Source: Gracilinanus agilis
Taxonomy: Eukaryota
Reading direction: 5' to 3'
Length of the DNA stretch: 64,000 bases
Assembly: GCF_016433145.1 (NCBI RefSeq)
Contig: NC_058132.1
Span: forward strand, 511,426,811-511,490,810
Within the stretch, counting starts at the first letter, position 1. Each line of letters opens with the position of its first letter. The translations under genes and the position numbers were made by a program. Positions 1 to 64,000 of this stretch are shown here, piece after piece. Under the pieces are notes generated by a model, which was given only the letters and a program-made list of their open reading frames with translations, was not told the origin of the DNA and did not search any database.

Positions 1-19
1 ATCTTGGAGACTTTAAACC

Positions 20-110
20 AAATTTATAAATATTTATATTTATTATTTATATTATATATTATATTATTTATTATATATTTTATACTTATTTATTTATATT
101 TATATATTCA
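20..110. repeat. AT-rich (TTATA/TTTA)n low-complexity tract
   Basis: Almost pure A/T degenerate repeat. Confidence 0.8.
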
Positions 111-538
111 GGTCCTAGATTCGCCATGGGTCCAGCTAACCACATGGTCAGGCCAGAAAAATTAAGGCCAGCCAGAGACTGAATTCTTGGATATGGTCCC
201 TTCTGGGCTAGCCACCTGCCAGAGATGGTTACATAGATAAGTGCCTGGGATGACTATGAAAGAGGTCCTTTCAGAAGCCCCAAAAAAGGCAGGGAAAGAG
301 AAAGAGAGAGAGAGAGTGCTAGCTTCATGTTGCTAGGTTTTTAAGCTCAGACTAAACCCTCCCCTAAGATTTTCTAATTGGTCAGGGCTTTAATTCAGTC
401 CCTACACATCACATCCCCTGACTTCCACCAGTCAAGAATCTCACCTGCCATGCTGGCAAAATAAGACACATGACTCTGTGACCTCTATCATATAAAACTT
501 CTGGGATCTGGGAGTCTCCTAGATGTTTAATTCACACA
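111..538 (-). mobile_element. Possible ERV LTR fragment
   Basis: Minus-strand TATA-like (cttaaaaacc) and CCAAT-like (ctgaccaattag) motifs; terminus at ...ttcacaca. No partner LTR identified. Confidence 0.35.
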
Positions 539-1989
539 CAACTTACTCTCCACTCTTTGTATACTTATGCTTTTTTTATTCATTGCCCTAATAGTGATAA
601 AGTTCTTAAGGGTCTTCCATACTAAGTAATTTAGGCATCTCAGATACTTTAAGTATCACAGATATCTTAAGTATCTTAGTTATGGAAAATCAAAGATTAA
701 ATCTAGGGATCAGATAGAAGAAAAATCAAGTGATCAGGGATGTAATAGAAATAAAAAACAAAATGTATGGGATAAAAGATAATGATTCAAAGAGAAAGGA
801 GAAAAATATAAATTCATTTACACCAGATTTTAAACCAAACATAATGACTAGAGCACTAACAAATGATAGGGAAATTGCAACATGAAAAGTACCAGTAACA
901 ACAGATTTAAACTTAAAATCCTCAACACTTAATGACAAGAACATTCCAGATATAAAAAATCATAACATAAAGATAGAACATACACAAAAAGATCAACTAA
1001 TGACAAATCCAAATGAAACAGTTCAAGAGATAAGTTTAAATGGGTGTTCTGAGCAGTTTCACACACAGACAGGCAATGATATGAAAGAAACTACAAAGCA
1101 ACTTACAATAAAGACCATTGGGAAGGAAAGAGCATTATCCTTAAGCACTGACACAAGCAAACATTCAAGGGAGTTGGCACATGAAAAGGTTAACAGAAAA
1201 AAGAACTGCATTGACGTACTAGGACATTCAAACTTAAACCCAACAGTAAAAGACTTTAAGCCAAAAAAAAAAATCTCTGAGAAAAACCTTGATTCAAAAA
1301 CTTCCAAATTTACAAGCTTGTGTTACTTCAGGAATGCCTTCACCTGGAGAGAACTCTAAATGCTTAAGAAATAACCAAATAGAGGAATCACTCACACACA
1401 ACAATGAATCAATCCATAAAATAATACAGCCAAGCCAAGGTAACAATCAAGATAACAACATGTTAATGCCACACAGAAACAACAAGGTAGTCTAAGCAAA
1501 TGCATTGCAAGATCAAAATGCATTTCAATCTGAGGGTCCAAAGCCAAAACAAACAGTAGTCACTTTACAACAAGAAGGGGACATGGGATATACAGAGATT
1601 TAGGCTCCAATGATACAAGCAAATCAAGAGGCAGAAAATAATGAACCACACATGACTAACATGCTACCAGAAAATGACTTAGCAGATATGGACATGGAAG
1701 CAATTTTAGCATTAGATGTAATTAATACCAAGCCATCACAAACATACCCTGTTTACACAGACTCTGATGACATGAATTCTGATGATGAAGAGGACTATAT
1801 TGAGAAGCAAATGTACCAGAAATCTTGGTACCAGATATAGGCATTGAGGAAAGATGGGAGTGGCTATGTTTCATACATGTACTGGATGACTAATCCATCA
1901 AAAGTACAGAACACCTAAAGAAAAGCCTAAATATAGAAGGATTACAAACAAAATGTGGAGTAGATTATAGCAAAGAAAACAGTATATAA

Positions 1990-2430
1990 ATGGAATCAAA
2001 GCAATATTGGATTGCTAGTTTGACCAATAGTGTTATGGTATCTGAGAAGCAAACCTAGCGGGGACTTACATCTTTCCTCATTTGAAATGCTATATGGCCG
2101 ACCTGTTTGGCAAGGGAGAGCTCACAAAACCCCATATGTCTCAATGCTGGGTGCAGATTGTGAACTGCAAAAATATATCCAGGCCCAGCAACAAAGACTC
2201 ACAGAACTTCATGAACTTGGTTTGATTCAACAGAGAGTTCCCCTTGATTATGACTTGCATAATTTAAAACCAGGAGACATCGTGTACATAAGAAACTTTA
2301 CAAGAAAATCAGTAACAGATCCCAAATGGTTAGAACCCTATAAAATTTTGCTCACTACCTCTACAAGTGTAAAAGGAAAAGGAAAAGATTCATGGTTCCA
2401 CGTGACCTACGTGAAACCTAAAAAGAAACA
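1990..2430 (+). pseudogene. Class I ERV integrase, C-terminal fragment
   Basis: WIASL/PIVLWYLRSKP..LSSFEMLYGRP...LKPGDIVYIR..PKWLEPYKILLTTSTSVK..SWFH matches gamma/epsilon-type integrase C-terminal motifs; frameshifted upstream of the ORF call. Confidence 0.85.
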
Positions 2431-3881
2431 TACTAATGCAGAACACCCAGAAACAGTTCAAGATAGACAAATTACAGAAAGTGCTGAGGACTGAGAATTG
2501 AAATTCAAAATCATTGCAAAAAACAAAATCATTGCAAACATCTCAAAGTGCATATAACACACACAAAAACAATTGATTGACATAACTGACAAAGCATCAC
2601 AATCCACACTGTTCCTGCATCCGGACTAAAGAGCCCATCCGACAACATGTACGACAACAGACAACATGTGATGGAGAAACAGAGAAGTGGAAAAGAATCA
2701 AGAGAAAAAAAGGAAATTGGGAAAATCACCAAGAAGAAAGATACAAGGAAAGAGTACATGAAAAGACATTGTGAAAAAATGTTTGAACTTTGAACTTTGC
2801 AAAAAAAAAAATGGATAATTGCACAAAGAAGAGGACAGAAGGAAATGGTTTATGTAAGGGTATGGTGTGGCAATAGCACAAAAACACAAATTAACCTCAC
2901 ACTTTAGGGAAAATGAAACCACAGTACATAGCATCAAGATACAAAAGAAATCTACAGACAACTTGAAGAAAACTGACAACTTTGAAAACAAGAGTGAGTA
3001 TTTTGCATGCACAGTACATAAAGAGAACACAAAACACAACACAAAACAGATATCTAGTTGAGACCTTGTGTAAATAAGCAATTGTTTGAAGATTGTGAAA
3101 ATACAAAATGTATATATGTCTATAATGTAAATAGTTGCAAGTTCTATAAGATTTTAACCACATAAGAAGATTAAGTAATTTTCTTGTCTGGTTAATATTG
3201 ATATGCAGAACTAATGCTTGTACCAATGTATAATAGTGTAAATAATGTAAATTTTATACATATCTGTAACCTAGTTTGGAAAAGTAGAGTAGAATTGTAA
3301 ATAATAGTCCCTAACCATGTAGATACTGTAGCATACTAACAATTTAACAGATAATTTGGACATTAGACTTAGGGAAAGTGTAGAAAGGGCTGGGGAAGTT
3401 CAAAAAAATTTTAGTGAGTTAGTGCAGGGAAAGCATAAGAATAAAATATATAAGTGTTGTTGGATAGATAACTAAGAATACTAATATACTAAAATAGATT
3501 CTCAATATAAAAACTAACATTGCATTTAAAACATAGGTAGTTTAAACATAATTTGATAACAGCTAGGAATAATAAGATAGTTGTATTGCATTACTTGATA
3601 GACATACATTAAAAGTAGAAATAAGTTAAAATTCTGTTAAAATCATAGATGGGTTCTAATAACTTAGAAGAGCTTAAGGATAAGAAAATTGTTACACTGT
3701 AAACTCAGACATTGTGTTCAATGGAAAACTTTTCTTGTTACAAAATTGTTTTACACTCTGTAAATATTGTTATATAGATTGCAACCCGCATACTTCTATC
3801 AACCTCTTCAAAACCTGTCTTAGAATAGGAATTGATAGATAATTAGTATAGTGATAAGACAAGATAAGGATGTATTATTTT

Positions 3882-4700
3882 GGAGAGGGGGGGAACATAA
3901 GATAGGAATAGGAAATAGTGATGCATGAATTAAGTGGGACTTCTGGAAAAAGTCCCACCACACAAAACTGGGATACTGTAAGGATAGGATTTGTGCAAGG
4001 GGGATGGGACAAAAGGAGCCAGAGAAGGCAGTTGCTGACAGTTGCTGACAGTTGAGACCAGAGAGTATTCTGGAATTCTCTGAAGAGAGAAGAGAGGGAG
4101 AGGAGAGGTCTTCGGGTAGAGGAGTGGGAAGAGGGAGGAGGAGGACAATTCAGCTTGAATTTAGTCCTGAGGGCTTTGTGAGGATCTTTCTTTGGAAACT
4201 GAAACCCTGATTCCCTGATCAAAGCCATCCCATTGCATCTCTCCCATCAAGATTTCAACCATAGAGTCAGCTAAGTTTTTGGACTCCATTTTGGGAGCAA
4301 TCTCTTAGTTTCTTTCTCCCATTACCCAACCTTGCTGACAGACCCCCTTTCAGTCAAAACTTAAAATTATAGAAAAGGATAGGAACAAAAAACTAGAAAT
4401 AGAAACAGAAGGAGAAGGGGGGAAGAAGCTTAGGAGTGGGAACCCCAAAGGTTCCCTCCTAAGTGACAGACCCCATATAAATAGAGAAAAGGGCACCCCA
4501 AAATCCCTCTGTCCTTCACCCCTTTCCCCAATCCCTGAATTGCAAATAATAAAAGCCATTCATCAGTCAGATAGCATTCCAGAGTGCCTGAAAGACAACA
4601 AGGGAGAGGGGAACCACAGCTTGGTCTGGTTGCCTCCATCTTAAAGCCAGACCACCCACTTTGAAATTAACTGATGGGGGGGGGGAGATTTGTGTGAACA
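3882..4700 (+). mobile_element. Polypurine tract plus 3' LTR of an ERV
   Basis: ggagagggggggaa (3882-3895), then LTR-like sequence with AATAAA near 4548, ending ...tgtgaaca; downstream of the integrase fragment. Confidence 0.6.
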
Positions 4701-5479
4701 CTGTCCTCATTCAGAATCAGATTGGGGTACCACATAACTCATCTTATAGGGAAGCCTTACCCCCCAACTCCTGGGGGCTGCACAACCATCCAGGTCAACC
4801 AGGTTCGGGGTGACACACCCTTAAAGTCTCCTAGTGTATATTTGACCCCAGGGGATAGCTGGAAGAGAGACTCACCATATAGAATTTCTCTATCTCCCTT
4901 CTATCAAACATTCATAGGCTGGCTTTTTTATTACATTTTGCCTATATGTTGAGCCTCAGTTCAACTATTTGATTGGAAGTACTGTCCTTGGGTTCCCTTG
5001 AGGGAACACACATGCAGTGGATTTAGCAGGATTCTACTCCTCAGCTGCCAGCTTCCCCTGCTGTATTGCCTGATATTCTTTAGATTTATAAGACAGGGAC
5101 TGTACAGTTTGAGTTAGTCCTCACCTCATGACCTGGCTATTGGCAAATCAAAATTAAAGTGACCATATTAAATTATATTAAGATCTATTTTGCAAGAATT
5201 TCAGCAGAAAAAGATATCTACCATTGAGCTAGACCAGGAAGCAGAGTTGCAAGAGAAAATGCTCTTGGACCAACATATTTGAAGATAGGAGATAAAAGTT
5301 TGAGATTCCCTCAGCAATCAAGATACCTACATGAAATGTCTAACTTCTGGGATATGGTTGCTTCATGCTATGAACAAAATAAATGTGTTTCACTTCTTCT
5401 GAATGCACCTTGTGTTTTTTTTTAATTTAATTTAATTTTTTGTTTTTGTAAGGTCCGATTGACTGAGGGGACTGTCCTC

Positions 5480-6290
5480 GATTTTTATAGTCAGTGTTTG
5501 GAATAGTCAATAAAATTATGTATGATTATCAAAACCAATGAGAATAGAAGCTATCTTGTTAATACTTTGCATCCAAAAGGGAAAAAATATTGGGGGCTCT
5601 ATTTAATGACAGATCATCTGCAAGTACCTAATTAGCAGGCCAAGTAAGAGAGGAGGCAAAAAAGAAATAGGAGAGAAGGATTGAGGGGAGGAAAAGGGGA
5701 GACAAAAATTTTCAAGTAGAGAGGGATAAAAGGGAGATGAAAAATACTAAATGAATGAATTAATGAAAAAAATTAATTTATCAATAAAAAAGTGGTTCTC
5801 TTGGATAAAATCATAGGGATATGGATATGGAAAGGACATGACCATGTGTGAAATATAAGACAAAACGAGGACATAGTAGGCTTAACTTTCACTGAATCAG
5901 GACAGATAAGACCTCTAAAAAACAAATTTATTAAAAAGATAGTTGTAATAAGATTCCAACAGGTGAGTAGAGGGTAGGAAATTGAGAAAAGATATTTTAC
6001 AAAATGAAATTTTATTGCTATTTTGTTTTATAAACTTTTTGTTCACTCGAAGATCTTCCTCTCCCTTTTCTCAGGGATTTACCATATCAAAGAAGACATT
6101 TTAAAACAATATTAGTGTCATTATATATTTAATTATAAACCTGATCATTTCCACCCCATTGGCTTGAAGGACAAAAAGGGCAAAAATAACTCAGATCTAA
6201 TCTGCCTAGTTGTGAATACCATGGTGAAACTTGGGGACCATTATTGTAAAAAAGGAAAAATTTGAGAACTCAGTCCTTTTTTGATTAACA
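5480..6290 (+). other. Paralogous TRIM-unit flank without a recognisable gene
   Basis: Collinear similarity to 10880-11950 and 24180-25050 (e.g. gtcaataaaattatg..., ggagatgaaaaa.gctaaatgaat, caggacagataa, aagatattttacaaaatgaaattttattgcta). Confidence 0.65.
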
Positions 6291-6919
6291 GAATTTATTT
6301 GCAAGTGATTCAGTCCCTTCCTACCCTCTCTATACCATAAAAGGAATCATCCTGGAGACAAATATGTATATATAGATTATGTCTTTAATGCTTCCAACTT
6401 CCAGTTCATTCTCTGGAAATGACATTGACAAGTTATTCTTCAAGTATTAAATCTGTACCTGTATATAATGTTCTCATGGTTCCACTCATTTCACTATTCA
6501 TAATCCCAAGTAGTTCTTTCCAAGTTTTTTTTATTTAAAATATTTTCCCATGGTTACATGATTCATGTTCTTTCCCTATCTCCAAACCCCACCCCACCTA
6601 TAGCCAACACGCAATTCCAATAGGTTTTACATGTATCATTGATCAAGACCTATTTCCATATTATTGATAGTAGTACTAGGGTGATTGTTTAGCGTCTACA
6701 TCCCCAATAATATCCCCATCAATCCATGAGTTCAAGCAGTTATTTTTCTTCTGTGTTTCTACTCACACAGTTCTTCCTCTGAATGTGGATAATGTTTTTT
6801 CTCATAAGTCCCTCAGCATTGTTCTGGATCATTGCATTGCTGCTAGTAGAGAAGTCCATTATGTTCAATTGTACCACAGTGTATCAGTCTCTGTATACAC
6901 CATTCTCCTGGTTCTGTTC

Positions 6920-7854
6920 TGTAAAGGGTAAAAGGGGGCTTTTGGTTGAATGTATTAAGAGGTTAGGTCACCAGGGAATTAAATAATTATCAATCTCCAT
7001 TTAAAGAATAACCTCAAGTCAAAATGACTTTTATAGAAGTTTATTTACAAAATATAGGAGAGAGTGGAAGTAGAGAGATGAGAAGAGGGTTGAATAAGAA
7101 ATTTGTATTTAAGTCTGAGCTTTACTCTGGCAGGGCTCCAGAGGCCCAGCCAGAGCCTAAAAGTCAATTAATAAGGGTTTTCATCACAAGGGTTTCTCCC
7201 AATCAAAGGAGCCTCCTGGAGGTTAGTACCCCCTGGCAGGTTAAAGGAATCAGCCTTCTTCACTCACTACATGTAGTTCTAAGAGAGAGACTTAAGAGCA
7301 CTCTCACCAAGGCCTCAGGGTCCAGGGCTACTCCATGTTCAAGCAAGAACCAGAAGATCCCTGGCTCATTCAACTCTCTCTTTTTATTTTTACTTATTCA
7401 TTTTTAAACCCTTATTTTCCACCTTGGAGTCAATACTGTATATTGGCTCCAAGGCAGAAGAGTGGTAAGTGTAGGCAATGGGGGTCAAGTGACTTGCCCA
7501 GGGTCACACAGCTGGGAAGTGTCTGAGGTCAGATTTGAACCTAGGAACTCCTGTCTCTAGGCCTGGCTCTCAATTCACTGAGCTACTCAGCTATCCCCGC
7601 CATCACCCAACTCTTTCTTTTTTAAAGAGGCCTTTTTTGCATCACTTCCTGTGCCTTCCTCTTAGTTTGCATGTCCAGTCACAACAGATCCTTTTCTTAG
7701 GACTGCTCAGGAGGCAGTCAGTAAATTCTGATTTGTCACTCACTCTAGCACATGTGGTTTACAGACCTCCCAACTTGTGAGTTCAGTGAAACTGTTTCCG
7801 CCTTTGGTGATTAAATTTAAAGATGGGCAGGGTAGATTTAATCTCATTATCACA
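6920..7854 (-). mobile_element. Solo ERV LTR inserted in L1
   Basis: TGTAAAGG...ATCACA termini; 4-bp TSD gttc/gctc; L1 sequence resumes exactly after it. Confidence 0.8.
7401..7598 (-). mobile_element. Marsupial tRNA-derived SINE nested in the LTR
   Basis: Reverse complement of GGGG(C)AGCTG..GCTCAGTG..GGTTCAAATCTG..GCAAGTCACTTGACCCCC..AAGGGTTTAAAAA. Confidence 0.9.
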
Positions 7855-8249
7855 GCTCCTTTCACTATGCATCAATTCCTGGAGGTCATTCCAGTTCACA
7901 TGAAATTCCTCCAGTTCATTATTCCTTTGAGCACAATAGTATTCCATCACCAACAAATACCACAATTTGTTCAGCTATTCTCCAATTGAAGGGCACCCCC
8001 TCATTTTCCAATTTTTTGCCACCACAAAGAGTGCAGCCATAAATATTTTTGTACATGTTTTTTCCCCTATGCTCTCTTTGGGGTATAAACCCAGCCAAGT
8101 TTTTTTTTTTAATTAGGCTCCTCATCATTTCTTATGACACAGTGATGTTCCATCAAAATCACATGCCACAATTGATTCAGCTATTCCCCAAATGATGGGC
8201 ATTTTCCAATTCTTTGCCATCACAAAAATATTTCAATTTGGAAAAGTTT

Positions 8250-8480
8250 ATTTGATTAATTTAGAATGTTTTTAAGTGGTTACAAGATTCATGTTCTTTC
8301 CCTCCCCTCCCTCTACCCTCTCCTATAGCCAACACACAATTCCACTGGGTTTTACATGTGTCATTGATCAAGACTTATTTTGATATTATTGATATTTGTA
8401 CTAGGGTGCTTGTTTAGAGTCAATATCCCTGGTAATATCCCCATCAACCCATGTAGATCAGGCAGTTGTTTTTCTTCTGA
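8250..8480 (-). mobile_element. L1 3' UTR fragment
   Basis: Similar to 6530-6760 (gattcatgttctttccct..tagccaacac.caattcca..gatcaagac). Confidence 0.75.
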
Positions 8481-8744
8481 TCACACAAATATTTGAAACA
8501 TATAGGCTCTTCTTTTTTCTCCCCATCTCTTTGGGAAACTAACCCAGGAAAACGTAACACTTTTTTTAATGAATAAAAGTTAGAACATAGGAATTTTAAG
8601 TTTGGAAGGGAAGATAAGAGGAGGAACTGGAAAGAGGAAGCTGTAAAAAAATCACAACAGTTCTAAAATCTGTTACTGATAGACTTCTGAGGAAAGAGCT
8701 AGTCTGATCTTTTCTGAGTGGAATAGTTGAGAAAACAGGAATTT

Positions 8745-8926
8745 TTTTTTTAACCCTTGTACTTCGGTGTATTGTCTCATAGGTGGAAGATTGGTAAGGG
8801 TGGGCAATGGGGGTCAAGTGACTTGCCCAGGGTCACACAGCTGGGAAGTGGCTGAGGCCAGATTTGAACCTAGGACCTCCTGTCTCTAGGCCTGACTCTC
8901 ACTCCACTGAGCTACCCAGCTGTCCC
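8745..8926 (-). mobile_element. Marsupial SINE with a different 3' tail
   Basis: Same SINE head and core; 13-bp TSD aaaacaggaattt at 8732-8744 and 8928-8940. Confidence 0.9.
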
Positions 8927-9315
8927 AAAAACAGGAATTTTAAAGTACATTTCTCTTAAAAGAAACTTAATCATTATATTAATGGAAGAAAATAGATTAT
9001 CTCTGTCCATTTAGGAATCGTAACTGTGGGAGTGGAGGAAAAATAAGAGCCTGAGAGAAAAAAAGGCCCTAGGTTTAATGCATGTGTTGGTCATGGGAGT
9101 TGTGGTGGCATTTGAAGGATAGAAATAATGACTTGGAGTTTTCCTTGGCCTGTTGTCATCTCCAGACATCAGAGATGCAATGTTTCTGAGGATTTGAAAT
9201 GGCAGATACTCTTAAATGACCCAATAAAACTGGTTTAAGTAGAGATCTTTAGTAGTAATAAAATGAAGTAAAGGTATTTTCTTCAAGAAATGGTGTTGAA
9301 AAATTGTGAAATAAG

Positions 9316-9425
9316 AAAGGTGAGATTTCAGCCTTATGGTATGAGGTGAAGCACTATCAAAAGACAGGAGTTCTCACCTTTTGTGGGTGGATTAAACAGA
9401 GGGGCTAACAAAAGACATATAAAAA
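9316..9425 (+). promoter_or_regulatory. Putative proximal promoter of the TRIM pseudogene
   Basis: TATAAAAA at 9418; aaaggtgaga/tctcaccttt inverted pair; homologous to sequence upstream of the intact genes. Confidence 0.45.
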
Positions 9426-9540
9426 GACCCAGAGGACTAAGTACTAATATTTTTTTTACTATCAGAGTTCAAGGGTAAAGACAAGCATTGCATTTCTTTA
9501 GAGGAATATCTGAGAAAGAAGGAATCAGAGACCTAGGAAC

Positions 9541-10857
9541 ATGGATGCAAGAAACTTAATTGAAAATCTCAAGGGAAATCTGACTTGCTCTATCTGCCTG
9601 AGCTACTTCACAAACCCAGTGATTGTCAATTGTGGCCATCGCTTTTGCATAGTCTGTCTTCTGAGGTGAAGAAAAGAAGCAGATTTAACATTCAATTGTC
9701 CAGAATGCAGAGGAATCATCAAAGACAGAGATTTAGTGCCCAACAGGAATCCATAGAATCTATTACTGGCAAAATGGTCAGACCTCATTTACTTCAGAGC
9801 ATGATGGACCAGACTATATGTGGTCAACATGGGGAAAAAAAATTCTGTGAAGAAGACAAAATACTCCTCTGTGATTCCTGCTTATTAGCCCTAGAGCACA
9901 AGGATAACACAATCCTTCTCCTGGAAATGGTGGCTGACAAGTGCAAGGACAAGTTCCAGGAGACACTGAATAATATCTTACAGCAAAAAGAAGAATTTAA
10001 AATTGCATTAAGTAGAGAAGCATTCTGTAGGAAGGATATATCCTTTGAAATAGTCAGTTATTTCTCAATGAGAAAATGCATGACTTCTTTTGGAATGAAG
10101 AAGATTTTTATCTACAAAGACTGGATCAGCAATCCTGGAAAAATTGAGCAAAATGAAGCCAAACTGTCACACAACAAATACAAAATCTGCAAAGAATAAT
10201 ATTAGAAATAGAGGAGAAATAGGCCCTTGGAAATGTTCAAAGATATGAAAGGCACTTTAGAAAAGAATAAGGAGCTGCTACTTCAAGAACCAGAGATTGC
10301 TTCCCCTTCCTAGGCCACCAGCCCCATCATTGGCTTGAGAGAGATGCTCATGAGTTTCCAGAGTGATTTAAGTCTTGATTCCGAATCAGCCAATCCACAT
10401 CTCATCCTGTCTGAAGATCTGAAGAGTGTCAAGTGTGGGGATGTCCCACACGACCTACCTTCTTGATTATGTTTGTGCTGTATTGGGGGCTCAGACCTTC
10501 ACTTCAGGCAAACACTACTGGAAAGTAAAGATAGGAGATAAAGCAAAAAGGGAACTAGTCATCTGTAAAGATTCAATCAGGAGAAAAGGGAAACTCTCCT
10601 CATCATCTCAGGGTGTATGGACCATTGTAAGCTTCAGATCTGGAAATCATTTTTTCCTCTAGAATTCACATGATTATATTTATCTGAGCCAGCCCATAGA
10701 CAAAGTAGGAATTTTTCTGGATTATGACAAGGGATATATTGCCTTTAATGATGTCATAGATGGGTCCCTAATCTCTAGTGTCTCATACTAAATCTTTGAA
10801 GGCCCTCTTCACCCTTTCTCTTCTCCTTGTAGAGCTATCAATGATGTTAATTAGTAA
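9541..10857 (+). pseudogene. TRIM (RING/B-box/CC/SPRY) pseudogene, paralogue of the array genes
   Basis: Starts MDARNLIENLKGNLTCSICLSYFTNPVIVNCGHRFCIVCLLR* (TGA at codon 43); frameshifts and deletions follow; B-box and SPRY (GAQTFTSGKHYW) remnants. Confidence 0.95.
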
Positions 10858-12988
10858 GGCTTTCAATTCATTTGAACCATGTTGAAATGGTCAATAAAAT
10901 TATGGATGACTATCAGTACCAATGAGAATAAAGTCTCTCATTTATTTTTGGTATATAAAAACTGAGGATTATTTTTAATGTAGATGATCTAAAAGCACCT
11001 ACAAACAAGTAGACGGGGAGATAGAACAAGAACAGGAGAAAAGACTGAGGGGAGAAAAAAGGGAGACAAAATTATCAAGCAGAAAAAGATGGAGAGATGA
11101 AAAAATGCTAAATGAATAAATAAATATTGATTTGAATTCAGGTCAAAATTGTCAATAAAGTAGAACATGATTATTAAAACTAATTAAAACAAAGTCTATC
11201 TTGTTTATATTTCATAATTTAAAAACTGGGGGCTTTTTTCCCTAATTACCATTATGATAACCTATGAGCACTCAAATTAGAGATCAGCTATAAAAGGAAG
11301 CAGAAAAAGAAACAGGAAAGAAGGAATAAAGTTAGGAAAAATGGGGCTAAAAACTTTTTTGAGAAGAGAAGAAGGAAGAGTGAGATGAAAGAATGCTGAA
11401 TGAATGAACAAATGAATGAATAAGAGAATGGTTCCTTTCAGTGAACACCTAGGGAGATTGGTATGGAAAGGTGATGATCCTGAGACATAACACCCAATAA
11501 AGACCATAGCAGACTCAAGGGACTTCTAATGCATCAGGACAGATAATATCTCTAAAAAAATAAATGTATTATCAAAAATTATATTTAATAAGATTACCAA
11601 AAGATGAGGAGAGGGTGGGAAATGGAGACAAGATATAGTACAAAAGAAACTTTATTGCTACCTTCTGTTTTGATGTTTTTTTTCCTTTTAATTCTTCACT
11701 TTCATCTTTTCAGAGATCTCTGACATCATAGGAGACATTTCACTGTCACTATGTCTCTAATTGAAAAACAGATTTTTCTCACCCAATCTCCAGGGGCTAG
11801 GAAGACTGAAAGGTACACACATTTGGCTTGAAGTGCCTGGAAGTGAACAACATTGTGAATGCCCAGACACATTATTGTAAAAAAGGAGGGATAGAAGGGG
11901 AAGGTAAGAACTCAGTCTTCTTCTAGAGACTAGAAGCATTGAGGGACCTAGGAATTCTTGGGTATGGAGAAAGGACTAAATGGAAGAGCTTAAAGGGTGA
12001 AACTGTAAAAAAAAATAGCATGAACTAAGTTCAAAAATCTTTTTTTTCTGCTTGAGCTCTGAGGAAAGAGCTAGCCTTATCTTTAATGAGTAGGATATCA
12101 GAGAAGAAAGGAATCAGAATTAAATCTCTCTTTAAAAAAAGTTAAATTTTTTCAATTATATAATTAGTAACCACCACCATCAAAAAACATTTAAATAAAC
12201 TAATGCATAAAAATTATGTACACAATCACAATTTCCAAATTGTTTAGAATTTCTTTAAAAATATGAAAATTTTATGTGTGTGTTAATATAAACATCTGTA
12301 TTTGAGTTCCCTTTAGATTTGTTTTACTTTGATACTTTTTTACCTGGCTTTGTAGCTTTTTTTTAATGTAACCATTGTGTTATTCTTATTTTTATTCTTC
12401 TCTCATCATCTCTTCATATATTTTCCTTATTTTCTTTATATTTCCAATATTTGTCATTTCTAATAAAGTAATAGAATCTTTTACATTCAAATATTACAAT
12501 CTATTCAGACATTTCTCCTAATCATTGTATCTGTGTTATCTCTAGTTATTTTGTCCTTACAAACAAAGCTACCATGAATGTTTTTATACATACACAGTAT
12601 TTTAGCCTCCTAATAATGCCATTAAGGCCTAATCCAGGTAATGGGATCCCTGGCTCAATGATCATGAACAACTTTACAGCTCTTAGTGTATATTTCCATC
12701 TTGTTTTCTAAAAAACAATTCTCAGTTGATATTAGCTCTGGTTCCCCTTGTTCCTATTCCCATTTGATTTGATCAACTTAACCTGTCTGATTCTCAGTTA
12801 ACATACATTCCCAGGGCCATATTTAGCAAGATAGGTCCTTAGGCAGAAGGTAAACTCTGTTGACAAAATCTTATTCTTTCCAAAACCAAGTGTTTCCAGT
12901 TTGGTTATACCTAGTAGAACTTTTGTTCCAATGTCACAGTCCCTCAGAAATACAGGATTACCTCCATGGTAGGTTGAGCTTTGAAATA

Positions 12989-13909
12989 TGTAATGCAGGG
13001 TTTTGCACTGCAATATTAGCTTAGGCTAAGCTGTCAGTTACCCTGGATGGAATCTTGAGGATAGCATGCCCCATGGGGCAGGTGCCAACTGGCAGTTGAG
13101 CTGAGACTATAAAAACCCCTGGAAACCCAACCCTGGGTTCTGTTTTCCCCTGACTTCACCCCCCTGATCACCTACTTACCCCTGACATTCTCCTTGGGCC
13201 CTGGGTGGTGAAGGGTGGTGAAGGGTGGTGGAATTGTGGGTAGAAAAATAGGATAGCCTAGATATTAGGACCTTCTTTAAGAGCAATTCAACAAATATAA
13301 ATTTCCTTTACAACTGATTAGCTAGTGGATCAAATGAATTTCTAACTGGAGACCATTTAGCTCTGGTTGAGGGCAGTCAGCCCTCGGCCTGCCAAGACCT
13401 TCTTAGGACCTTAGCCAGCACCAGTCAGCTGACCATAGCAATGGCTTAGTAACACCAAAGCCCTCTTACCTGGGCTATTCCTTCTCCAGTTTCAATAAAT
13501 CCCTTAGCCTTTAATCAGTGAATCTTGCAATTATTCCTATACCACCAAGGCTAAGGAGATTAGGGAAGAGAAGAGAATACTGAACTGTTTGAGGTTCAGT
13601 TGAGGTTGAACCTAACCTCCATTGCTGGGCAGGAAGTTCAAGTCCTGACATCCTGCTGGTCTTCCATCATCCAATAAGCGGCAGTTACCTCAGCAGGGAG
13701 GAGCCGCCCACCAGACAACTTAAAAGGAGCCTAATAGCTAGCATTGAAGATTCATGGGGCACTTAGTTTACAGGGTTTGAATTTATACTTAATCAAGTTC
13801 ATTCCCAGCTGAGGTTGCACAACCTTGATAACATCCAATCCCAATGTCCTGCTCGACCAGTTACTGGCTCCAAGGTCCCTCTAGTAATGATTTTACCACC
13901 TGCATAACA
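12989..13909 (+). mobile_element. Solo ERV LTR
   Basis: TGTAAT...ATAACA; TSD aata/agta; TATAAAAA near 13109; AATAAA near 13494; absent at the paralogous site near 26175. Confidence 0.85.
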
Positions 13910-13920
13910 AGTAAGACTTT

Positions 13921-14137
13921 GGGGGCAGTTGGGTGGCTCAGTGGATTGAGAGTCAGGCCTAGAAATGGGAGGCTCTAGGCTCAAATCTGTCCTCAGACAC
14001 TTTCTAGTTGTGTGAATCGGAGCAAGTCACTTAACACCCATTAAATAGCCCTTACCATTCTTCTGCCTTGGAACCAATGCACAGTATTGATACTAAGATG
14101 GAAAGTAAAGGTTTAAAAATAAAATAAAATGAAAAAA
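13921..14137 (+). mobile_element. Marsupial tRNA-derived SINE
   Basis: Full SINE with A-rich tail; same insertion site and 3' flank as the SINE at 26189. Confidence 0.9.
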
Positions 14138-15572
14138 GACCTTTGCAGAATATTTATGCTCTCTAAACCATTGTTATCTCACCAGAAATGATGTTTGGAT
14201 TATGTGTATACTCAGTCTTAGATCTATTCCTAGCCTCAGGTGTGTGGGAGTTGACTAGATAACCATCGTATTTAACTTATCTCAGATTCATTCATTTCCT
14301 TAACTTCTTTCTTATTCATTTTTTGGTTAAATTTATTTAGTTCTGAGAAGGGAAAATTAAAGTCCTCCACTATGATTATTTTATTAGCTGTTTCCACCTT
14401 TTTCTTATTTAATTTTTTTTTCTTAAAAAAATCTGGAAGCTTTAACTCTGGTTGCAGACAGGTCCAATATTAGTAATGCTTCAATATCCACAGTATGTCC
14501 TTACATAATATAGTAACTGTTTTCATCCCTTCCAAATATTCCCATTTTAGCCCCAACTCTGCCAAAGATCATATCTACTTCCCTTCCTTTTCTGGATCAT
14601 CAGAGACAGAATATATTCTTCTTTAACCTCTAATCTTCACTCTGTGTCTCTCTTTTTCAATGAGCTAGTTAACAACTTATTGTAAGATCCTGTTTTCAAA
14701 TCCTTTCTGCTATCTGTTTTCTTCCGATGTGTGAATTCATCCCATTTATATTCAATATCATAGTTAAGATCTGTGCATTTCCATCAGTTCCATTCCTTCT
14801 TACTATTTGTCATCCTCTTCCTTTCTTTCTGCTGTATCTCTCCTCAGGCATCCATTTTCCTTTGACTTTCAATGACACTTCAATTCATACCCTTTCCCTT
14901 ATATCCTCCCTTATCCTCTCCCCTTGCTCTCCTAGTTTCTAATTCATTCATATTTCAAAAGGTCTCTACCTTGTCTCTTTCTCTTTCCCTTTTATTATTC
15001 CATCCACCTTTCCAAAAATTCTTTCCTTATCCCTCAACCATGCCTTCCTTCTTGATGTATAAATATCTCACCCTTATCTTGTCCTATAAGTCTCCCTTAT
15101 CACCTCATCTTACCCCACTATCTCTTGACATGTACTGCCTTCTAGGTAAACTCCCTCTCTTTCGTCTCCTTTCTTATCCGCTTGCCCTCCTTTCCCTTAG
15201 CCCACTCTTCCCCCCCCTAATTCCTTCATCCACCAATGGGACACCCATTCTCTCCATTATCCCATCTTTTTCCCCTCTTGTTTCTCTGTATGTTAAGAAG
15301 ATTTTTACACTCCAAATTATGTATGTTGTTCTCTCTATCCCAGGCCTAAAGAGAGTAGGGTTCTAGTACTATCAGTCATCTACCCACTCCTCCCATTCTT
15401 TGTGACAATTCCCTCACTCATTCCTCCTCCATATGAGATAGTCATCCTATTATACCTCCTCCAGATCTATTCCTTTTTCATTTCAGCTCATTCAATTACA
15501 TTCACATTGACCTGAGGTCTTCAAAATACCCAAACAATAATGTCATTCACAAGAGCTTTTGATGACTTTTGC

Positions 15573-15681
15573 CCTTAAAGGATTCAAACAAATTGACCTT
15601 TAGAACTGCTTATGATTAGTCTTTCCTTAAAGGATTCAAACAAATTGACCTTTAGAACTGCTTATGATTAGTCTTTCCTTA
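15573..15681. repeat. 52-bp perfect tandem duplication (about 2.1 copies)
   Basis: ccttaaaggattcaaacaaattgacctttagaactgcttatgattagtcttt at 15573 and 15625. Confidence 0.95.
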
Positions 15682-16776
15682 CCTCTGTATGTTTCTCATG
15701 AATAAAAATTTTGATAGAGTTTGTAGCTTTTTCTCCAGAGTGGTTGAATATCTTGAGTTCATTAAATACTCATTTTATACCTGTTATAATTATGGTTCTC
15801 TTTTCTTGATGTTATTCTTGGTTATGAGCCCAGTCCTTTCATTCTACAAAATGCTGTGTTACATGTCCTTCACTCTATGAATGTTGTGGCTGTTAAGTCT
15901 TGTATTATTCTGACTGTAGAGCCACAGTGGTTAAGTTTGTTTTTCTTGTTGCTTTGTAATATTTTCTATTTAACCTGGGAGCTATGTAACTTAGCAAAAA
16001 TGTTCCTGTGCATTTTCATCTTTTGGCTCTTTGAGGTGGTGATTGGTGGATTCCTTCCATTTCTATTTTACCCTGTGATTTTAGAATTTTGGAGCAACTT
16101 TCTTGGATGATTTCTTGGAGTAAAATGCTTAAGCCCCTTTAATCATGACTTGCTGAGAGTCCAAGTATTTTTATAATGTTTCATTCTTAATCTATTTGTC
16201 AGGTCAATTGTTTTTATGTTTAAATGTTTCATATTCTCTTCTAATTATTTGATTCTTTTGATTTTGTTTATTATTTCTTGTTGTCTTAGGAAGTCATTAG
16301 TTTCCTCTTGTCCAATTCTAGTTCTTAATAAATTATTGTCTTCCATGAGTTTCTGGATATATTTTCCATTCAAGTGATCTTCCTTTCATAATTTTCTTAT
16401 TTTTTTTTCCAAATTCTAACTGGATCTCTTTCATTTGGTTTTTAAAGTATTTTTCAAGCTCTTTCACAAACTATTTTGGAGCATCTTACCATTTATTTTA
16501 TTCCTTTACTCTTTTTGAAGTAAGTATTTTTACTTCACTATCCTCTGAGCTTGAGCCCAGATCTTCTCTGTCCTCATAGTAGCTTTCAATATCAGGGATC
16601 TTTCTCCTTTGCTTTCTCATATTTTTTATTTTTTAATTTTAAGGGCAAGGCCAATAGACATAATAATTATTTTTTTTGGTTGTTGTTTTTCTTGCTGGAG
16701 TTATAGGATTCCTGATATATTGAGATATATTACTTCAGGTTTCAGGATGTGTATGTCTGTGTCTGTTTGAGAGTAT

Positions 16777-16778
<2 letters not shown>

Positions 16779-16824
<46 letters not shown>
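16779..16824. repeat. (GT)23 microsatellite
   Basis: Direct reading. Confidence 0.95.
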
Positions 16825-16829
<5 letters not shown>

Positions 16830-16927
16830 TTTGGACTTACTGAGTTATTGCAGCTTTTAGAGTCCTAGTTCAGATATACTCCTGGTACCCCATTCAAACC
16901 CCAATCAATACTTGACCTCAGGTGTAC

Positions 16928-17601
16928 TGTTGTTGAAGATTAGATTAGTTAGTAATTAAGAATTAAGGTGTATCTAGCAGGAAGGAGCTGGAGCTGGGAA
17001 TTCTAAGATGGAATGAAGGAGCAGGAAGAAGTGACTTGGGCTCTGAGGGACTCCATTAGGGGTTAGCACAAACTGTGGTTAGCCCTGGGAGAACTCAGAG
17101 TAAAAGGACATCCTGCATCCCGATTTTCCCTGGGATCCTGTGTGGTGGTGGCATCTAGCAAAGAGGTCAAGATCTTCAGTGCTGTACCAAGGGAAGGGGA
17201 GAAGTTTGAGATCTGGTGGACAGCGTCTTAAGCAAACCCTCCCTATTTGGTACCTGAGACTACCTTGGCTCTTGGCATCCAGAGATCATCGGTGGATTGC
17301 AGTGAGAACCCCAAAGCCACATCAGCCCTTAGCTGTGCTCAAGCCTGGCAGGACCAGGTCTGAGACAGTCACCCAGAGACTCCATTACAGCTCCTTGGGC
17401 CCTGTCTACACTAAGTTAGTTTAGAAATAATTCCTCCCCTTTCCTTGTGGGTTTTGTCATTAGGTTTTAAGGGTTTAGAGTAGACATCCCTATCCCACCT
17501 TTTAGTTGTTCATAATTAAAACCAGGTATAACCTGTTACCTTGCCTGTTGGATTCAAAGCCTCTGGCCCAGGATGACAGTTGATCAACTGTCCCTTTGAC
17601 A
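16928..17601 (+). mobile_element. Probable solo LTR
   Basis: TG...GACA termini, ATTAAA near 17516, LTR-like composition; TSD not clear. Confidence 0.5.
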
Positions 17602-18229
17602 GTTAGGAGCAGCTTGACTGTTCTGGTCTCCATGTCCAAGTCTAGTCTCTCATAAACCCCAGTGTGTGTACTCACAAATCACTTAGTTATATTATAATAT
17701 CTCTGGTGTCTCCATTACCCTTACTTATCATTTTCTACAGTACCAACCATAACCCTTGGGCAGAGCTGCCACTGAAACTACAAGCAGACAGCTGATCTTC
17801 CCCTGTGGCAACCACCAGAGGGTCCACTCTCATGGGAGAGACCATAGCTGATGGTGCCATAGACCCTCAACACTCATATTCACTGATGTGTGCTATTTCC
17901 TAAACTTCCACTCCTACTGCCATGGCATAAGATAGAGCAAGTGTCTAGTCCACATTTCTCTAAACTCTAAAGTCTCTAGTTAGTTTTCAGTGAAGCTTGA
18001 GTTCTTGCCCTTAGGGCGTGGTGATAATAGATTCTGTGATGTCCACTCCTTTGGACACCAGCTGTGGGGGAGGGAGGGATCTCTGGAGCTCAGGTTGCAG
18101 ACACAGATACTTTGTCTGCAGATTCCAGTGGCATCCTTGGGGATACAAGATGTGGGGCTCAGCAAACAAAGTGAGATTGCTAATCCTGTTCTCTGGGGTT
18201 ACCTTGTTCATTCCACTAAGATATGATCA

Positions 18230-19230
18230 AAATGGATACATGAACTAGACATTAAAAGATATGATAAATAATATAGAAGAATAGGGAGCATTTTACTTAT
18301 TAGATGGATGGATAAGAAAGGAACTGATGAGCCAAAGAGATGAAAAGCAATATTAAAAATAAAATGGACAATTCTGAGTACATCAAATTGAAAACTTTTG
18401 AATCAGTAAAACAAATTTTGTAAAGATTAGAAGGAAAACAGAAAATGGGGTAGGAAATTTTATAGATAGCCCCTCAGAGAAAGCCTTCATATCTGAAATA
18501 TATTGAGAGCTGTACCAAATTTATGAGAATAAGAGCAATACCCCAATTGATACTTGAATAGGAACAAACAATTTTGGATGAAAACATCAAAACCATATTC
18601 AGGTATAAGAAAAAATGCTCTAACAAACTACTGGCTAGAGAACTACCAACAAAAACAGTTCTGAGATATCACTTCACACACACACCAGACTGGCTAAAAT
18701 GAAAAAAAGGGCAAAATGACCAATGTTGGAAGGGATGTAGGAAACAATGGGGCCACAAATGCACAGTCAGGGCATCTCAGAAATGATCCAACCATATTGG
18801 AGAGCAATTTGGAATTAAACTCAGAAAGGTATAAAGCTCTGTATAGCCCTGTTTCCCAAAGAGATTAGCTTAAAAGAAAAAGAACTCATGAGTTCCAAAA
18901 CATTTATAACATCTCTCTTTATGGTAGCCAAGAATTAGAAACTGAGGGGATGCCCATCATTTGGAGAATGGTTAAAAACAATGGTGGTGTATATTATTGG
19001 GATGGAATAATCCTGCCCCATGAGAAAAGATGAGCAGTCTAATTAGGGGAAAAAATGGAAAGGATTATGAACATACAGGATAATGAATAGTGAAATGAGC
19101 ATAACCAAGAGAGTATAATATACAGTGAAAGAAATAATACTGGAAGATTAACTTGTGAATGTTACTTTCAGAGAGTGAACTGAAAGGTGAAAACATGAAG
19201 CCTTTAATTTCTATGAACATATTGGTCTGC
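18230..19230 (+). mobile_element. L1 ORF2 3' fragment
   Basis: aaatggatacatgaactagacattaaa (KWIHELDIK) and downstream ORF2 C-terminal motifs; paralogous to 27900-28950. Confidence 0.8.
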
Positions 19231-19268
19231 CAACTGTGATGTGGGGAGGGTGGTCAGGGGTTTGGACT

Positions 19269-20100
19269 TGGAAGGATGATATTAGAAAATAAGTATTGTT
19301 TTATTAGTTTAAAGATAAGAAGTAGAGAAGCTGGCTTGGAGTTTCAAATAGAGCTGAGAGATTTGGAGAGCTGAGAGAATTGGAGTTTCGAATAGAGCTG
19401 AGAGAGAGCGTTAATTTCAACTGGTGCAGTTATAACCATTATTTCTATGACAGTTACACTCTCTGGGTGTGGCATTCCAGGAGTGGGCTTTTGGAAGTCG
19501 ACAGAGCCACATGCAGCTGCTTTCTCTCTCAGGGCTGGAGAAGGTAACATCTTTGCCTCTCTCTATCTCTGTCTGAGGGAAAGACTTGAAGGAGGGAAGC
19601 GTTTTCTTTTCCAACTTGGGAAACACTATTCATTTATCTGTTACTGCCTATAGACTGGTTAAACTGTGAAAAGACCAAACGAAACCTGATCTTTGGTTTG
19701 GACTCTGAATCTGTTAAGGCTCGGAGTCTTAATTTGATTCTTGTGGAGACTCAATTAGCTAGCCTTGGTTATCTTTATAACTTAAAGGTGAAGTTAAGAG
19801 TTAGAGTGGTTATGTTTATTTAGAATAGTATAAATTTGGTTAGATAGATCAGGGAGGATTAGTGTAGCCTGTGAACCACAGGAGAAGCAGCTCCTTGTGG
19901 GACCTGGGAGTTTATTTGGGTGGAGTTAGAATCCCTTAGAATTAGAAATCCTTTTCCTCATATATATTTAAATAAAAAGTTTATTTTCTATAACAAGAGT
20001 CTTTAAGTGTTTCTGGTGCCTGGCCCTGAAGGGAAGTTCATCTTTGAGCTTCACATCACTTACCACTGAAGATATCATCTATCAAAAGTATCTAGAATCA
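19269..20100 (+). mobile_element. ERV LTR upstream of TRIM gene A
   Basis: LTR-like with internal gagctgagaga repeats and AATAAA near 19972; followed by gag-like sequence; absent at the paralogous site near 28960. Confidence 0.6.
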
Positions 20101-20559
20101 ATTTTCATCCTTTATTTTCTTGTTCTTTGTCCTTATTTGTGTGCTTGCCTATATTATTTTTACAGTTTGTCGAGCCACAAAGGATGAAGAACCTAAAAAG
20201 TCTGATTTTAAGGGTCCAACTGTCAACTTGGGTGGTTGGAACCATTATCTCAGCAGGGGGGTCTGTTGAGGTAGCTAGAGCTGAAAGTTTCATTGTGAGC
20301 TGTAGTAACAGTGAGCTGAACTCTAGCTTGCTAAAAACTCATCTCCCAGTCAACTTGATACAAAGACTCTGCAGTCTCAGAAAACCTGATGAATTAGCTA
20401 CATAAAATCACCATGGAATTTTTTCTGTTATCTATGAATTCTCTCATTTTTAATATTATACCAGGATATTTACAGAATTTACTTGCCTATGACTTCTTAA
20501 TGCCACTACTCTCATTGACACTGTTACAACTAATTTCTTATGTCCCTGTGCTACTATTG

Positions 20560-21410
20560 TTTTTCATGTGCTTTTACATGATGATCAAATCTTTGGCAGT
20601 CGTGTTTAAACATTTAAAAGCAAGCATCAAACAAGATACTGCAAAAAATGATCTAATGTTAAAAGTGAAGTAACTAGAGACTAAACTAGATAAAATGCAA
20701 CTCAATATGAAGATTTCTCAAGGCTAAAGGGACAATTGCAGAAACTAAAGAATATGAAGCAACTAAATTAGAGAGTGCAACTAAATTAGATAAACCAACT
20801 AAATTAGAAATGGAAACTGAAGCATTAGAAAGCAAACCAGCTCATATGTTCCCTCTAAGACAGGTACCCATAGTAAACCCAGAACATGGTATACAGAAGC
20901 TCATAAGCCACAAAAGGTTTTCACAAACTGATATTGACAATTTTAAGAAAAATACTCCAAAATATGAAGAAGAACCAGTGGGAGTTGTAAGGCAATTCAA
21001 GTGCTTAATTAAGCTTTACAACCCTTCTTATTTGGACTTTGACATCCTTATGGATGAATTATTGACAAAAAGAGACAAACAGCAGATTTAGATGACACTA
21101 ATAATAACCTTCTAATTGCTGATTGGCCAACTGAGGACCCTGGTTGGGAAGTTAACTCTGTTTTGGGGTACAGAAATTTAACTACAGCCAGGGAGGCAAT
21201 AATTGAAACTATGAGACAAAATTCCAGATGTCCAGGAACCTGATCTAAATTTGAGCACCTAAAGAAGGAAGTGGGAAAGACTCCCTCCACTTTCCTCGAT
21301 AAAATTATTGACTATGTAGAAAAATGGATTGGGTTGGATATTTTAACAGGTGAAAATGTAAATCACATTCACAGGCAGTTTGTGAAAAATTGCATGTTTC
21401 GCACTTGCAT
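20560..21410 (+). pseudogene. ERV gag fragment (coiled-coil plus capsid)
   Basis: MFPLRQVP..RFSQTDIDNFKKNTPKYEEEP..YNPSYLDFDILM..WPTEDPGW..PSTFLDKI..HRQFVKN resembles class I capsid; stops and frameshifts present. Confidence 0.8.
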
Positions 21411-21718
21411 TTGTGGAAACAATTTTGAACTTTATTTTCTAGTTCTTTGTCCTTATTTGTGAATTTTCAAGCCCATTATAGTAATTTCCAAAAAAAAAAA
21501 GTTGAAAACTCAGTTCTTTTACAGAGACAAGAGGCAGTGTGACCAACACAGGAGTTCTCAGCTTTCCAGAGAGGAGTAAGGAGAAGAGCTCAAATAATGA
21601 AGGTCCAAGAAAAGGCAGGCTAAACTGGGGATCTTTGGTCATAGTAATAAGAAGAAAAGGAGGTTTGGTTTTTTTTTTTCCCCCAAGAGATGGTAATAAT
21701 GAGTCACGGAATAAGAAG

Positions 21719-21827
21719 AAAGGTGAGAACTCAGGCCTAAACAGAGGCTGAAGCACTATCAAAACATGAGTTCTCACCTTTTGTGGGTGGAGTCAAGGGA
21801 GGGGCTACCAAAGACATACACATAAAA
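21719..21827 (+). promoter_or_regulatory. Putative gene A proximal promoter (15-bp inverted repeat, GT-box-like gggtggag, CATAAAA)
   Basis: aaaggtgagaactca (21719-21733) and tgagttctcaccttt (21767-21781); CATAAAA at 21821 at the position where the other promoter types have TATAAAA. Confidence 0.45.
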
Positions 21828-21942
21828 AGACTACCACAACTGGGTCCTGGTATCTTTGGCTGCCAGATCCCAAGGGGCAAAGGCTGCCATTATCTCTCCT
21901 GGGAGGAATATCTGAGAAGGAAGGAATCAGAAGCCTGGGAGC

Positions 21943-23352
21943 ATGGATCCAAGAGATTTACTGGAAAACCTCAAGGCAGATCTGACTTGCTCTATCTGCC
22001 TGGGCTACTTCACAGACCCAGTGACTGTCAGTTGTGGCCATAGCTTTTGCACAGTCTGCCTTCTGAGGTGCAGGGGAGAAGCAGAGTCAACATTCCACTG
22101 CCCAGAATGCAGAGGAATCATCGAAGAAGATGATGTGTTGCCTAATAGGAATTTGCAGACTATGTCTGTCACTGGCAAAAGGCTCAGACCTCATCTGCTT
22201 CAGAGCATTGTGGACCTGTCTGTGTGTCATAAACATGGGGAGAAAGAGAAGCTCTTCTGTGAAGAAGACCAGAGACTTCTCTGTGGTTCCTGTTCATTAT
22301 CCCCAGGGCACAAGGACCACAGAGTCCTTCCCCTGCAAATGGCTGCTGACAAGTGCAGGGACAAGATCAAGCACACCCTGAATAACTTACAACGAAAAAA
22401 AGAAGAATTTAATGTTGCCTTGGACAGAGCGGCCAGGAGAGAGGCACTCTGTGACAAGGCTATACACTCTTTGAAACAATCTTTTATTTCAGAATACAGG
22501 AAAGTACATGAATTCTTATGGGAGGAAGAAGAGCTCTATCTACAAAGACTAGACCAGCAATACACAGACATCTTGGCAAAACTGGAGCTCAACAAGACCA
22601 AACTGTCTCAACAGATTGAAAATCTGGAAAGAATGCAATTAGAAGTAGAGGACAATTTGGAGAAGGGGCCCTTGGAAATGCTCCAAGATGTGAAAGGCAC
22701 TTTGGAAAGGCATGAGGAGCTGCTACTTCAAGAACCAGAGGTTATTTCCCTTGCCTGGGCCACCAGCCCCATCACTGGCTTGAGAGAGATGCTCATGAGA
22801 TTCCAGAGTGACATCAGTCTTGATCCTGAATCAGCCCATCCACATCTCATCCTGTCTGAAGATCTGAAGAGTGTCAAGTATGGAGATGTCCCACGGGACC
22901 TGCCTGACAACCAGCAAAGGTTCGATAGTGCTCCTGCTGTACTGGGGGACCAGACCTTCACTTCAGGCAAACACTATTGGGAGGTGAAAGTAGGAAATAA
23001 AACAGCTTGGGAAGTGGGAATCTGTAAAGATCCGGTCAGGAGAAAGGGACAAGTCTCCTCATTATCTAAGGATGCATGGACCCTCGTCAGTCTGGGATCT
23101 CGATATCATTGCTTCCTCTGGAATTGTAAATATGGCATCCATAGGAGCGAGCCTATAGACAAAGTAGGCATTTTCCTCGATTATGATAAAAGACATATAG
23201 CATTTTATGATGCCATAGACGGATCCTTAATTTCTAGTTTCTCAGACATGGTCTTTGAAGGGCCTCTTCGCCCTTACTTTTCTCCTTGCTGTCCTAATGG
23301 AGAAAGTACTCAAGGGTCAATTATGCTAATTGATGTGGGAGATTCTCACTGA
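21943..23352 (+). CDS. TRIM E3 ligase, gene A (RING, B-box2, CC, PRY/SPRY; TRIM60/75-like), intronless CDS, 469 aa
   Basis: Intact C3HC4 RING (CSIC..CGHSFC..C..CPEC), B-box2 (CHKH..FC..D..LLCGSC..H..H) and PRY/SPRY (LDPESAHPHL, GKHYWEV, VGIFLDYD, GPLRPYF). Confidence 0.97.
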   Translation: MDPRDLLENLKADLTCSICLGYFTDPVTVSCGHSFCTVCLLRCRGEAESTFHCPECRGIIEEDDVLPNRNLQTMSVTGKRLRPHLLQSIVDLSVCHKHGEKEKLFCEEDQRLLCGSCSLSPGHKDHRVLPLQMAADKCRDKIKHTLNNLQRKKEEFNVALDRAARREALCDKAIHSLKQSFISEYRKVHEFLWEEEELYLQRLDQQYTDILAKLELNKTKLSQQIENLERMQLEVEDNLEKGPLEMLQDVKGTLERHEELLLQEPEVISLAWATSPITGLREMLMRFQSDISLDPESAHPHLILSEDLKSVKYGDVPRDLPDNQQRFDSAPAVLGDQTFTSGKHYWEVKVGNKTAWEVGICKDPVRRKGQVSSLSKDAWTLVSLGSRYHCFLWNCKYGIHRSEPIDKVGIFLDYDKRHIAFYDAIDGSLISSFSDMVFEGPLRPYFSPCCPNGESTQGSIMLIDVGDSH

Positions 23353-23456
23353 GGAGTGAATGACAATGACTTGAAAGTGACTTTCTCTTCATTTCAACTT
23401 GTGTTAAAATGGACAACGGTAATTGTGTAAAATTGTTAAACCCTATAGAGAATAAA

Positions 23457-23900
23457 TCTGAACAAATTTTGGATATAATTGTATGAAATACTTTTGTGCC
23501 ATAACAAATTACTGAAGATAATGATTAAAAAAAACTGGAAAATTTTGTATAAAGTTCAGGAAAGTGAAGTGAGCAGAACTAAGAGAATACTGCACAGAAT
23601 GACATTTAATATACCATGAAAAGCTATTGTCAATATTACAAATGCTCAAGTACAACTCCAAAGGACTCATGATGAAGAAACGAATTTTACTGCCAAAGGA
23701 GAAACCCAGTGGGTCTGAATGCAGTTTGAAACACACCATTCTTCACTTTACTACCCCAATGAATTCTTCTTTATCTTGTAAACAGTAAGTTTCTTTTTTT
23801 CACAACATGATGAACATATATTTATGAAATATATATTTATGCATCCTATATTATATTACCTGTCTTCTTGGAGAAGGGTGGTAGAGAGGTGTATTAAAAG
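23457..23900 (+). mobile_element. L1 3' fragment just downstream of the gene (repeated at +8042 x3; older homologue at 55600-56050)
   Basis: ctgaacaaattttgg...gaaagtgaagtgagcagaact resembles the L1 ORF2 C-terminus and 3' UTR. Confidence 0.7.
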
Positions 23901-26188
23901 AACGAGATAAAGATTTTTGGACAAAACTCATTTGTGAATTTTTTCCCTTGGATAAAAGGGTTTATAATTATTTATTACATATTTATAACAAATCTTGTAT
24001 TATTACTGTTATAAATAAAAATAAAAAAGTGTTAGTTAAAAAATAATACAGTTTATTTTGTTTACTTGGAGCAGAAGAGCAAAGAAGGAAGCAAAGGAGC
24101 AGGAGTGAGTAGGAGAGAAGAAGGAGGGGGAGGAGAGATGAAGAGGGAAGAGTAGAGAAGAAGGAGGGGGTTAGGGGAGACAGAAAAGAAATAGGTGAGA
24201 AGGACTGAGGAGAGAAAAAAAGTTGCAAAAATTTTCAAGCACAGAAGTATGAAGAGAGAGATGAAAAAATGCTAAATGAATAAATAAATATTCATTTCAA
24301 TCGATGTTGAAATTGTCAATAAAGTTGAGCTTGATCATCAAAACCAAATAAAATAAAGTATTTAATTTATATTTGATAATTTTGAAAATGGGAGTTTTTT
24401 TTCTAATTAACATTATGATGATCCACAAACATTTAATTTGCAGATCAGGTATAAAGGGAGGCTGAAAAAAACATGAATGAAGGTGGGGGAAAGGGAGGTA
24501 AAAACGTTTTAAAAATAGAGACTGAGGAAGAGGGAGATGAAAGAATGCTGAATGAATGAACAAATGAATGAATGAGGGAATGATTCCTTTCAATGACCTC
24601 CTTGGGAGATTGGTATGGAAAAGTGATGTTTCTGAGTGAGATACAACACAAAATGAGGATCATAGCTGCCTCAAGGGACTTCTACCGGATCAGGACAGAG
24701 AAGATTTCTAAAGAAATAAATATATTATCAAAAAGTATATTAAATAAGAATCACAAAAGATAAGGGAAGAGTAGGTAACTGAGGCAAGATATTTTATGAA
24801 ATAAACTTTATTACTACTTTCTGTTATGGTGGCTTCTCCTTTTCAATCTTCCCCTCCATCTTTTCAGAGAGCTCTGACATCTGACATCATAGGAGACATT
24901 TCACTGTCACTATATCTCTAATGAAAAAACAGGTATTTTCTACACATTCTCCATTGGCTAGAAAGCCTAAAAGACACTCATCTTTGTTTTGAAGTTCCTG
25001 GATGTGAACAACATTGTGAATGACTAGACACATTATTGTGAATAAGAAGGGGAAGGGAGGGGAGGGGAGAACTCTATCCCTTTATAGAGACTAGAAGCAC
25101 TAAAGGGCTTAAGAATTCTCGGATTTAGAAAAAGGACTAAAGGAAAGAGTTTAAAGGGTGAAATTACAAAAAAAAAAAAAAGGGTAACATAAAATAAATT
25201 AAAAAACCTTTTTTTCTGCTACAACTCTGAGGAAAGTGCTAGCCTTATCTTTGATGAGTAGGATATCAGAGAAGAAAGAAATAAGAATTAAATTTCTCTT
25301 TAAAGAAAGTTAATTTTTAAAAGATTTTTTCATTCATATAATTAGTAACTACCACCACCATAAAAAACATTTAAATAAAAGAATGGATGAAAAATTATAT
25401 GCAAAAGCACAATTTCTACATTGTTCACAATTTGTCAAAATATGTAAATTATATGTGTTAATATAAACATCTGTGTTTGAGTTCCCTTTAGATTTGTTTT
25501 ACTTTGATACTTTTTTCTCTTGGCTTTGTAGCTCTTTGGTTCTTAATGTAACCATCGTATTATTATTAATCTTTATTCTTCTCTTTTCATCTCTTCATAT
25601 ATTTTCCTTATTTTCTTTATATTTCCAATATTTGTCATTTCTAATAAAATAATAGAATCTATTACATTAAAATATCACAATCTATTCAGCCATTTCTCCC
25701 AATCATTGCAACTGTGTTATCCCTAGTTATTTTGTCCTTACAAACAAAGCTTCCATAAACATTTTTATACATGCACAATTTTTTAGCTTCTCAATAATTC
25801 CCTTAAGGCCTAATCCAGGTAATGGGATCTCTAATGAGCATGAGCAACTTTACAGCTCTTAGTGTATATTTCCATCTTGTTTTCTAAAAAACAACTTACA
25901 GTTGATATAGCAATGTAATATTAGGTATGGTTCCACATGTTCCTATACCCATTTAATTTGATCAATTTAACCTGTCTTATTCTCAGTTAATATGCATCCC
26001 CAGGGCCATATTTAGCTAGATTGGTCCTTGGGCAGAAGGTACAATCTGTTTCCAGATCCATACTCTTTCCAAAACCAAGTGTTTTCTAGCTTGGTCATAC
26101 CTAGTAGAACATTTTTTTCCAATGCCACAATCCCTCAGAAGTACAAGATTACCTCCATTGTATGTTGAGTGTTGAAGTAAGAATTTTA

Positions 26189-26400
26189 GGGGCAGCTGGG
26201 TGGCTCAGTGGATTGAAAGCCAGGCCTAAAGATGGGAGGTCCTAGGTTCAAATCTGTTCTTAGACACTTCCTTAGCTATATGACTCTGGGCAAGTCACTT
26301 AACCCCCATGGCATAGCCTTTACCACTCTTCTGCCTTGTAACCAATGCACAGTATTGATTCTAAGATGGAAGGTAAAGGTTTCAAAATAAAAGAAAATTT
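26189..26400 (+). mobile_element. Marsupial SINE in the repeat unit (also 34231, 42273, 50315)
   Basis: ggggcagctgggtggctcagtgg...ggaaggtaaaggtttcaaaataaaa. Confidence 0.9.
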
Positions 26401-26529
26401 AAAAAAGAAAGACTTTTGCAGAATGTTTATGCTCTCTAAACCATTGTTGTCTCACCAGAAACTATGTTAGGATTCTGTGTATACTCAGTCTTACTCCTAG
26501 CCACCTGCAGGTATGTGGGAAGTGATCAG

Positions 26530-27301
26530 TGTAAGAATTTAAAATTTAGGTTTCATGTTAATGTGAGAATTCTATAGTAATTTTGGGGTCACTGATTTCA
26601 AGATATTATAACTGAAGTAAAGATGACCTTTAGTAGCTTTATTTACAAATAGATGGAATGAATGAAAGTTGGAAAATGTAAGAAGAAGATAAAGAATTAT
26701 CTAGCTTAGCACCCTAAGTGCTGCTCTAGTGTGGGGCTCAGCTCCAGCAAGGGCTTCACCATGTCCCTTGACCCCACTTGGATTTTCCAGTAATTCTCAG
26801 CCAGAAGTCTGTTGGTGTCCTCAGAAAGGGTTATACCAATGCAACCTCCTCCAGGAAAGGCAGGTCTTTCTGGAACCAATCTATCCAGAAGCCAGGAAAG
26901 GAAGGCCAGCTTCTCCACCCACCCCAGGGGAGGTCATCTAACACTGAAGTCCAAAGGAGAAGATCCAGGAGCAGTCTTCTAAGAAGTAGTCCAAGAGCCA
27001 AAGTCCCAGCTCAAAGTGAAGCCAAAGTCTAAAAGTCCCTTGCACAGGATCTCCAGGACTTTTTACAGTCCTTTTTACCATGTCTCTTCCAGTCCCTTCC
27101 TCCACTTTACAGGAACCAACTGCAGCCTTTCAATTTGCCTAGCACTGCCCAGGAACAGGGCAGTGGCCTCTGAAGTTGACACCCACTTTAGCAAGTGGCT
27201 TGGGAACTTAATTAGTGTTAAGTAGGAGTGCTTAAGTTTTTGACTGATTAACTTAAAAACTGTTGATTGATAGACAAAGAAAGTTTGATTCCCTCTTCAC
27301 A
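26530..27301 (-). mobile_element. Solo LTR in the repeat unit (also 34572, 42614, 50656)
   Basis: TGTAAG...TTCACA; TSD tcag/ccag; minus-strand AATAAA near 26641; absent at the paralogous site near 14255; resembles 62860-63444. Confidence 0.85.
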
Positions 27302-27552
27302 CCAGATAGACATCATATTTAACTTACCTCTGATTCTATTTAATTCCTTAACTCTTTATTTATTTTTTGGTTATATTTAACTAGTTCTGAGAAGGGAAAA
27401 TTAAAGTCCCCCAATATGATTATTTTCTTATCTATTTCAATCTTTATCTCATTTCATTTTTTCCTTAAAAAAATCTGGAAACAATTACCTATGCTGCCAA
27501 CAATTCCAATATTGGTAATGCTTCATTATCCATAGTACCTCTTACATAAGAC

Positions 27553-27737
27553 TTATGTTCTTTGCTTTCTGTCATTGTCCCTTTAGCCTTGAGTAATTCC
27601 TCATACTGAGTTTCCATTCTATCTAGTTTAGTCTCTAGATAGTTCACTTTTAACTTTAGGTCAGTCTTTGCAGGAGCTTGCTTGATATCTGCTTTTAAAT
27701 GTTTAAAAACAACTGCCAAAGATTCAATCATTATGCA
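27553..27737 (-). mobile_element. Isolated inverted ERV gag-region fragment (repeated at +8042 x3)
   Basis: Reverse complement aligns with 20575-20760 (SLAVVFKHLKA.IKQ..AK.DL.LKV). Confidence 0.85.
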
Positions 27738-27899
27738 ATCAGGGATATCTGGTGCCCAGGTTGCAGACACAGCTATTCTGTCTGCAGACTGTAGTGGTAT
27801 CCTTGGGGATACAAGCTGTGGGGCTCAGCAAACAAAGTGAGATTGCTAATCCTGTCCTCTGGGGTTGCCTTGTTGATTCCACTAAAATATGATCAAAAT

Positions 27900-28950
27900 G
27901 GATACATGAACTAGACATAAAAGGAGATATAAGGAATTTAGAAGAATAGGGAGCATGTTACCAATCAGATGTATGGATAAGAAAGGAATTGATGAGCCAA
28001 AGATATGAAAAACTTTATGAAATATAAAAAGGACAATTCTGAGTTCATTAAATTTAAAAGGTTTTGTATAAATAAAACAAATTTTGCCAAGATCAGAAAG
28101 CAGAAAATGGAGGAAGAATTTTATAAACAGCCCCTCCGATAGAGGCCTCATATGTTGAAAACAGTGCCAAATTCATAAGAATAAGAGCAATCCTCCATTT
28201 GATAACTGAATAGGAACAGACAATTTTTGGATGAAGAAATCAAAGCCATATTCAGGTCTTTGAAAAAATGCTCTAACTCACTACTGTCTCGAGCAGTGAT
28301 GGGCAAACTACAGCCCACAGGCCAGATGTAGTCCCCTGAAATGTTCTGCCCTGCCTCAACATTATTCCTAATCTGACCAATACAATGAGTAGGATACAAT
28401 ACAGTGAAACTTTGAAAGAGTTGCCTTAGAAAGAGACTGACAGATGAGCATTTCCTTCCTTTTGGCCCCCTCTTTAAAAAGTTTGCCCATCACTGGTTTA
28501 GAGAAATGTAAACCAAAACAATTCTGAAATATAACCTCACACACACCAGGAAGGCTACAATGACACAAGGGCAAAATGACCAATGTTGGAAGAGATGTGG
28601 AAAAAATGGGGCCATTAATATGCATTTTGGGGGGCTGAGAACTAATCTAACCACATTCAAGAACAACCAAATGGTTAACCAAATGTTGGTATATTATTAT
28701 GATGGAATACCTCTGTCCCATGAGAAAGGATGAGCAGTCTAATTAGGAAAAAAAATGGAAAGAATTATCCAGGATGATGAACAGTGAAATGAGCATAACC
28801 AGGAGAATATAATATACAGTGGAAGAATTAATACTGGAAGAATAACTTGTGAATGTTACCTTCATAGAGTGAACTGAAAGGTGAAAATGTGAAAGACTTA
28901 ATTCCTATGAACATATTGCTCTCCCAGCTGTGATGTGGGGAGGATAGGCA
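27900..28950 (+). mobile_element. L1 ORF2 3' fragment in the repeat unit
   Basis: Collinear with 18230-19230. Confidence 0.8.
28294..28495. mobile_element. 202-bp hAT/Charlie-type MITE (also 36336, 44378, 52420)
   Basis: Perfect 16-bp TIRs cagtgatgggcaaact/agtttgcccatcactg; 8-bp TSD gtctcgag/gtttagag; empty site ggctagag near 18632. Confidence 0.9.
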
Positions 28951-29758
28951 GGGGCTTAGACACTTGAGGATAGGTTTCATTAAGTAGATGTGAAGGAAAG
29001 TAAGTAAATATATAAGAGATTTATGAATTCATTTATTAGCAAAATTATTTTGCACGTGGAAATGTATGTTCTTTTTGGTTTTGTAAAATTTGGAATAAAA
29101 ATTTGATGGCCCTGAGTAAGACACCAGAAAAAATGAGGACACTAGAAGCCTAAAGGAACTTCTACTGAATTAGAAAATTTATCTAAAGAAATAATTGTAT
29201 TATGAAAAATTATATGAAATAAGACCAACAGATCAATAGATGGTAGGGAATAGATAAGATATTTTATAAAATGAAATTTTATTGCTACCTTCTGTTTTCA
29301 TATCTTTTTTCCCAATTTAGAACTTCCTTTGAATCTTTTTAGACAACTATCACATCAAAGAAGCAATTTTAAAAAATATTAATGCTGTTTCTATACCTAT
29401 AATTAAAAAGGTGATAATTTCCATGCAATCCCCACTGGCTAGAAAGATGAAAGTGCAAGAATGGTTTCCTCTAAACTGCCAATCTGGGAACACCAATGTG
29501 AATCTTCAGGTCCATCATTGATGGTTTTTTTTTAAAAAAAGGAAAATTTCAGAACACTGTTCTTTTGCAGAGACAAGAAGCAGTGACAAACATAGGAGTT
29601 CTTAGCTTTGGAGAGAGGGAGTAAAGGGAAAAGCTCAAAGAATGAAGGTGCAAAAAAAGGCAGACTAAACTGGGGATCTTTGTTAATAGTAATAAGAAGA
29701 AAAGGGTTTGTTTGGTTTTTCCCCAAGAGGTGGCAATGGTGAATTGCTGGATAAGAAG

Positions 29759-29868
29759 AAAGGTGAGAAGTCAGCCCTAAAGCAGAGGCTGAAGCACTAT
29801 CAAAACATGAGTTCTCACCTTTTGTGGGTGGAGTCAAGGGAGGAGCTACCAAAGACAGACATATAAAA
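29759..29868 (+). promoter_or_regulatory. Putative B-type promoter (also 37801, 45843, 53885)
   Basis: TATAAAA at 29862, about 120 bp before the ATG; gggtggag; 14/15 inverted repeat. Confidence 0.5.
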
Positions 29869-29984
29869 AGACACCTCACAACTGGGTCCTGGTGTCTTTG
29901 GCTGCCAGATCCCAAGGGAGAAAGGCAGGCATTATCTCTCCTGGAAGGAATATCTGAGAAGGAAGGAATCAGAAGCCTGGGAGC

Positions 29985-31394
29985 ATGGATCCAAGAGATT
30001 TGCTGGAAAACCTCAAGACAGATCTGACTTGCTCTATCTGCCTGGGCTACTTCACAGACCCAGTGACTGTCAGTTGTGGCCATAGCTTTTGCACAGTCTG
30101 CCTTCTGAGGTGCAGGGGAGAAGCAGAGTCAACATTCCACTGCCCAGAATGCAGAGGAATCATCGAAGAAGATGATGTGTTGCCTAATAGGAATTTGCAG
30201 ACTGTGTCTGTCACTGGCAAAAGGCTCAGACCTCATCTGCTTCAGAGCATTGTGGACCTGTCTGTGTGTCATAAACATGGGGAGAAAGAGAAGCTCTTCT
30301 GTGAAGAAGACCAGAGACTTCTCTGTGGTTCCTGTTCATTATCCCCAGGGCACAAGGACCACAGAGTCCTTCCCCTGAAAATGGCTGCTGACAAGTGCAG
30401 GGACAAGATCAAGCACACCCTGAATAACTTACAACGAAAAAAAGAAGAATTTAATGTTGCCTTGGACAGAGCGGCCAGGAGAGAGGCACTCTGTGACAAG
30501 GCTATACACTCTTTGAAACAATCTTTTATTTCAGAATACAGGAAAGTACATGAATTCTTATGGGAGGAAGAAGAGCTCTATCTACAAAGACTAGACCAGC
30601 AATACACAGACATCTTGGCAAAACTGGAGCTCAACAAGACCAAACTGTCTCAACAGATTGAAAATCTGGAAAGAATGCAATTAGAAGTAGAGGACAATTT
30701 GGAGAAGGGGCCCTTGGAAATGCTCCAAGATGTGAAAGGCACTTTGGAAAGGCATGAGGAGCTGCTACTTCAAGAACCAGAGGTTATTTCCCTTGCCTGG
30801 GCCACCAGCCCCATCACTGGCTTGAGAGAGATGCTCATGAGATTCCAGAGTGACATCAGTCTTGATCCTGAATCAGCCCATCCACATCTCATCCTGTCTG
30901 AAGATCTGAAGAGTGTCAAGTATGGAGATGTCCCACGGGACCTGCCTGACAACCAGCAAAGGTTCGATAGTGCTCCTGCTGTACTGGGGGACCAGACCTT
31001 CACTTCAGGCAAACACTATTGGGAGGTGAAAGTAGGAAATAAAACAGCTTGGGAAGTGGGAATCTGTAAAGATCCGGTCAGGAGAAAGGGACAAGTCTCC
31101 TCATTATCTAAGGATGCATGGACCCTCGTCAGTCTGGGATCTCGATATCATTGCTTCCTCTGGAATTGTAAATATGGCATCCATAGGAGCGAGCCTATAG
31201 ACAAAGTAGGCATTTTCCTCGATTATGATAAAAGACATATAGCATTTTATGATGCCATAGACGGATCCTTAATTTCTAGTTTCTCAGACATGGTCTTTGA
31301 AGGGCCTCTTCGCCCTTACTTTTCTCCTTGCTGTCCTAATGGAGAAAGTACTCAAGGGTCAATTATGCTAATTGATGTGGGAGATTCTCACTGA
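29985..31394 (+). CDS. Chimeric TRIM copy 1 (B N-terminus, A SPRY), 469 aa
   Basis: Carries T12/V74/K132 like gene B; SPRY identical to gene A. Confidence 0.95.
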   Translation: MDPRDLLENLKTDLTCSICLGYFTDPVTVSCGHSFCTVCLLRCRGEAESTFHCPECRGIIEEDDVLPNRNLQTVSVTGKRLRPHLLQSIVDLSVCHKHGEKEKLFCEEDQRLLCGSCSLSPGHKDHRVLPLKMAADKCRDKIKHTLNNLQRKKEEFNVALDRAARREALCDKAIHSLKQSFISEYRKVHEFLWEEEELYLQRLDQQYTDILAKLELNKTKLSQQIENLERMQLEVEDNLEKGPLEMLQDVKGTLERHEELLLQEPEVISLAWATSPITGLREMLMRFQSDISLDPESAHPHLILSEDLKSVKYGDVPRDLPDNQQRFDSAPAVLGDQTFTSGKHYWEVKVGNKTAWEVGICKDPVRRKGQVSSLSKDAWTLVSLGSRYHCFLWNCKYGIHRSEPIDKVGIFLDYDKRHIAFYDAIDGSLISSFSDMVFEGPLRPYFSPCCPNGESTQGSIMLIDVGDSH

Positions 31395-34300
31395 GGAGTG
31401 AATGACAATGACTTGAAAGTGACTTTCTCTTCATTTCAACTTGTGTTAAAATGGACAACGGTAATTGTGTAAAATTGTTAAACCCTATAGAGAATAAATC
31501 TGAACAAATTTTGGATATAATTGTATGAAATACTTTTGTGCCATAACAAATTACTGAAGATAATGATTAAAAAAAACTGGAAAATTTTGTATAAAGTTCA
31601 GGAAAGTGAAGTGAGCAGAACTAAGAGAATACTGCACAGAATGACATTTAATATACCATGAAAAGCTATTGTCAATATTACAAATGCTCAAGTACAACTC
31701 CAAAGGACTCATGATGAAGAAACGAATTTTACTGCCAAAGGAGAAACCCAGTGGGTCTGAATGCAGTTTGAAACACACCATTCTTCACTTTACTACCCCA
31801 ATGAATTCTTCTTTATCTTGTAAACAGTAAGTTTCTTTTTTTCACAACATGATGAACATATATTTATGAAATATATATTTATGCATCCTATATTATATTA
31901 CCTGTCTTCTTGGAGAAGGGTGGTAGAGAGGTGTATTAAAAGAACGAGATAAAGATTTTTGGACAAAACTCATTTGTGAATTTTTTCCCTTGGATAAAAG
32001 GGTTTATAATTATTTATTACATATTTATAACAAATCTTGTATTATTACTGTTATAAATAAAAATAAAAAAGTGTTAGTTAAAAAATAATACAGTTTATTT
32101 TGTTTACTTGGAGCAGAAGAGCAAAGAAGGAAGCAAAGGAGCAGGAGTGAGTAGGAGAGAAGAAGGAGGGGGAGGAGAGATGAAGAGGGAAGAGTAGAGA
32201 AGAAGGAGGGGGTTAGGGGAGACAGAAAAGAAATAGGTGAGAAGGACTGAGGAGAGAAAAAAAGTTGCAAAAATTTTCAAGCACAGAAGTATGAAGAGAG
32301 AGATGAAAAAATGCTAAATGAATAAATAAATATTCATTTCAATCGATGTTGAAATTGTCAATAAAGTTGAGCTTGATCATCAAAACCAAATAAAATAAAG
32401 TATTTAATTTATATTTGATAATTTTGAAAATGGGAGTTTTTTTTCTAATTAACATTATGATGATCCACAAACATTTAATTTGCAGATCAGGTATAAAGGG
32501 AGGCTGAAAAAAACATGAATGAAGGTGGGGGAAAGGGAGGTAAAAACGTTTTAAAAATAGAGACTGAGGAAGAGGGAGATGAAAGAATGCTGAATGAATG
32601 AACAAATGAATGAATGAGGGAATGATTCCTTTCAATGACCTCCTTGGGAGATTGGTATGGAAAAGTGATGTTTCTGAGTGAGATACAACACAAAATGAGG
32701 ATCATAGCTGCCTCAAGGGACTTCTACCGGATCAGGACAGAGAAGATTTCTAAAGAAATAAATATATTATCAAAAAGTATATTAAATAAGAATCACAAAA
32801 GATAAGGGAAGAGTAGGTAACTGAGGCAAGATATTTTATGAAATAAACTTTATTACTACTTTCTGTTATGGTGGCTTCTCCTTTTCAATCTTCCCCTCCA
32901 TCTTTTCAGAGAGCTCTGACATCTGACATCATAGGAGACATTTCACTGTCACTATATCTCTAATGAAAAAACAGGTATTTTCTACACATTCTCCATTGGC
33001 TAGAAAGCCTAAAAGACACTCATCTTTGTTTTGAAGTTCCTGGATGTGAACAACATTGTGAATGACTAGACACATTATTGTGAATAAGAAGGGGAAGGGA
33101 GGGGAGGGGAGAACTCTATCCCTTTATAGAGACTAGAAGCACTAAAGGGCTTAAGAATTCTCGGATTTAGAAAAAGGACTAAAGGAAAGAGTTTAAAGGG
33201 TGAAATTACAAAAAAAAAAAAAAGGGTAACATAAAATAAATTAAAAAACCTTTTTTTCTGCTACAACTCTGAGGAAAGTGCTAGCCTTATCTTTGATGAG
33301 TAGGATATCAGAGAAGAAAGAAATAAGAATTAAATTTCTCTTTAAAGAAAGTTAATTTTTAAAAGATTTTTTCATTCATATAATTAGTAACTACCACCAC
33401 CATAAAAAACATTTAAATAAAAGAATGGATGAAAAATTATATGCAAAAGCACAATTTCTACATTGTTCACAATTTGTCAAAATATGTAAATTATATGTGT
33501 TAATATAAACATCTGTGTTTGAGTTCCCTTTAGATTTGTTTTACTTTGATACTTTTTTCTCTTGGCTTTGTAGCTCTTTGGTTCTTAATGTAACCATCGT
33601 ATTATTATTAATCTTTATTCTTCTCTTTTCATCTCTTCATATATTTTCCTTATTTTCTTTATATTTCCAATATTTGTCATTTCTAATAAAATAATAGAAT
33701 CTATTACATTAAAATATCACAATCTATTCAGCCATTTCTCCCAATCATTGCAACTGTGTTATCCCTAGTTATTTTGTCCTTACAAACAAAGCTTCCATAA
33801 ACATTTTTATACATGCACAATTTTTTAGCTTCTCAATAATTCCCTTAAGGCCTAATCCAGGTAATGGGATCTCTAATGAGCATGAGCAACTTTACAGCTC
33901 TTAGTGTATATTTCCATCTTGTTTTCTAAAAAACAACTTACAGTTGATATAGCAATGTAATATTAGGTATGGTTCCACATGTTCCTATACCCATTTAATT
34001 TGATCAATTTAACCTGTCTTATTCTCAGTTAATATGCATCCCCAGGGCCATATTTAGCTAGATTGGTCCTTGGGCAGAAGGTACAATCTGTTTCCAGATC
34101 CATACTCTTTCCAAAACCAAGTGTTTTCTAGCTTGGTCATACCTAGTAGAACATTTTTTTCCAATGCCACAATCCCTCAGAAGTACAAGATTACCTCCAT
34201 TGTATGTTGAGTGTTGAAGTAAGAATTTTAGGGGCAGCTGGGTGGCTCAGTGGATTGAAAGCCAGGCCTAAAGATGGGAGGTCCTAGGTTCAAATCTGTT

Positions 34301-37300
34301 CTTAGACACTTCCTTAGCTATATGACTCTGGGCAAGTCACTTAACCCCCATGGCATAGCCTTTACCACTCTTCTGCCTTGTAACCAATGCACAGTATTGA
34401 TTCTAAGATGGAAGGTAAAGGTTTCAAAATAAAAGAAAATTTAAAAAAGAAAGACTTTTGCAGAATGTTTATGCTCTCTAAACCATTGTTGTCTCACCAG
34501 AAACTATGTTAGGATTCTGTGTATACTCAGTCTTACTCCTAGCCACCTGCAGGTATGTGGGAAGTGATCAGTGTAAGAATTTAAAATTTAGGTTTCATGT
34601 TAATGTGAGAATTCTATAGTAATTTTGGGGTCACTGATTTCAAGATATTATAACTGAAGTAAAGATGACCTTTAGTAGCTTTATTTACAAATAGATGGAA
34701 TGAATGAAAGTTGGAAAATGTAAGAAGAAGATAAAGAATTATCTAGCTTAGCACCCTAAGTGCTGCTCTAGTGTGGGGCTCAGCTCCAGCAAGGGCTTCA
34801 CCATGTCCCTTGACCCCACTTGGATTTTCCAGTAATTCTCAGCCAGAAGTCTGTTGGTGTCCTCAGAAAGGGTTATACCAATGCAACCTCCTCCAGGAAA
34901 GGCAGGTCTTTCTGGAACCAATCTATCCAGAAGCCAGGAAAGGAAGGCCAGCTTCTCCACCCACCCCAGGGGAGGTCATCTAACACTGAAGTCCAAAGGA
35001 GAAGATCCAGGAGCAGTCTTCTAAGAAGTAGTCCAAGAGCCAAAGTCCCAGCTCAAAGTGAAGCCAAAGTCTAAAAGTCCCTTGCACAGGATCTCCAGGA
35101 CTTTTTACAGTCCTTTTTACCATGTCTCTTCCAGTCCCTTCCTCCACTTTACAGGAACCAACTGCAGCCTTTCAATTTGCCTAGCACTGCCCAGGAACAG
35201 GGCAGTGGCCTCTGAAGTTGACACCCACTTTAGCAAGTGGCTTGGGAACTTAATTAGTGTTAAGTAGGAGTGCTTAAGTTTTTGACTGATTAACTTAAAA
35301 ACTGTTGATTGATAGACAAAGAAAGTTTGATTCCCTCTTCACACCAGATAGACATCATATTTAACTTACCTCTGATTCTATTTAATTCCTTAACTCTTTA
35401 TTTATTTTTTGGTTATATTTAACTAGTTCTGAGAAGGGAAAATTAAAGTCCCCCAATATGATTATTTTCTTATCTATTTCAATCTTTATCTCATTTCATT
35501 TTTTCCTTAAAAAAATCTGGAAACAATTACCTATGCTGCCAACAATTCCAATATTGGTAATGCTTCATTATCCATAGTACCTCTTACATAAGACTTATGT
35601 TCTTTGCTTTCTGTCATTGTCCCTTTAGCCTTGAGTAATTCCTCATACTGAGTTTCCATTCTATCTAGTTTAGTCTCTAGATAGTTCACTTTTAACTTTA
35701 GGTCAGTCTTTGCAGGAGCTTGCTTGATATCTGCTTTTAAATGTTTAAAAACAACTGCCAAAGATTCAATCATTATGCAATCAGGGATATCTGGTGCCCA
35801 GGTTGCAGACACAGCTATTCTGTCTGCAGACTGTAGTGGTATCCTTGGGGATACAAGCTGTGGGGCTCAGCAAACAAAGTGAGATTGCTAATCCTGTCCT
35901 CTGGGGTTGCCTTGTTGATTCCACTAAAATATGATCAAAATGGATACATGAACTAGACATAAAAGGAGATATAAGGAATTTAGAAGAATAGGGAGCATGT
36001 TACCAATCAGATGTATGGATAAGAAAGGAATTGATGAGCCAAAGATATGAAAAACTTTATGAAATATAAAAAGGACAATTCTGAGTTCATTAAATTTAAA
36101 AGGTTTTGTATAAATAAAACAAATTTTGCCAAGATCAGAAAGCAGAAAATGGAGGAAGAATTTTATAAACAGCCCCTCCGATAGAGGCCTCATATGTTGA
36201 AAACAGTGCCAAATTCATAAGAATAAGAGCAATCCTCCATTTGATAACTGAATAGGAACAGACAATTTTTGGATGAAGAAATCAAAGCCATATTCAGGTC
36301 TTTGAAAAAATGCTCTAACTCACTACTGTCTCGAGCAGTGATGGGCAAACTACAGCCCACAGGCCAGATGTAGTCCCCTGAAATGTTCTGCCCTGCCTCA
36401 ACATTATTCCTAATCTGACCAATACAATGAGTAGGATACAATACAGTGAAACTTTGAAAGAGTTGCCTTAGAAAGAGACTGACAGATGAGCATTTCCTTC
36501 CTTTTGGCCCCCTCTTTAAAAAGTTTGCCCATCACTGGTTTAGAGAAATGTAAACCAAAACAATTCTGAAATATAACCTCACACACACCAGGAAGGCTAC
36601 AATGACACAAGGGCAAAATGACCAATGTTGGAAGAGATGTGGAAAAAATGGGGCCATTAATATGCATTTTGGGGGGCTGAGAACTAATCTAACCACATTC
36701 AAGAACAACCAAATGGTTAACCAAATGTTGGTATATTATTATGATGGAATACCTCTGTCCCATGAGAAAGGATGAGCAGTCTAATTAGGAAAAAAAATGG
36801 AAAGAATTATCCAGGATGATGAACAGTGAAATGAGCATAACCAGGAGAATATAATATACAGTGGAAGAATTAATACTGGAAGAATAACTTGTGAATGTTA
36901 CCTTCATAGAGTGAACTGAAAGGTGAAAATGTGAAAGACTTAATTCCTATGAACATATTGCTCTCCCAGCTGTGATGTGGGGAGGATAGGCAGGGGCTTA
37001 GACACTTGAGGATAGGTTTCATTAAGTAGATGTGAAGGAAAGTAAGTAAATATATAAGAGATTTATGAATTCATTTATTAGCAAAATTATTTTGCACGTG
37101 GAAATGTATGTTCTTTTTGGTTTTGTAAAATTTGGAATAAAAATTTGATGGCCCTGAGTAAGACACCAGAAAAAATGAGGACACTAGAAGCCTAAAGGAA
37201 CTTCTACTGAATTAGAAAATTTATCTAAAGAAATAATTGTATTATGAAAAATTATATGAAATAAGACCAACAGATCAATAGATGGTAGGGAATAGATAAG

Positions 37301-38026
37301 ATATTTTATAAAATGAAATTTTATTGCTACCTTCTGTTTTCATATCTTTTTTCCCAATTTAGAACTTCCTTTGAATCTTTTTAGACAACTATCACATCAA
37401 AGAAGCAATTTTAAAAAATATTAATGCTGTTTCTATACCTATAATTAAAAAGGTGATAATTTCCATGCAATCCCCACTGGCTAGAAAGATGAAAGTGCAA
37501 GAATGGTTTCCTCTAAACTGCCAATCTGGGAACACCAATGTGAATCTTCAGGTCCATCATTGATGGTTTTTTTTTAAAAAAAGGAAAATTTCAGAACACT
37601 GTTCTTTTGCAGAGACAAGAAGCAGTGACAAACATAGGAGTTCTTAGCTTTGGAGAGAGGGAGTAAAGGGAAAAGCTCAAAGAATGAAGGTGCAAAAAAA
37701 GGCAGACTAAACTGGGGATCTTTGTTAATAGTAATAAGAAGAAAAGGGTTTGTTTGGTTTTTCCCCAAGAGGTGGCAATGGTGAATTGCTGGATAAGAAG
37801 AAAGGTGAGAAGTCAGCCCTAAAGCAGAGGCTGAAGCACTATCAAAACATGAGTTCTCACCTTTTGTGGGTGGAGTCAAGGGAGGAGCTACCAAAGACAG
37901 ACATATAAAAAGACACCTCACAACTGGGTCCTGGTGTCTTTGGCTGCCAGATCCCAAGGGAGAAAGGCAGGCATTATCTCTCCTGGAAGGAATATCTGAG
38001 AAGGAAGGAATCAGAAGCCTGGGAGC

Positions 38027-39436
38027 ATGGATCCAAGAGATTTGCTGGAAAACCTCAAGACAGATCTGACTTGCTCTATCTGCCTGGGCTACTTCACAGA
38101 CCCAGTGACTGTCAGTTGTGGCCATAGCTTTTGCACAGTCTGCCTTCTGAGGTGCAGGGGAGAAGCAGAGTCAACATTCCACTGCCCAGAATGCAGAGGA
38201 ATCATCGAAGAAGATGATGTGTTGCCTAATAGGAATTTGCAGACTGTGTCTGTCACTGGCAAAAGGCTCAGACCTCATCTGCTTCAGAGCATTGTGGACC
38301 TGTCTGTGTGTCATAAACATGGGGAGAAAGAGAAGCTCTTCTGTGAAGAAGACCAGAGACTTCTCTGTGGTTCCTGTTCATTATCCCCAGGGCACAAGGA
38401 CCACAGAGTCCTTCCCCTGAAAATGGCTGCTGACAAGTGCAGGGACAAGATCAAGCACACCCTGAATAACTTACAACGAAAAAAAGAAGAATTTAATGTT
38501 GCCTTGGACAGAGCGGCCAGGAGAGAGGCACTCTGTGACAAGGCTATACACTCTTTGAAACAATCTTTTATTTCAGAATACAGGAAAGTACATGAATTCT
38601 TATGGGAGGAAGAAGAGCTCTATCTACAAAGACTAGACCAGCAATACACAGACATCTTGGCAAAACTGGAGCTCAACAAGACCAAACTGTCTCAACAGAT
38701 TGAAAATCTGGAAAGAATGCAATTAGAAGTAGAGGACAATTTGGAGAAGGGGCCCTTGGAAATGCTCCAAGATGTGAAAGGCACTTTGGAAAGGCATGAG
38801 GAGCTGCTACTTCAAGAACCAGAGGTTATTTCCCTTGCCTGGGCCACCAGCCCCATCACTGGCTTGAGAGAGATGCTCATGAGATTCCAGAGTGACATCA
38901 GTCTTGATCCTGAATCAGCCCATCCACATCTCATCCTGTCTGAAGATCTGAAGAGTGTCAAGTATGGAGATGTCCCACGGGACCTGCCTGACAACCAGCA
39001 AAGGTTCGATAGTGCTCCTGCTGTACTGGGGGACCAGACCTTCACTTCAGGCAAACACTATTGGGAGGTGAAAGTAGGAAATAAAACAGCTTGGGAAGTG
39101 GGAATCTGTAAAGATCCGGTCAGGAGAAAGGGACAAGTCTCCTCATTATCTAAGGATGCATGGACCCTCGTCAGTCTGGGATCTCGATATCATTGCTTCC
39201 TCTGGAATTGTAAATATGGCATCCATAGGAGCGAGCCTATAGACAAAGTAGGCATTTTCCTCGATTATGATAAAAGACATATAGCATTTTATGATGCCAT
39301 AGACGGATCCTTAATTTCTAGTTTCTCAGACATGGTCTTTGAAGGGCCTCTTCGCCCTTACTTTTCTCCTTGCTGTCCTAATGGAGAAAGTACTCAAGGG
39401 TCAATTATGCTAATTGATGTGGGAGATTCTCACTGA
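38027..39436 (+). CDS. Chimeric TRIM copy 2, 469 aa
   Basis: Translation identical to 29985..31394. Confidence 0.93.
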   Translation: MDPRDLLENLKTDLTCSICLGYFTDPVTVSCGHSFCTVCLLRCRGEAESTFHCPECRGIIEEDDVLPNRNLQTVSVTGKRLRPHLLQSIVDLSVCHKHGEKEKLFCEEDQRLLCGSCSLSPGHKDHRVLPLKMAADKCRDKIKHTLNNLQRKKEEFNVALDRAARREALCDKAIHSLKQSFISEYRKVHEFLWEEEELYLQRLDQQYTDILAKLELNKTKLSQQIENLERMQLEVEDNLEKGPLEMLQDVKGTLERHEELLLQEPEVISLAWATSPITGLREMLMRFQSDISLDPESAHPHLILSEDLKSVKYGDVPRDLPDNQQRFDSAPAVLGDQTFTSGKHYWEVKVGNKTAWEVGICKDPVRRKGQVSSLSKDAWTLVSLGSRYHCFLWNCKYGIHRSEPIDKVGIFLDYDKRHIAFYDAIDGSLISSFSDMVFEGPLRPYFSPCCPNGESTQGSIMLIDVGDSH

Positions 39437-42400
39437 GGAGTGAATGACAATGACTTGAAAGTGACTTTCTCTTCATTTCAACTTGTGTTAAAATGGACAA
39501 CGGTAATTGTGTAAAATTGTTAAACCCTATAGAGAATAAATCTGAACAAATTTTGGATATAATTGTATGAAATACTTTTGTGCCATAACAAATTACTGAA
39601 GATAATGATTAAAAAAAACTGGAAAATTTTGTATAAAGTTCAGGAAAGTGAAGTGAGCAGAACTAAGAGAATACTGCACAGAATGACATTTAATATACCA
39701 TGAAAAGCTATTGTCAATATTACAAATGCTCAAGTACAACTCCAAAGGACTCATGATGAAGAAACGAATTTTACTGCCAAAGGAGAAACCCAGTGGGTCT
39801 GAATGCAGTTTGAAACACACCATTCTTCACTTTACTACCCCAATGAATTCTTCTTTATCTTGTAAACAGTAAGTTTCTTTTTTTCACAACATGATGAACA
39901 TATATTTATGAAATATATATTTATGCATCCTATATTATATTACCTGTCTTCTTGGAGAAGGGTGGTAGAGAGGTGTATTAAAAGAACGAGATAAAGATTT
40001 TTGGACAAAACTCATTTGTGAATTTTTTCCCTTGGATAAAAGGGTTTATAATTATTTATTACATATTTATAACAAATCTTGTATTATTACTGTTATAAAT
40101 AAAAATAAAAAAGTGTTAGTTAAAAAATAATACAGTTTATTTTGTTTACTTGGAGCAGAAGAGCAAAGAAGGAAGCAAAGGAGCAGGAGTGAGTAGGAGA
40201 GAAGAAGGAGGGGGAGGAGAGATGAAGAGGGAAGAGTAGAGAAGAAGGAGGGGGTTAGGGGAGACAGAAAAGAAATAGGTGAGAAGGACTGAGGAGAGAA
40301 AAAAAGTTGCAAAAATTTTCAAGCACAGAAGTATGAAGAGAGAGATGAAAAAATGCTAAATGAATAAATAAATATTCATTTCAATCGATGTTGAAATTGT
40401 CAATAAAGTTGAGCTTGATCATCAAAACCAAATAAAATAAAGTATTTAATTTATATTTGATAATTTTGAAAATGGGAGTTTTTTTTCTAATTAACATTAT
40501 GATGATCCACAAACATTTAATTTGCAGATCAGGTATAAAGGGAGGCTGAAAAAAACATGAATGAAGGTGGGGGAAAGGGAGGTAAAAACGTTTTAAAAAT
40601 AGAGACTGAGGAAGAGGGAGATGAAAGAATGCTGAATGAATGAACAAATGAATGAATGAGGGAATGATTCCTTTCAATGACCTCCTTGGGAGATTGGTAT
40701 GGAAAAGTGATGTTTCTGAGTGAGATACAACACAAAATGAGGATCATAGCTGCCTCAAGGGACTTCTACCGGATCAGGACAGAGAAGATTTCTAAAGAAA
40801 TAAATATATTATCAAAAAGTATATTAAATAAGAATCACAAAAGATAAGGGAAGAGTAGGTAACTGAGGCAAGATATTTTATGAAATAAACTTTATTACTA
40901 CTTTCTGTTATGGTGGCTTCTCCTTTTCAATCTTCCCCTCCATCTTTTCAGAGAGCTCTGACATCTGACATCATAGGAGACATTTCACTGTCACTATATC
41001 TCTAATGAAAAAACAGGTATTTTCTACACATTCTCCATTGGCTAGAAAGCCTAAAAGACACTCATCTTTGTTTTGAAGTTCCTGGATGTGAACAACATTG
41101 TGAATGACTAGACACATTATTGTGAATAAGAAGGGGAAGGGAGGGGAGGGGAGAACTCTATCCCTTTATAGAGACTAGAAGCACTAAAGGGCTTAAGAAT
41201 TCTCGGATTTAGAAAAAGGACTAAAGGAAAGAGTTTAAAGGGTGAAATTACAAAAAAAAAAAAAAGGGTAACATAAAATAAATTAAAAAACCTTTTTTTC
41301 TGCTACAACTCTGAGGAAAGTGCTAGCCTTATCTTTGATGAGTAGGATATCAGAGAAGAAAGAAATAAGAATTAAATTTCTCTTTAAAGAAAGTTAATTT
41401 TTAAAAGATTTTTTCATTCATATAATTAGTAACTACCACCACCATAAAAAACATTTAAATAAAAGAATGGATGAAAAATTATATGCAAAAGCACAATTTC
41501 TACATTGTTCACAATTTGTCAAAATATGTAAATTATATGTGTTAATATAAACATCTGTGTTTGAGTTCCCTTTAGATTTGTTTTACTTTGATACTTTTTT
41601 CTCTTGGCTTTGTAGCTCTTTGGTTCTTAATGTAACCATCGTATTATTATTAATCTTTATTCTTCTCTTTTCATCTCTTCATATATTTTCCTTATTTTCT
41701 TTATATTTCCAATATTTGTCATTTCTAATAAAATAATAGAATCTATTACATTAAAATATCACAATCTATTCAGCCATTTCTCCCAATCATTGCAACTGTG
41801 TTATCCCTAGTTATTTTGTCCTTACAAACAAAGCTTCCATAAACATTTTTATACATGCACAATTTTTTAGCTTCTCAATAATTCCCTTAAGGCCTAATCC
41901 AGGTAATGGGATCTCTAATGAGCATGAGCAACTTTACAGCTCTTAGTGTATATTTCCATCTTGTTTTCTAAAAAACAACTTACAGTTGATATAGCAATGT
42001 AATATTAGGTATGGTTCCACATGTTCCTATACCCATTTAATTTGATCAATTTAACCTGTCTTATTCTCAGTTAATATGCATCCCCAGGGCCATATTTAGC
42101 TAGATTGGTCCTTGGGCAGAAGGTACAATCTGTTTCCAGATCCATACTCTTTCCAAAACCAAGTGTTTTCTAGCTTGGTCATACCTAGTAGAACATTTTT
42201 TTCCAATGCCACAATCCCTCAGAAGTACAAGATTACCTCCATTGTATGTTGAGTGTTGAAGTAAGAATTTTAGGGGCAGCTGGGTGGCTCAGTGGATTGA
42301 AAGCCAGGCCTAAAGATGGGAGGTCCTAGGTTCAAATCTGTTCTTAGACACTTCCTTAGCTATATGACTCTGGGCAAGTCACTTAACCCCCATGGCATAG

Positions 42401-45400
42401 CCTTTACCACTCTTCTGCCTTGTAACCAATGCACAGTATTGATTCTAAGATGGAAGGTAAAGGTTTCAAAATAAAAGAAAATTTAAAAAAGAAAGACTTT
42501 TGCAGAATGTTTATGCTCTCTAAACCATTGTTGTCTCACCAGAAACTATGTTAGGATTCTGTGTATACTCAGTCTTACTCCTAGCCACCTGCAGGTATGT
42601 GGGAAGTGATCAGTGTAAGAATTTAAAATTTAGGTTTCATGTTAATGTGAGAATTCTATAGTAATTTTGGGGTCACTGATTTCAAGATATTATAACTGAA
42701 GTAAAGATGACCTTTAGTAGCTTTATTTACAAATAGATGGAATGAATGAAAGTTGGAAAATGTAAGAAGAAGATAAAGAATTATCTAGCTTAGCACCCTA
42801 AGTGCTGCTCTAGTGTGGGGCTCAGCTCCAGCAAGGGCTTCACCATGTCCCTTGACCCCACTTGGATTTTCCAGTAATTCTCAGCCAGAAGTCTGTTGGT
42901 GTCCTCAGAAAGGGTTATACCAATGCAACCTCCTCCAGGAAAGGCAGGTCTTTCTGGAACCAATCTATCCAGAAGCCAGGAAAGGAAGGCCAGCTTCTCC
43001 ACCCACCCCAGGGGAGGTCATCTAACACTGAAGTCCAAAGGAGAAGATCCAGGAGCAGTCTTCTAAGAAGTAGTCCAAGAGCCAAAGTCCCAGCTCAAAG
43101 TGAAGCCAAAGTCTAAAAGTCCCTTGCACAGGATCTCCAGGACTTTTTACAGTCCTTTTTACCATGTCTCTTCCAGTCCCTTCCTCCACTTTACAGGAAC
43201 CAACTGCAGCCTTTCAATTTGCCTAGCACTGCCCAGGAACAGGGCAGTGGCCTCTGAAGTTGACACCCACTTTAGCAAGTGGCTTGGGAACTTAATTAGT
43301 GTTAAGTAGGAGTGCTTAAGTTTTTGACTGATTAACTTAAAAACTGTTGATTGATAGACAAAGAAAGTTTGATTCCCTCTTCACACCAGATAGACATCAT
43401 ATTTAACTTACCTCTGATTCTATTTAATTCCTTAACTCTTTATTTATTTTTTGGTTATATTTAACTAGTTCTGAGAAGGGAAAATTAAAGTCCCCCAATA
43501 TGATTATTTTCTTATCTATTTCAATCTTTATCTCATTTCATTTTTTCCTTAAAAAAATCTGGAAACAATTACCTATGCTGCCAACAATTCCAATATTGGT
43601 AATGCTTCATTATCCATAGTACCTCTTACATAAGACTTATGTTCTTTGCTTTCTGTCATTGTCCCTTTAGCCTTGAGTAATTCCTCATACTGAGTTTCCA
43701 TTCTATCTAGTTTAGTCTCTAGATAGTTCACTTTTAACTTTAGGTCAGTCTTTGCAGGAGCTTGCTTGATATCTGCTTTTAAATGTTTAAAAACAACTGC
43801 CAAAGATTCAATCATTATGCAATCAGGGATATCTGGTGCCCAGGTTGCAGACACAGCTATTCTGTCTGCAGACTGTAGTGGTATCCTTGGGGATACAAGC
43901 TGTGGGGCTCAGCAAACAAAGTGAGATTGCTAATCCTGTCCTCTGGGGTTGCCTTGTTGATTCCACTAAAATATGATCAAAATGGATACATGAACTAGAC
44001 ATAAAAGGAGATATAAGGAATTTAGAAGAATAGGGAGCATGTTACCAATCAGATGTATGGATAAGAAAGGAATTGATGAGCCAAAGATATGAAAAACTTT
44101 ATGAAATATAAAAAGGACAATTCTGAGTTCATTAAATTTAAAAGGTTTTGTATAAATAAAACAAATTTTGCCAAGATCAGAAAGCAGAAAATGGAGGAAG
44201 AATTTTATAAACAGCCCCTCCGATAGAGGCCTCATATGTTGAAAACAGTGCCAAATTCATAAGAATAAGAGCAATCCTCCATTTGATAACTGAATAGGAA
44301 CAGACAATTTTTGGATGAAGAAATCAAAGCCATATTCAGGTCTTTGAAAAAATGCTCTAACTCACTACTGTCTCGAGCAGTGATGGGCAAACTACAGCCC
44401 ACAGGCCAGATGTAGTCCCCTGAAATGTTCTGCCCTGCCTCAACATTATTCCTAATCTGACCAATACAATGAGTAGGATACAATACAGTGAAACTTTGAA
44501 AGAGTTGCCTTAGAAAGAGACTGACAGATGAGCATTTCCTTCCTTTTGGCCCCCTCTTTAAAAAGTTTGCCCATCACTGGTTTAGAGAAATGTAAACCAA
44601 AACAATTCTGAAATATAACCTCACACACACCAGGAAGGCTACAATGACACAAGGGCAAAATGACCAATGTTGGAAGAGATGTGGAAAAAATGGGGCCATT
44701 AATATGCATTTTGGGGGGCTGAGAACTAATCTAACCACATTCAAGAACAACCAAATGGTTAACCAAATGTTGGTATATTATTATGATGGAATACCTCTGT
44801 CCCATGAGAAAGGATGAGCAGTCTAATTAGGAAAAAAAATGGAAAGAATTATCCAGGATGATGAACAGTGAAATGAGCATAACCAGGAGAATATAATATA
44901 CAGTGGAAGAATTAATACTGGAAGAATAACTTGTGAATGTTACCTTCATAGAGTGAACTGAAAGGTGAAAATGTGAAAGACTTAATTCCTATGAACATAT
45001 TGCTCTCCCAGCTGTGATGTGGGGAGGATAGGCAGGGGCTTAGACACTTGAGGATAGGTTTCATTAAGTAGATGTGAAGGAAAGTAAGTAAATATATAAG
45101 AGATTTATGAATTCATTTATTAGCAAAATTATTTTGCACGTGGAAATGTATGTTCTTTTTGGTTTTGTAAAATTTGGAATAAAAATTTGATGGCCCTGAG
45201 TAAGACACCAGAAAAAATGAGGACACTAGAAGCCTAAAGGAACTTCTACTGAATTAGAAAATTTATCTAAAGAAATAATTGTATTATGAAAAATTATATG
45301 AAATAAGACCAACAGATCAATAGATGGTAGGGAATAGATAAGATATTTTATAAAATGAAATTTTATTGCTACCTTCTGTTTTCATATCTTTTTTCCCAAT

Positions 45401-46068
45401 TTAGAACTTCCTTTGAATCTTTTTAGACAACTATCACATCAAAGAAGCAATTTTAAAAAATATTAATGCTGTTTCTATACCTATAATTAAAAAGGTGATA
45501 ATTTCCATGCAATCCCCACTGGCTAGAAAGATGAAAGTGCAAGAATGGTTTCCTCTAAACTGCCAATCTGGGAACACCAATGTGAATCTTCAGGTCCATC
45601 ATTGATGGTTTTTTTTTAAAAAAAGGAAAATTTCAGAACACTGTTCTTTTGCAGAGACAAGAAGCAGTGACAAACATAGGAGTTCTTAGCTTTGGAGAGA
45701 GGGAGTAAAGGGAAAAGCTCAAAGAATGAAGGTGCAAAAAAAGGCAGACTAAACTGGGGATCTTTGTTAATAGTAATAAGAAGAAAAGGGTTTGTTTGGT
45801 TTTTCCCCAAGAGGTGGCAATGGTGAATTGCTGGATAAGAAGAAAGGTGAGAAGTCAGCCCTAAAGCAGAGGCTGAAGCACTATCAAAACATGAGTTCTC
45901 ACCTTTTGTGGGTGGAGTCAAGGGAGGAGCTACCAAAGACAGACATATAAAAAGACACCTCACAACTGGGTCCTGGTGTCTTTGGCTGCCAGATCCCAAG
46001 GGAGAAAGGCAGGCATTATCTCTCCTGGAAGGAATATCTGAGAAGGAAGGAATCAGAAGCCTGGGAGC

Positions 46069-47478
46069 ATGGATCCAAGAGATTTGCTGGAAAACCTCAA
46101 GACAGATCTGACTTGCTCTATCTGCCTGGGCTACTTCACAGACCCAGTGACTGTCAGTTGTGGCCATAGCTTTTGCACAGTCTGCCTTCTGAGGTGCAGG
46201 GGAGAAGCAGAGTCAACATTCCACTGCCCAGAATGCAGAGGAATCATCGAAGAAGATGATGTGTTGCCTAATAGGAATTTGCAGACTGTGTCTGTCACTG
46301 GCAAAAGGCTCAGACCTCATCTGCTTCAGAGCATTGTGGACCTGTCTGTGTGTCATAAACATGGGGAGAAAGAGAAGCTCTTCTGTGAAGAAGACCAGAG
46401 ACTTCTCTGTGGTTCCTGTTCATTATCCCCAGGGCACAAGGACCACAGAGTCCTTCCCCTGAAAATGGCTGCTGACAAGTGCAGGGACAAGATCAAGCAC
46501 ACCCTGAATAACTTACAACGAAAAAAAGAAGAATTTAATGTTGCCTTGGACAGAGCGGCCAGGAGAGAGGCACTCTGTGACAAGGCTATACACTCTTTGA
46601 AACAATCTTTTATTTCAGAATACAGGAAAGTACATGAATTCTTATGGGAGGAAGAAGAGCTCTATCTACAAAGACTAGACCAGCAATACACAGACATCTT
46701 GGCAAAACTGGAGCTCAACAAGACCAAACTGTCTCAACAGATTGAAAATCTGGAAAGAATGCAATTAGAAGTAGAGGACAATTTGGAGAAGGGGCCCTTG
46801 GAAATGCTCCAAGATGTGAAAGGCACTTTGGAAAGGCATGAGGAGCTGCTACTTCAAGAACCAGAGGTTATTTCCCTTGCCTGGGCCACCAGCCCCATCA
46901 CTGGCTTGAGAGAGATGCTCATGAGATTCCAGAGTGACATCAGTCTTGATCCTGAATCAGCCCATCCACATCTCATCCTGTCTGAAGATCTGAAGAGTGT
47001 CAAGTATGGAGATGTCCCACGGGACCTGCCTGACAACCAGCAAAGGTTCGATAGTGCTCCTGCTGTACTGGGGGACCAGACCTTCACTTCAGGCAAACAC
47101 TATTGGGAGGTGAAAGTAGGAAATAAAACAGCTTGGGAAGTGGGAATCTGTAAAGATCCGGTCAGGAGAAAGGGACAAGTCTCCTCATTATCTAAGGATG
47201 CATGGACCCTCGTCAGTCTGGGATCTCGATATCATTGCTTCCTCTGGAATTGTAAATATGGCATCCATAGGAGCGAGCCTATAGACAAAGTAGGCATTTT
47301 CCTCGATTATGATAAAAGACATATAGCATTTTATGATGCCATAGACGGATCCTTAATTTCTAGTTTCTCAGACATGGTCTTTGAAGGGCCTCTTCGCCCT
47401 TACTTTTCTCCTTGCTGTCCTAATGGAGAAAGTACTCAAGGGTCAATTATGCTAATTGATGTGGGAGATTCTCACTGA
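46069..47478 (+). CDS. Chimeric TRIM copy 3, 469 aa
   Basis: Translation identical to 29985..31394. Confidence 0.93.
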   Translation: MDPRDLLENLKTDLTCSICLGYFTDPVTVSCGHSFCTVCLLRCRGEAESTFHCPECRGIIEEDDVLPNRNLQTVSVTGKRLRPHLLQSIVDLSVCHKHGEKEKLFCEEDQRLLCGSCSLSPGHKDHRVLPLKMAADKCRDKIKHTLNNLQRKKEEFNVALDRAARREALCDKAIHSLKQSFISEYRKVHEFLWEEEELYLQRLDQQYTDILAKLELNKTKLSQQIENLERMQLEVEDNLEKGPLEMLQDVKGTLERHEELLLQEPEVISLAWATSPITGLREMLMRFQSDISLDPESAHPHLILSEDLKSVKYGDVPRDLPDNQQRFDSAPAVLGDQTFTSGKHYWEVKVGNKTAWEVGICKDPVRRKGQVSSLSKDAWTLVSLGSRYHCFLWNCKYGIHRSEPIDKVGIFLDYDKRHIAFYDAIDGSLISSFSDMVFEGPLRPYFSPCCPNGESTQGSIMLIDVGDSH

Positions 47479-50400
47479 GGAGTGAATGACAATGACTTGA
47501 AAGTGACTTTCTCTTCATTTCAACTTGTGTTAAAATGGACAACGGTAATTGTGTAAAATTGTTAAACCCTATAGAGAATAAATCTGAACAAATTTTGGAT
47601 ATAATTGTATGAAATACTTTTGTGCCATAACAAATTACTGAAGATAATGATTAAAAAAAACTGGAAAATTTTGTATAAAGTTCAGGAAAGTGAAGTGAGC
47701 AGAACTAAGAGAATACTGCACAGAATGACATTTAATATACCATGAAAAGCTATTGTCAATATTACAAATGCTCAAGTACAACTCCAAAGGACTCATGATG
47801 AAGAAACGAATTTTACTGCCAAAGGAGAAACCCAGTGGGTCTGAATGCAGTTTGAAACACACCATTCTTCACTTTACTACCCCAATGAATTCTTCTTTAT
47901 CTTGTAAACAGTAAGTTTCTTTTTTTCACAACATGATGAACATATATTTATGAAATATATATTTATGCATCCTATATTATATTACCTGTCTTCTTGGAGA
48001 AGGGTGGTAGAGAGGTGTATTAAAAGAACGAGATAAAGATTTTTGGACAAAACTCATTTGTGAATTTTTTCCCTTGGATAAAAGGGTTTATAATTATTTA
48101 TTACATATTTATAACAAATCTTGTATTATTACTGTTATAAATAAAAATAAAAAAGTGTTAGTTAAAAAATAATACAGTTTATTTTGTTTACTTGGAGCAG
48201 AAGAGCAAAGAAGGAAGCAAAGGAGCAGGAGTGAGTAGGAGAGAAGAAGGAGGGGGAGGAGAGATGAAGAGGGAAGAGTAGAGAAGAAGGAGGGGGTTAG
48301 GGGAGACAGAAAAGAAATAGGTGAGAAGGACTGAGGAGAGAAAAAAAGTTGCAAAAATTTTCAAGCACAGAAGTATGAAGAGAGAGATGAAAAAATGCTA
48401 AATGAATAAATAAATATTCATTTCAATCGATGTTGAAATTGTCAATAAAGTTGAGCTTGATCATCAAAACCAAATAAAATAAAGTATTTAATTTATATTT
48501 GATAATTTTGAAAATGGGAGTTTTTTTTCTAATTAACATTATGATGATCCACAAACATTTAATTTGCAGATCAGGTATAAAGGGAGGCTGAAAAAAACAT
48601 GAATGAAGGTGGGGGAAAGGGAGGTAAAAACGTTTTAAAAATAGAGACTGAGGAAGAGGGAGATGAAAGAATGCTGAATGAATGAACAAATGAATGAATG
48701 AGGGAATGATTCCTTTCAATGACCTCCTTGGGAGATTGGTATGGAAAAGTGATGTTTCTGAGTGAGATACAACACAAAATGAGGATCATAGCTGCCTCAA
48801 GGGACTTCTACCGGATCAGGACAGAGAAGATTTCTAAAGAAATAAATATATTATCAAAAAGTATATTAAATAAGAATCACAAAAGATAAGGGAAGAGTAG
48901 GTAACTGAGGCAAGATATTTTATGAAATAAACTTTATTACTACTTTCTGTTATGGTGGCTTCTCCTTTTCAATCTTCCCCTCCATCTTTTCAGAGAGCTC
49001 TGACATCTGACATCATAGGAGACATTTCACTGTCACTATATCTCTAATGAAAAAACAGGTATTTTCTACACATTCTCCATTGGCTAGAAAGCCTAAAAGA
49101 CACTCATCTTTGTTTTGAAGTTCCTGGATGTGAACAACATTGTGAATGACTAGACACATTATTGTGAATAAGAAGGGGAAGGGAGGGGAGGGGAGAACTC
49201 TATCCCTTTATAGAGACTAGAAGCACTAAAGGGCTTAAGAATTCTCGGATTTAGAAAAAGGACTAAAGGAAAGAGTTTAAAGGGTGAAATTACAAAAAAA
49301 AAAAAAAGGGTAACATAAAATAAATTAAAAAACCTTTTTTTCTGCTACAACTCTGAGGAAAGTGCTAGCCTTATCTTTGATGAGTAGGATATCAGAGAAG
49401 AAAGAAATAAGAATTAAATTTCTCTTTAAAGAAAGTTAATTTTTAAAAGATTTTTTCATTCATATAATTAGTAACTACCACCACCATAAAAAACATTTAA
49501 ATAAAAGAATGGATGAAAAATTATATGCAAAAGCACAATTTCTACATTGTTCACAATTTGTCAAAATATGTAAATTATATGTGTTAATATAAACATCTGT
49601 GTTTGAGTTCCCTTTAGATTTGTTTTACTTTGATACTTTTTTCTCTTGGCTTTGTAGCTCTTTGGTTCTTAATGTAACCATCGTATTATTATTAATCTTT
49701 ATTCTTCTCTTTTCATCTCTTCATATATTTTCCTTATTTTCTTTATATTTCCAATATTTGTCATTTCTAATAAAATAATAGAATCTATTACATTAAAATA
49801 TCACAATCTATTCAGCCATTTCTCCCAATCATTGCAACTGTGTTATCCCTAGTTATTTTGTCCTTACAAACAAAGCTTCCATAAACATTTTTATACATGC
49901 ACAATTTTTTAGCTTCTCAATAATTCCCTTAAGGCCTAATCCAGGTAATGGGATCTCTAATGAGCATGAGCAACTTTACAGCTCTTAGTGTATATTTCCA
50001 TCTTGTTTTCTAAAAAACAACTTACAGTTGATATAGCAATGTAATATTAGGTATGGTTCCACATGTTCCTATACCCATTTAATTTGATCAATTTAACCTG
50101 TCTTATTCTCAGTTAATATGCATCCCCAGGGCCATATTTAGCTAGATTGGTCCTTGGGCAGAAGGTACAATCTGTTTCCAGATCCATACTCTTTCCAAAA
50201 CCAAGTGTTTTCTAGCTTGGTCATACCTAGTAGAACATTTTTTTCCAATGCCACAATCCCTCAGAAGTACAAGATTACCTCCATTGTATGTTGAGTGTTG
50301 AAGTAAGAATTTTAGGGGCAGCTGGGTGGCTCAGTGGATTGAAAGCCAGGCCTAAAGATGGGAGGTCCTAGGTTCAAATCTGTTCTTAGACACTTCCTTA

Positions 50401-53400
50401 GCTATATGACTCTGGGCAAGTCACTTAACCCCCATGGCATAGCCTTTACCACTCTTCTGCCTTGTAACCAATGCACAGTATTGATTCTAAGATGGAAGGT
50501 AAAGGTTTCAAAATAAAAGAAAATTTAAAAAAGAAAGACTTTTGCAGAATGTTTATGCTCTCTAAACCATTGTTGTCTCACCAGAAACTATGTTAGGATT
50601 CTGTGTATACTCAGTCTTACTCCTAGCCACCTGCAGGTATGTGGGAAGTGATCAGTGTAAGAATTTAAAATTTAGGTTTCATGTTAATGTGAGAATTCTA
50701 TAGTAATTTTGGGGTCACTGATTTCAAGATATTATAACTGAAGTAAAGATGACCTTTAGTAGCTTTATTTACAAATAGATGGAATGAATGAAAGTTGGAA
50801 AATGTAAGAAGAAGATAAAGAATTATCTAGCTTAGCACCCTAAGTGCTGCTCTAGTGTGGGGCTCAGCTCCAGCAAGGGCTTCACCATGTCCCTTGACCC
50901 CACTTGGATTTTCCAGTAATTCTCAGCCAGAAGTCTGTTGGTGTCCTCAGAAAGGGTTATACCAATGCAACCTCCTCCAGGAAAGGCAGGTCTTTCTGGA
51001 ACCAATCTATCCAGAAGCCAGGAAAGGAAGGCCAGCTTCTCCACCCACCCCAGGGGAGGTCATCTAACACTGAAGTCCAAAGGAGAAGATCCAGGAGCAG
51101 TCTTCTAAGAAGTAGTCCAAGAGCCAAAGTCCCAGCTCAAAGTGAAGCCAAAGTCTAAAAGTCCCTTGCACAGGATCTCCAGGACTTTTTACAGTCCTTT
51201 TTACCATGTCTCTTCCAGTCCCTTCCTCCACTTTACAGGAACCAACTGCAGCCTTTCAATTTGCCTAGCACTGCCCAGGAACAGGGCAGTGGCCTCTGAA
51301 GTTGACACCCACTTTAGCAAGTGGCTTGGGAACTTAATTAGTGTTAAGTAGGAGTGCTTAAGTTTTTGACTGATTAACTTAAAAACTGTTGATTGATAGA
51401 CAAAGAAAGTTTGATTCCCTCTTCACACCAGATAGACATCATATTTAACTTACCTCTGATTCTATTTAATTCCTTAACTCTTTATTTATTTTTTGGTTAT
51501 ATTTAACTAGTTCTGAGAAGGGAAAATTAAAGTCCCCCAATATGATTATTTTCTTATCTATTTCAATCTTTATCTCATTTCATTTTTTCCTTAAAAAAAT
51601 CTGGAAACAATTACCTATGCTGCCAACAATTCCAATATTGGTAATGCTTCATTATCCATAGTACCTCTTACATAAGACTTATGTTCTTTGCTTTCTGTCA
51701 TTGTCCCTTTAGCCTTGAGTAATTCCTCATACTGAGTTTCCATTCTATCTAGTTTAGTCTCTAGATAGTTCACTTTTAACTTTAGGTCAGTCTTTGCAGG
51801 AGCTTGCTTGATATCTGCTTTTAAATGTTTAAAAACAACTGCCAAAGATTCAATCATTATGCAATCAGGGATATCTGGTGCCCAGGTTGCAGACACAGCT
51901 ATTCTGTCTGCAGACTGTAGTGGTATCCTTGGGGATACAAGCTGTGGGGCTCAGCAAACAAAGTGAGATTGCTAATCCTGTCCTCTGGGGTTGCCTTGTT
52001 GATTCCACTAAAATATGATCAAAATGGATACATGAACTAGACATAAAAGGAGATATAAGGAATTTAGAAGAATAGGGAGCATGTTACCAATCAGATGTAT
52101 GGATAAGAAAGGAATTGATGAGCCAAAGATATGAAAAACTTTATGAAATATAAAAAGGACAATTCTGAGTTCATTAAATTTAAAAGGTTTTGTATAAATA
52201 AAACAAATTTTGCCAAGATCAGAAAGCAGAAAATGGAGGAAGAATTTTATAAACAGCCCCTCCGATAGAGGCCTCATATGTTGAAAACAGTGCCAAATTC
52301 ATAAGAATAAGAGCAATCCTCCATTTGATAACTGAATAGGAACAGACAATTTTTGGATGAAGAAATCAAAGCCATATTCAGGTCTTTGAAAAAATGCTCT
52401 AACTCACTACTGTCTCGAGCAGTGATGGGCAAACTACAGCCCACAGGCCAGATGTAGTCCCCTGAAATGTTCTGCCCTGCCTCAACATTATTCCTAATCT
52501 GACCAATACAATGAGTAGGATACAATACAGTGAAACTTTGAAAGAGTTGCCTTAGAAAGAGACTGACAGATGAGCATTTCCTTCCTTTTGGCCCCCTCTT
52601 TAAAAAGTTTGCCCATCACTGGTTTAGAGAAATGTAAACCAAAACAATTCTGAAATATAACCTCACACACACCAGGAAGGCTACAATGACACAAGGGCAA
52701 AATGACCAATGTTGGAAGAGATGTGGAAAAAATGGGGCCATTAATATGCATTTTGGGGGGCTGAGAACTAATCTAACCACATTCAAGAACAACCAAATGG
52801 TTAACCAAATGTTGGTATATTATTATGATGGAATACCTCTGTCCCATGAGAAAGGATGAGCAGTCTAATTAGGAAAAAAAATGGAAAGAATTATCCAGGA
52901 TGATGAACAGTGAAATGAGCATAACCAGGAGAATATAATATACAGTGGAAGAATTAATACTGGAAGAATAACTTGTGAATGTTACCTTCATAGAGTGAAC
53001 TGAAAGGTGAAAATGTGAAAGACTTAATTCCTATGAACATATTGCTCTCCCAGCTGTGATGTGGGGAGGATAGGCAGGGGCTTAGACACTTGAGGATAGG
53101 TTTCATTAAGTAGATGTGAAGGAAAGTAAGTAAATATATAAGAGATTTATGAATTCATTTATTAGCAAAATTATTTTGCACGTGGAAATGTATGTTCTTT
53201 TTGGTTTTGTAAAATTTGGAATAAAAATTTGATGGCCCTGAGTAAGACACCAGAAAAAATGAGGACACTAGAAGCCTAAAGGAACTTCTACTGAATTAGA
53301 AAATTTATCTAAAGAAATAATTGTATTATGAAAAATTATATGAAATAAGACCAACAGATCAATAGATGGTAGGGAATAGATAAGATATTTTATAAAATGA

Positions 53401-54110
53401 AATTTTATTGCTACCTTCTGTTTTCATATCTTTTTTCCCAATTTAGAACTTCCTTTGAATCTTTTTAGACAACTATCACATCAAAGAAGCAATTTTAAAA
53501 AATATTAATGCTGTTTCTATACCTATAATTAAAAAGGTGATAATTTCCATGCAATCCCCACTGGCTAGAAAGATGAAAGTGCAAGAATGGTTTCCTCTAA
53601 ACTGCCAATCTGGGAACACCAATGTGAATCTTCAGGTCCATCATTGATGGTTTTTTTTTAAAAAAAGGAAAATTTCAGAACACTGTTCTTTTGCAGAGAC
53701 AAGAAGCAGTGACAAACATAGGAGTTCTTAGCTTTGGAGAGAGGGAGTAAAGGGAAAAGCTCAAAGAATGAAGGTGCAAAAAAAGGCAGACTAAACTGGG
53801 GATCTTTGTTAATAGTAATAAGAAGAAAAGGGTTTGTTTGGTTTTTCCCCAAGAGGTGGCAATGGTGAATTGCTGGATAAGAAGAAAGGTGAGAAGTCAG
53901 CCCTAAAGCAGAGGCTGAAGCACTATCAAAACATGAGTTCTCACCTTTTGTGGGTGGAGTCAAGGGAGGAGCTACCAAAGACAGACATATAAAAAGACAC
54001 CTCACAACTGGGTCCTGGTGTCTTTGGCTGCCAGATCCCAAGGGAGAAAGGCAGGCATTATCTCTCCTGGAAGGAATATCTGAGAAGGAAGGAATCAGAA
54101 GCCTGGGAGC

Positions 54111-55520
54111 ATGGATCCAAGAGATTTGCTGGAAAACCTCAAGACAGATCTGACTTGCTCTATCTGCCTGGGCTACTTCACAGACCCAGTGACTGTCAGT
54201 TGTGGCCATAGCTTTTGCACAGTCTGCCTTCTGAGGTGCAGGGGAGAAGCAGAGTCAACATTCCACTGCCCAGAATGCAGAGGAATCATCGAAGAAGATG
54301 ATGTGTTGCCTAATAGGAATTTGCAGACTGTGTCTGTCACTGGCAAAAGGCTCAGACCTCATCTGCTTCAGAGCATTGTGGACCTGTCTGTGTGTCATAA
54401 ACATGGGGAGAAAGAGAAGCTCTTCTGTGAAGAAGACCAGAGACTTCTCTGTGGTTCCTGTTCATTATCCCCAGGGCACAAGGACCACAGAGTCCTTCCC
54501 CTGAAAATGGCTGCTGACAAGTGCAGGGACAAGATCAAGCACACCCTGAATAACTTACAACGAAAAAAAGAAGAATTTAATGTTGCCTTGGACAGAGCGG
54601 CCAGGAGAGAGGCACTCTGTGACAAGGCTATACACTCTTTGAAACAATCTTTTATTTCAGAATACAGGAAAGTACATGAATTCTTATGGGAGGAAGAAGA
54701 GCTCTATCTACAAAGACTAGACCAGCAATACACAGACATCTTGGCAAAACTGGAGCTCAACAAGACCAAACTGTCTCAACAGATTGAAAATCTGGAAAGA
54801 ATGCAATTAGAAGTAGAGGACAATTTGGAGAAGGGGCCCTTGGAAATGCTCCAAGATGTGAAAGGCACTTTGGAAAGGCATGAGGAGCTGCTACTTCAAG
54901 AACCAGAGGTTATTTCCCTTGCCTGGGCCACCAGCCCCATCACTGGCTTGAGAGAGATGCTCATGAAATTCCAGAGGGATATCAGTCTTGATCCTGATTC
55001 AGCCCATCCACATCTCATCCTGTCTGAAGATCTGAAGAGTGTCAAGTATGGAGATGTCCCACAGGAGGTTCCTGACAACCAGGAAAGGTTTGATTATGCT
55101 CTTGCTGTACTGGGGGCCCAAAGCTTCACTTCAGGTAAACACTATTGGGAGGTTAAAGTAGGAGATAAGACAGTGTGGAAACTGGGAGTCTGTAAAGATT
55201 CAATCAGGAGAAAAGGTCAACCATCCCCATTATGTGAGGAAGTATGGTACCTAATAAGCCTCAGATATGGAAAGAATTACTTTCTCTTGAATTCTAAAGG
55301 TGGAATTAATCAGAGCCAGCCTATAAAGAAAGTGGGAATTTTCCTGGATTATGATAAAAGACATGTCGCATTTTATGATGCCATAGAGGGATCCTTACTT
55401 TGTAGTTTCTCAGAAATGACCTTTGAAGGGTCTCTTCGTCCTTACTTCTCTCTTTGCTGTCAGAAAGAAGAAAGTACTCCTGTGTCAATTATGATAACTA
55501 ATATGGGAGATTCTCAGTGA
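54111..55520 (+). CDS. TRIM E3 ligase, gene B with divergent PRY/SPRY, 469 aa
   Basis: Same as the middle copies to codon 285, then about 57 of 184 residues differ with no indels or stops. Confidence 0.97.
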   Translation: MDPRDLLENLKTDLTCSICLGYFTDPVTVSCGHSFCTVCLLRCRGEAESTFHCPECRGIIEEDDVLPNRNLQTVSVTGKRLRPHLLQSIVDLSVCHKHGEKEKLFCEEDQRLLCGSCSLSPGHKDHRVLPLKMAADKCRDKIKHTLNNLQRKKEEFNVALDRAARREALCDKAIHSLKQSFISEYRKVHEFLWEEEELYLQRLDQQYTDILAKLELNKTKLSQQIENLERMQLEVEDNLEKGPLEMLQDVKGTLERHEELLLQEPEVISLAWATSPITGLREMLMKFQRDISLDPDSAHPHLILSEDLKSVKYGDVPQEVPDNQERFDYALAVLGAQSFTSGKHYWEVKVGDKTVWKLGVCKDSIRRKGQPSPLCEEVWYLISLRYGKNYFLLNSKGGINQSQPIKKVGIFLDYDKRHVAFYDAIEGSLLCSFSEMTFEGSLRPYFSLCCQKEESTPVSIMITNMGDSQ

Positions 55521-56239
55521 GAAGTGAATGAAAATGACCTTCTTTTCATTTAAACTCCTGCTAAAATGGATATTATAATTAAGTAAAATTATCAAACCAT
55601 ATAAGAATAGTATGAACAACTTGTGGTATGTGATTGTATGAAATACTGTTGTGCCATAAGAAATGAGAATGAAGATGATCAAAAACGATACAGAACCATG
55701 TAAAGATTTGTATAAATGCAAAGTGAAGAGAGCTGAACCAGGAGAATATTGTACATAATAACATCCAATGAACAACTGAAAATGACTTAAATATTATCAA
55801 TATGACAAATGTTCTAGGACAATTCTAAGGGACTTGTGGTGAAAAGGAGTTTTCACTGCTACAGAAGAAACTCTTGGGGTCTGCATATTTAAATATACCA
55901 TTCTTTACTTCATTACCTCAATGAATTCTTCTTTAGAGTGTAAGCAATAAATGTCTTTTTTTACAACATGATGAATAAGGCAATATGTACTTCATAATTT
56001 ATACAACCTATATCATATTGCTTGTCTTCTTGGGGAAGGGTGGTAGAGAGGTGGATTAAAAGAACAAGATAAAGATTATTGGACATAGCTAAGGTGATAA
56101 TACGTTTCTCTTGGATAAGCATATTTGTTACTATTTATTACATATTTATAAAAAATCTTGTATTATATTATTGTTATGTTATCTATAAACATTAAACATT
56201 GTTAATTTTAAAAGAATACAGTTTAATTTTTTCATTGTT

Positions 56240-56405
56240 GGAACAGAAGAAGGAGGAAGAAAGAGGCTAGGAGTGAGTGGGGGAGCAGAAGTAGGAGAAG
56301 GATGAGGGGAGGATGTGGAAGGAGAGGGAGAGGGAGAGGAGGAGGATTAGGAAAAGTAGGATGGGAGAGAATTTGAAGGAGAAGTAAGATAGGGAGGGAG
56401 AAGGA
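56240..56405 (+). repeat. GA-rich polypurine tract (homologue at 24070-24220 in each unit)
   Basis: Nearly pure A/G on the plus strand. Confidence 0.8.
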
Positions 56406-56660
56406 GGACTTCTGTTGGTGCGGCCAAGATGGAGGAGTAACTAGGGCAGCAGCATGCCATTTCACCACAAAAATCCTCTCCTACCAAGAGTAAAATATCG
56501 CCACAAAAAAATATGAGTGAAAGAACCAAAAATGAGACAGAGGGAAACAACCTTCAAAAAAAGAAAAATTCAAAAGGTAGGCAGAGGCCATCCGGGGAAC
56601 TGAGGTAAGAGGGGAGCAGAGTTAGCAGGAGACATAGCAGTAAGTGAGGAGCAAGGCAAT
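56406..56660 (+). mobile_element. L1 5' UTR start
   Basis: ggacttctg..gcggccaagatggaggagta resembles the L1 5' terminus (CCAAGATGGCGG). Confidence 0.6.
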
Positions 56661-56699
56661 AGCAAGTCATATCCCCACCCCCCACCCCCACTGGCCCAT

Positions 56700-58250
56700 A
56701 CATCTGTTCTCACAGGGTTCTGAACTTAAGTTCAAGCTGTCAGATTCTGAGATCTAACACCCCTTGAATAAGTGGATTCTAGAGTCTTTACCATTAGCAG
56801 CTACTTAATCCTATACTTAGCCTCAGACAAAAGATTTCCTAGCCTACCCTCCACCCAAAAGTTAATTAAATCTTGAGTTGTGACATACTTAATAAAGGTG
56901 TGAAGTCCTCAAAGGAAACATACCCTTACTTGTGAATTTTCACACTCTGTCCTTAATCCCTAGCCACATGAAAACCTAGCTAGTATTGCCACCTACTGAC
57001 CAAAACCAGAATTACAAGCCATATAAAATATATTAGATGAAGCAACATGAATGCCACTGTACTAGAAAATCTAGTTATCACCCAATTAGGAAACTTTAAG
57101 GTTTTGGAATGCCTCGCTCTCTTTATGTTATTAGGAAACTTTATTTTCCAAATCATAAATGCTAAAAAACAAAACGTTACCATAAGAAAAATGTAAGCTG
57201 ACATGCAAATTCTCAAACACTGCTTATATGGCCCAATGGAAAAGGAGGATTCTAAACAAATAATGTCTAATTTTTCTAAGCCTGTTCCTGAACTACTAAG
57301 AGAGGAAAATCCTATTTCTCCTGAAATTTAGAAACATATGGATATGCCTGACATAAAGACCCTCTTCTCTTATGTTGCACACCTCCTAACTAAACTTTCA
57401 TCCCCTTCTCCTTCTCCTGATTGGCCTATCTTCTCCCATTCCTTCTTCCAGCCCATGACTTTGTCCAACTATATTACCAGTTCCTACCCATACTGCCACA
57501 GTAAACATACAAATAACTACGAGGAAATCAAGACCAGAGAGCAATTCTGATTCCTATGATGGCCTTTTCCCCTTAAGGGAAGTGTCCACAATAAGACATG
57601 ATGGAGATGTGGTTACATTAAAACAACATACACCTCCAATTCATAGATAAGCTCATTGAGCTGGGCGGTAGATACAGGGACCTTGACATTTCTATTGAAA
57701 AGTATATAAGACAAATAAGGGAACAATTTGTCAATAACTCTCATAAAGAGTTCCAAGATTACTTTAAAATACATTGCCCTAGGTGGCCTGAGATGGATCT
57801 TGAAGCATTAAGGAGAACTGCTGTTTTTGTCTCAAAAGGTCATAAAGAAAAGCAGGAAGAAACTAGTGATTTACTGTCCAAAATGGGGAAAGAACTAAAA
57901 TCTTTTAAGTAATAGAATGGATAAACATGAAATAGGGCATGATACTCAATTATTGGCAATTGTCCCTCTTCAAGAATCCAACTATCAATCCCTTACCTGC
58001 CACTTTTGTGAGAAGGACCATACAATGATGAACTGTAGGAATTTGTTAAGAGTAATCAGAAATAATACCCAGTTGAATAATAACTATGGAAATAATTATA
58101 GGAATAATAATTATAATAATAATTTCAGGAATTGTAACTTTAAGAATGATAAAAATCCTAGAAATATAAATTGGGAGGATAACTCATGCCAAGTGACCAC
58201 ACAACAATATCTTAAATGGAGCTCATCCATGAAATACACAGGGTGCTAAT
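56700..58250 (+). mobile_element. ERV remnant: LTR 3' end plus deleted gag (CA, NC)
   Basis: AATAAA near 56891 and ...tttcaca; LFPLREVST.., IREQFVNNSHKEFQDYFK.., degenerate zinc knuckle CHFCEKDHTMMNC. Confidence 0.7.
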
Positions 58251-59219
58251 GCCACTCCACATGGGGCAGATGGTGGTGCCCCTTAGACTCTATTGTTCTT
58301 GTTGATGTTAACCCTTTTCAGTTTTGTCTCCCCTTAAAAGAGCAAAGAAAAAAATGGATTTTGAATACAGTGCTTATCTAACCTTCTACTATATTTATTT
58401 GCACCATCCTTTTTGTAACATTTTGTGCCATTTTTAAAACATTTTTTCTTGACTGTATTAATAATTTTCTACCTCATTTGTACTCACACTGTGGATCAAG
58501 AAAAGTTAGAGAGGAAATAAATCTTATTTTTTGGCAAGTAGATCCTGTATTTTACCTCTGTGATTCTGAAATATATATTTAAATATTTTTGTTTTTCTTC
58601 CTGCATGTGCAATACAGTATTAAATTTTTTCTCTCATTTTTTTGAATTTGATGCACATGTCACCAGTATTAGAAGCACATTGAATTCCTGAGTTGTTATT
58701 TTACTTTTCCCTTTTATTTTTCTAATAGAATATTTGATTTTCCCCTTTTTTATTTCTTGTACTTAAAGTACATATAATTAATGTTAATCTTTTTTTGATT
58801 CTGCAGTAATATAAGTTTAAAACATATTTGCTATATTATTAATACATACCCAAAAGCTTTAGACTATGGAAACCTGTCATTTATTGAAAAATGTTATGGG
58901 ACTATGATCAATGTTTATGTCTGATTCTAGGAAATGGGATGAAAAAAGGAGCACAGACTTCATCTGCACAGTGCCATAGAAGCACAAAATTAACCTGAAT
59001 AGTGCCAAAAAAATAGAGCCCACAGGTCAAAAAAGAAACCAATCCAGGTAGGATTGTTGAACTTCTACACCAATACTAAAGGACTTGAACTTAGTGTGAG
59101 ACTCAAAGTTGCAATGTTTGACATATCTTAGGACGTAGGAGACTTTGTACTACACTGCCAATCAAGTACCTAATAATTGACTGTTCTGCCTCCCCTATCC
59201 CTGAGAAAGAAGTGAAATC

Positions 59220-59857
59220 TGTAATAAGGAACTTCTGGGACAAGAAGGAGAACAGCTTGAGTGACAGGGTCATTGGTTAAAGAACTTAGAATTAACCCAG
59301 GTGGCATGAACCAAAGCCAAAAGACAGTTGGGACCACCTCTATAAATACCCTTGGACTGCACCATCCAGGGTCTCAGTTTTGAGAAGAGAATCCTGGGAA
59401 GAAAGAGGTTGAGGGAGGGTAGGCCATAGACCTGCAAATCCAGCATCCAGACCTCAGTGCCATAGGAAGTCCATTTCACGTGATACCAATAGAGCTGAGA
59501 ACTATTAACACCACAACTGCTAAGAAGAACATCATTATCCTTCCTTGTCCTTTGGTTTGCACCATGGCTGGATCAGACCAGGGATTGAGAGAGGGAGAAG
59601 AATCTCTAACCTGCTATCAACCTGTTACCTATAGATTTAAATCAACTTAACTTAATTAGGCATAGTATAGCATTCCCAAACCTCTATCCTTATTCCTTGT
59701 TCCTAACCCTTTAGATAAGCAATAAATCCTGTTAAGGTTTAACCCAAGAGAAGATTGGTATTCCTTTCCTGATTAGTAACCATCTACAGCTATAGTGAAA
59801 GGGATTTATCAAACCGCCCAGTCAGAAAATTGCGGTTATCTGTTTAGCACATCAACA
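59220..59857 (+). mobile_element. Probable LTR
   Basis: TGTAATAAGG start, TATAAATA near 59341, AATAAA near 59721, ...TCAACA end; TSD unclear. Confidence 0.55.
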
Positions 59858-60589
59858 CCAGCCCAAAACAACCTTTTACCATCAAACCCAACCCCAAGCC
59901 AAGGGGGAGAGGAGTTGTTGAACATACATACCACTCCAACTTGATACTTTGGCTTGGGCACTGTTAAAGAGGCATAGGCTTGGCTAAGCTGAACTTTATA
60001 AGTCCTGGGAATTACTAGCACATTTGGTGATCACTCAGGCAACCTCATCTCTCATTTAGCCTAGATCCATCTACCACCTGAGGATCTTGAGCTAGCTTGG
60101 CAGGCTCAAATTAGAGCCTATCAGCCCCGATTTAGTCTAGCATCTGCTTTTATATCATCTTTTATTTTTCTTTAACAAATCAGATCAGGGAATGATACTT
60201 CCCTTTTACATAAAAATCTGGTCCTTTTTTTCTCTCTTATGGTATGGCAATACCACAATTCCTGTAATCTTGGCTGCCAATGGGTAAGTGCAATATTACT
60301 GCATTTTGTCCTATAGACTTATGGGAAAGAAATTACTTTAATTGGACCCTAATACAAGGACCTGTTATGAATTTATTCTTGTTTATTTAGAAATTTTTAT
60401 GTACATAGATTTTTAATATTTTGATTCTTATTTTGAATTTTTAATTTTTCCCAAAGTTTATTTCTTTTCTATTTGTTTTTCTTTTTATGTTTTTGGTTTT
60501 TCTTTTGATAATTGACTCATACACCCCGTAACTCATCGATGTATTATGAGCTGATCTGGGTGTTGGTCAACACCCTTTTCAGAGGGGAT

Positions 60590-61090
60590 TGCATTTTTTT
60601 TTTTTTACGACTTTGAATTTTTATTTTTTAGAAAAATTTTCCATGGTTACATGATTAATGTTCTTACTCTCCCCTCTACCCCTCCCCCCAATCCCATAGC
60701 TGACATGCATTTCCACTGATTTTAACATGTGTCATCAATCAAGACCTATTTCCATATTATAGATAGTTCTACTAGGATGGTTGTATAGTTTACTTCCCAA
60801 ATCATGTCCGCATCAACCCATGTGTTCAAGCAATTGTTTTTCTTCTGTGTTTTCACTCCTATAGTTCTTCCTCTGAATGTGGATAATGACTTTTCCATAA
60901 GTCCCTCTGAATTGTCCTGGATCATTGCATTGCTGCTAGTACAAAAGTCCATTACTTTCAATTTTACCGCAGTGTATCAGTCTCTGTGTACGATGCTCTT
61001 CTGGATCTGCTCCTTTCACTCTGCATCAATTCCTGGAAGTCATTCCAGTTCACGTGGAATTCCTCCAGTTTATTATTCCTTTTGAGCACA
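60590..61090 (-). mobile_element. L1 3' end
   Basis: Poly(T) near 60595; NNKLEEFHVNWNDFQELMQSERSR on the minus strand. Confidence 0.85.
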
Positions 61091-61910
61091 GTATAGGGAT
61101 AATAGGTAGGGGCAGAGTTGGGGAGAGCTGGGGCAGGAGGAGCAAGGGGCAGAATATACTTGAGAGGGGCTGAGGCAGAAGGGGAAGAGAGAGGGGCAAG
61201 GGGGAACGAATTAATTTGGTAGGAGGGAGGGACTAGGGCAGAGGCAGGGACAGGCAGATGGATGAGTTGAGTAGGAGGAACAAGATTGTGTAGAGTAGGG
61301 TGGGACAGAGATTGAATTGGCTCCAATAATGAGGAAGTAGGGAGAGATTTTTTTCCAGAGGATTTTTAAGTTTCTTCCCATGTTTTTTATGGAATTTTTT
61401 TTTTTTATCTCCCACAAAGTATCCTCCATACTTTCATTCTGAGTTCTGAGTCTAAACAAACAATTTTCCTATTTGCTCTTAAGGTGGAATATGTAGAGTA
61501 TCAAACCTATTTCACCGGCTATATACACATATTGCAAAATGCTTTTTGAACATAAGAGCCATTTTAAACTGAGAAGAGACAACATGTTTCCAACTCTGAT
61601 TATGCTGGTAAATTCCATATTAACTGGTATTAATTTACTTATTAGATTCATTGTAATTTTTTTAACCAGTAGATGGGGCTATTGGCTAGGGGTTAGAGTA
61701 AGAGTGTGGTCTTTTCAAGGACTTTATGTATGCCCTTAATCAACTAGCCGCGGGATAAAAAGGATTAACAAAGGACTCTAAGTGATTTTGAAAAAACAAA
61801 CATTTTGACTTAGCTTCTCAGTTGAAAATTGTAGAAACAGAAAAAAAGCCTGACTTGAGATAGTAAAGGAAAATTTAAGAAAATGGATGGAAACTTAAGG
61901 ATATTTGTCA

Positions 61911-61928
61911 GTCCCTTCGTGGTCACCA
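61911..61928 (-). other. Primer-binding site, probably tRNA-Arg
   Basis: One C>T (CpG-type) change from the complement of the vertebrate tRNA-Arg(TCG) 3' end, recalled from memory. Confidence 0.65.
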
Positions 61929-62169
61929 GAAAATGTAAAGGTTAAATTTAGTGGTTGGACTTAAATTATGTGAAATAATGTGGTTGCAGAAGTTATTATA
62001 TCTCATATCAGAAGTTTATTTACAAAATAGAGTGGAAACAATAATGTAGAGAAATGTGAGAGAGGTTAGAGAAAATACCTATACTAGTCCTGTAATGGAG
62101 AAATAGGCTTTAAGAGTAGGAAAAGAAAATTTAGCAGTTAAAAATTCCAACCTGGAACACAGCAAGGGA

Positions 62170-62720
62170 TTGAACAGAGAAAACTCTTTCTAAGGGCATT
62201 TGGGTTTTAAAGGAGTTGGAGAAGTCATAGCCACTGACCAGAGAGCCTGTGGATTTGGGTATCTCTGTGCTTTGAGCATCATTTCAAAAGCAACATCTCA
62301 ACTACCAAGATCTAGAAGAGCAGGTTGAGAATAGCTGTCTTGTTGGTGGACAAGCAAGATCAGTCTCCCTGACTTCTCTGAGCATTTATTTGACTGGTTA
62401 CCTGTGCTCTTGAGCTACTGATCAAGAACATCTGTGTGAGATCCCATTATTCCCTTGTGTCCTAGCTGCCTGCCATAGTGTTAGTGTAGGGATTACCCAG
62501 ACCTTTAACCTTGAATGTATCCCATAGGTGTTATATATAGTCTGTCTATAGTTATTTAGGGTAGGGTGACCTCTCCCCACATCTTTTACCCTTAAATTAG
62601 CTATTAAACTGTGTTTTTGTAACTTCCTCCTGTTTCATTTAATGAACCCAAAGGGCTCACTGTCATTTAATAGGAGGAAATCCCTGGCTCAGTTGGGCTA
62701 AAGTGACAGGTGACAGTTGT
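62170..62720 (+). mobile_element. Second LTR nested within the minus-strand LTR
   Basis: Unrelated LTR-like block with ATTAAA near 62603, ending ...ggtgaca; boundaries approximate. Confidence 0.45.
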
Positions 62721-63520
62721 TTCCCAACTGTTACCATCTATTCCCCACTCCTGTATTTGTGAGTTTGGTGAGATTTTTAGTGTGTTACTTACTGTGTGTC
62801 AAGCAATGGCCCTTCATTCCTCCTTCATCCCTTTTCCCCCCTAGAAACCCATGTGTTTATTTACCTACTTCAGTCCTCAGCCAGAAGGGCCAGTAATGAG
62901 TAACTATGAGGCCTCCTCCAAGATGGAAGCTAGTCTCTTAGGAAACTATGAAAGTAGTCAGCCCTCTTCTCTCACCCAATGAAGTAGTCCAGGAGTCAGA
63001 ATCCAAGTTGATGCCAGGATCTAAGCCACAGTCTCTAGTAAAGTTGTCTTGAAGACTATCTCCAGGAGACACTCTCCATGAGATTCAACTTCACCAAACT
63101 GACTGCTCAGGGATATTGTGGCTTTTATGGTGGTTTCCTGTTTTAGCCCCTCTTCACAGGGGCCAATCAGTTTCCAAATTGTCTAGCACTGCCCAGGAGC
63201 AGTGTCTGTGGGACTGAGTTGTCACCTCTAGAGGTGTTAATTCTCTTCCTAGTATTCACATGTTTCTGAGCTGTCATTCAGTCTGGATTTGCATGTTACT
63301 GAGTTAGCACTGGGTTACAGTTTTCCTTTGGAGGTGAAAACTCCTGTAGTAAGAATTTCCCCTATTTTAGAGTTAAGTATGGGTGTATTCCCTTTTTTTG
63401 ATTAATTTAAAAGTAGACAAAGGAGAGTTAATCCTGTCCTCACAGTCTAGTGAGGTACTAATTAGGGGCATTTAAGTTATTGTTTCAGAATAGACAGAGA
63501 ACCAAGAATTTCCTTTCACA

Positions 63521-63950
63521 GGGGCCCAGACCTTCACTTCAGCCAAACACTATTGGGAAGTGGGAGTCTAAAGATTCAGTCAGGAGAAAAGGCTAAGTCT
63601 CCACATTATCTGAGGATGTACCGATCATAGTAAGCTTCAGATATGGAAATCATTGCTTTCTCTGGAATTCTCAAGATGGCCTTCATCTGTGCCAGCATAT
63701 AGAGAAAGTGGGTATTTTTCTGAATTATGATAAAGATATATAGCATTTTATGATGTCATAAATAGAACCTTAATTTCTAGTTTCTCAGACATAACCTTTG
63801 AAGGGCGGCCCCTTTGCCCTTACTTCTCTCTTTGCTGTCCTAATGGAGAAAGTACTCCTAGGTCACTCATCATATGCCCCAGGAGTAATCACTAGAAGGT
63901 TAGCAATTATGCTAATTAATATTGGAAATTCTCAGTCAGAAGTGAATGAC
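63521..63950 (+). pseudogene. SPRY-only TRIM remnant truncated by an LTR
   Basis: GAQTFTSAKHYWE, VGIFLNYDK, PYFSLCCPNGESTPRSLIICP with deletions and stops; begins directly after an LTR-like ...tttcaca; 3' flank homologous to gene A. Confidence 0.92.
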
Positions 63951-64000
63951 AATGACTTCAAAACAAGTTTCTCTTCATTTGAACTCATGTTAAAATGAAC

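Follow-up and report, generated by a model that had tools for sequence, protein, structure and literature searches.

A tandem group of TRIM genes in Gracilinanus agilis, the agile gracile mouse opossum, raises the question of whether recombination between two neighbouring paralogs has created a hybrid gene that was then multiplied between its parents, or whether the array was made by genome assembly. The window, i.e. the whole stretch of 64,000 nt analysed here from Gracilinanus agilis chromosome CM028237.1, contains no N and carries five intronless RING/B-box/coiled-coil/PRY-SPRY genes spaced at 8,042 bases (Table 1). The ORFs of all five are intact at 469 aa, and each has Pfam matches to RING, B-box, PRY and SPRY. 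The outer genes are referred to as A and B, the middle type of protein as M and the spacer as S.

By domain order (RBCC plus PRY/SPRY) the genes are class-IV TRIM genes, for which E3-ligase activity is predicted. The RING region (residues 16–56) matches both zf-C3HC4_4 and zf-RING_UBOX, and its zinc ligands C16, C19, C31, H33, C36, C39, C53 and C56 are all invariant in 35 homologs. A zf-B_box match at residues 93–131 scores 35.9 bits (cut-off 24.1), and PRY (291–339, E 2e-20) and SPRY (343–449, E 1e-18) are found in A and B types alike. In a monomeric AlphaFold model, the coiled coil is formed by helices 131–239 and 243–261, with a pLDDT mostly of 63–90 in this block; the SPRY side is poorly modelled, with pLDDT below 50 over 272–336. 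The best named matches are Monodelphis proteins (71–77% identical). The array shares its length, domain order, intronless structure, tandem arrangement and homologous spacer with the marsupial paralogs named 'probable E3 ubiquitin-protein ligase TRIML1'. However, the array proteins are only 43–45% identical to eutherian TRIML1, and the name of the matches derives from automatic NCBI annotation. Eutherian TRIML1 is biased to gonad, embryo and placenta. Marsupials have many paralogs of this kind; one marsupial TRIML1 ortholog group has been recognised and tandem opossum copies were treated cautiously (PMC6993854).

Comparison of the window sequence with itself gave s[i] = s[i+8042] for all i from 22337 to 46924. 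The 8,042-bp repeat had been described as beginning inside a gene, and this exact period was confirmed in the assembly, as was the identity in all five genes of the 462-bp tract H, which recurs at +8042, +16084, +24126 and +32168. Copies 2–4 are 100% identical in the assembled sequence, as are the four spacers. Chance as the origin of the repeat is ruled out, as 24 kb of exact periodicity is not random. Apart from a weak Gag_p30 match upstream of A, the spacer ORFs have no Pfam match, and neither has a 183-aa antisense ORF across the gene starts; both were treated as non-genes.

Table 1. Features of the TRIM array and its surroundings (positions in the window)
Feature	Position	Strand	Remarks
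psi0, frameshifted TRIML1-like pseudogene	9541..10830	+	Stands at the head of an older array unit
A's own upstream region	21458..21834	+	Old paralog of the b/B upstream region, 76–92% identity, with indels
A tract matching unplaced-contig paralog L004	21844..22182	+	339 bp, single difference; holds 9 of 10 A-specific alleles
Gene A	21943..23352	+	469 aa, intact RBCC-PRY/SPRY; annotated as a gene in GCA_016433145.1
H, tract common to the five genes	22337..22798	+	462 bp; codons 132–285, coiled coil and linker
Perfectly periodic block	22337..54966	+	4 x 8,042 bp + 462 bp = (H-a3'-S-b5')x4, then H
Middle gene 1	29985..31394	+	b 5' alleles with A-type SPRY
Middle gene 2	38027..39436	+	Same sequence as middle gene 1
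Middle gene 3	46069..47478	+	Same sequence as middle gene 1
Gene B	54111..55520	+	469 aa; first 285 residues as in the middle genes; PRY/SPRY protein 69% identical to A type
B-specific 3' half and about 780 bp of 3' flank	54967..56302	+	78.6% identical to A type
SPRY-only relic	63521..63874	+	42% aa identity to A residues 335–462

The two outer copies each depart from the middle type on one side of the tract only. Copy 1 deviates only 5' of 22337. Within the gene its differences from copy 2 fall at 21960 (synonymous), 21976 (A12T), 22162 (M74V) and 22336 (Q132K), the four A-specific positions that had been listed in the preliminary description; upstream there are six more SNPs in 21852–21903, and indels farther away. 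Copy 5 deviates only 3' of 54966, and its first difference from copy 4 is at 54967 (equivalent to 22799), exactly where B-specific bases had been said to begin. The middle genes have the claimed marker pattern, i.e. B-type upstream DNA and 5' (N-terminal) alleles joined to an A-type SPRY and 3' flank. The upstream TATA-like box of A reads CATAAAAAG, and that of the b/B type reads TATAAAAAG. On the other side of B, homology of the 3' flank to the spacer stops at 56302.

Divergence between A and B differs sharply along the gene. Identity of A to the b/B type climbs from 76 to 92, 99 and 100% towards H and then falls to about 80% at 22799, and dS is 0.006 in codons 1–285 (residues 99% identical) versus 0.27 in codons 286–469. 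In the N-terminal tree A, M and B form one tight clade (100/99), and in the C-terminal tree the SPRYs of A and B stand no closer together than either does to Monodelphis paralogs. Pairs of Monodelphis paralogs display no such excess of N-terminal over C-terminal identity. For the SPRY, omega between A and B is 0.63 overall and 1.7 in the last ~44 codons, where sites are few (Fisher p=0.17), and no claim of positive selection is made. The tract of A that matches the paralog L004 is probably, from its near-identity, a gene-conversion tract shared by the two. As a second mosaic tract, it indicates that family members often exchange sequence here. Because 9/10 of the A markers lie within this tract, the limits of the crossover interval are less certain than had been claimed, and its left bound may be later than the crossover event itself.

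The reading preferred here, with a probability of about 0.6, is that the array is real and that the middle genes would be anti-Lepore-type hybrids of A and B, produced by unequal crossover and followed by further exchange. The locus bears a NAHR signature of direct-orientation paralogs, a 462-bp identical tract, a junction in register and an intact frame, and the repeat unit is as long as the distance from A to B. The starting point would have been an old tandem array of intronless TRIML1-like genes, in which the neighbouring paralogs A and B had SPRYs with a silent-site divergence of ~27%. As a first step, gene conversion would have homogenised A and B over roughly 1 kb, starting just past the TATA box and reaching codon 285. 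Unequal crossing-over within the homogenised tract could next have given A-S-[b5'/a3']-S-B, after which 8 kb of perfect homology would permit more unequal exchange and copy number would rise. The outcome would be a higher dose of the ligase with the A-type SPRY, placed behind B promoter-proximal DNA, in a domain combination that is not new. An earlier suggestion that a 'SPRY swap' generates new combinations of E3 specificity was not upheld; the hybrid departs from protein A by three substitutions, since the N-terminal halves of A and B were 99% identical to begin with. What the sequence shows directly is the anatomy of the locus, the intact ORFs with their domains, the discordance between 5' and 3' divergence and the older array. 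We infer in what order the events took place, that a crossover was the mechanism, whether the genes have any expression or selective value, and how many copies of the hybrid exist, which may not be three.

How far the array can be trusted depends on how it was assembled. The genome was built from 2x100-bp stLFR linked reads with Supernova, GapCloser and Hi-C, without long reads, and has a contig N50 of 57 kb. Since H is 462 bp, the unit 8 kb and the reads 100 bp, no read links the b5' to the a3' markers or counts the units. The data fix only A5'-H-(a3'-S-b5'-H)^n-B3' with n of at least 1, and hybrids exist only if n is at least 2; a hybrid junction and a figure of three copies are known only from the assembler's output. 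What is confirmed is the arrangement of the five genes in the assembly, as distinct from the DNA of the animal. When the exact sequences of proteins A, M and B were looked up, they matched only this one assembly, with no second assembly or contig.

It is rather unlikely, without being far-fetched, that the animal carries A-S-B (n=1), or a unit count that differs from the assembled one, and that the middle 'hybrid' genes were manufactured. The A/B tract exceeds the read length, and this would create a de Bruijn cycle H-a3'-S-b5'-H, here walked four times. Such a loop is suggested by the use of short linked reads only, by the edges of the periodic block, which are exactly those of the shared tract, and by the fact that no copy has a private variant in 24 kb. 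A graph loop yields zero differences over that length whatever the truth, and perfect identity in a graph-based short-read assembly is no evidence of recency. The only figures derived from reads are the word shares in run X4, whose library type is unstated, of 0.59 and 0.67; modelled on 31-mer multiplicities, they display no clear repeat excess over the flank. Although n=1 fits best, its lead is under 1.2 log units, and 0 to 5 hybrid copies fit almost equally well, within about 1.2 log-likelihood units and with a slight lean to fewer. According to its authors, Supernova does not resolve cycles and writes them as one path, then Ns. That cycles go unresolved speaks for a loop; the rule for writing them tells against one, as it implies one traversal and 10 Ns, whereas four traversals and no N are seen here. 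GapCloser could erase the run of 10 Ns, yet it would not add loops, and no known step of the published pipeline adds loops without a coverage or length signal. Four loops without N thus hint at some signal for extra copies. Furthermore, TRIM clusters have often changed in copy number in recent times (PMC3228819). The proposal of an unequal crossover followed by amplification stands in part. The unit length, the in-register junction and the marker pattern argue for it; the junction and the three copies are seen only as the assembler wrote them, and the left bound is weakened by the L004-like tract.

The array also has an older history. Three pieces of psi0 in frames 1/3/1 have 52–70% identity to protein A (tblastn); its DNA is 76% identical to the TRIM genes, and homology to S extends over the 3' flank and spacer of psi0. 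The whole psi0-spacer0-A unit is homologous to A-S-next at 76–84%, and in Monodelphis a homologous gene-plus-spacer unit likewise lies in tandem. Judged by these homologies, the tandem array is older than the Gracilinanus–Monodelphis split, and the ancestral A-spacer-B order proposed earlier fits both the older unit and the Monodelphis ones. This age is also what would be expected if a real, old multi-copy array had been kept alike by concerted evolution (unequal exchange and conversion), the middle type then not being a young hybrid. The outer halves of A and B would have escaped, and the 5' end of A would later have been replaced by sequence from an L004-like paralog. In favour of this account, copies at the edges of a tandem array usually diverge, the A markers are mostly a conversion tract, and T12 of the b type is derived relative to Monodelphis and L004. 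Nevertheless, three whole 8-kb units would have to be homogenised until no difference was left, and duplication is the more parsimonious course, which makes concerted evolution a quite improbable account; its recombination mechanism is identical to that of the hybrid reading, and the two differ in timing only.

Anti-Lepore-type hybrids from unequal crossing-over of tandem paralogs are known from the beta/delta-globin genes, the red/green opsin arrays and CYP21A2/CYP21A1P. Hybrid origin of the middle genes would match these systems in the direct-repeat paralogs, the in-register crossover in a shared tract, the unit equal to the inter-gene distance, the union of the distal gene's 5' end with the proximal gene's 3' end, and the further exchange that alters copy number. 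It would differ in that the 5' halves of the two opossum parents already have 99% identity, the hybrid is nearly parent A and the case is known from one assembly. Among TRIM genes, the TRIM43/48/49/51/64 reservoir on primate chromosome 11 consists of young, copy-number-variable clusters formed by segmental duplication, in which 100%-identical copies were ascribed to gene conversion and a partial-gene conversion breakpoint was found (PMC3228819). Very recent tandem amplification would be common to both cases, with a fast-evolving B30.2/SPRY in the primate system (PMC3228819). In contrast, the primate genes are multi-exon, lie in larger segments and were validated by MLPA and several assemblies, whereas the opossum genes are intronless, in an 8-kb unit of one short-read assembly. 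The TRIM5/TRIM30 genes of rodents and cattle have likewise undergone lineage-specific tandem expansion, paralogs of one species clustering together through repeated duplication or gene conversion (PMC6677749, PMC2151084). Those genes belong to another TRIM subfamily, and no antiviral function has been shown for TRIML1-like genes. The mechanism and the behaviour of the gene family are already known, and the locus offers neither a new mechanism nor a new protein architecture.

If real, the array would be a clean, datable case of dose change in a cluster of TRIM innate-immunity or germline ligases, in which conversion first makes the homology that unequal crossover then exploits, and the first such description for a didelphid TRIML1-like array. 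It is a long shot that the amplification is not only real but very young, perhaps polymorphic, and that selection favoured extra A-type SPRY ligase from B's canonical-TATA promoter, e.g. against endogenous or exogenous retroviruses or in reproductive conflict; equally speculative is the separate idea that homogenised 5' modules starting at the transcription start recur in opossum TRIM paralogs. In practical terms, perfect multi-kb tandem copies in linked-short-read assemblies should not be equated with gene gains without depth or long-read checks. Absent from the preliminary description were the SPRY-only relic (no RBCC was detected upstream of it), psi0 with its older unit, and the short-read-only nature of the assembly.

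When the window, which contains 0 N, was searched for direct repeats and a period of 8,042 was tested base by base, s[i] = s[i+8042] held at all positions 22337-46924; 22337-54966 comprises four exact units of 8,042 bp and a further 462 bp. In all five ORFs (Table), Pfam matches to RING, B-box, PRY and SPRY exceed the curated cut-offs. The middle genes 2-4 (M), putative b/A hybrids, are identical to one another. Gene 1 (A) differs from them at 21960 (silent), 21976 (A12T), 22162 (M74V) and 22336 (Q132K), at six more SNPs within 21852-21903 and by indels farther upstream, while differences in gene 5 (B) start at 54967 and continue onward. The 462-bp tract common to all five genes (H, codons 132-285) is predicted to be coiled coil plus linker, because the AlphaFold model contains a 109-residue helix (131-239) and a second helix (243-261). 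The preliminary description had placed this interval in the coiled coil, in agreement with the model; every coordinate it gave proved correct in the period test and in the ORF and copy comparison, and its observations are confirmed for the assembly. Codon 132 (22336 and its equivalents) has three states among close paralogs, namely Q in A, K in b/B and E in both the unplaced contig L004 and Monodelphis. A 183-aa antisense ORF at 29532-30083 (-), with copies at +8042 steps, overlaps the starts of b/B-type genes and not that of A; it matched no Pfam family and probably arose by chance.

Table. Features of the window and of related loci
Feature	Position	Remarks
ORF 1 (A)	start 21943	469 aa
ORF 2 (M)	start 29985	469 aa
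ORF 3 (M)	start 38027	469 aa
ORF 4 (M)	start 46069	469 aa
ORF 5 (B)	start 54111	469 aa
psi0	9541-10830	Frameshifted TRIML1-like pseudogene, sixth family member
SPRY-only relic	63521-63874	42% aa identity to A SPRY; 74-80% nt identity to family SPRY regions
MLV integrase C-terminal domain ORF	2030-2494	Endogenous-retrovirus fragment, E 9e-13
Gag_p30 match	20711-21088	Endogenous-retrovirus fragment directly upstream of A; weak, E 0.005, under cut-off
L004	JADWME010058669.1, 6,041 bp	Unplaced contig in the same assembly; a further family unit (gene plus spacer), encodes P0011
L005, Monodelphis domestica	CM051230.1, 178,999,041-179,020,444	At least 4 tandem TRIML1-like genes ~5.4 kb apart, two clearly intronless

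With S for the spacer and a3' and b5' for the A-type 3' and B-type 5' parts, the assembled arrangement is A5'-H-(a3'-S-b5'-H)x4-B3', which is what unequal crossing-over of the anti-Lepore type classically yields from direct paralogs. Given a correct assembly, the most parsimonious reading of the sequence is that unequal crossing-over between A and B in an A-S-B ancestor would have generated this pattern, and that the identical 8-kb units would then promote more unequal exchange. The interpretation in the preliminary description is supported in part: it had proposed such an ancestor, which fits the older array discussed below, but went too far in proposing a new E3-specificity combination from a SPRY swap. 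The RBCC half is common to A and B, and thus the 'chimera' amounts to protein A with three substitutions. If real, it would alter how many doses of the A-type SPRY gene are present and which promoter-proximal DNA precedes them, TATAAAAAG in b/B versus CATAAAAAG in A.

Exact-protein matches assign the window to CM028237.1 (683.5 Mb) in GCA_016433145.1, the Gracilinanus agilis assembly. According to the genome paper, stLFR linked reads (BGISEQ 2x100 bp) were assembled with Supernova 2.1.1, without long reads; GapCloser filled gaps from short-insert reads, Hi-C provided the scaffolding, and contig N50 is 56.9 kb. None of the 100-bp reads can cross the 462-bp tract or the 8-kb unit, and barcodes cannot tell copies on one molecule apart. 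The graph therefore fixes just A5'-H-(a3'-S-b5'-H)^n-B3', with n≥1. A and B certainly exist, whereas the hybrids exist only if n≥2; the assembly set n=4. Perfect loop identity follows from this method and gives no age information; an older array held uniform by concerted evolution is considered improbable. A graph-loop artefact in an animal carrying only A-S-B would explain the loop identity. However, unresolved cycles are output as one path followed by Ns (Supernova paper), and the four loops here are free of N, which hints at some extra signal for copies; the artefact is a minority reading, though a weightier one than concerted evolution. In X4, the one well-matching sequencing run (3.2 Gb, 2021, library type unspecified), the shares of sampled words found in the run were 0.59 for 20500-25500 and 0.67 for 29900-31500. 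When a Poisson model compared these two shares with the window 31-mer multiplicities, 0-5 hybrid copies fitted within ~1.2 log units. An NAHR-type amplification (unequal crossover between paralogs) that is real, with an uncertain copy number, is favoured at a probability of about 0.58. Published work on primates already describes young TRIM clusters that vary in copy number, contain 100%-identical copies and show partial-gene conversion (PMC3228819), and work on rodents describes species-specific homogenisation or expansion of Trim5 (PMC6677749, PMC2151084); this locus, even if real, would be a further case of a well-known kind.

The five genes belong to an older array. The 3' flank and spacer of psi0 are homologous to those of A, and the 12-kb spacer after psi0 holds blocks 76-84% identical, in conserved order, to the 6.6-kb spacer S. 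The 3' flank of B is homologous to that of A over ~780 bp, then homology stops. The SPRY relic reaches the window end at the DNA level, and no RBCC part was found upstream of it. The nearest named proteins are 'TRIML1' predictions of Monodelphis and other marsupials, with 71-77% identity as against 43-45% for eutherian TRIML1. At the Monodelphis locus the genes are likewise intronless and arranged in tandem, 5.4 kb from one another, and the spacer is homologous; the array is therefore older than the split of these opossums, and didelphids inherited it in intronless tandem form from their ancestor.

Across 480 bp upstream, A and the b/B type become steadily more alike, from 76% to 92% identity; the value is 99-100% at 21835-22798 and then falls sharply to ~80%. 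Between A and B, silent sites diverge by 0.006 over codons 1-285 and by 0.27 over codons 286-469, where dN is 0.17 and omega 0.63. In the N-terminal-half tree, A, M and B form a single tight clade, whereas in the SPRY tree, a poorly resolved region, the A and B types are as near to Monodelphis paralogs as to each other. The A/B pair is 99% identical in the N-terminal and 69% in the C-terminal part. A general N-terminal excess is absent among the 28 Monodelphis paralog pairs (means 75.4% and 75.0%, with 14/28 pairs in each direction). Together, the discordant divergence, the trees and the Monodelphis pairs indicate that A and B are old paralogs with a recently homogenised 5' kilobase, most simply by gene conversion.

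L004 illustrates that the chromosome-level scaffolds left family members unplaced. Its spacer is shorter, its gene was called as a 341-aa partial, and its overall identity is ~82-88%. Over 21844-22182 it has one difference from A, and it carries 9 of the 10 'A-specific' alleles. Bases incompatible with L004 stand 21 bp from the A allele at 22162, so that A is truly mosaic at k-mer resolution. The preliminary description had confined the crossover to the 462-bp tract, but the left bound depends on an undated conversion tract and the single site 22336. Since the A/L004 tract holds nine of the ten A alleles, the exchange could lie at any point from about 21835 to 22798. The two homogenised tracts, A with b/B (21835-22798) and A with L004 (21844-22182), start ~10 bp apart (21829-21844 and unit equivalents), directly 3' of a TATA-like box, close to where transcription probably starts. 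The paired starts could mark a recombination hotspot, or conversion halting at the indel-rich upstream heterology.

Follow-up and report, generated by a model that had tools for sequence, protein, structure and literature searches.

Mosaic similarity between two TRIML1-like genes of Gracilinanus agilis: a near-identical N-terminal module, diverged PRY-SPRY domains, and an assembled tandem array

A cluster of TRIML1-like genes and its surroundings

The window (the whole 64-kb stretch of Gracilinanus agilis DNA analyzed here) contains five intact open reading frames (ORFs) of 469 amino acids on the plus strand, which start at positions 21943, 29985, 38027, 46069, and 54111 in the ORF list and are spaced by exactly 8,042 bp from start to start. 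RING, B-box, PRY, and SPRY domains were found in all five by Pfam. The first ORF, gene A1 (21943..23352), is the parental A gene and has its own upstream region and an A-type SPRY. The last, gene B (54111..55520), is an intact, intronless 469-amino-acid TRIML1-like TRIM gene with a unique SPRY, as described from the ORF, Pfam, AlphaFold2 (AF2), and Foldseek. The remaining three comprise chimeric copy 2 (29985..31394), in which a B-type promoter and N-terminus are joined to the A SPRY, and two further copies identical to it (38027-39436 and 46069-47478).

In both A and B, Pfam placed zf-C3HC4_4 at residues 16-56, zf-B_box at 93-131, PRY at 291-339, and SPRY at 343-451. The AF2 model of B (mean pLDDT, 77) contains the RING, the B-box, and a coiled-coil helix at residues 131-239, followed by two helices in the linker (243-261 and 280-285) and a beta-sandwich that starts near residue 291. 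In Foldseek, the model matched CC-B30.2 structures of TRIM72 and TRIM20 (E about 1e-20) and also the PRYSPRY folds of TRIM21 and TRIM11. Judged by these domain matches and the modeled fold, A and B are predicted to be class IV TRIM proteins, with a RING/B-box, a long coiled-coil plus L2 linker, and a C-terminal PRY-SPRY (B30.2) domain.

The nearest named relatives of these proteins are marsupial proteins called TRIML1 (64 to 77% identity in Monodelphis), while eutherian TRIML1 is about 44% identical. A partial third paralogue from the same genome, P0011, lies on an unplaced 6,041-bp contig of GCA_016433145.1. Its residues 1-88 are 100% identical to those of A1, including the A1-specific A12 and M74, and identity to A1 falls to 69% in the B-box. 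P0011 represents either a second domain-level mosaic boundary in this genome, between RING and B-box, or a short-read mis-join.

Upstream of the five genes, an older, frameshifted TRIML1-like pseudogene, psi0 (9541..10830, plus strand; about 78% nucleotide identity to A and B), runs through frames 1, 3, and 1 and ends at about residue 449. It is followed at 11015-21489 by an older copy of the spacer, 81 to 85% identical and with insertions, in which a 52-bp sequence is perfectly repeated in tandem (2.1 copies; 15573-15681). The presence of psi0 with an old spacer copy indicates that the gene-plus-spacer unit had already been duplicated long ago. Further upstream, an ORF at 2030-2494 encodes the C-terminal domain of a gammaretrovirus-type integrase (Pfam MLVIN_C; E, 9e-13) and is the remnant of an endogenous retrovirus. 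Toward the other end of the window, an isolated SPRY-like fragment (63497-63874, plus strand) has 35 to 42% amino acid identity to A/B with patches of about 81% nucleotide identity; it represents either another paralogue in decay or the final exon of a gene that continues beyond the window.

TATA-like boxes are found at 21821 in A1 (CATAAAAAG) and at 53988 in B (TATAAAAAG), about 122 nt before the ATG. The box is conserved between the two genes, and the near-identical tract described below begins about 80 nt 3′ of it. An antisense ORF of 183 amino acids (29532-30083, minus strand) overlies the 5′ end of the array genes and is repeated in each unit; it had no Pfam match and is probably spurious. 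The DUX4-type motif TAAYNNAATCA had no match within the 64-kb window.

A near-identical front and a diverged SPRY part in A1 and B

The preliminary description had reported that the two genes differ at only 4 nucleotides in the first 855 coding nucleotides and at about 57 of 184 residues from codon 286 onward. Both counts are exact for A1 and B. The four differences lie at coding nucleotides 18, 34, 220, and 394, and three of them are replacements (residues 12, 74, and 132); thus, all differences before the SPRY part fall within nucleotides 1 to 394. From +395 to +856 there are none, and the next is at coding nucleotide 857, in codon 286. The identity extends upstream of the coding sequence, as the 39 nt immediately 5′ of the ATG are the same in both genes. 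Farther upstream, 6 differences were found in the interval from -108 to -40 (at -91 to -40). This is the level of the flank, and the start of the core tract was therefore set at about -39. The core tract (-39 to +856, through codon 285) occupies 54072..54966 in B and 21904-22798 in A1, both on the plus strand, and has 4 differences in 895 nt (99.5% identity).

Both sides of this tract are clearly diverged. In a gapped A1/B alignment, identity was 82 to 89% from -452 to -54, 97 to 100% from -54 to +856, and 72 to 88% from there to about +2200, with no homology beyond either end of this range. Between -452 and -109, identity of the 5′ flank is 86%, and indels are present; for the 3′ flank, identity is about 77% as far as about +2200 (K, 0.279), in agreement with the earlier report of diverged 3′ flanks. 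The B-specific PRY-SPRY part with about 790 nt of 3′ flank (54967..56306, plus strand) is homologous to 22799-24137 of A at about 79% identity. A two-breakpoint maximum chi-square for A1 and B was 223, compared with at most 19.8 in 200 shuffles, placing the low-divergence block far beyond chance.

Both tract ends lie near module edges. One is 39 nt from the ATG, and the other is 5 codons ahead of the Pfam PRY start, just past the helix predicted by AF2 at residues 280-285. The 3′ edge sits in a patch that is 90 to 96% identical among A, B, and psi0, and can therefore be placed only to within some tens of nucleotides. A 64-bp exact run shared by the A and B SPRYs lies downstream, from +889 to +952.

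Silent sites were used to distinguish homogenization from constraint. By the Nei-Gojobori method, the A1/B N-terminal part has a dS of 0.006 (1 synonymous change in 180 sites) and a dN of 0.004, compared with a dS of 0.268 (26.5 changes in 118 synonymous sites), a dN of 0.168, and an omega of 0.63 in the SPRY part. In the noncoding flanks, K is 0.279 on the 3′ side and 0.154 on the 5′ side. The silent sites of the SPRY part have thus diverged like neutral flank, and it is the N-terminal part that is anomalous. A dS of 0.006 against 0.27, with flank K values of 0.15 to 0.28, indicates that the N-terminus was homogenized by recombination and not just conserved.

Taken by itself, the protein-level pattern would be compatible with purifying selection on the N-terminus alone or with recent duplication of the whole gene and rapid evolution of the SPRY thereafter. 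Both alternatives were rejected on the synonymous divergence and on the noncoding 3′ flank, which has diverged as much as the synonymous sites of the SPRY part, and we regard such an explanation as highly improbable. The preliminary description had also named N-terminal invariance across species as an observation that would speak against homogenization. The N-terminus is only 64 to 78% identical to Monodelphis paralogues (72 to 78% when the most distant, P0010, is left aside), so homogenization is not refuted on this ground. Similarly, psi0 is about 78% identical at the nucleotide level to both A and B and is equidistant from them in the N-terminal and SPRY halves.

Phylogenies of the two segments disagree. 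In the N-terminal tree, one clade unites the window genes with P0011 (100/99) and a second unites five Monodelphis genes (98/99), while in the SPRY tree the genes of the two species are interleaved. The approximately unbiased (AU) test rejected the clade of five Monodelphis genes on SPRY data (p, 0.00045) and, on the N-terminal data, it also rejected a grouping of A with P0004/P0007 (p about 1e-57). A and B as sister SPRYs were not rejected (p, 0.35), so topology leaves a split before the species split unproven. A bounded near-identical tract, homogenized silent and noncoding sites, and segment-discordant phylogenies are together the signature of partial interlocus conversion, and all three are present here. 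The A1/B mosaic and its statistics, the tree discordance, and the geometry of the array are thus what the analysis demonstrates in the assembly. Of the earlier proposal that gene conversion keeps the N-terminal module uniform, homogenization by nonreciprocal recombination therefore stands on dS, flanks, and trees; the maintained constant/variable design attached to it does not, as discussed below. GC content is 0.463 in the A/B N-terminus and 0.385 in that of psi0, compared with 0.41 to 0.45 and 0.40, respectively, in the SPRY parts. GC-biased conversion is only hinted at by these values, for which decay of the pseudogene is an alternative explanation.

The 8,042-bp array and the order of events

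Compared with itself at a shift of 8,042 bp, the sequence shows no mismatches from 22337 to 54966 (plus strand), corresponding to 4 full units plus 462 bp, or 4.06 units. Each unit consists of the rest of an A gene, about 6.5 kb of spacer, and a B-type promoter and N-terminus. The left junction lies at +394/395 of A1, and the right junction lies at +856/857 of B. Unit-to-unit comparison gave zero differences in 24.6 kb, an A14 run included. Copies 2 to 4 are identical to B from 0 to +856 and over the entire upstream region of about 7 kb, and they carry the B upstream region and N-terminus fused to the A SPRY and the A 3′ spacer. The diverged promoters of the preliminary description thus apply to A1 and B and do not apply to copies 2 to 4 and B. 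For copies 2 to 4 and B, the boundary at codon 286 is the duplication junction at the right end of the array. Only the A1/B comparison has two junctions, and so only A1/B calls for conversion.

The core tract (-39 to +856) doubles as the repeat underlying the array. The units lie head to tail and end in a common repeat (4 x 8,042 bp plus 462 bp), the arrangement associated with nonallelic homologous recombination (NAHR); a whole number of units plus the common tract is the geometry expected of unequal crossing-over between two direct repeats. From this arrangement we infer the array itself.

The explanation that best accounts for these observations overall, and which we consider probable, is that of old paralogues, a late conversion, and then an array formed by crossing-over; the order of events and conversion as the mechanism are what we infer. 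A and B would be old tandem paralogues of an intronless TRIML1-like TRIM family expanded in marsupials. Their duplication would be deep (K about 0.27 at synonymous and 3′-flank sites), as deep as the SPRY distances of A and B to Monodelphis paralogues. Much later, a nonreciprocal exchange (interlocus gene conversion, possibly repeated) would have overwritten about 0.9 kb, a stretch that starts about 39 nt ahead of the ATG, ends at codon 285, and spans the RING, B-box, coiled-coil, and L2 linker. The resulting near-perfect direct repeats, 8,042 bp apart, would then have been the substrate for unequal crossing-over, which would have given the 8,042-bp array of chimeras with a B promoter and N-terminus and an A SPRY. 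At the codon-286 boundary of B, the converted tract would have its 3′ limit and the array its right-hand end. If neutral rates of 1-3e-9 per site per year are assumed, the tract would be about 0.7 to 2 Myr old, the array units would be younger than about 20 to 60 kyr, and the A/B duplication would date back tens of Myr.

Under uniformity, the probability that all A1/B differences lie 5′ of +395 is 0.055 for the 4 in the coding sequence and 0.0015 for all 10; a single conversion event is therefore insufficient. The simplest account is an older conversion followed by crossovers of copy 1 with inner copies, and such later crossovers would explain the lack of A1 differences from +395 to +856. The reverse order would have an unequal A-by-B crossover occur first, in the conserved patch at about +817 to +916, and give rise to the chimera, with the A1 N-terminus converted afterward by array copies; the codon-286 boundary would then be a crossover junction and not a conversion limit. 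The junction does fall where A, B, and psi0 are most alike (90 to 96%), and the differences from A1 do show a 5′-to-3′ gradient. However, this order requires a crossover in DNA of about 80 to 90% identity and makes the four isolated differences single-site escapes from about 170 expected. In addition, comparison with psi0 makes the B type the derived state at nucleotides 18 and 34, so that these differences resemble new substitutions. We consider the reverse order unlikely.

How far the array can be trusted depends on the assembly, a product of Supernova v2.1.1 and GapCloser run on 2x100-bp stLFR linked reads, with a contig N50 of 57 kb (PMC8390783). Reads of this kind are unable to bridge a 462-bp perfect repeat or to count 8-kb units, so the 4:1 dosage, the chimeras, and the zero-difference identity are to be read as features of the assembly only. 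It is a substantial possibility, short of probable, that the shared tract was a repeat node in the assembly graph and that a loop of A SPRY, spacer, and B-type N-terminus was traversed too often. The chimeric copies and the 4:1 dosage would then be unreal and, in a stronger version, the B SPRY would be mis-joined to its N-terminus. Unrolling of a graph cycle would yield such perfectly identical units, with zero differences across 24.6 kb and through the A14 run. The chimeric protein, when looked up, was present in GCA_016433145.1 only and in no independent assembly; the A and B SPRYs have an exact 64-bp run in common; and P0011, a further partial paralogue, sits on an unplaced 6-kb contig. Against an artifact, the assembler retained the 4 differences of the A1 and B types and both distinct upstream regions, which indicates that two N-terminal variants were present in the reads. 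Further, collapse merges sequences that are about 99% identical and not those that are 80% identical, the B-specific differences at +857 to +888 directly adjoin the tract, and the 64-kb window is without gaps. The A1/B mosaic is more robust than the copy number of the array as the assembly separates two N-terminal variants, each with its own upstream region, and the tract is immediately followed by B-specific changes.

Pairing of A and B products and comparison with known systems

The preliminary description had seen in this arrangement a maintained design of constant region and variable head. On this reading of a selected modular design, selection would act against conversion of the SPRY while that of the RING/B-box/coiled-coil (RBCC) part is tolerated, and chains with A-SPRY and B-SPRY would join through their identical coiled-coils into bispecific dimers. 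Both tract ends are close to module edges, the coiled-coil of copies 2 to 4 is 100% identical to that of B, the upstream 7 kb is identical and makes co-expression likely, and the SPRY omega of 0.63 comes with a dense cluster of A/B replacements at residues 371-403. In Monodelphis, however, the N-terminus varies as much as the SPRY does: among eight paralogues, mean pairwise identity was 75.4% for residues 1-285 and 75.2% for residues 286-469, and the coiled-coil was the least conserved segment (68.8%). The difference between N-terminal and SPRY identity ranged from -11 to +15 points in Monodelphis pairs, compared with +30 for A1/B. Since the Monodelphis N-terminus is as variable as the PRY-SPRY, a constant RBCC is not a property of the family and the A/B case is a recent event. 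Nor was an omega above 1 seen for the SPRY overall (values above 1 occurred only at residues 441-469, with tiny counts), and the enrichment of A/B replacements in predicted loops was not significant (Fisher p, 0.15). The maintained design is thus unsupported, and we regard its selection as unlikely.

Heterodimers of A and B are a separate matter. The identical coiled-coils and promoters of copies 2 to 4 and B make co-expression and mixed pairing plausible from sequence, and A/B heterodimers may accordingly be envisaged. By simple arithmetic, random pairing at equal expression and at 4:1, itself the assembly count, would give 64% AA, 32% AB, and 4% BB dimers. Lamins A and C share the same dimerization domains and do not form heterodimers, which has been credited to cotranslational pairing on one mRNA (PMC12356879); identical coiled-coils are thus no guarantee of heterodimers. 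A fuller scheme of combinatorial recognition, with a homogenized RBCC, random pairing of SPRY heads, a chimera recently amplified under selection, and most B heads in bispecific dimers, seems unlikely. If both the array and the heterodimers were true, one could ask at this locus, as a natural experiment, whether paralogous TRIMs with identical coiled-coils mix.

The A/B case belongs to a known phenomenon; its mechanism is textbook, and its signature is that of ordinary partial conversion. The primate chromosome-11 TRIM cluster (TRIM43/48/49/51/64 type; Han et al. 2011, PMC3228819) likewise has young tandem and segmental duplicates, 100%-identical pairs, and partial conversion with an interdomain breakpoint. 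There, the breakpoint separates the RING from B-box2 and conversion was not regarded as extensive, whereas in the G. agilis pair the whole RBCC is homogenized, the genes are intronless, and the tract seeds an array. The zebrafish NLR-B30.2 genes (Howe et al., 10.1101/027151) and finTRIMs (van der Aa 2009, PMC2657112) are similar in that one module is converted and B30.2 evolves separately; in NLR-B30.2 genes, gene conversion is domain specific and B30.2 is on a separate track (10.1101/027151). Those systems comprise hundreds of multiexon genes with positive selection in B30.2 loops, in contrast with the one pair in G. agilis.

Hybrids of the opsin and RHD/RHCE type are chimeric gene arrays generated by NAHR. 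As in the present case, a direct repeat in two paralogues leads to unequal crossing-over, in-frame hybrids, and copy number change; no mechanistic difference was seen in G. agilis, where the copy number is the assembly count. The A/B pair is a clean and quantifiable case of module-limited concerted evolution in TRIMs, in which the converted tract would also serve as the substrate that creates and amplifies an in-frame hybrid ligase. Its most striking feature, the four perfect copies, may come from the assembly.

Paralogues called TRIML1 are numerous in each marsupial genome of the hit list, and eutherians have essentially one. Eutherian TRIML1 is of the same length as A and B and shares the RING-CC-PRY/SPRY organization at about 44% identity, but the eutherian hits were without a B-box Pfam match, which the marsupial proteins retain. 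The marsupial genes further differ in their uninterrupted coding sequence and tandem expansion. In opossum, TRIML1-like transcripts have been reported as confined to testis and ovary, and the tandem pair then known was suspected to be a possible assembly artifact (PMC6993854). In the literature found, marsupial TRIML1 is handled as about single copy, and an intronless TRIML1-like expansion is little described. In Monodelphis, the P0004 gene (1.4 kb) is uninterrupted and belongs to a same-strand tandem cluster, and both didelphid loci examined are intronless and tandem. The locus also points to a large intronless TRIML1-like expansion in marsupials.
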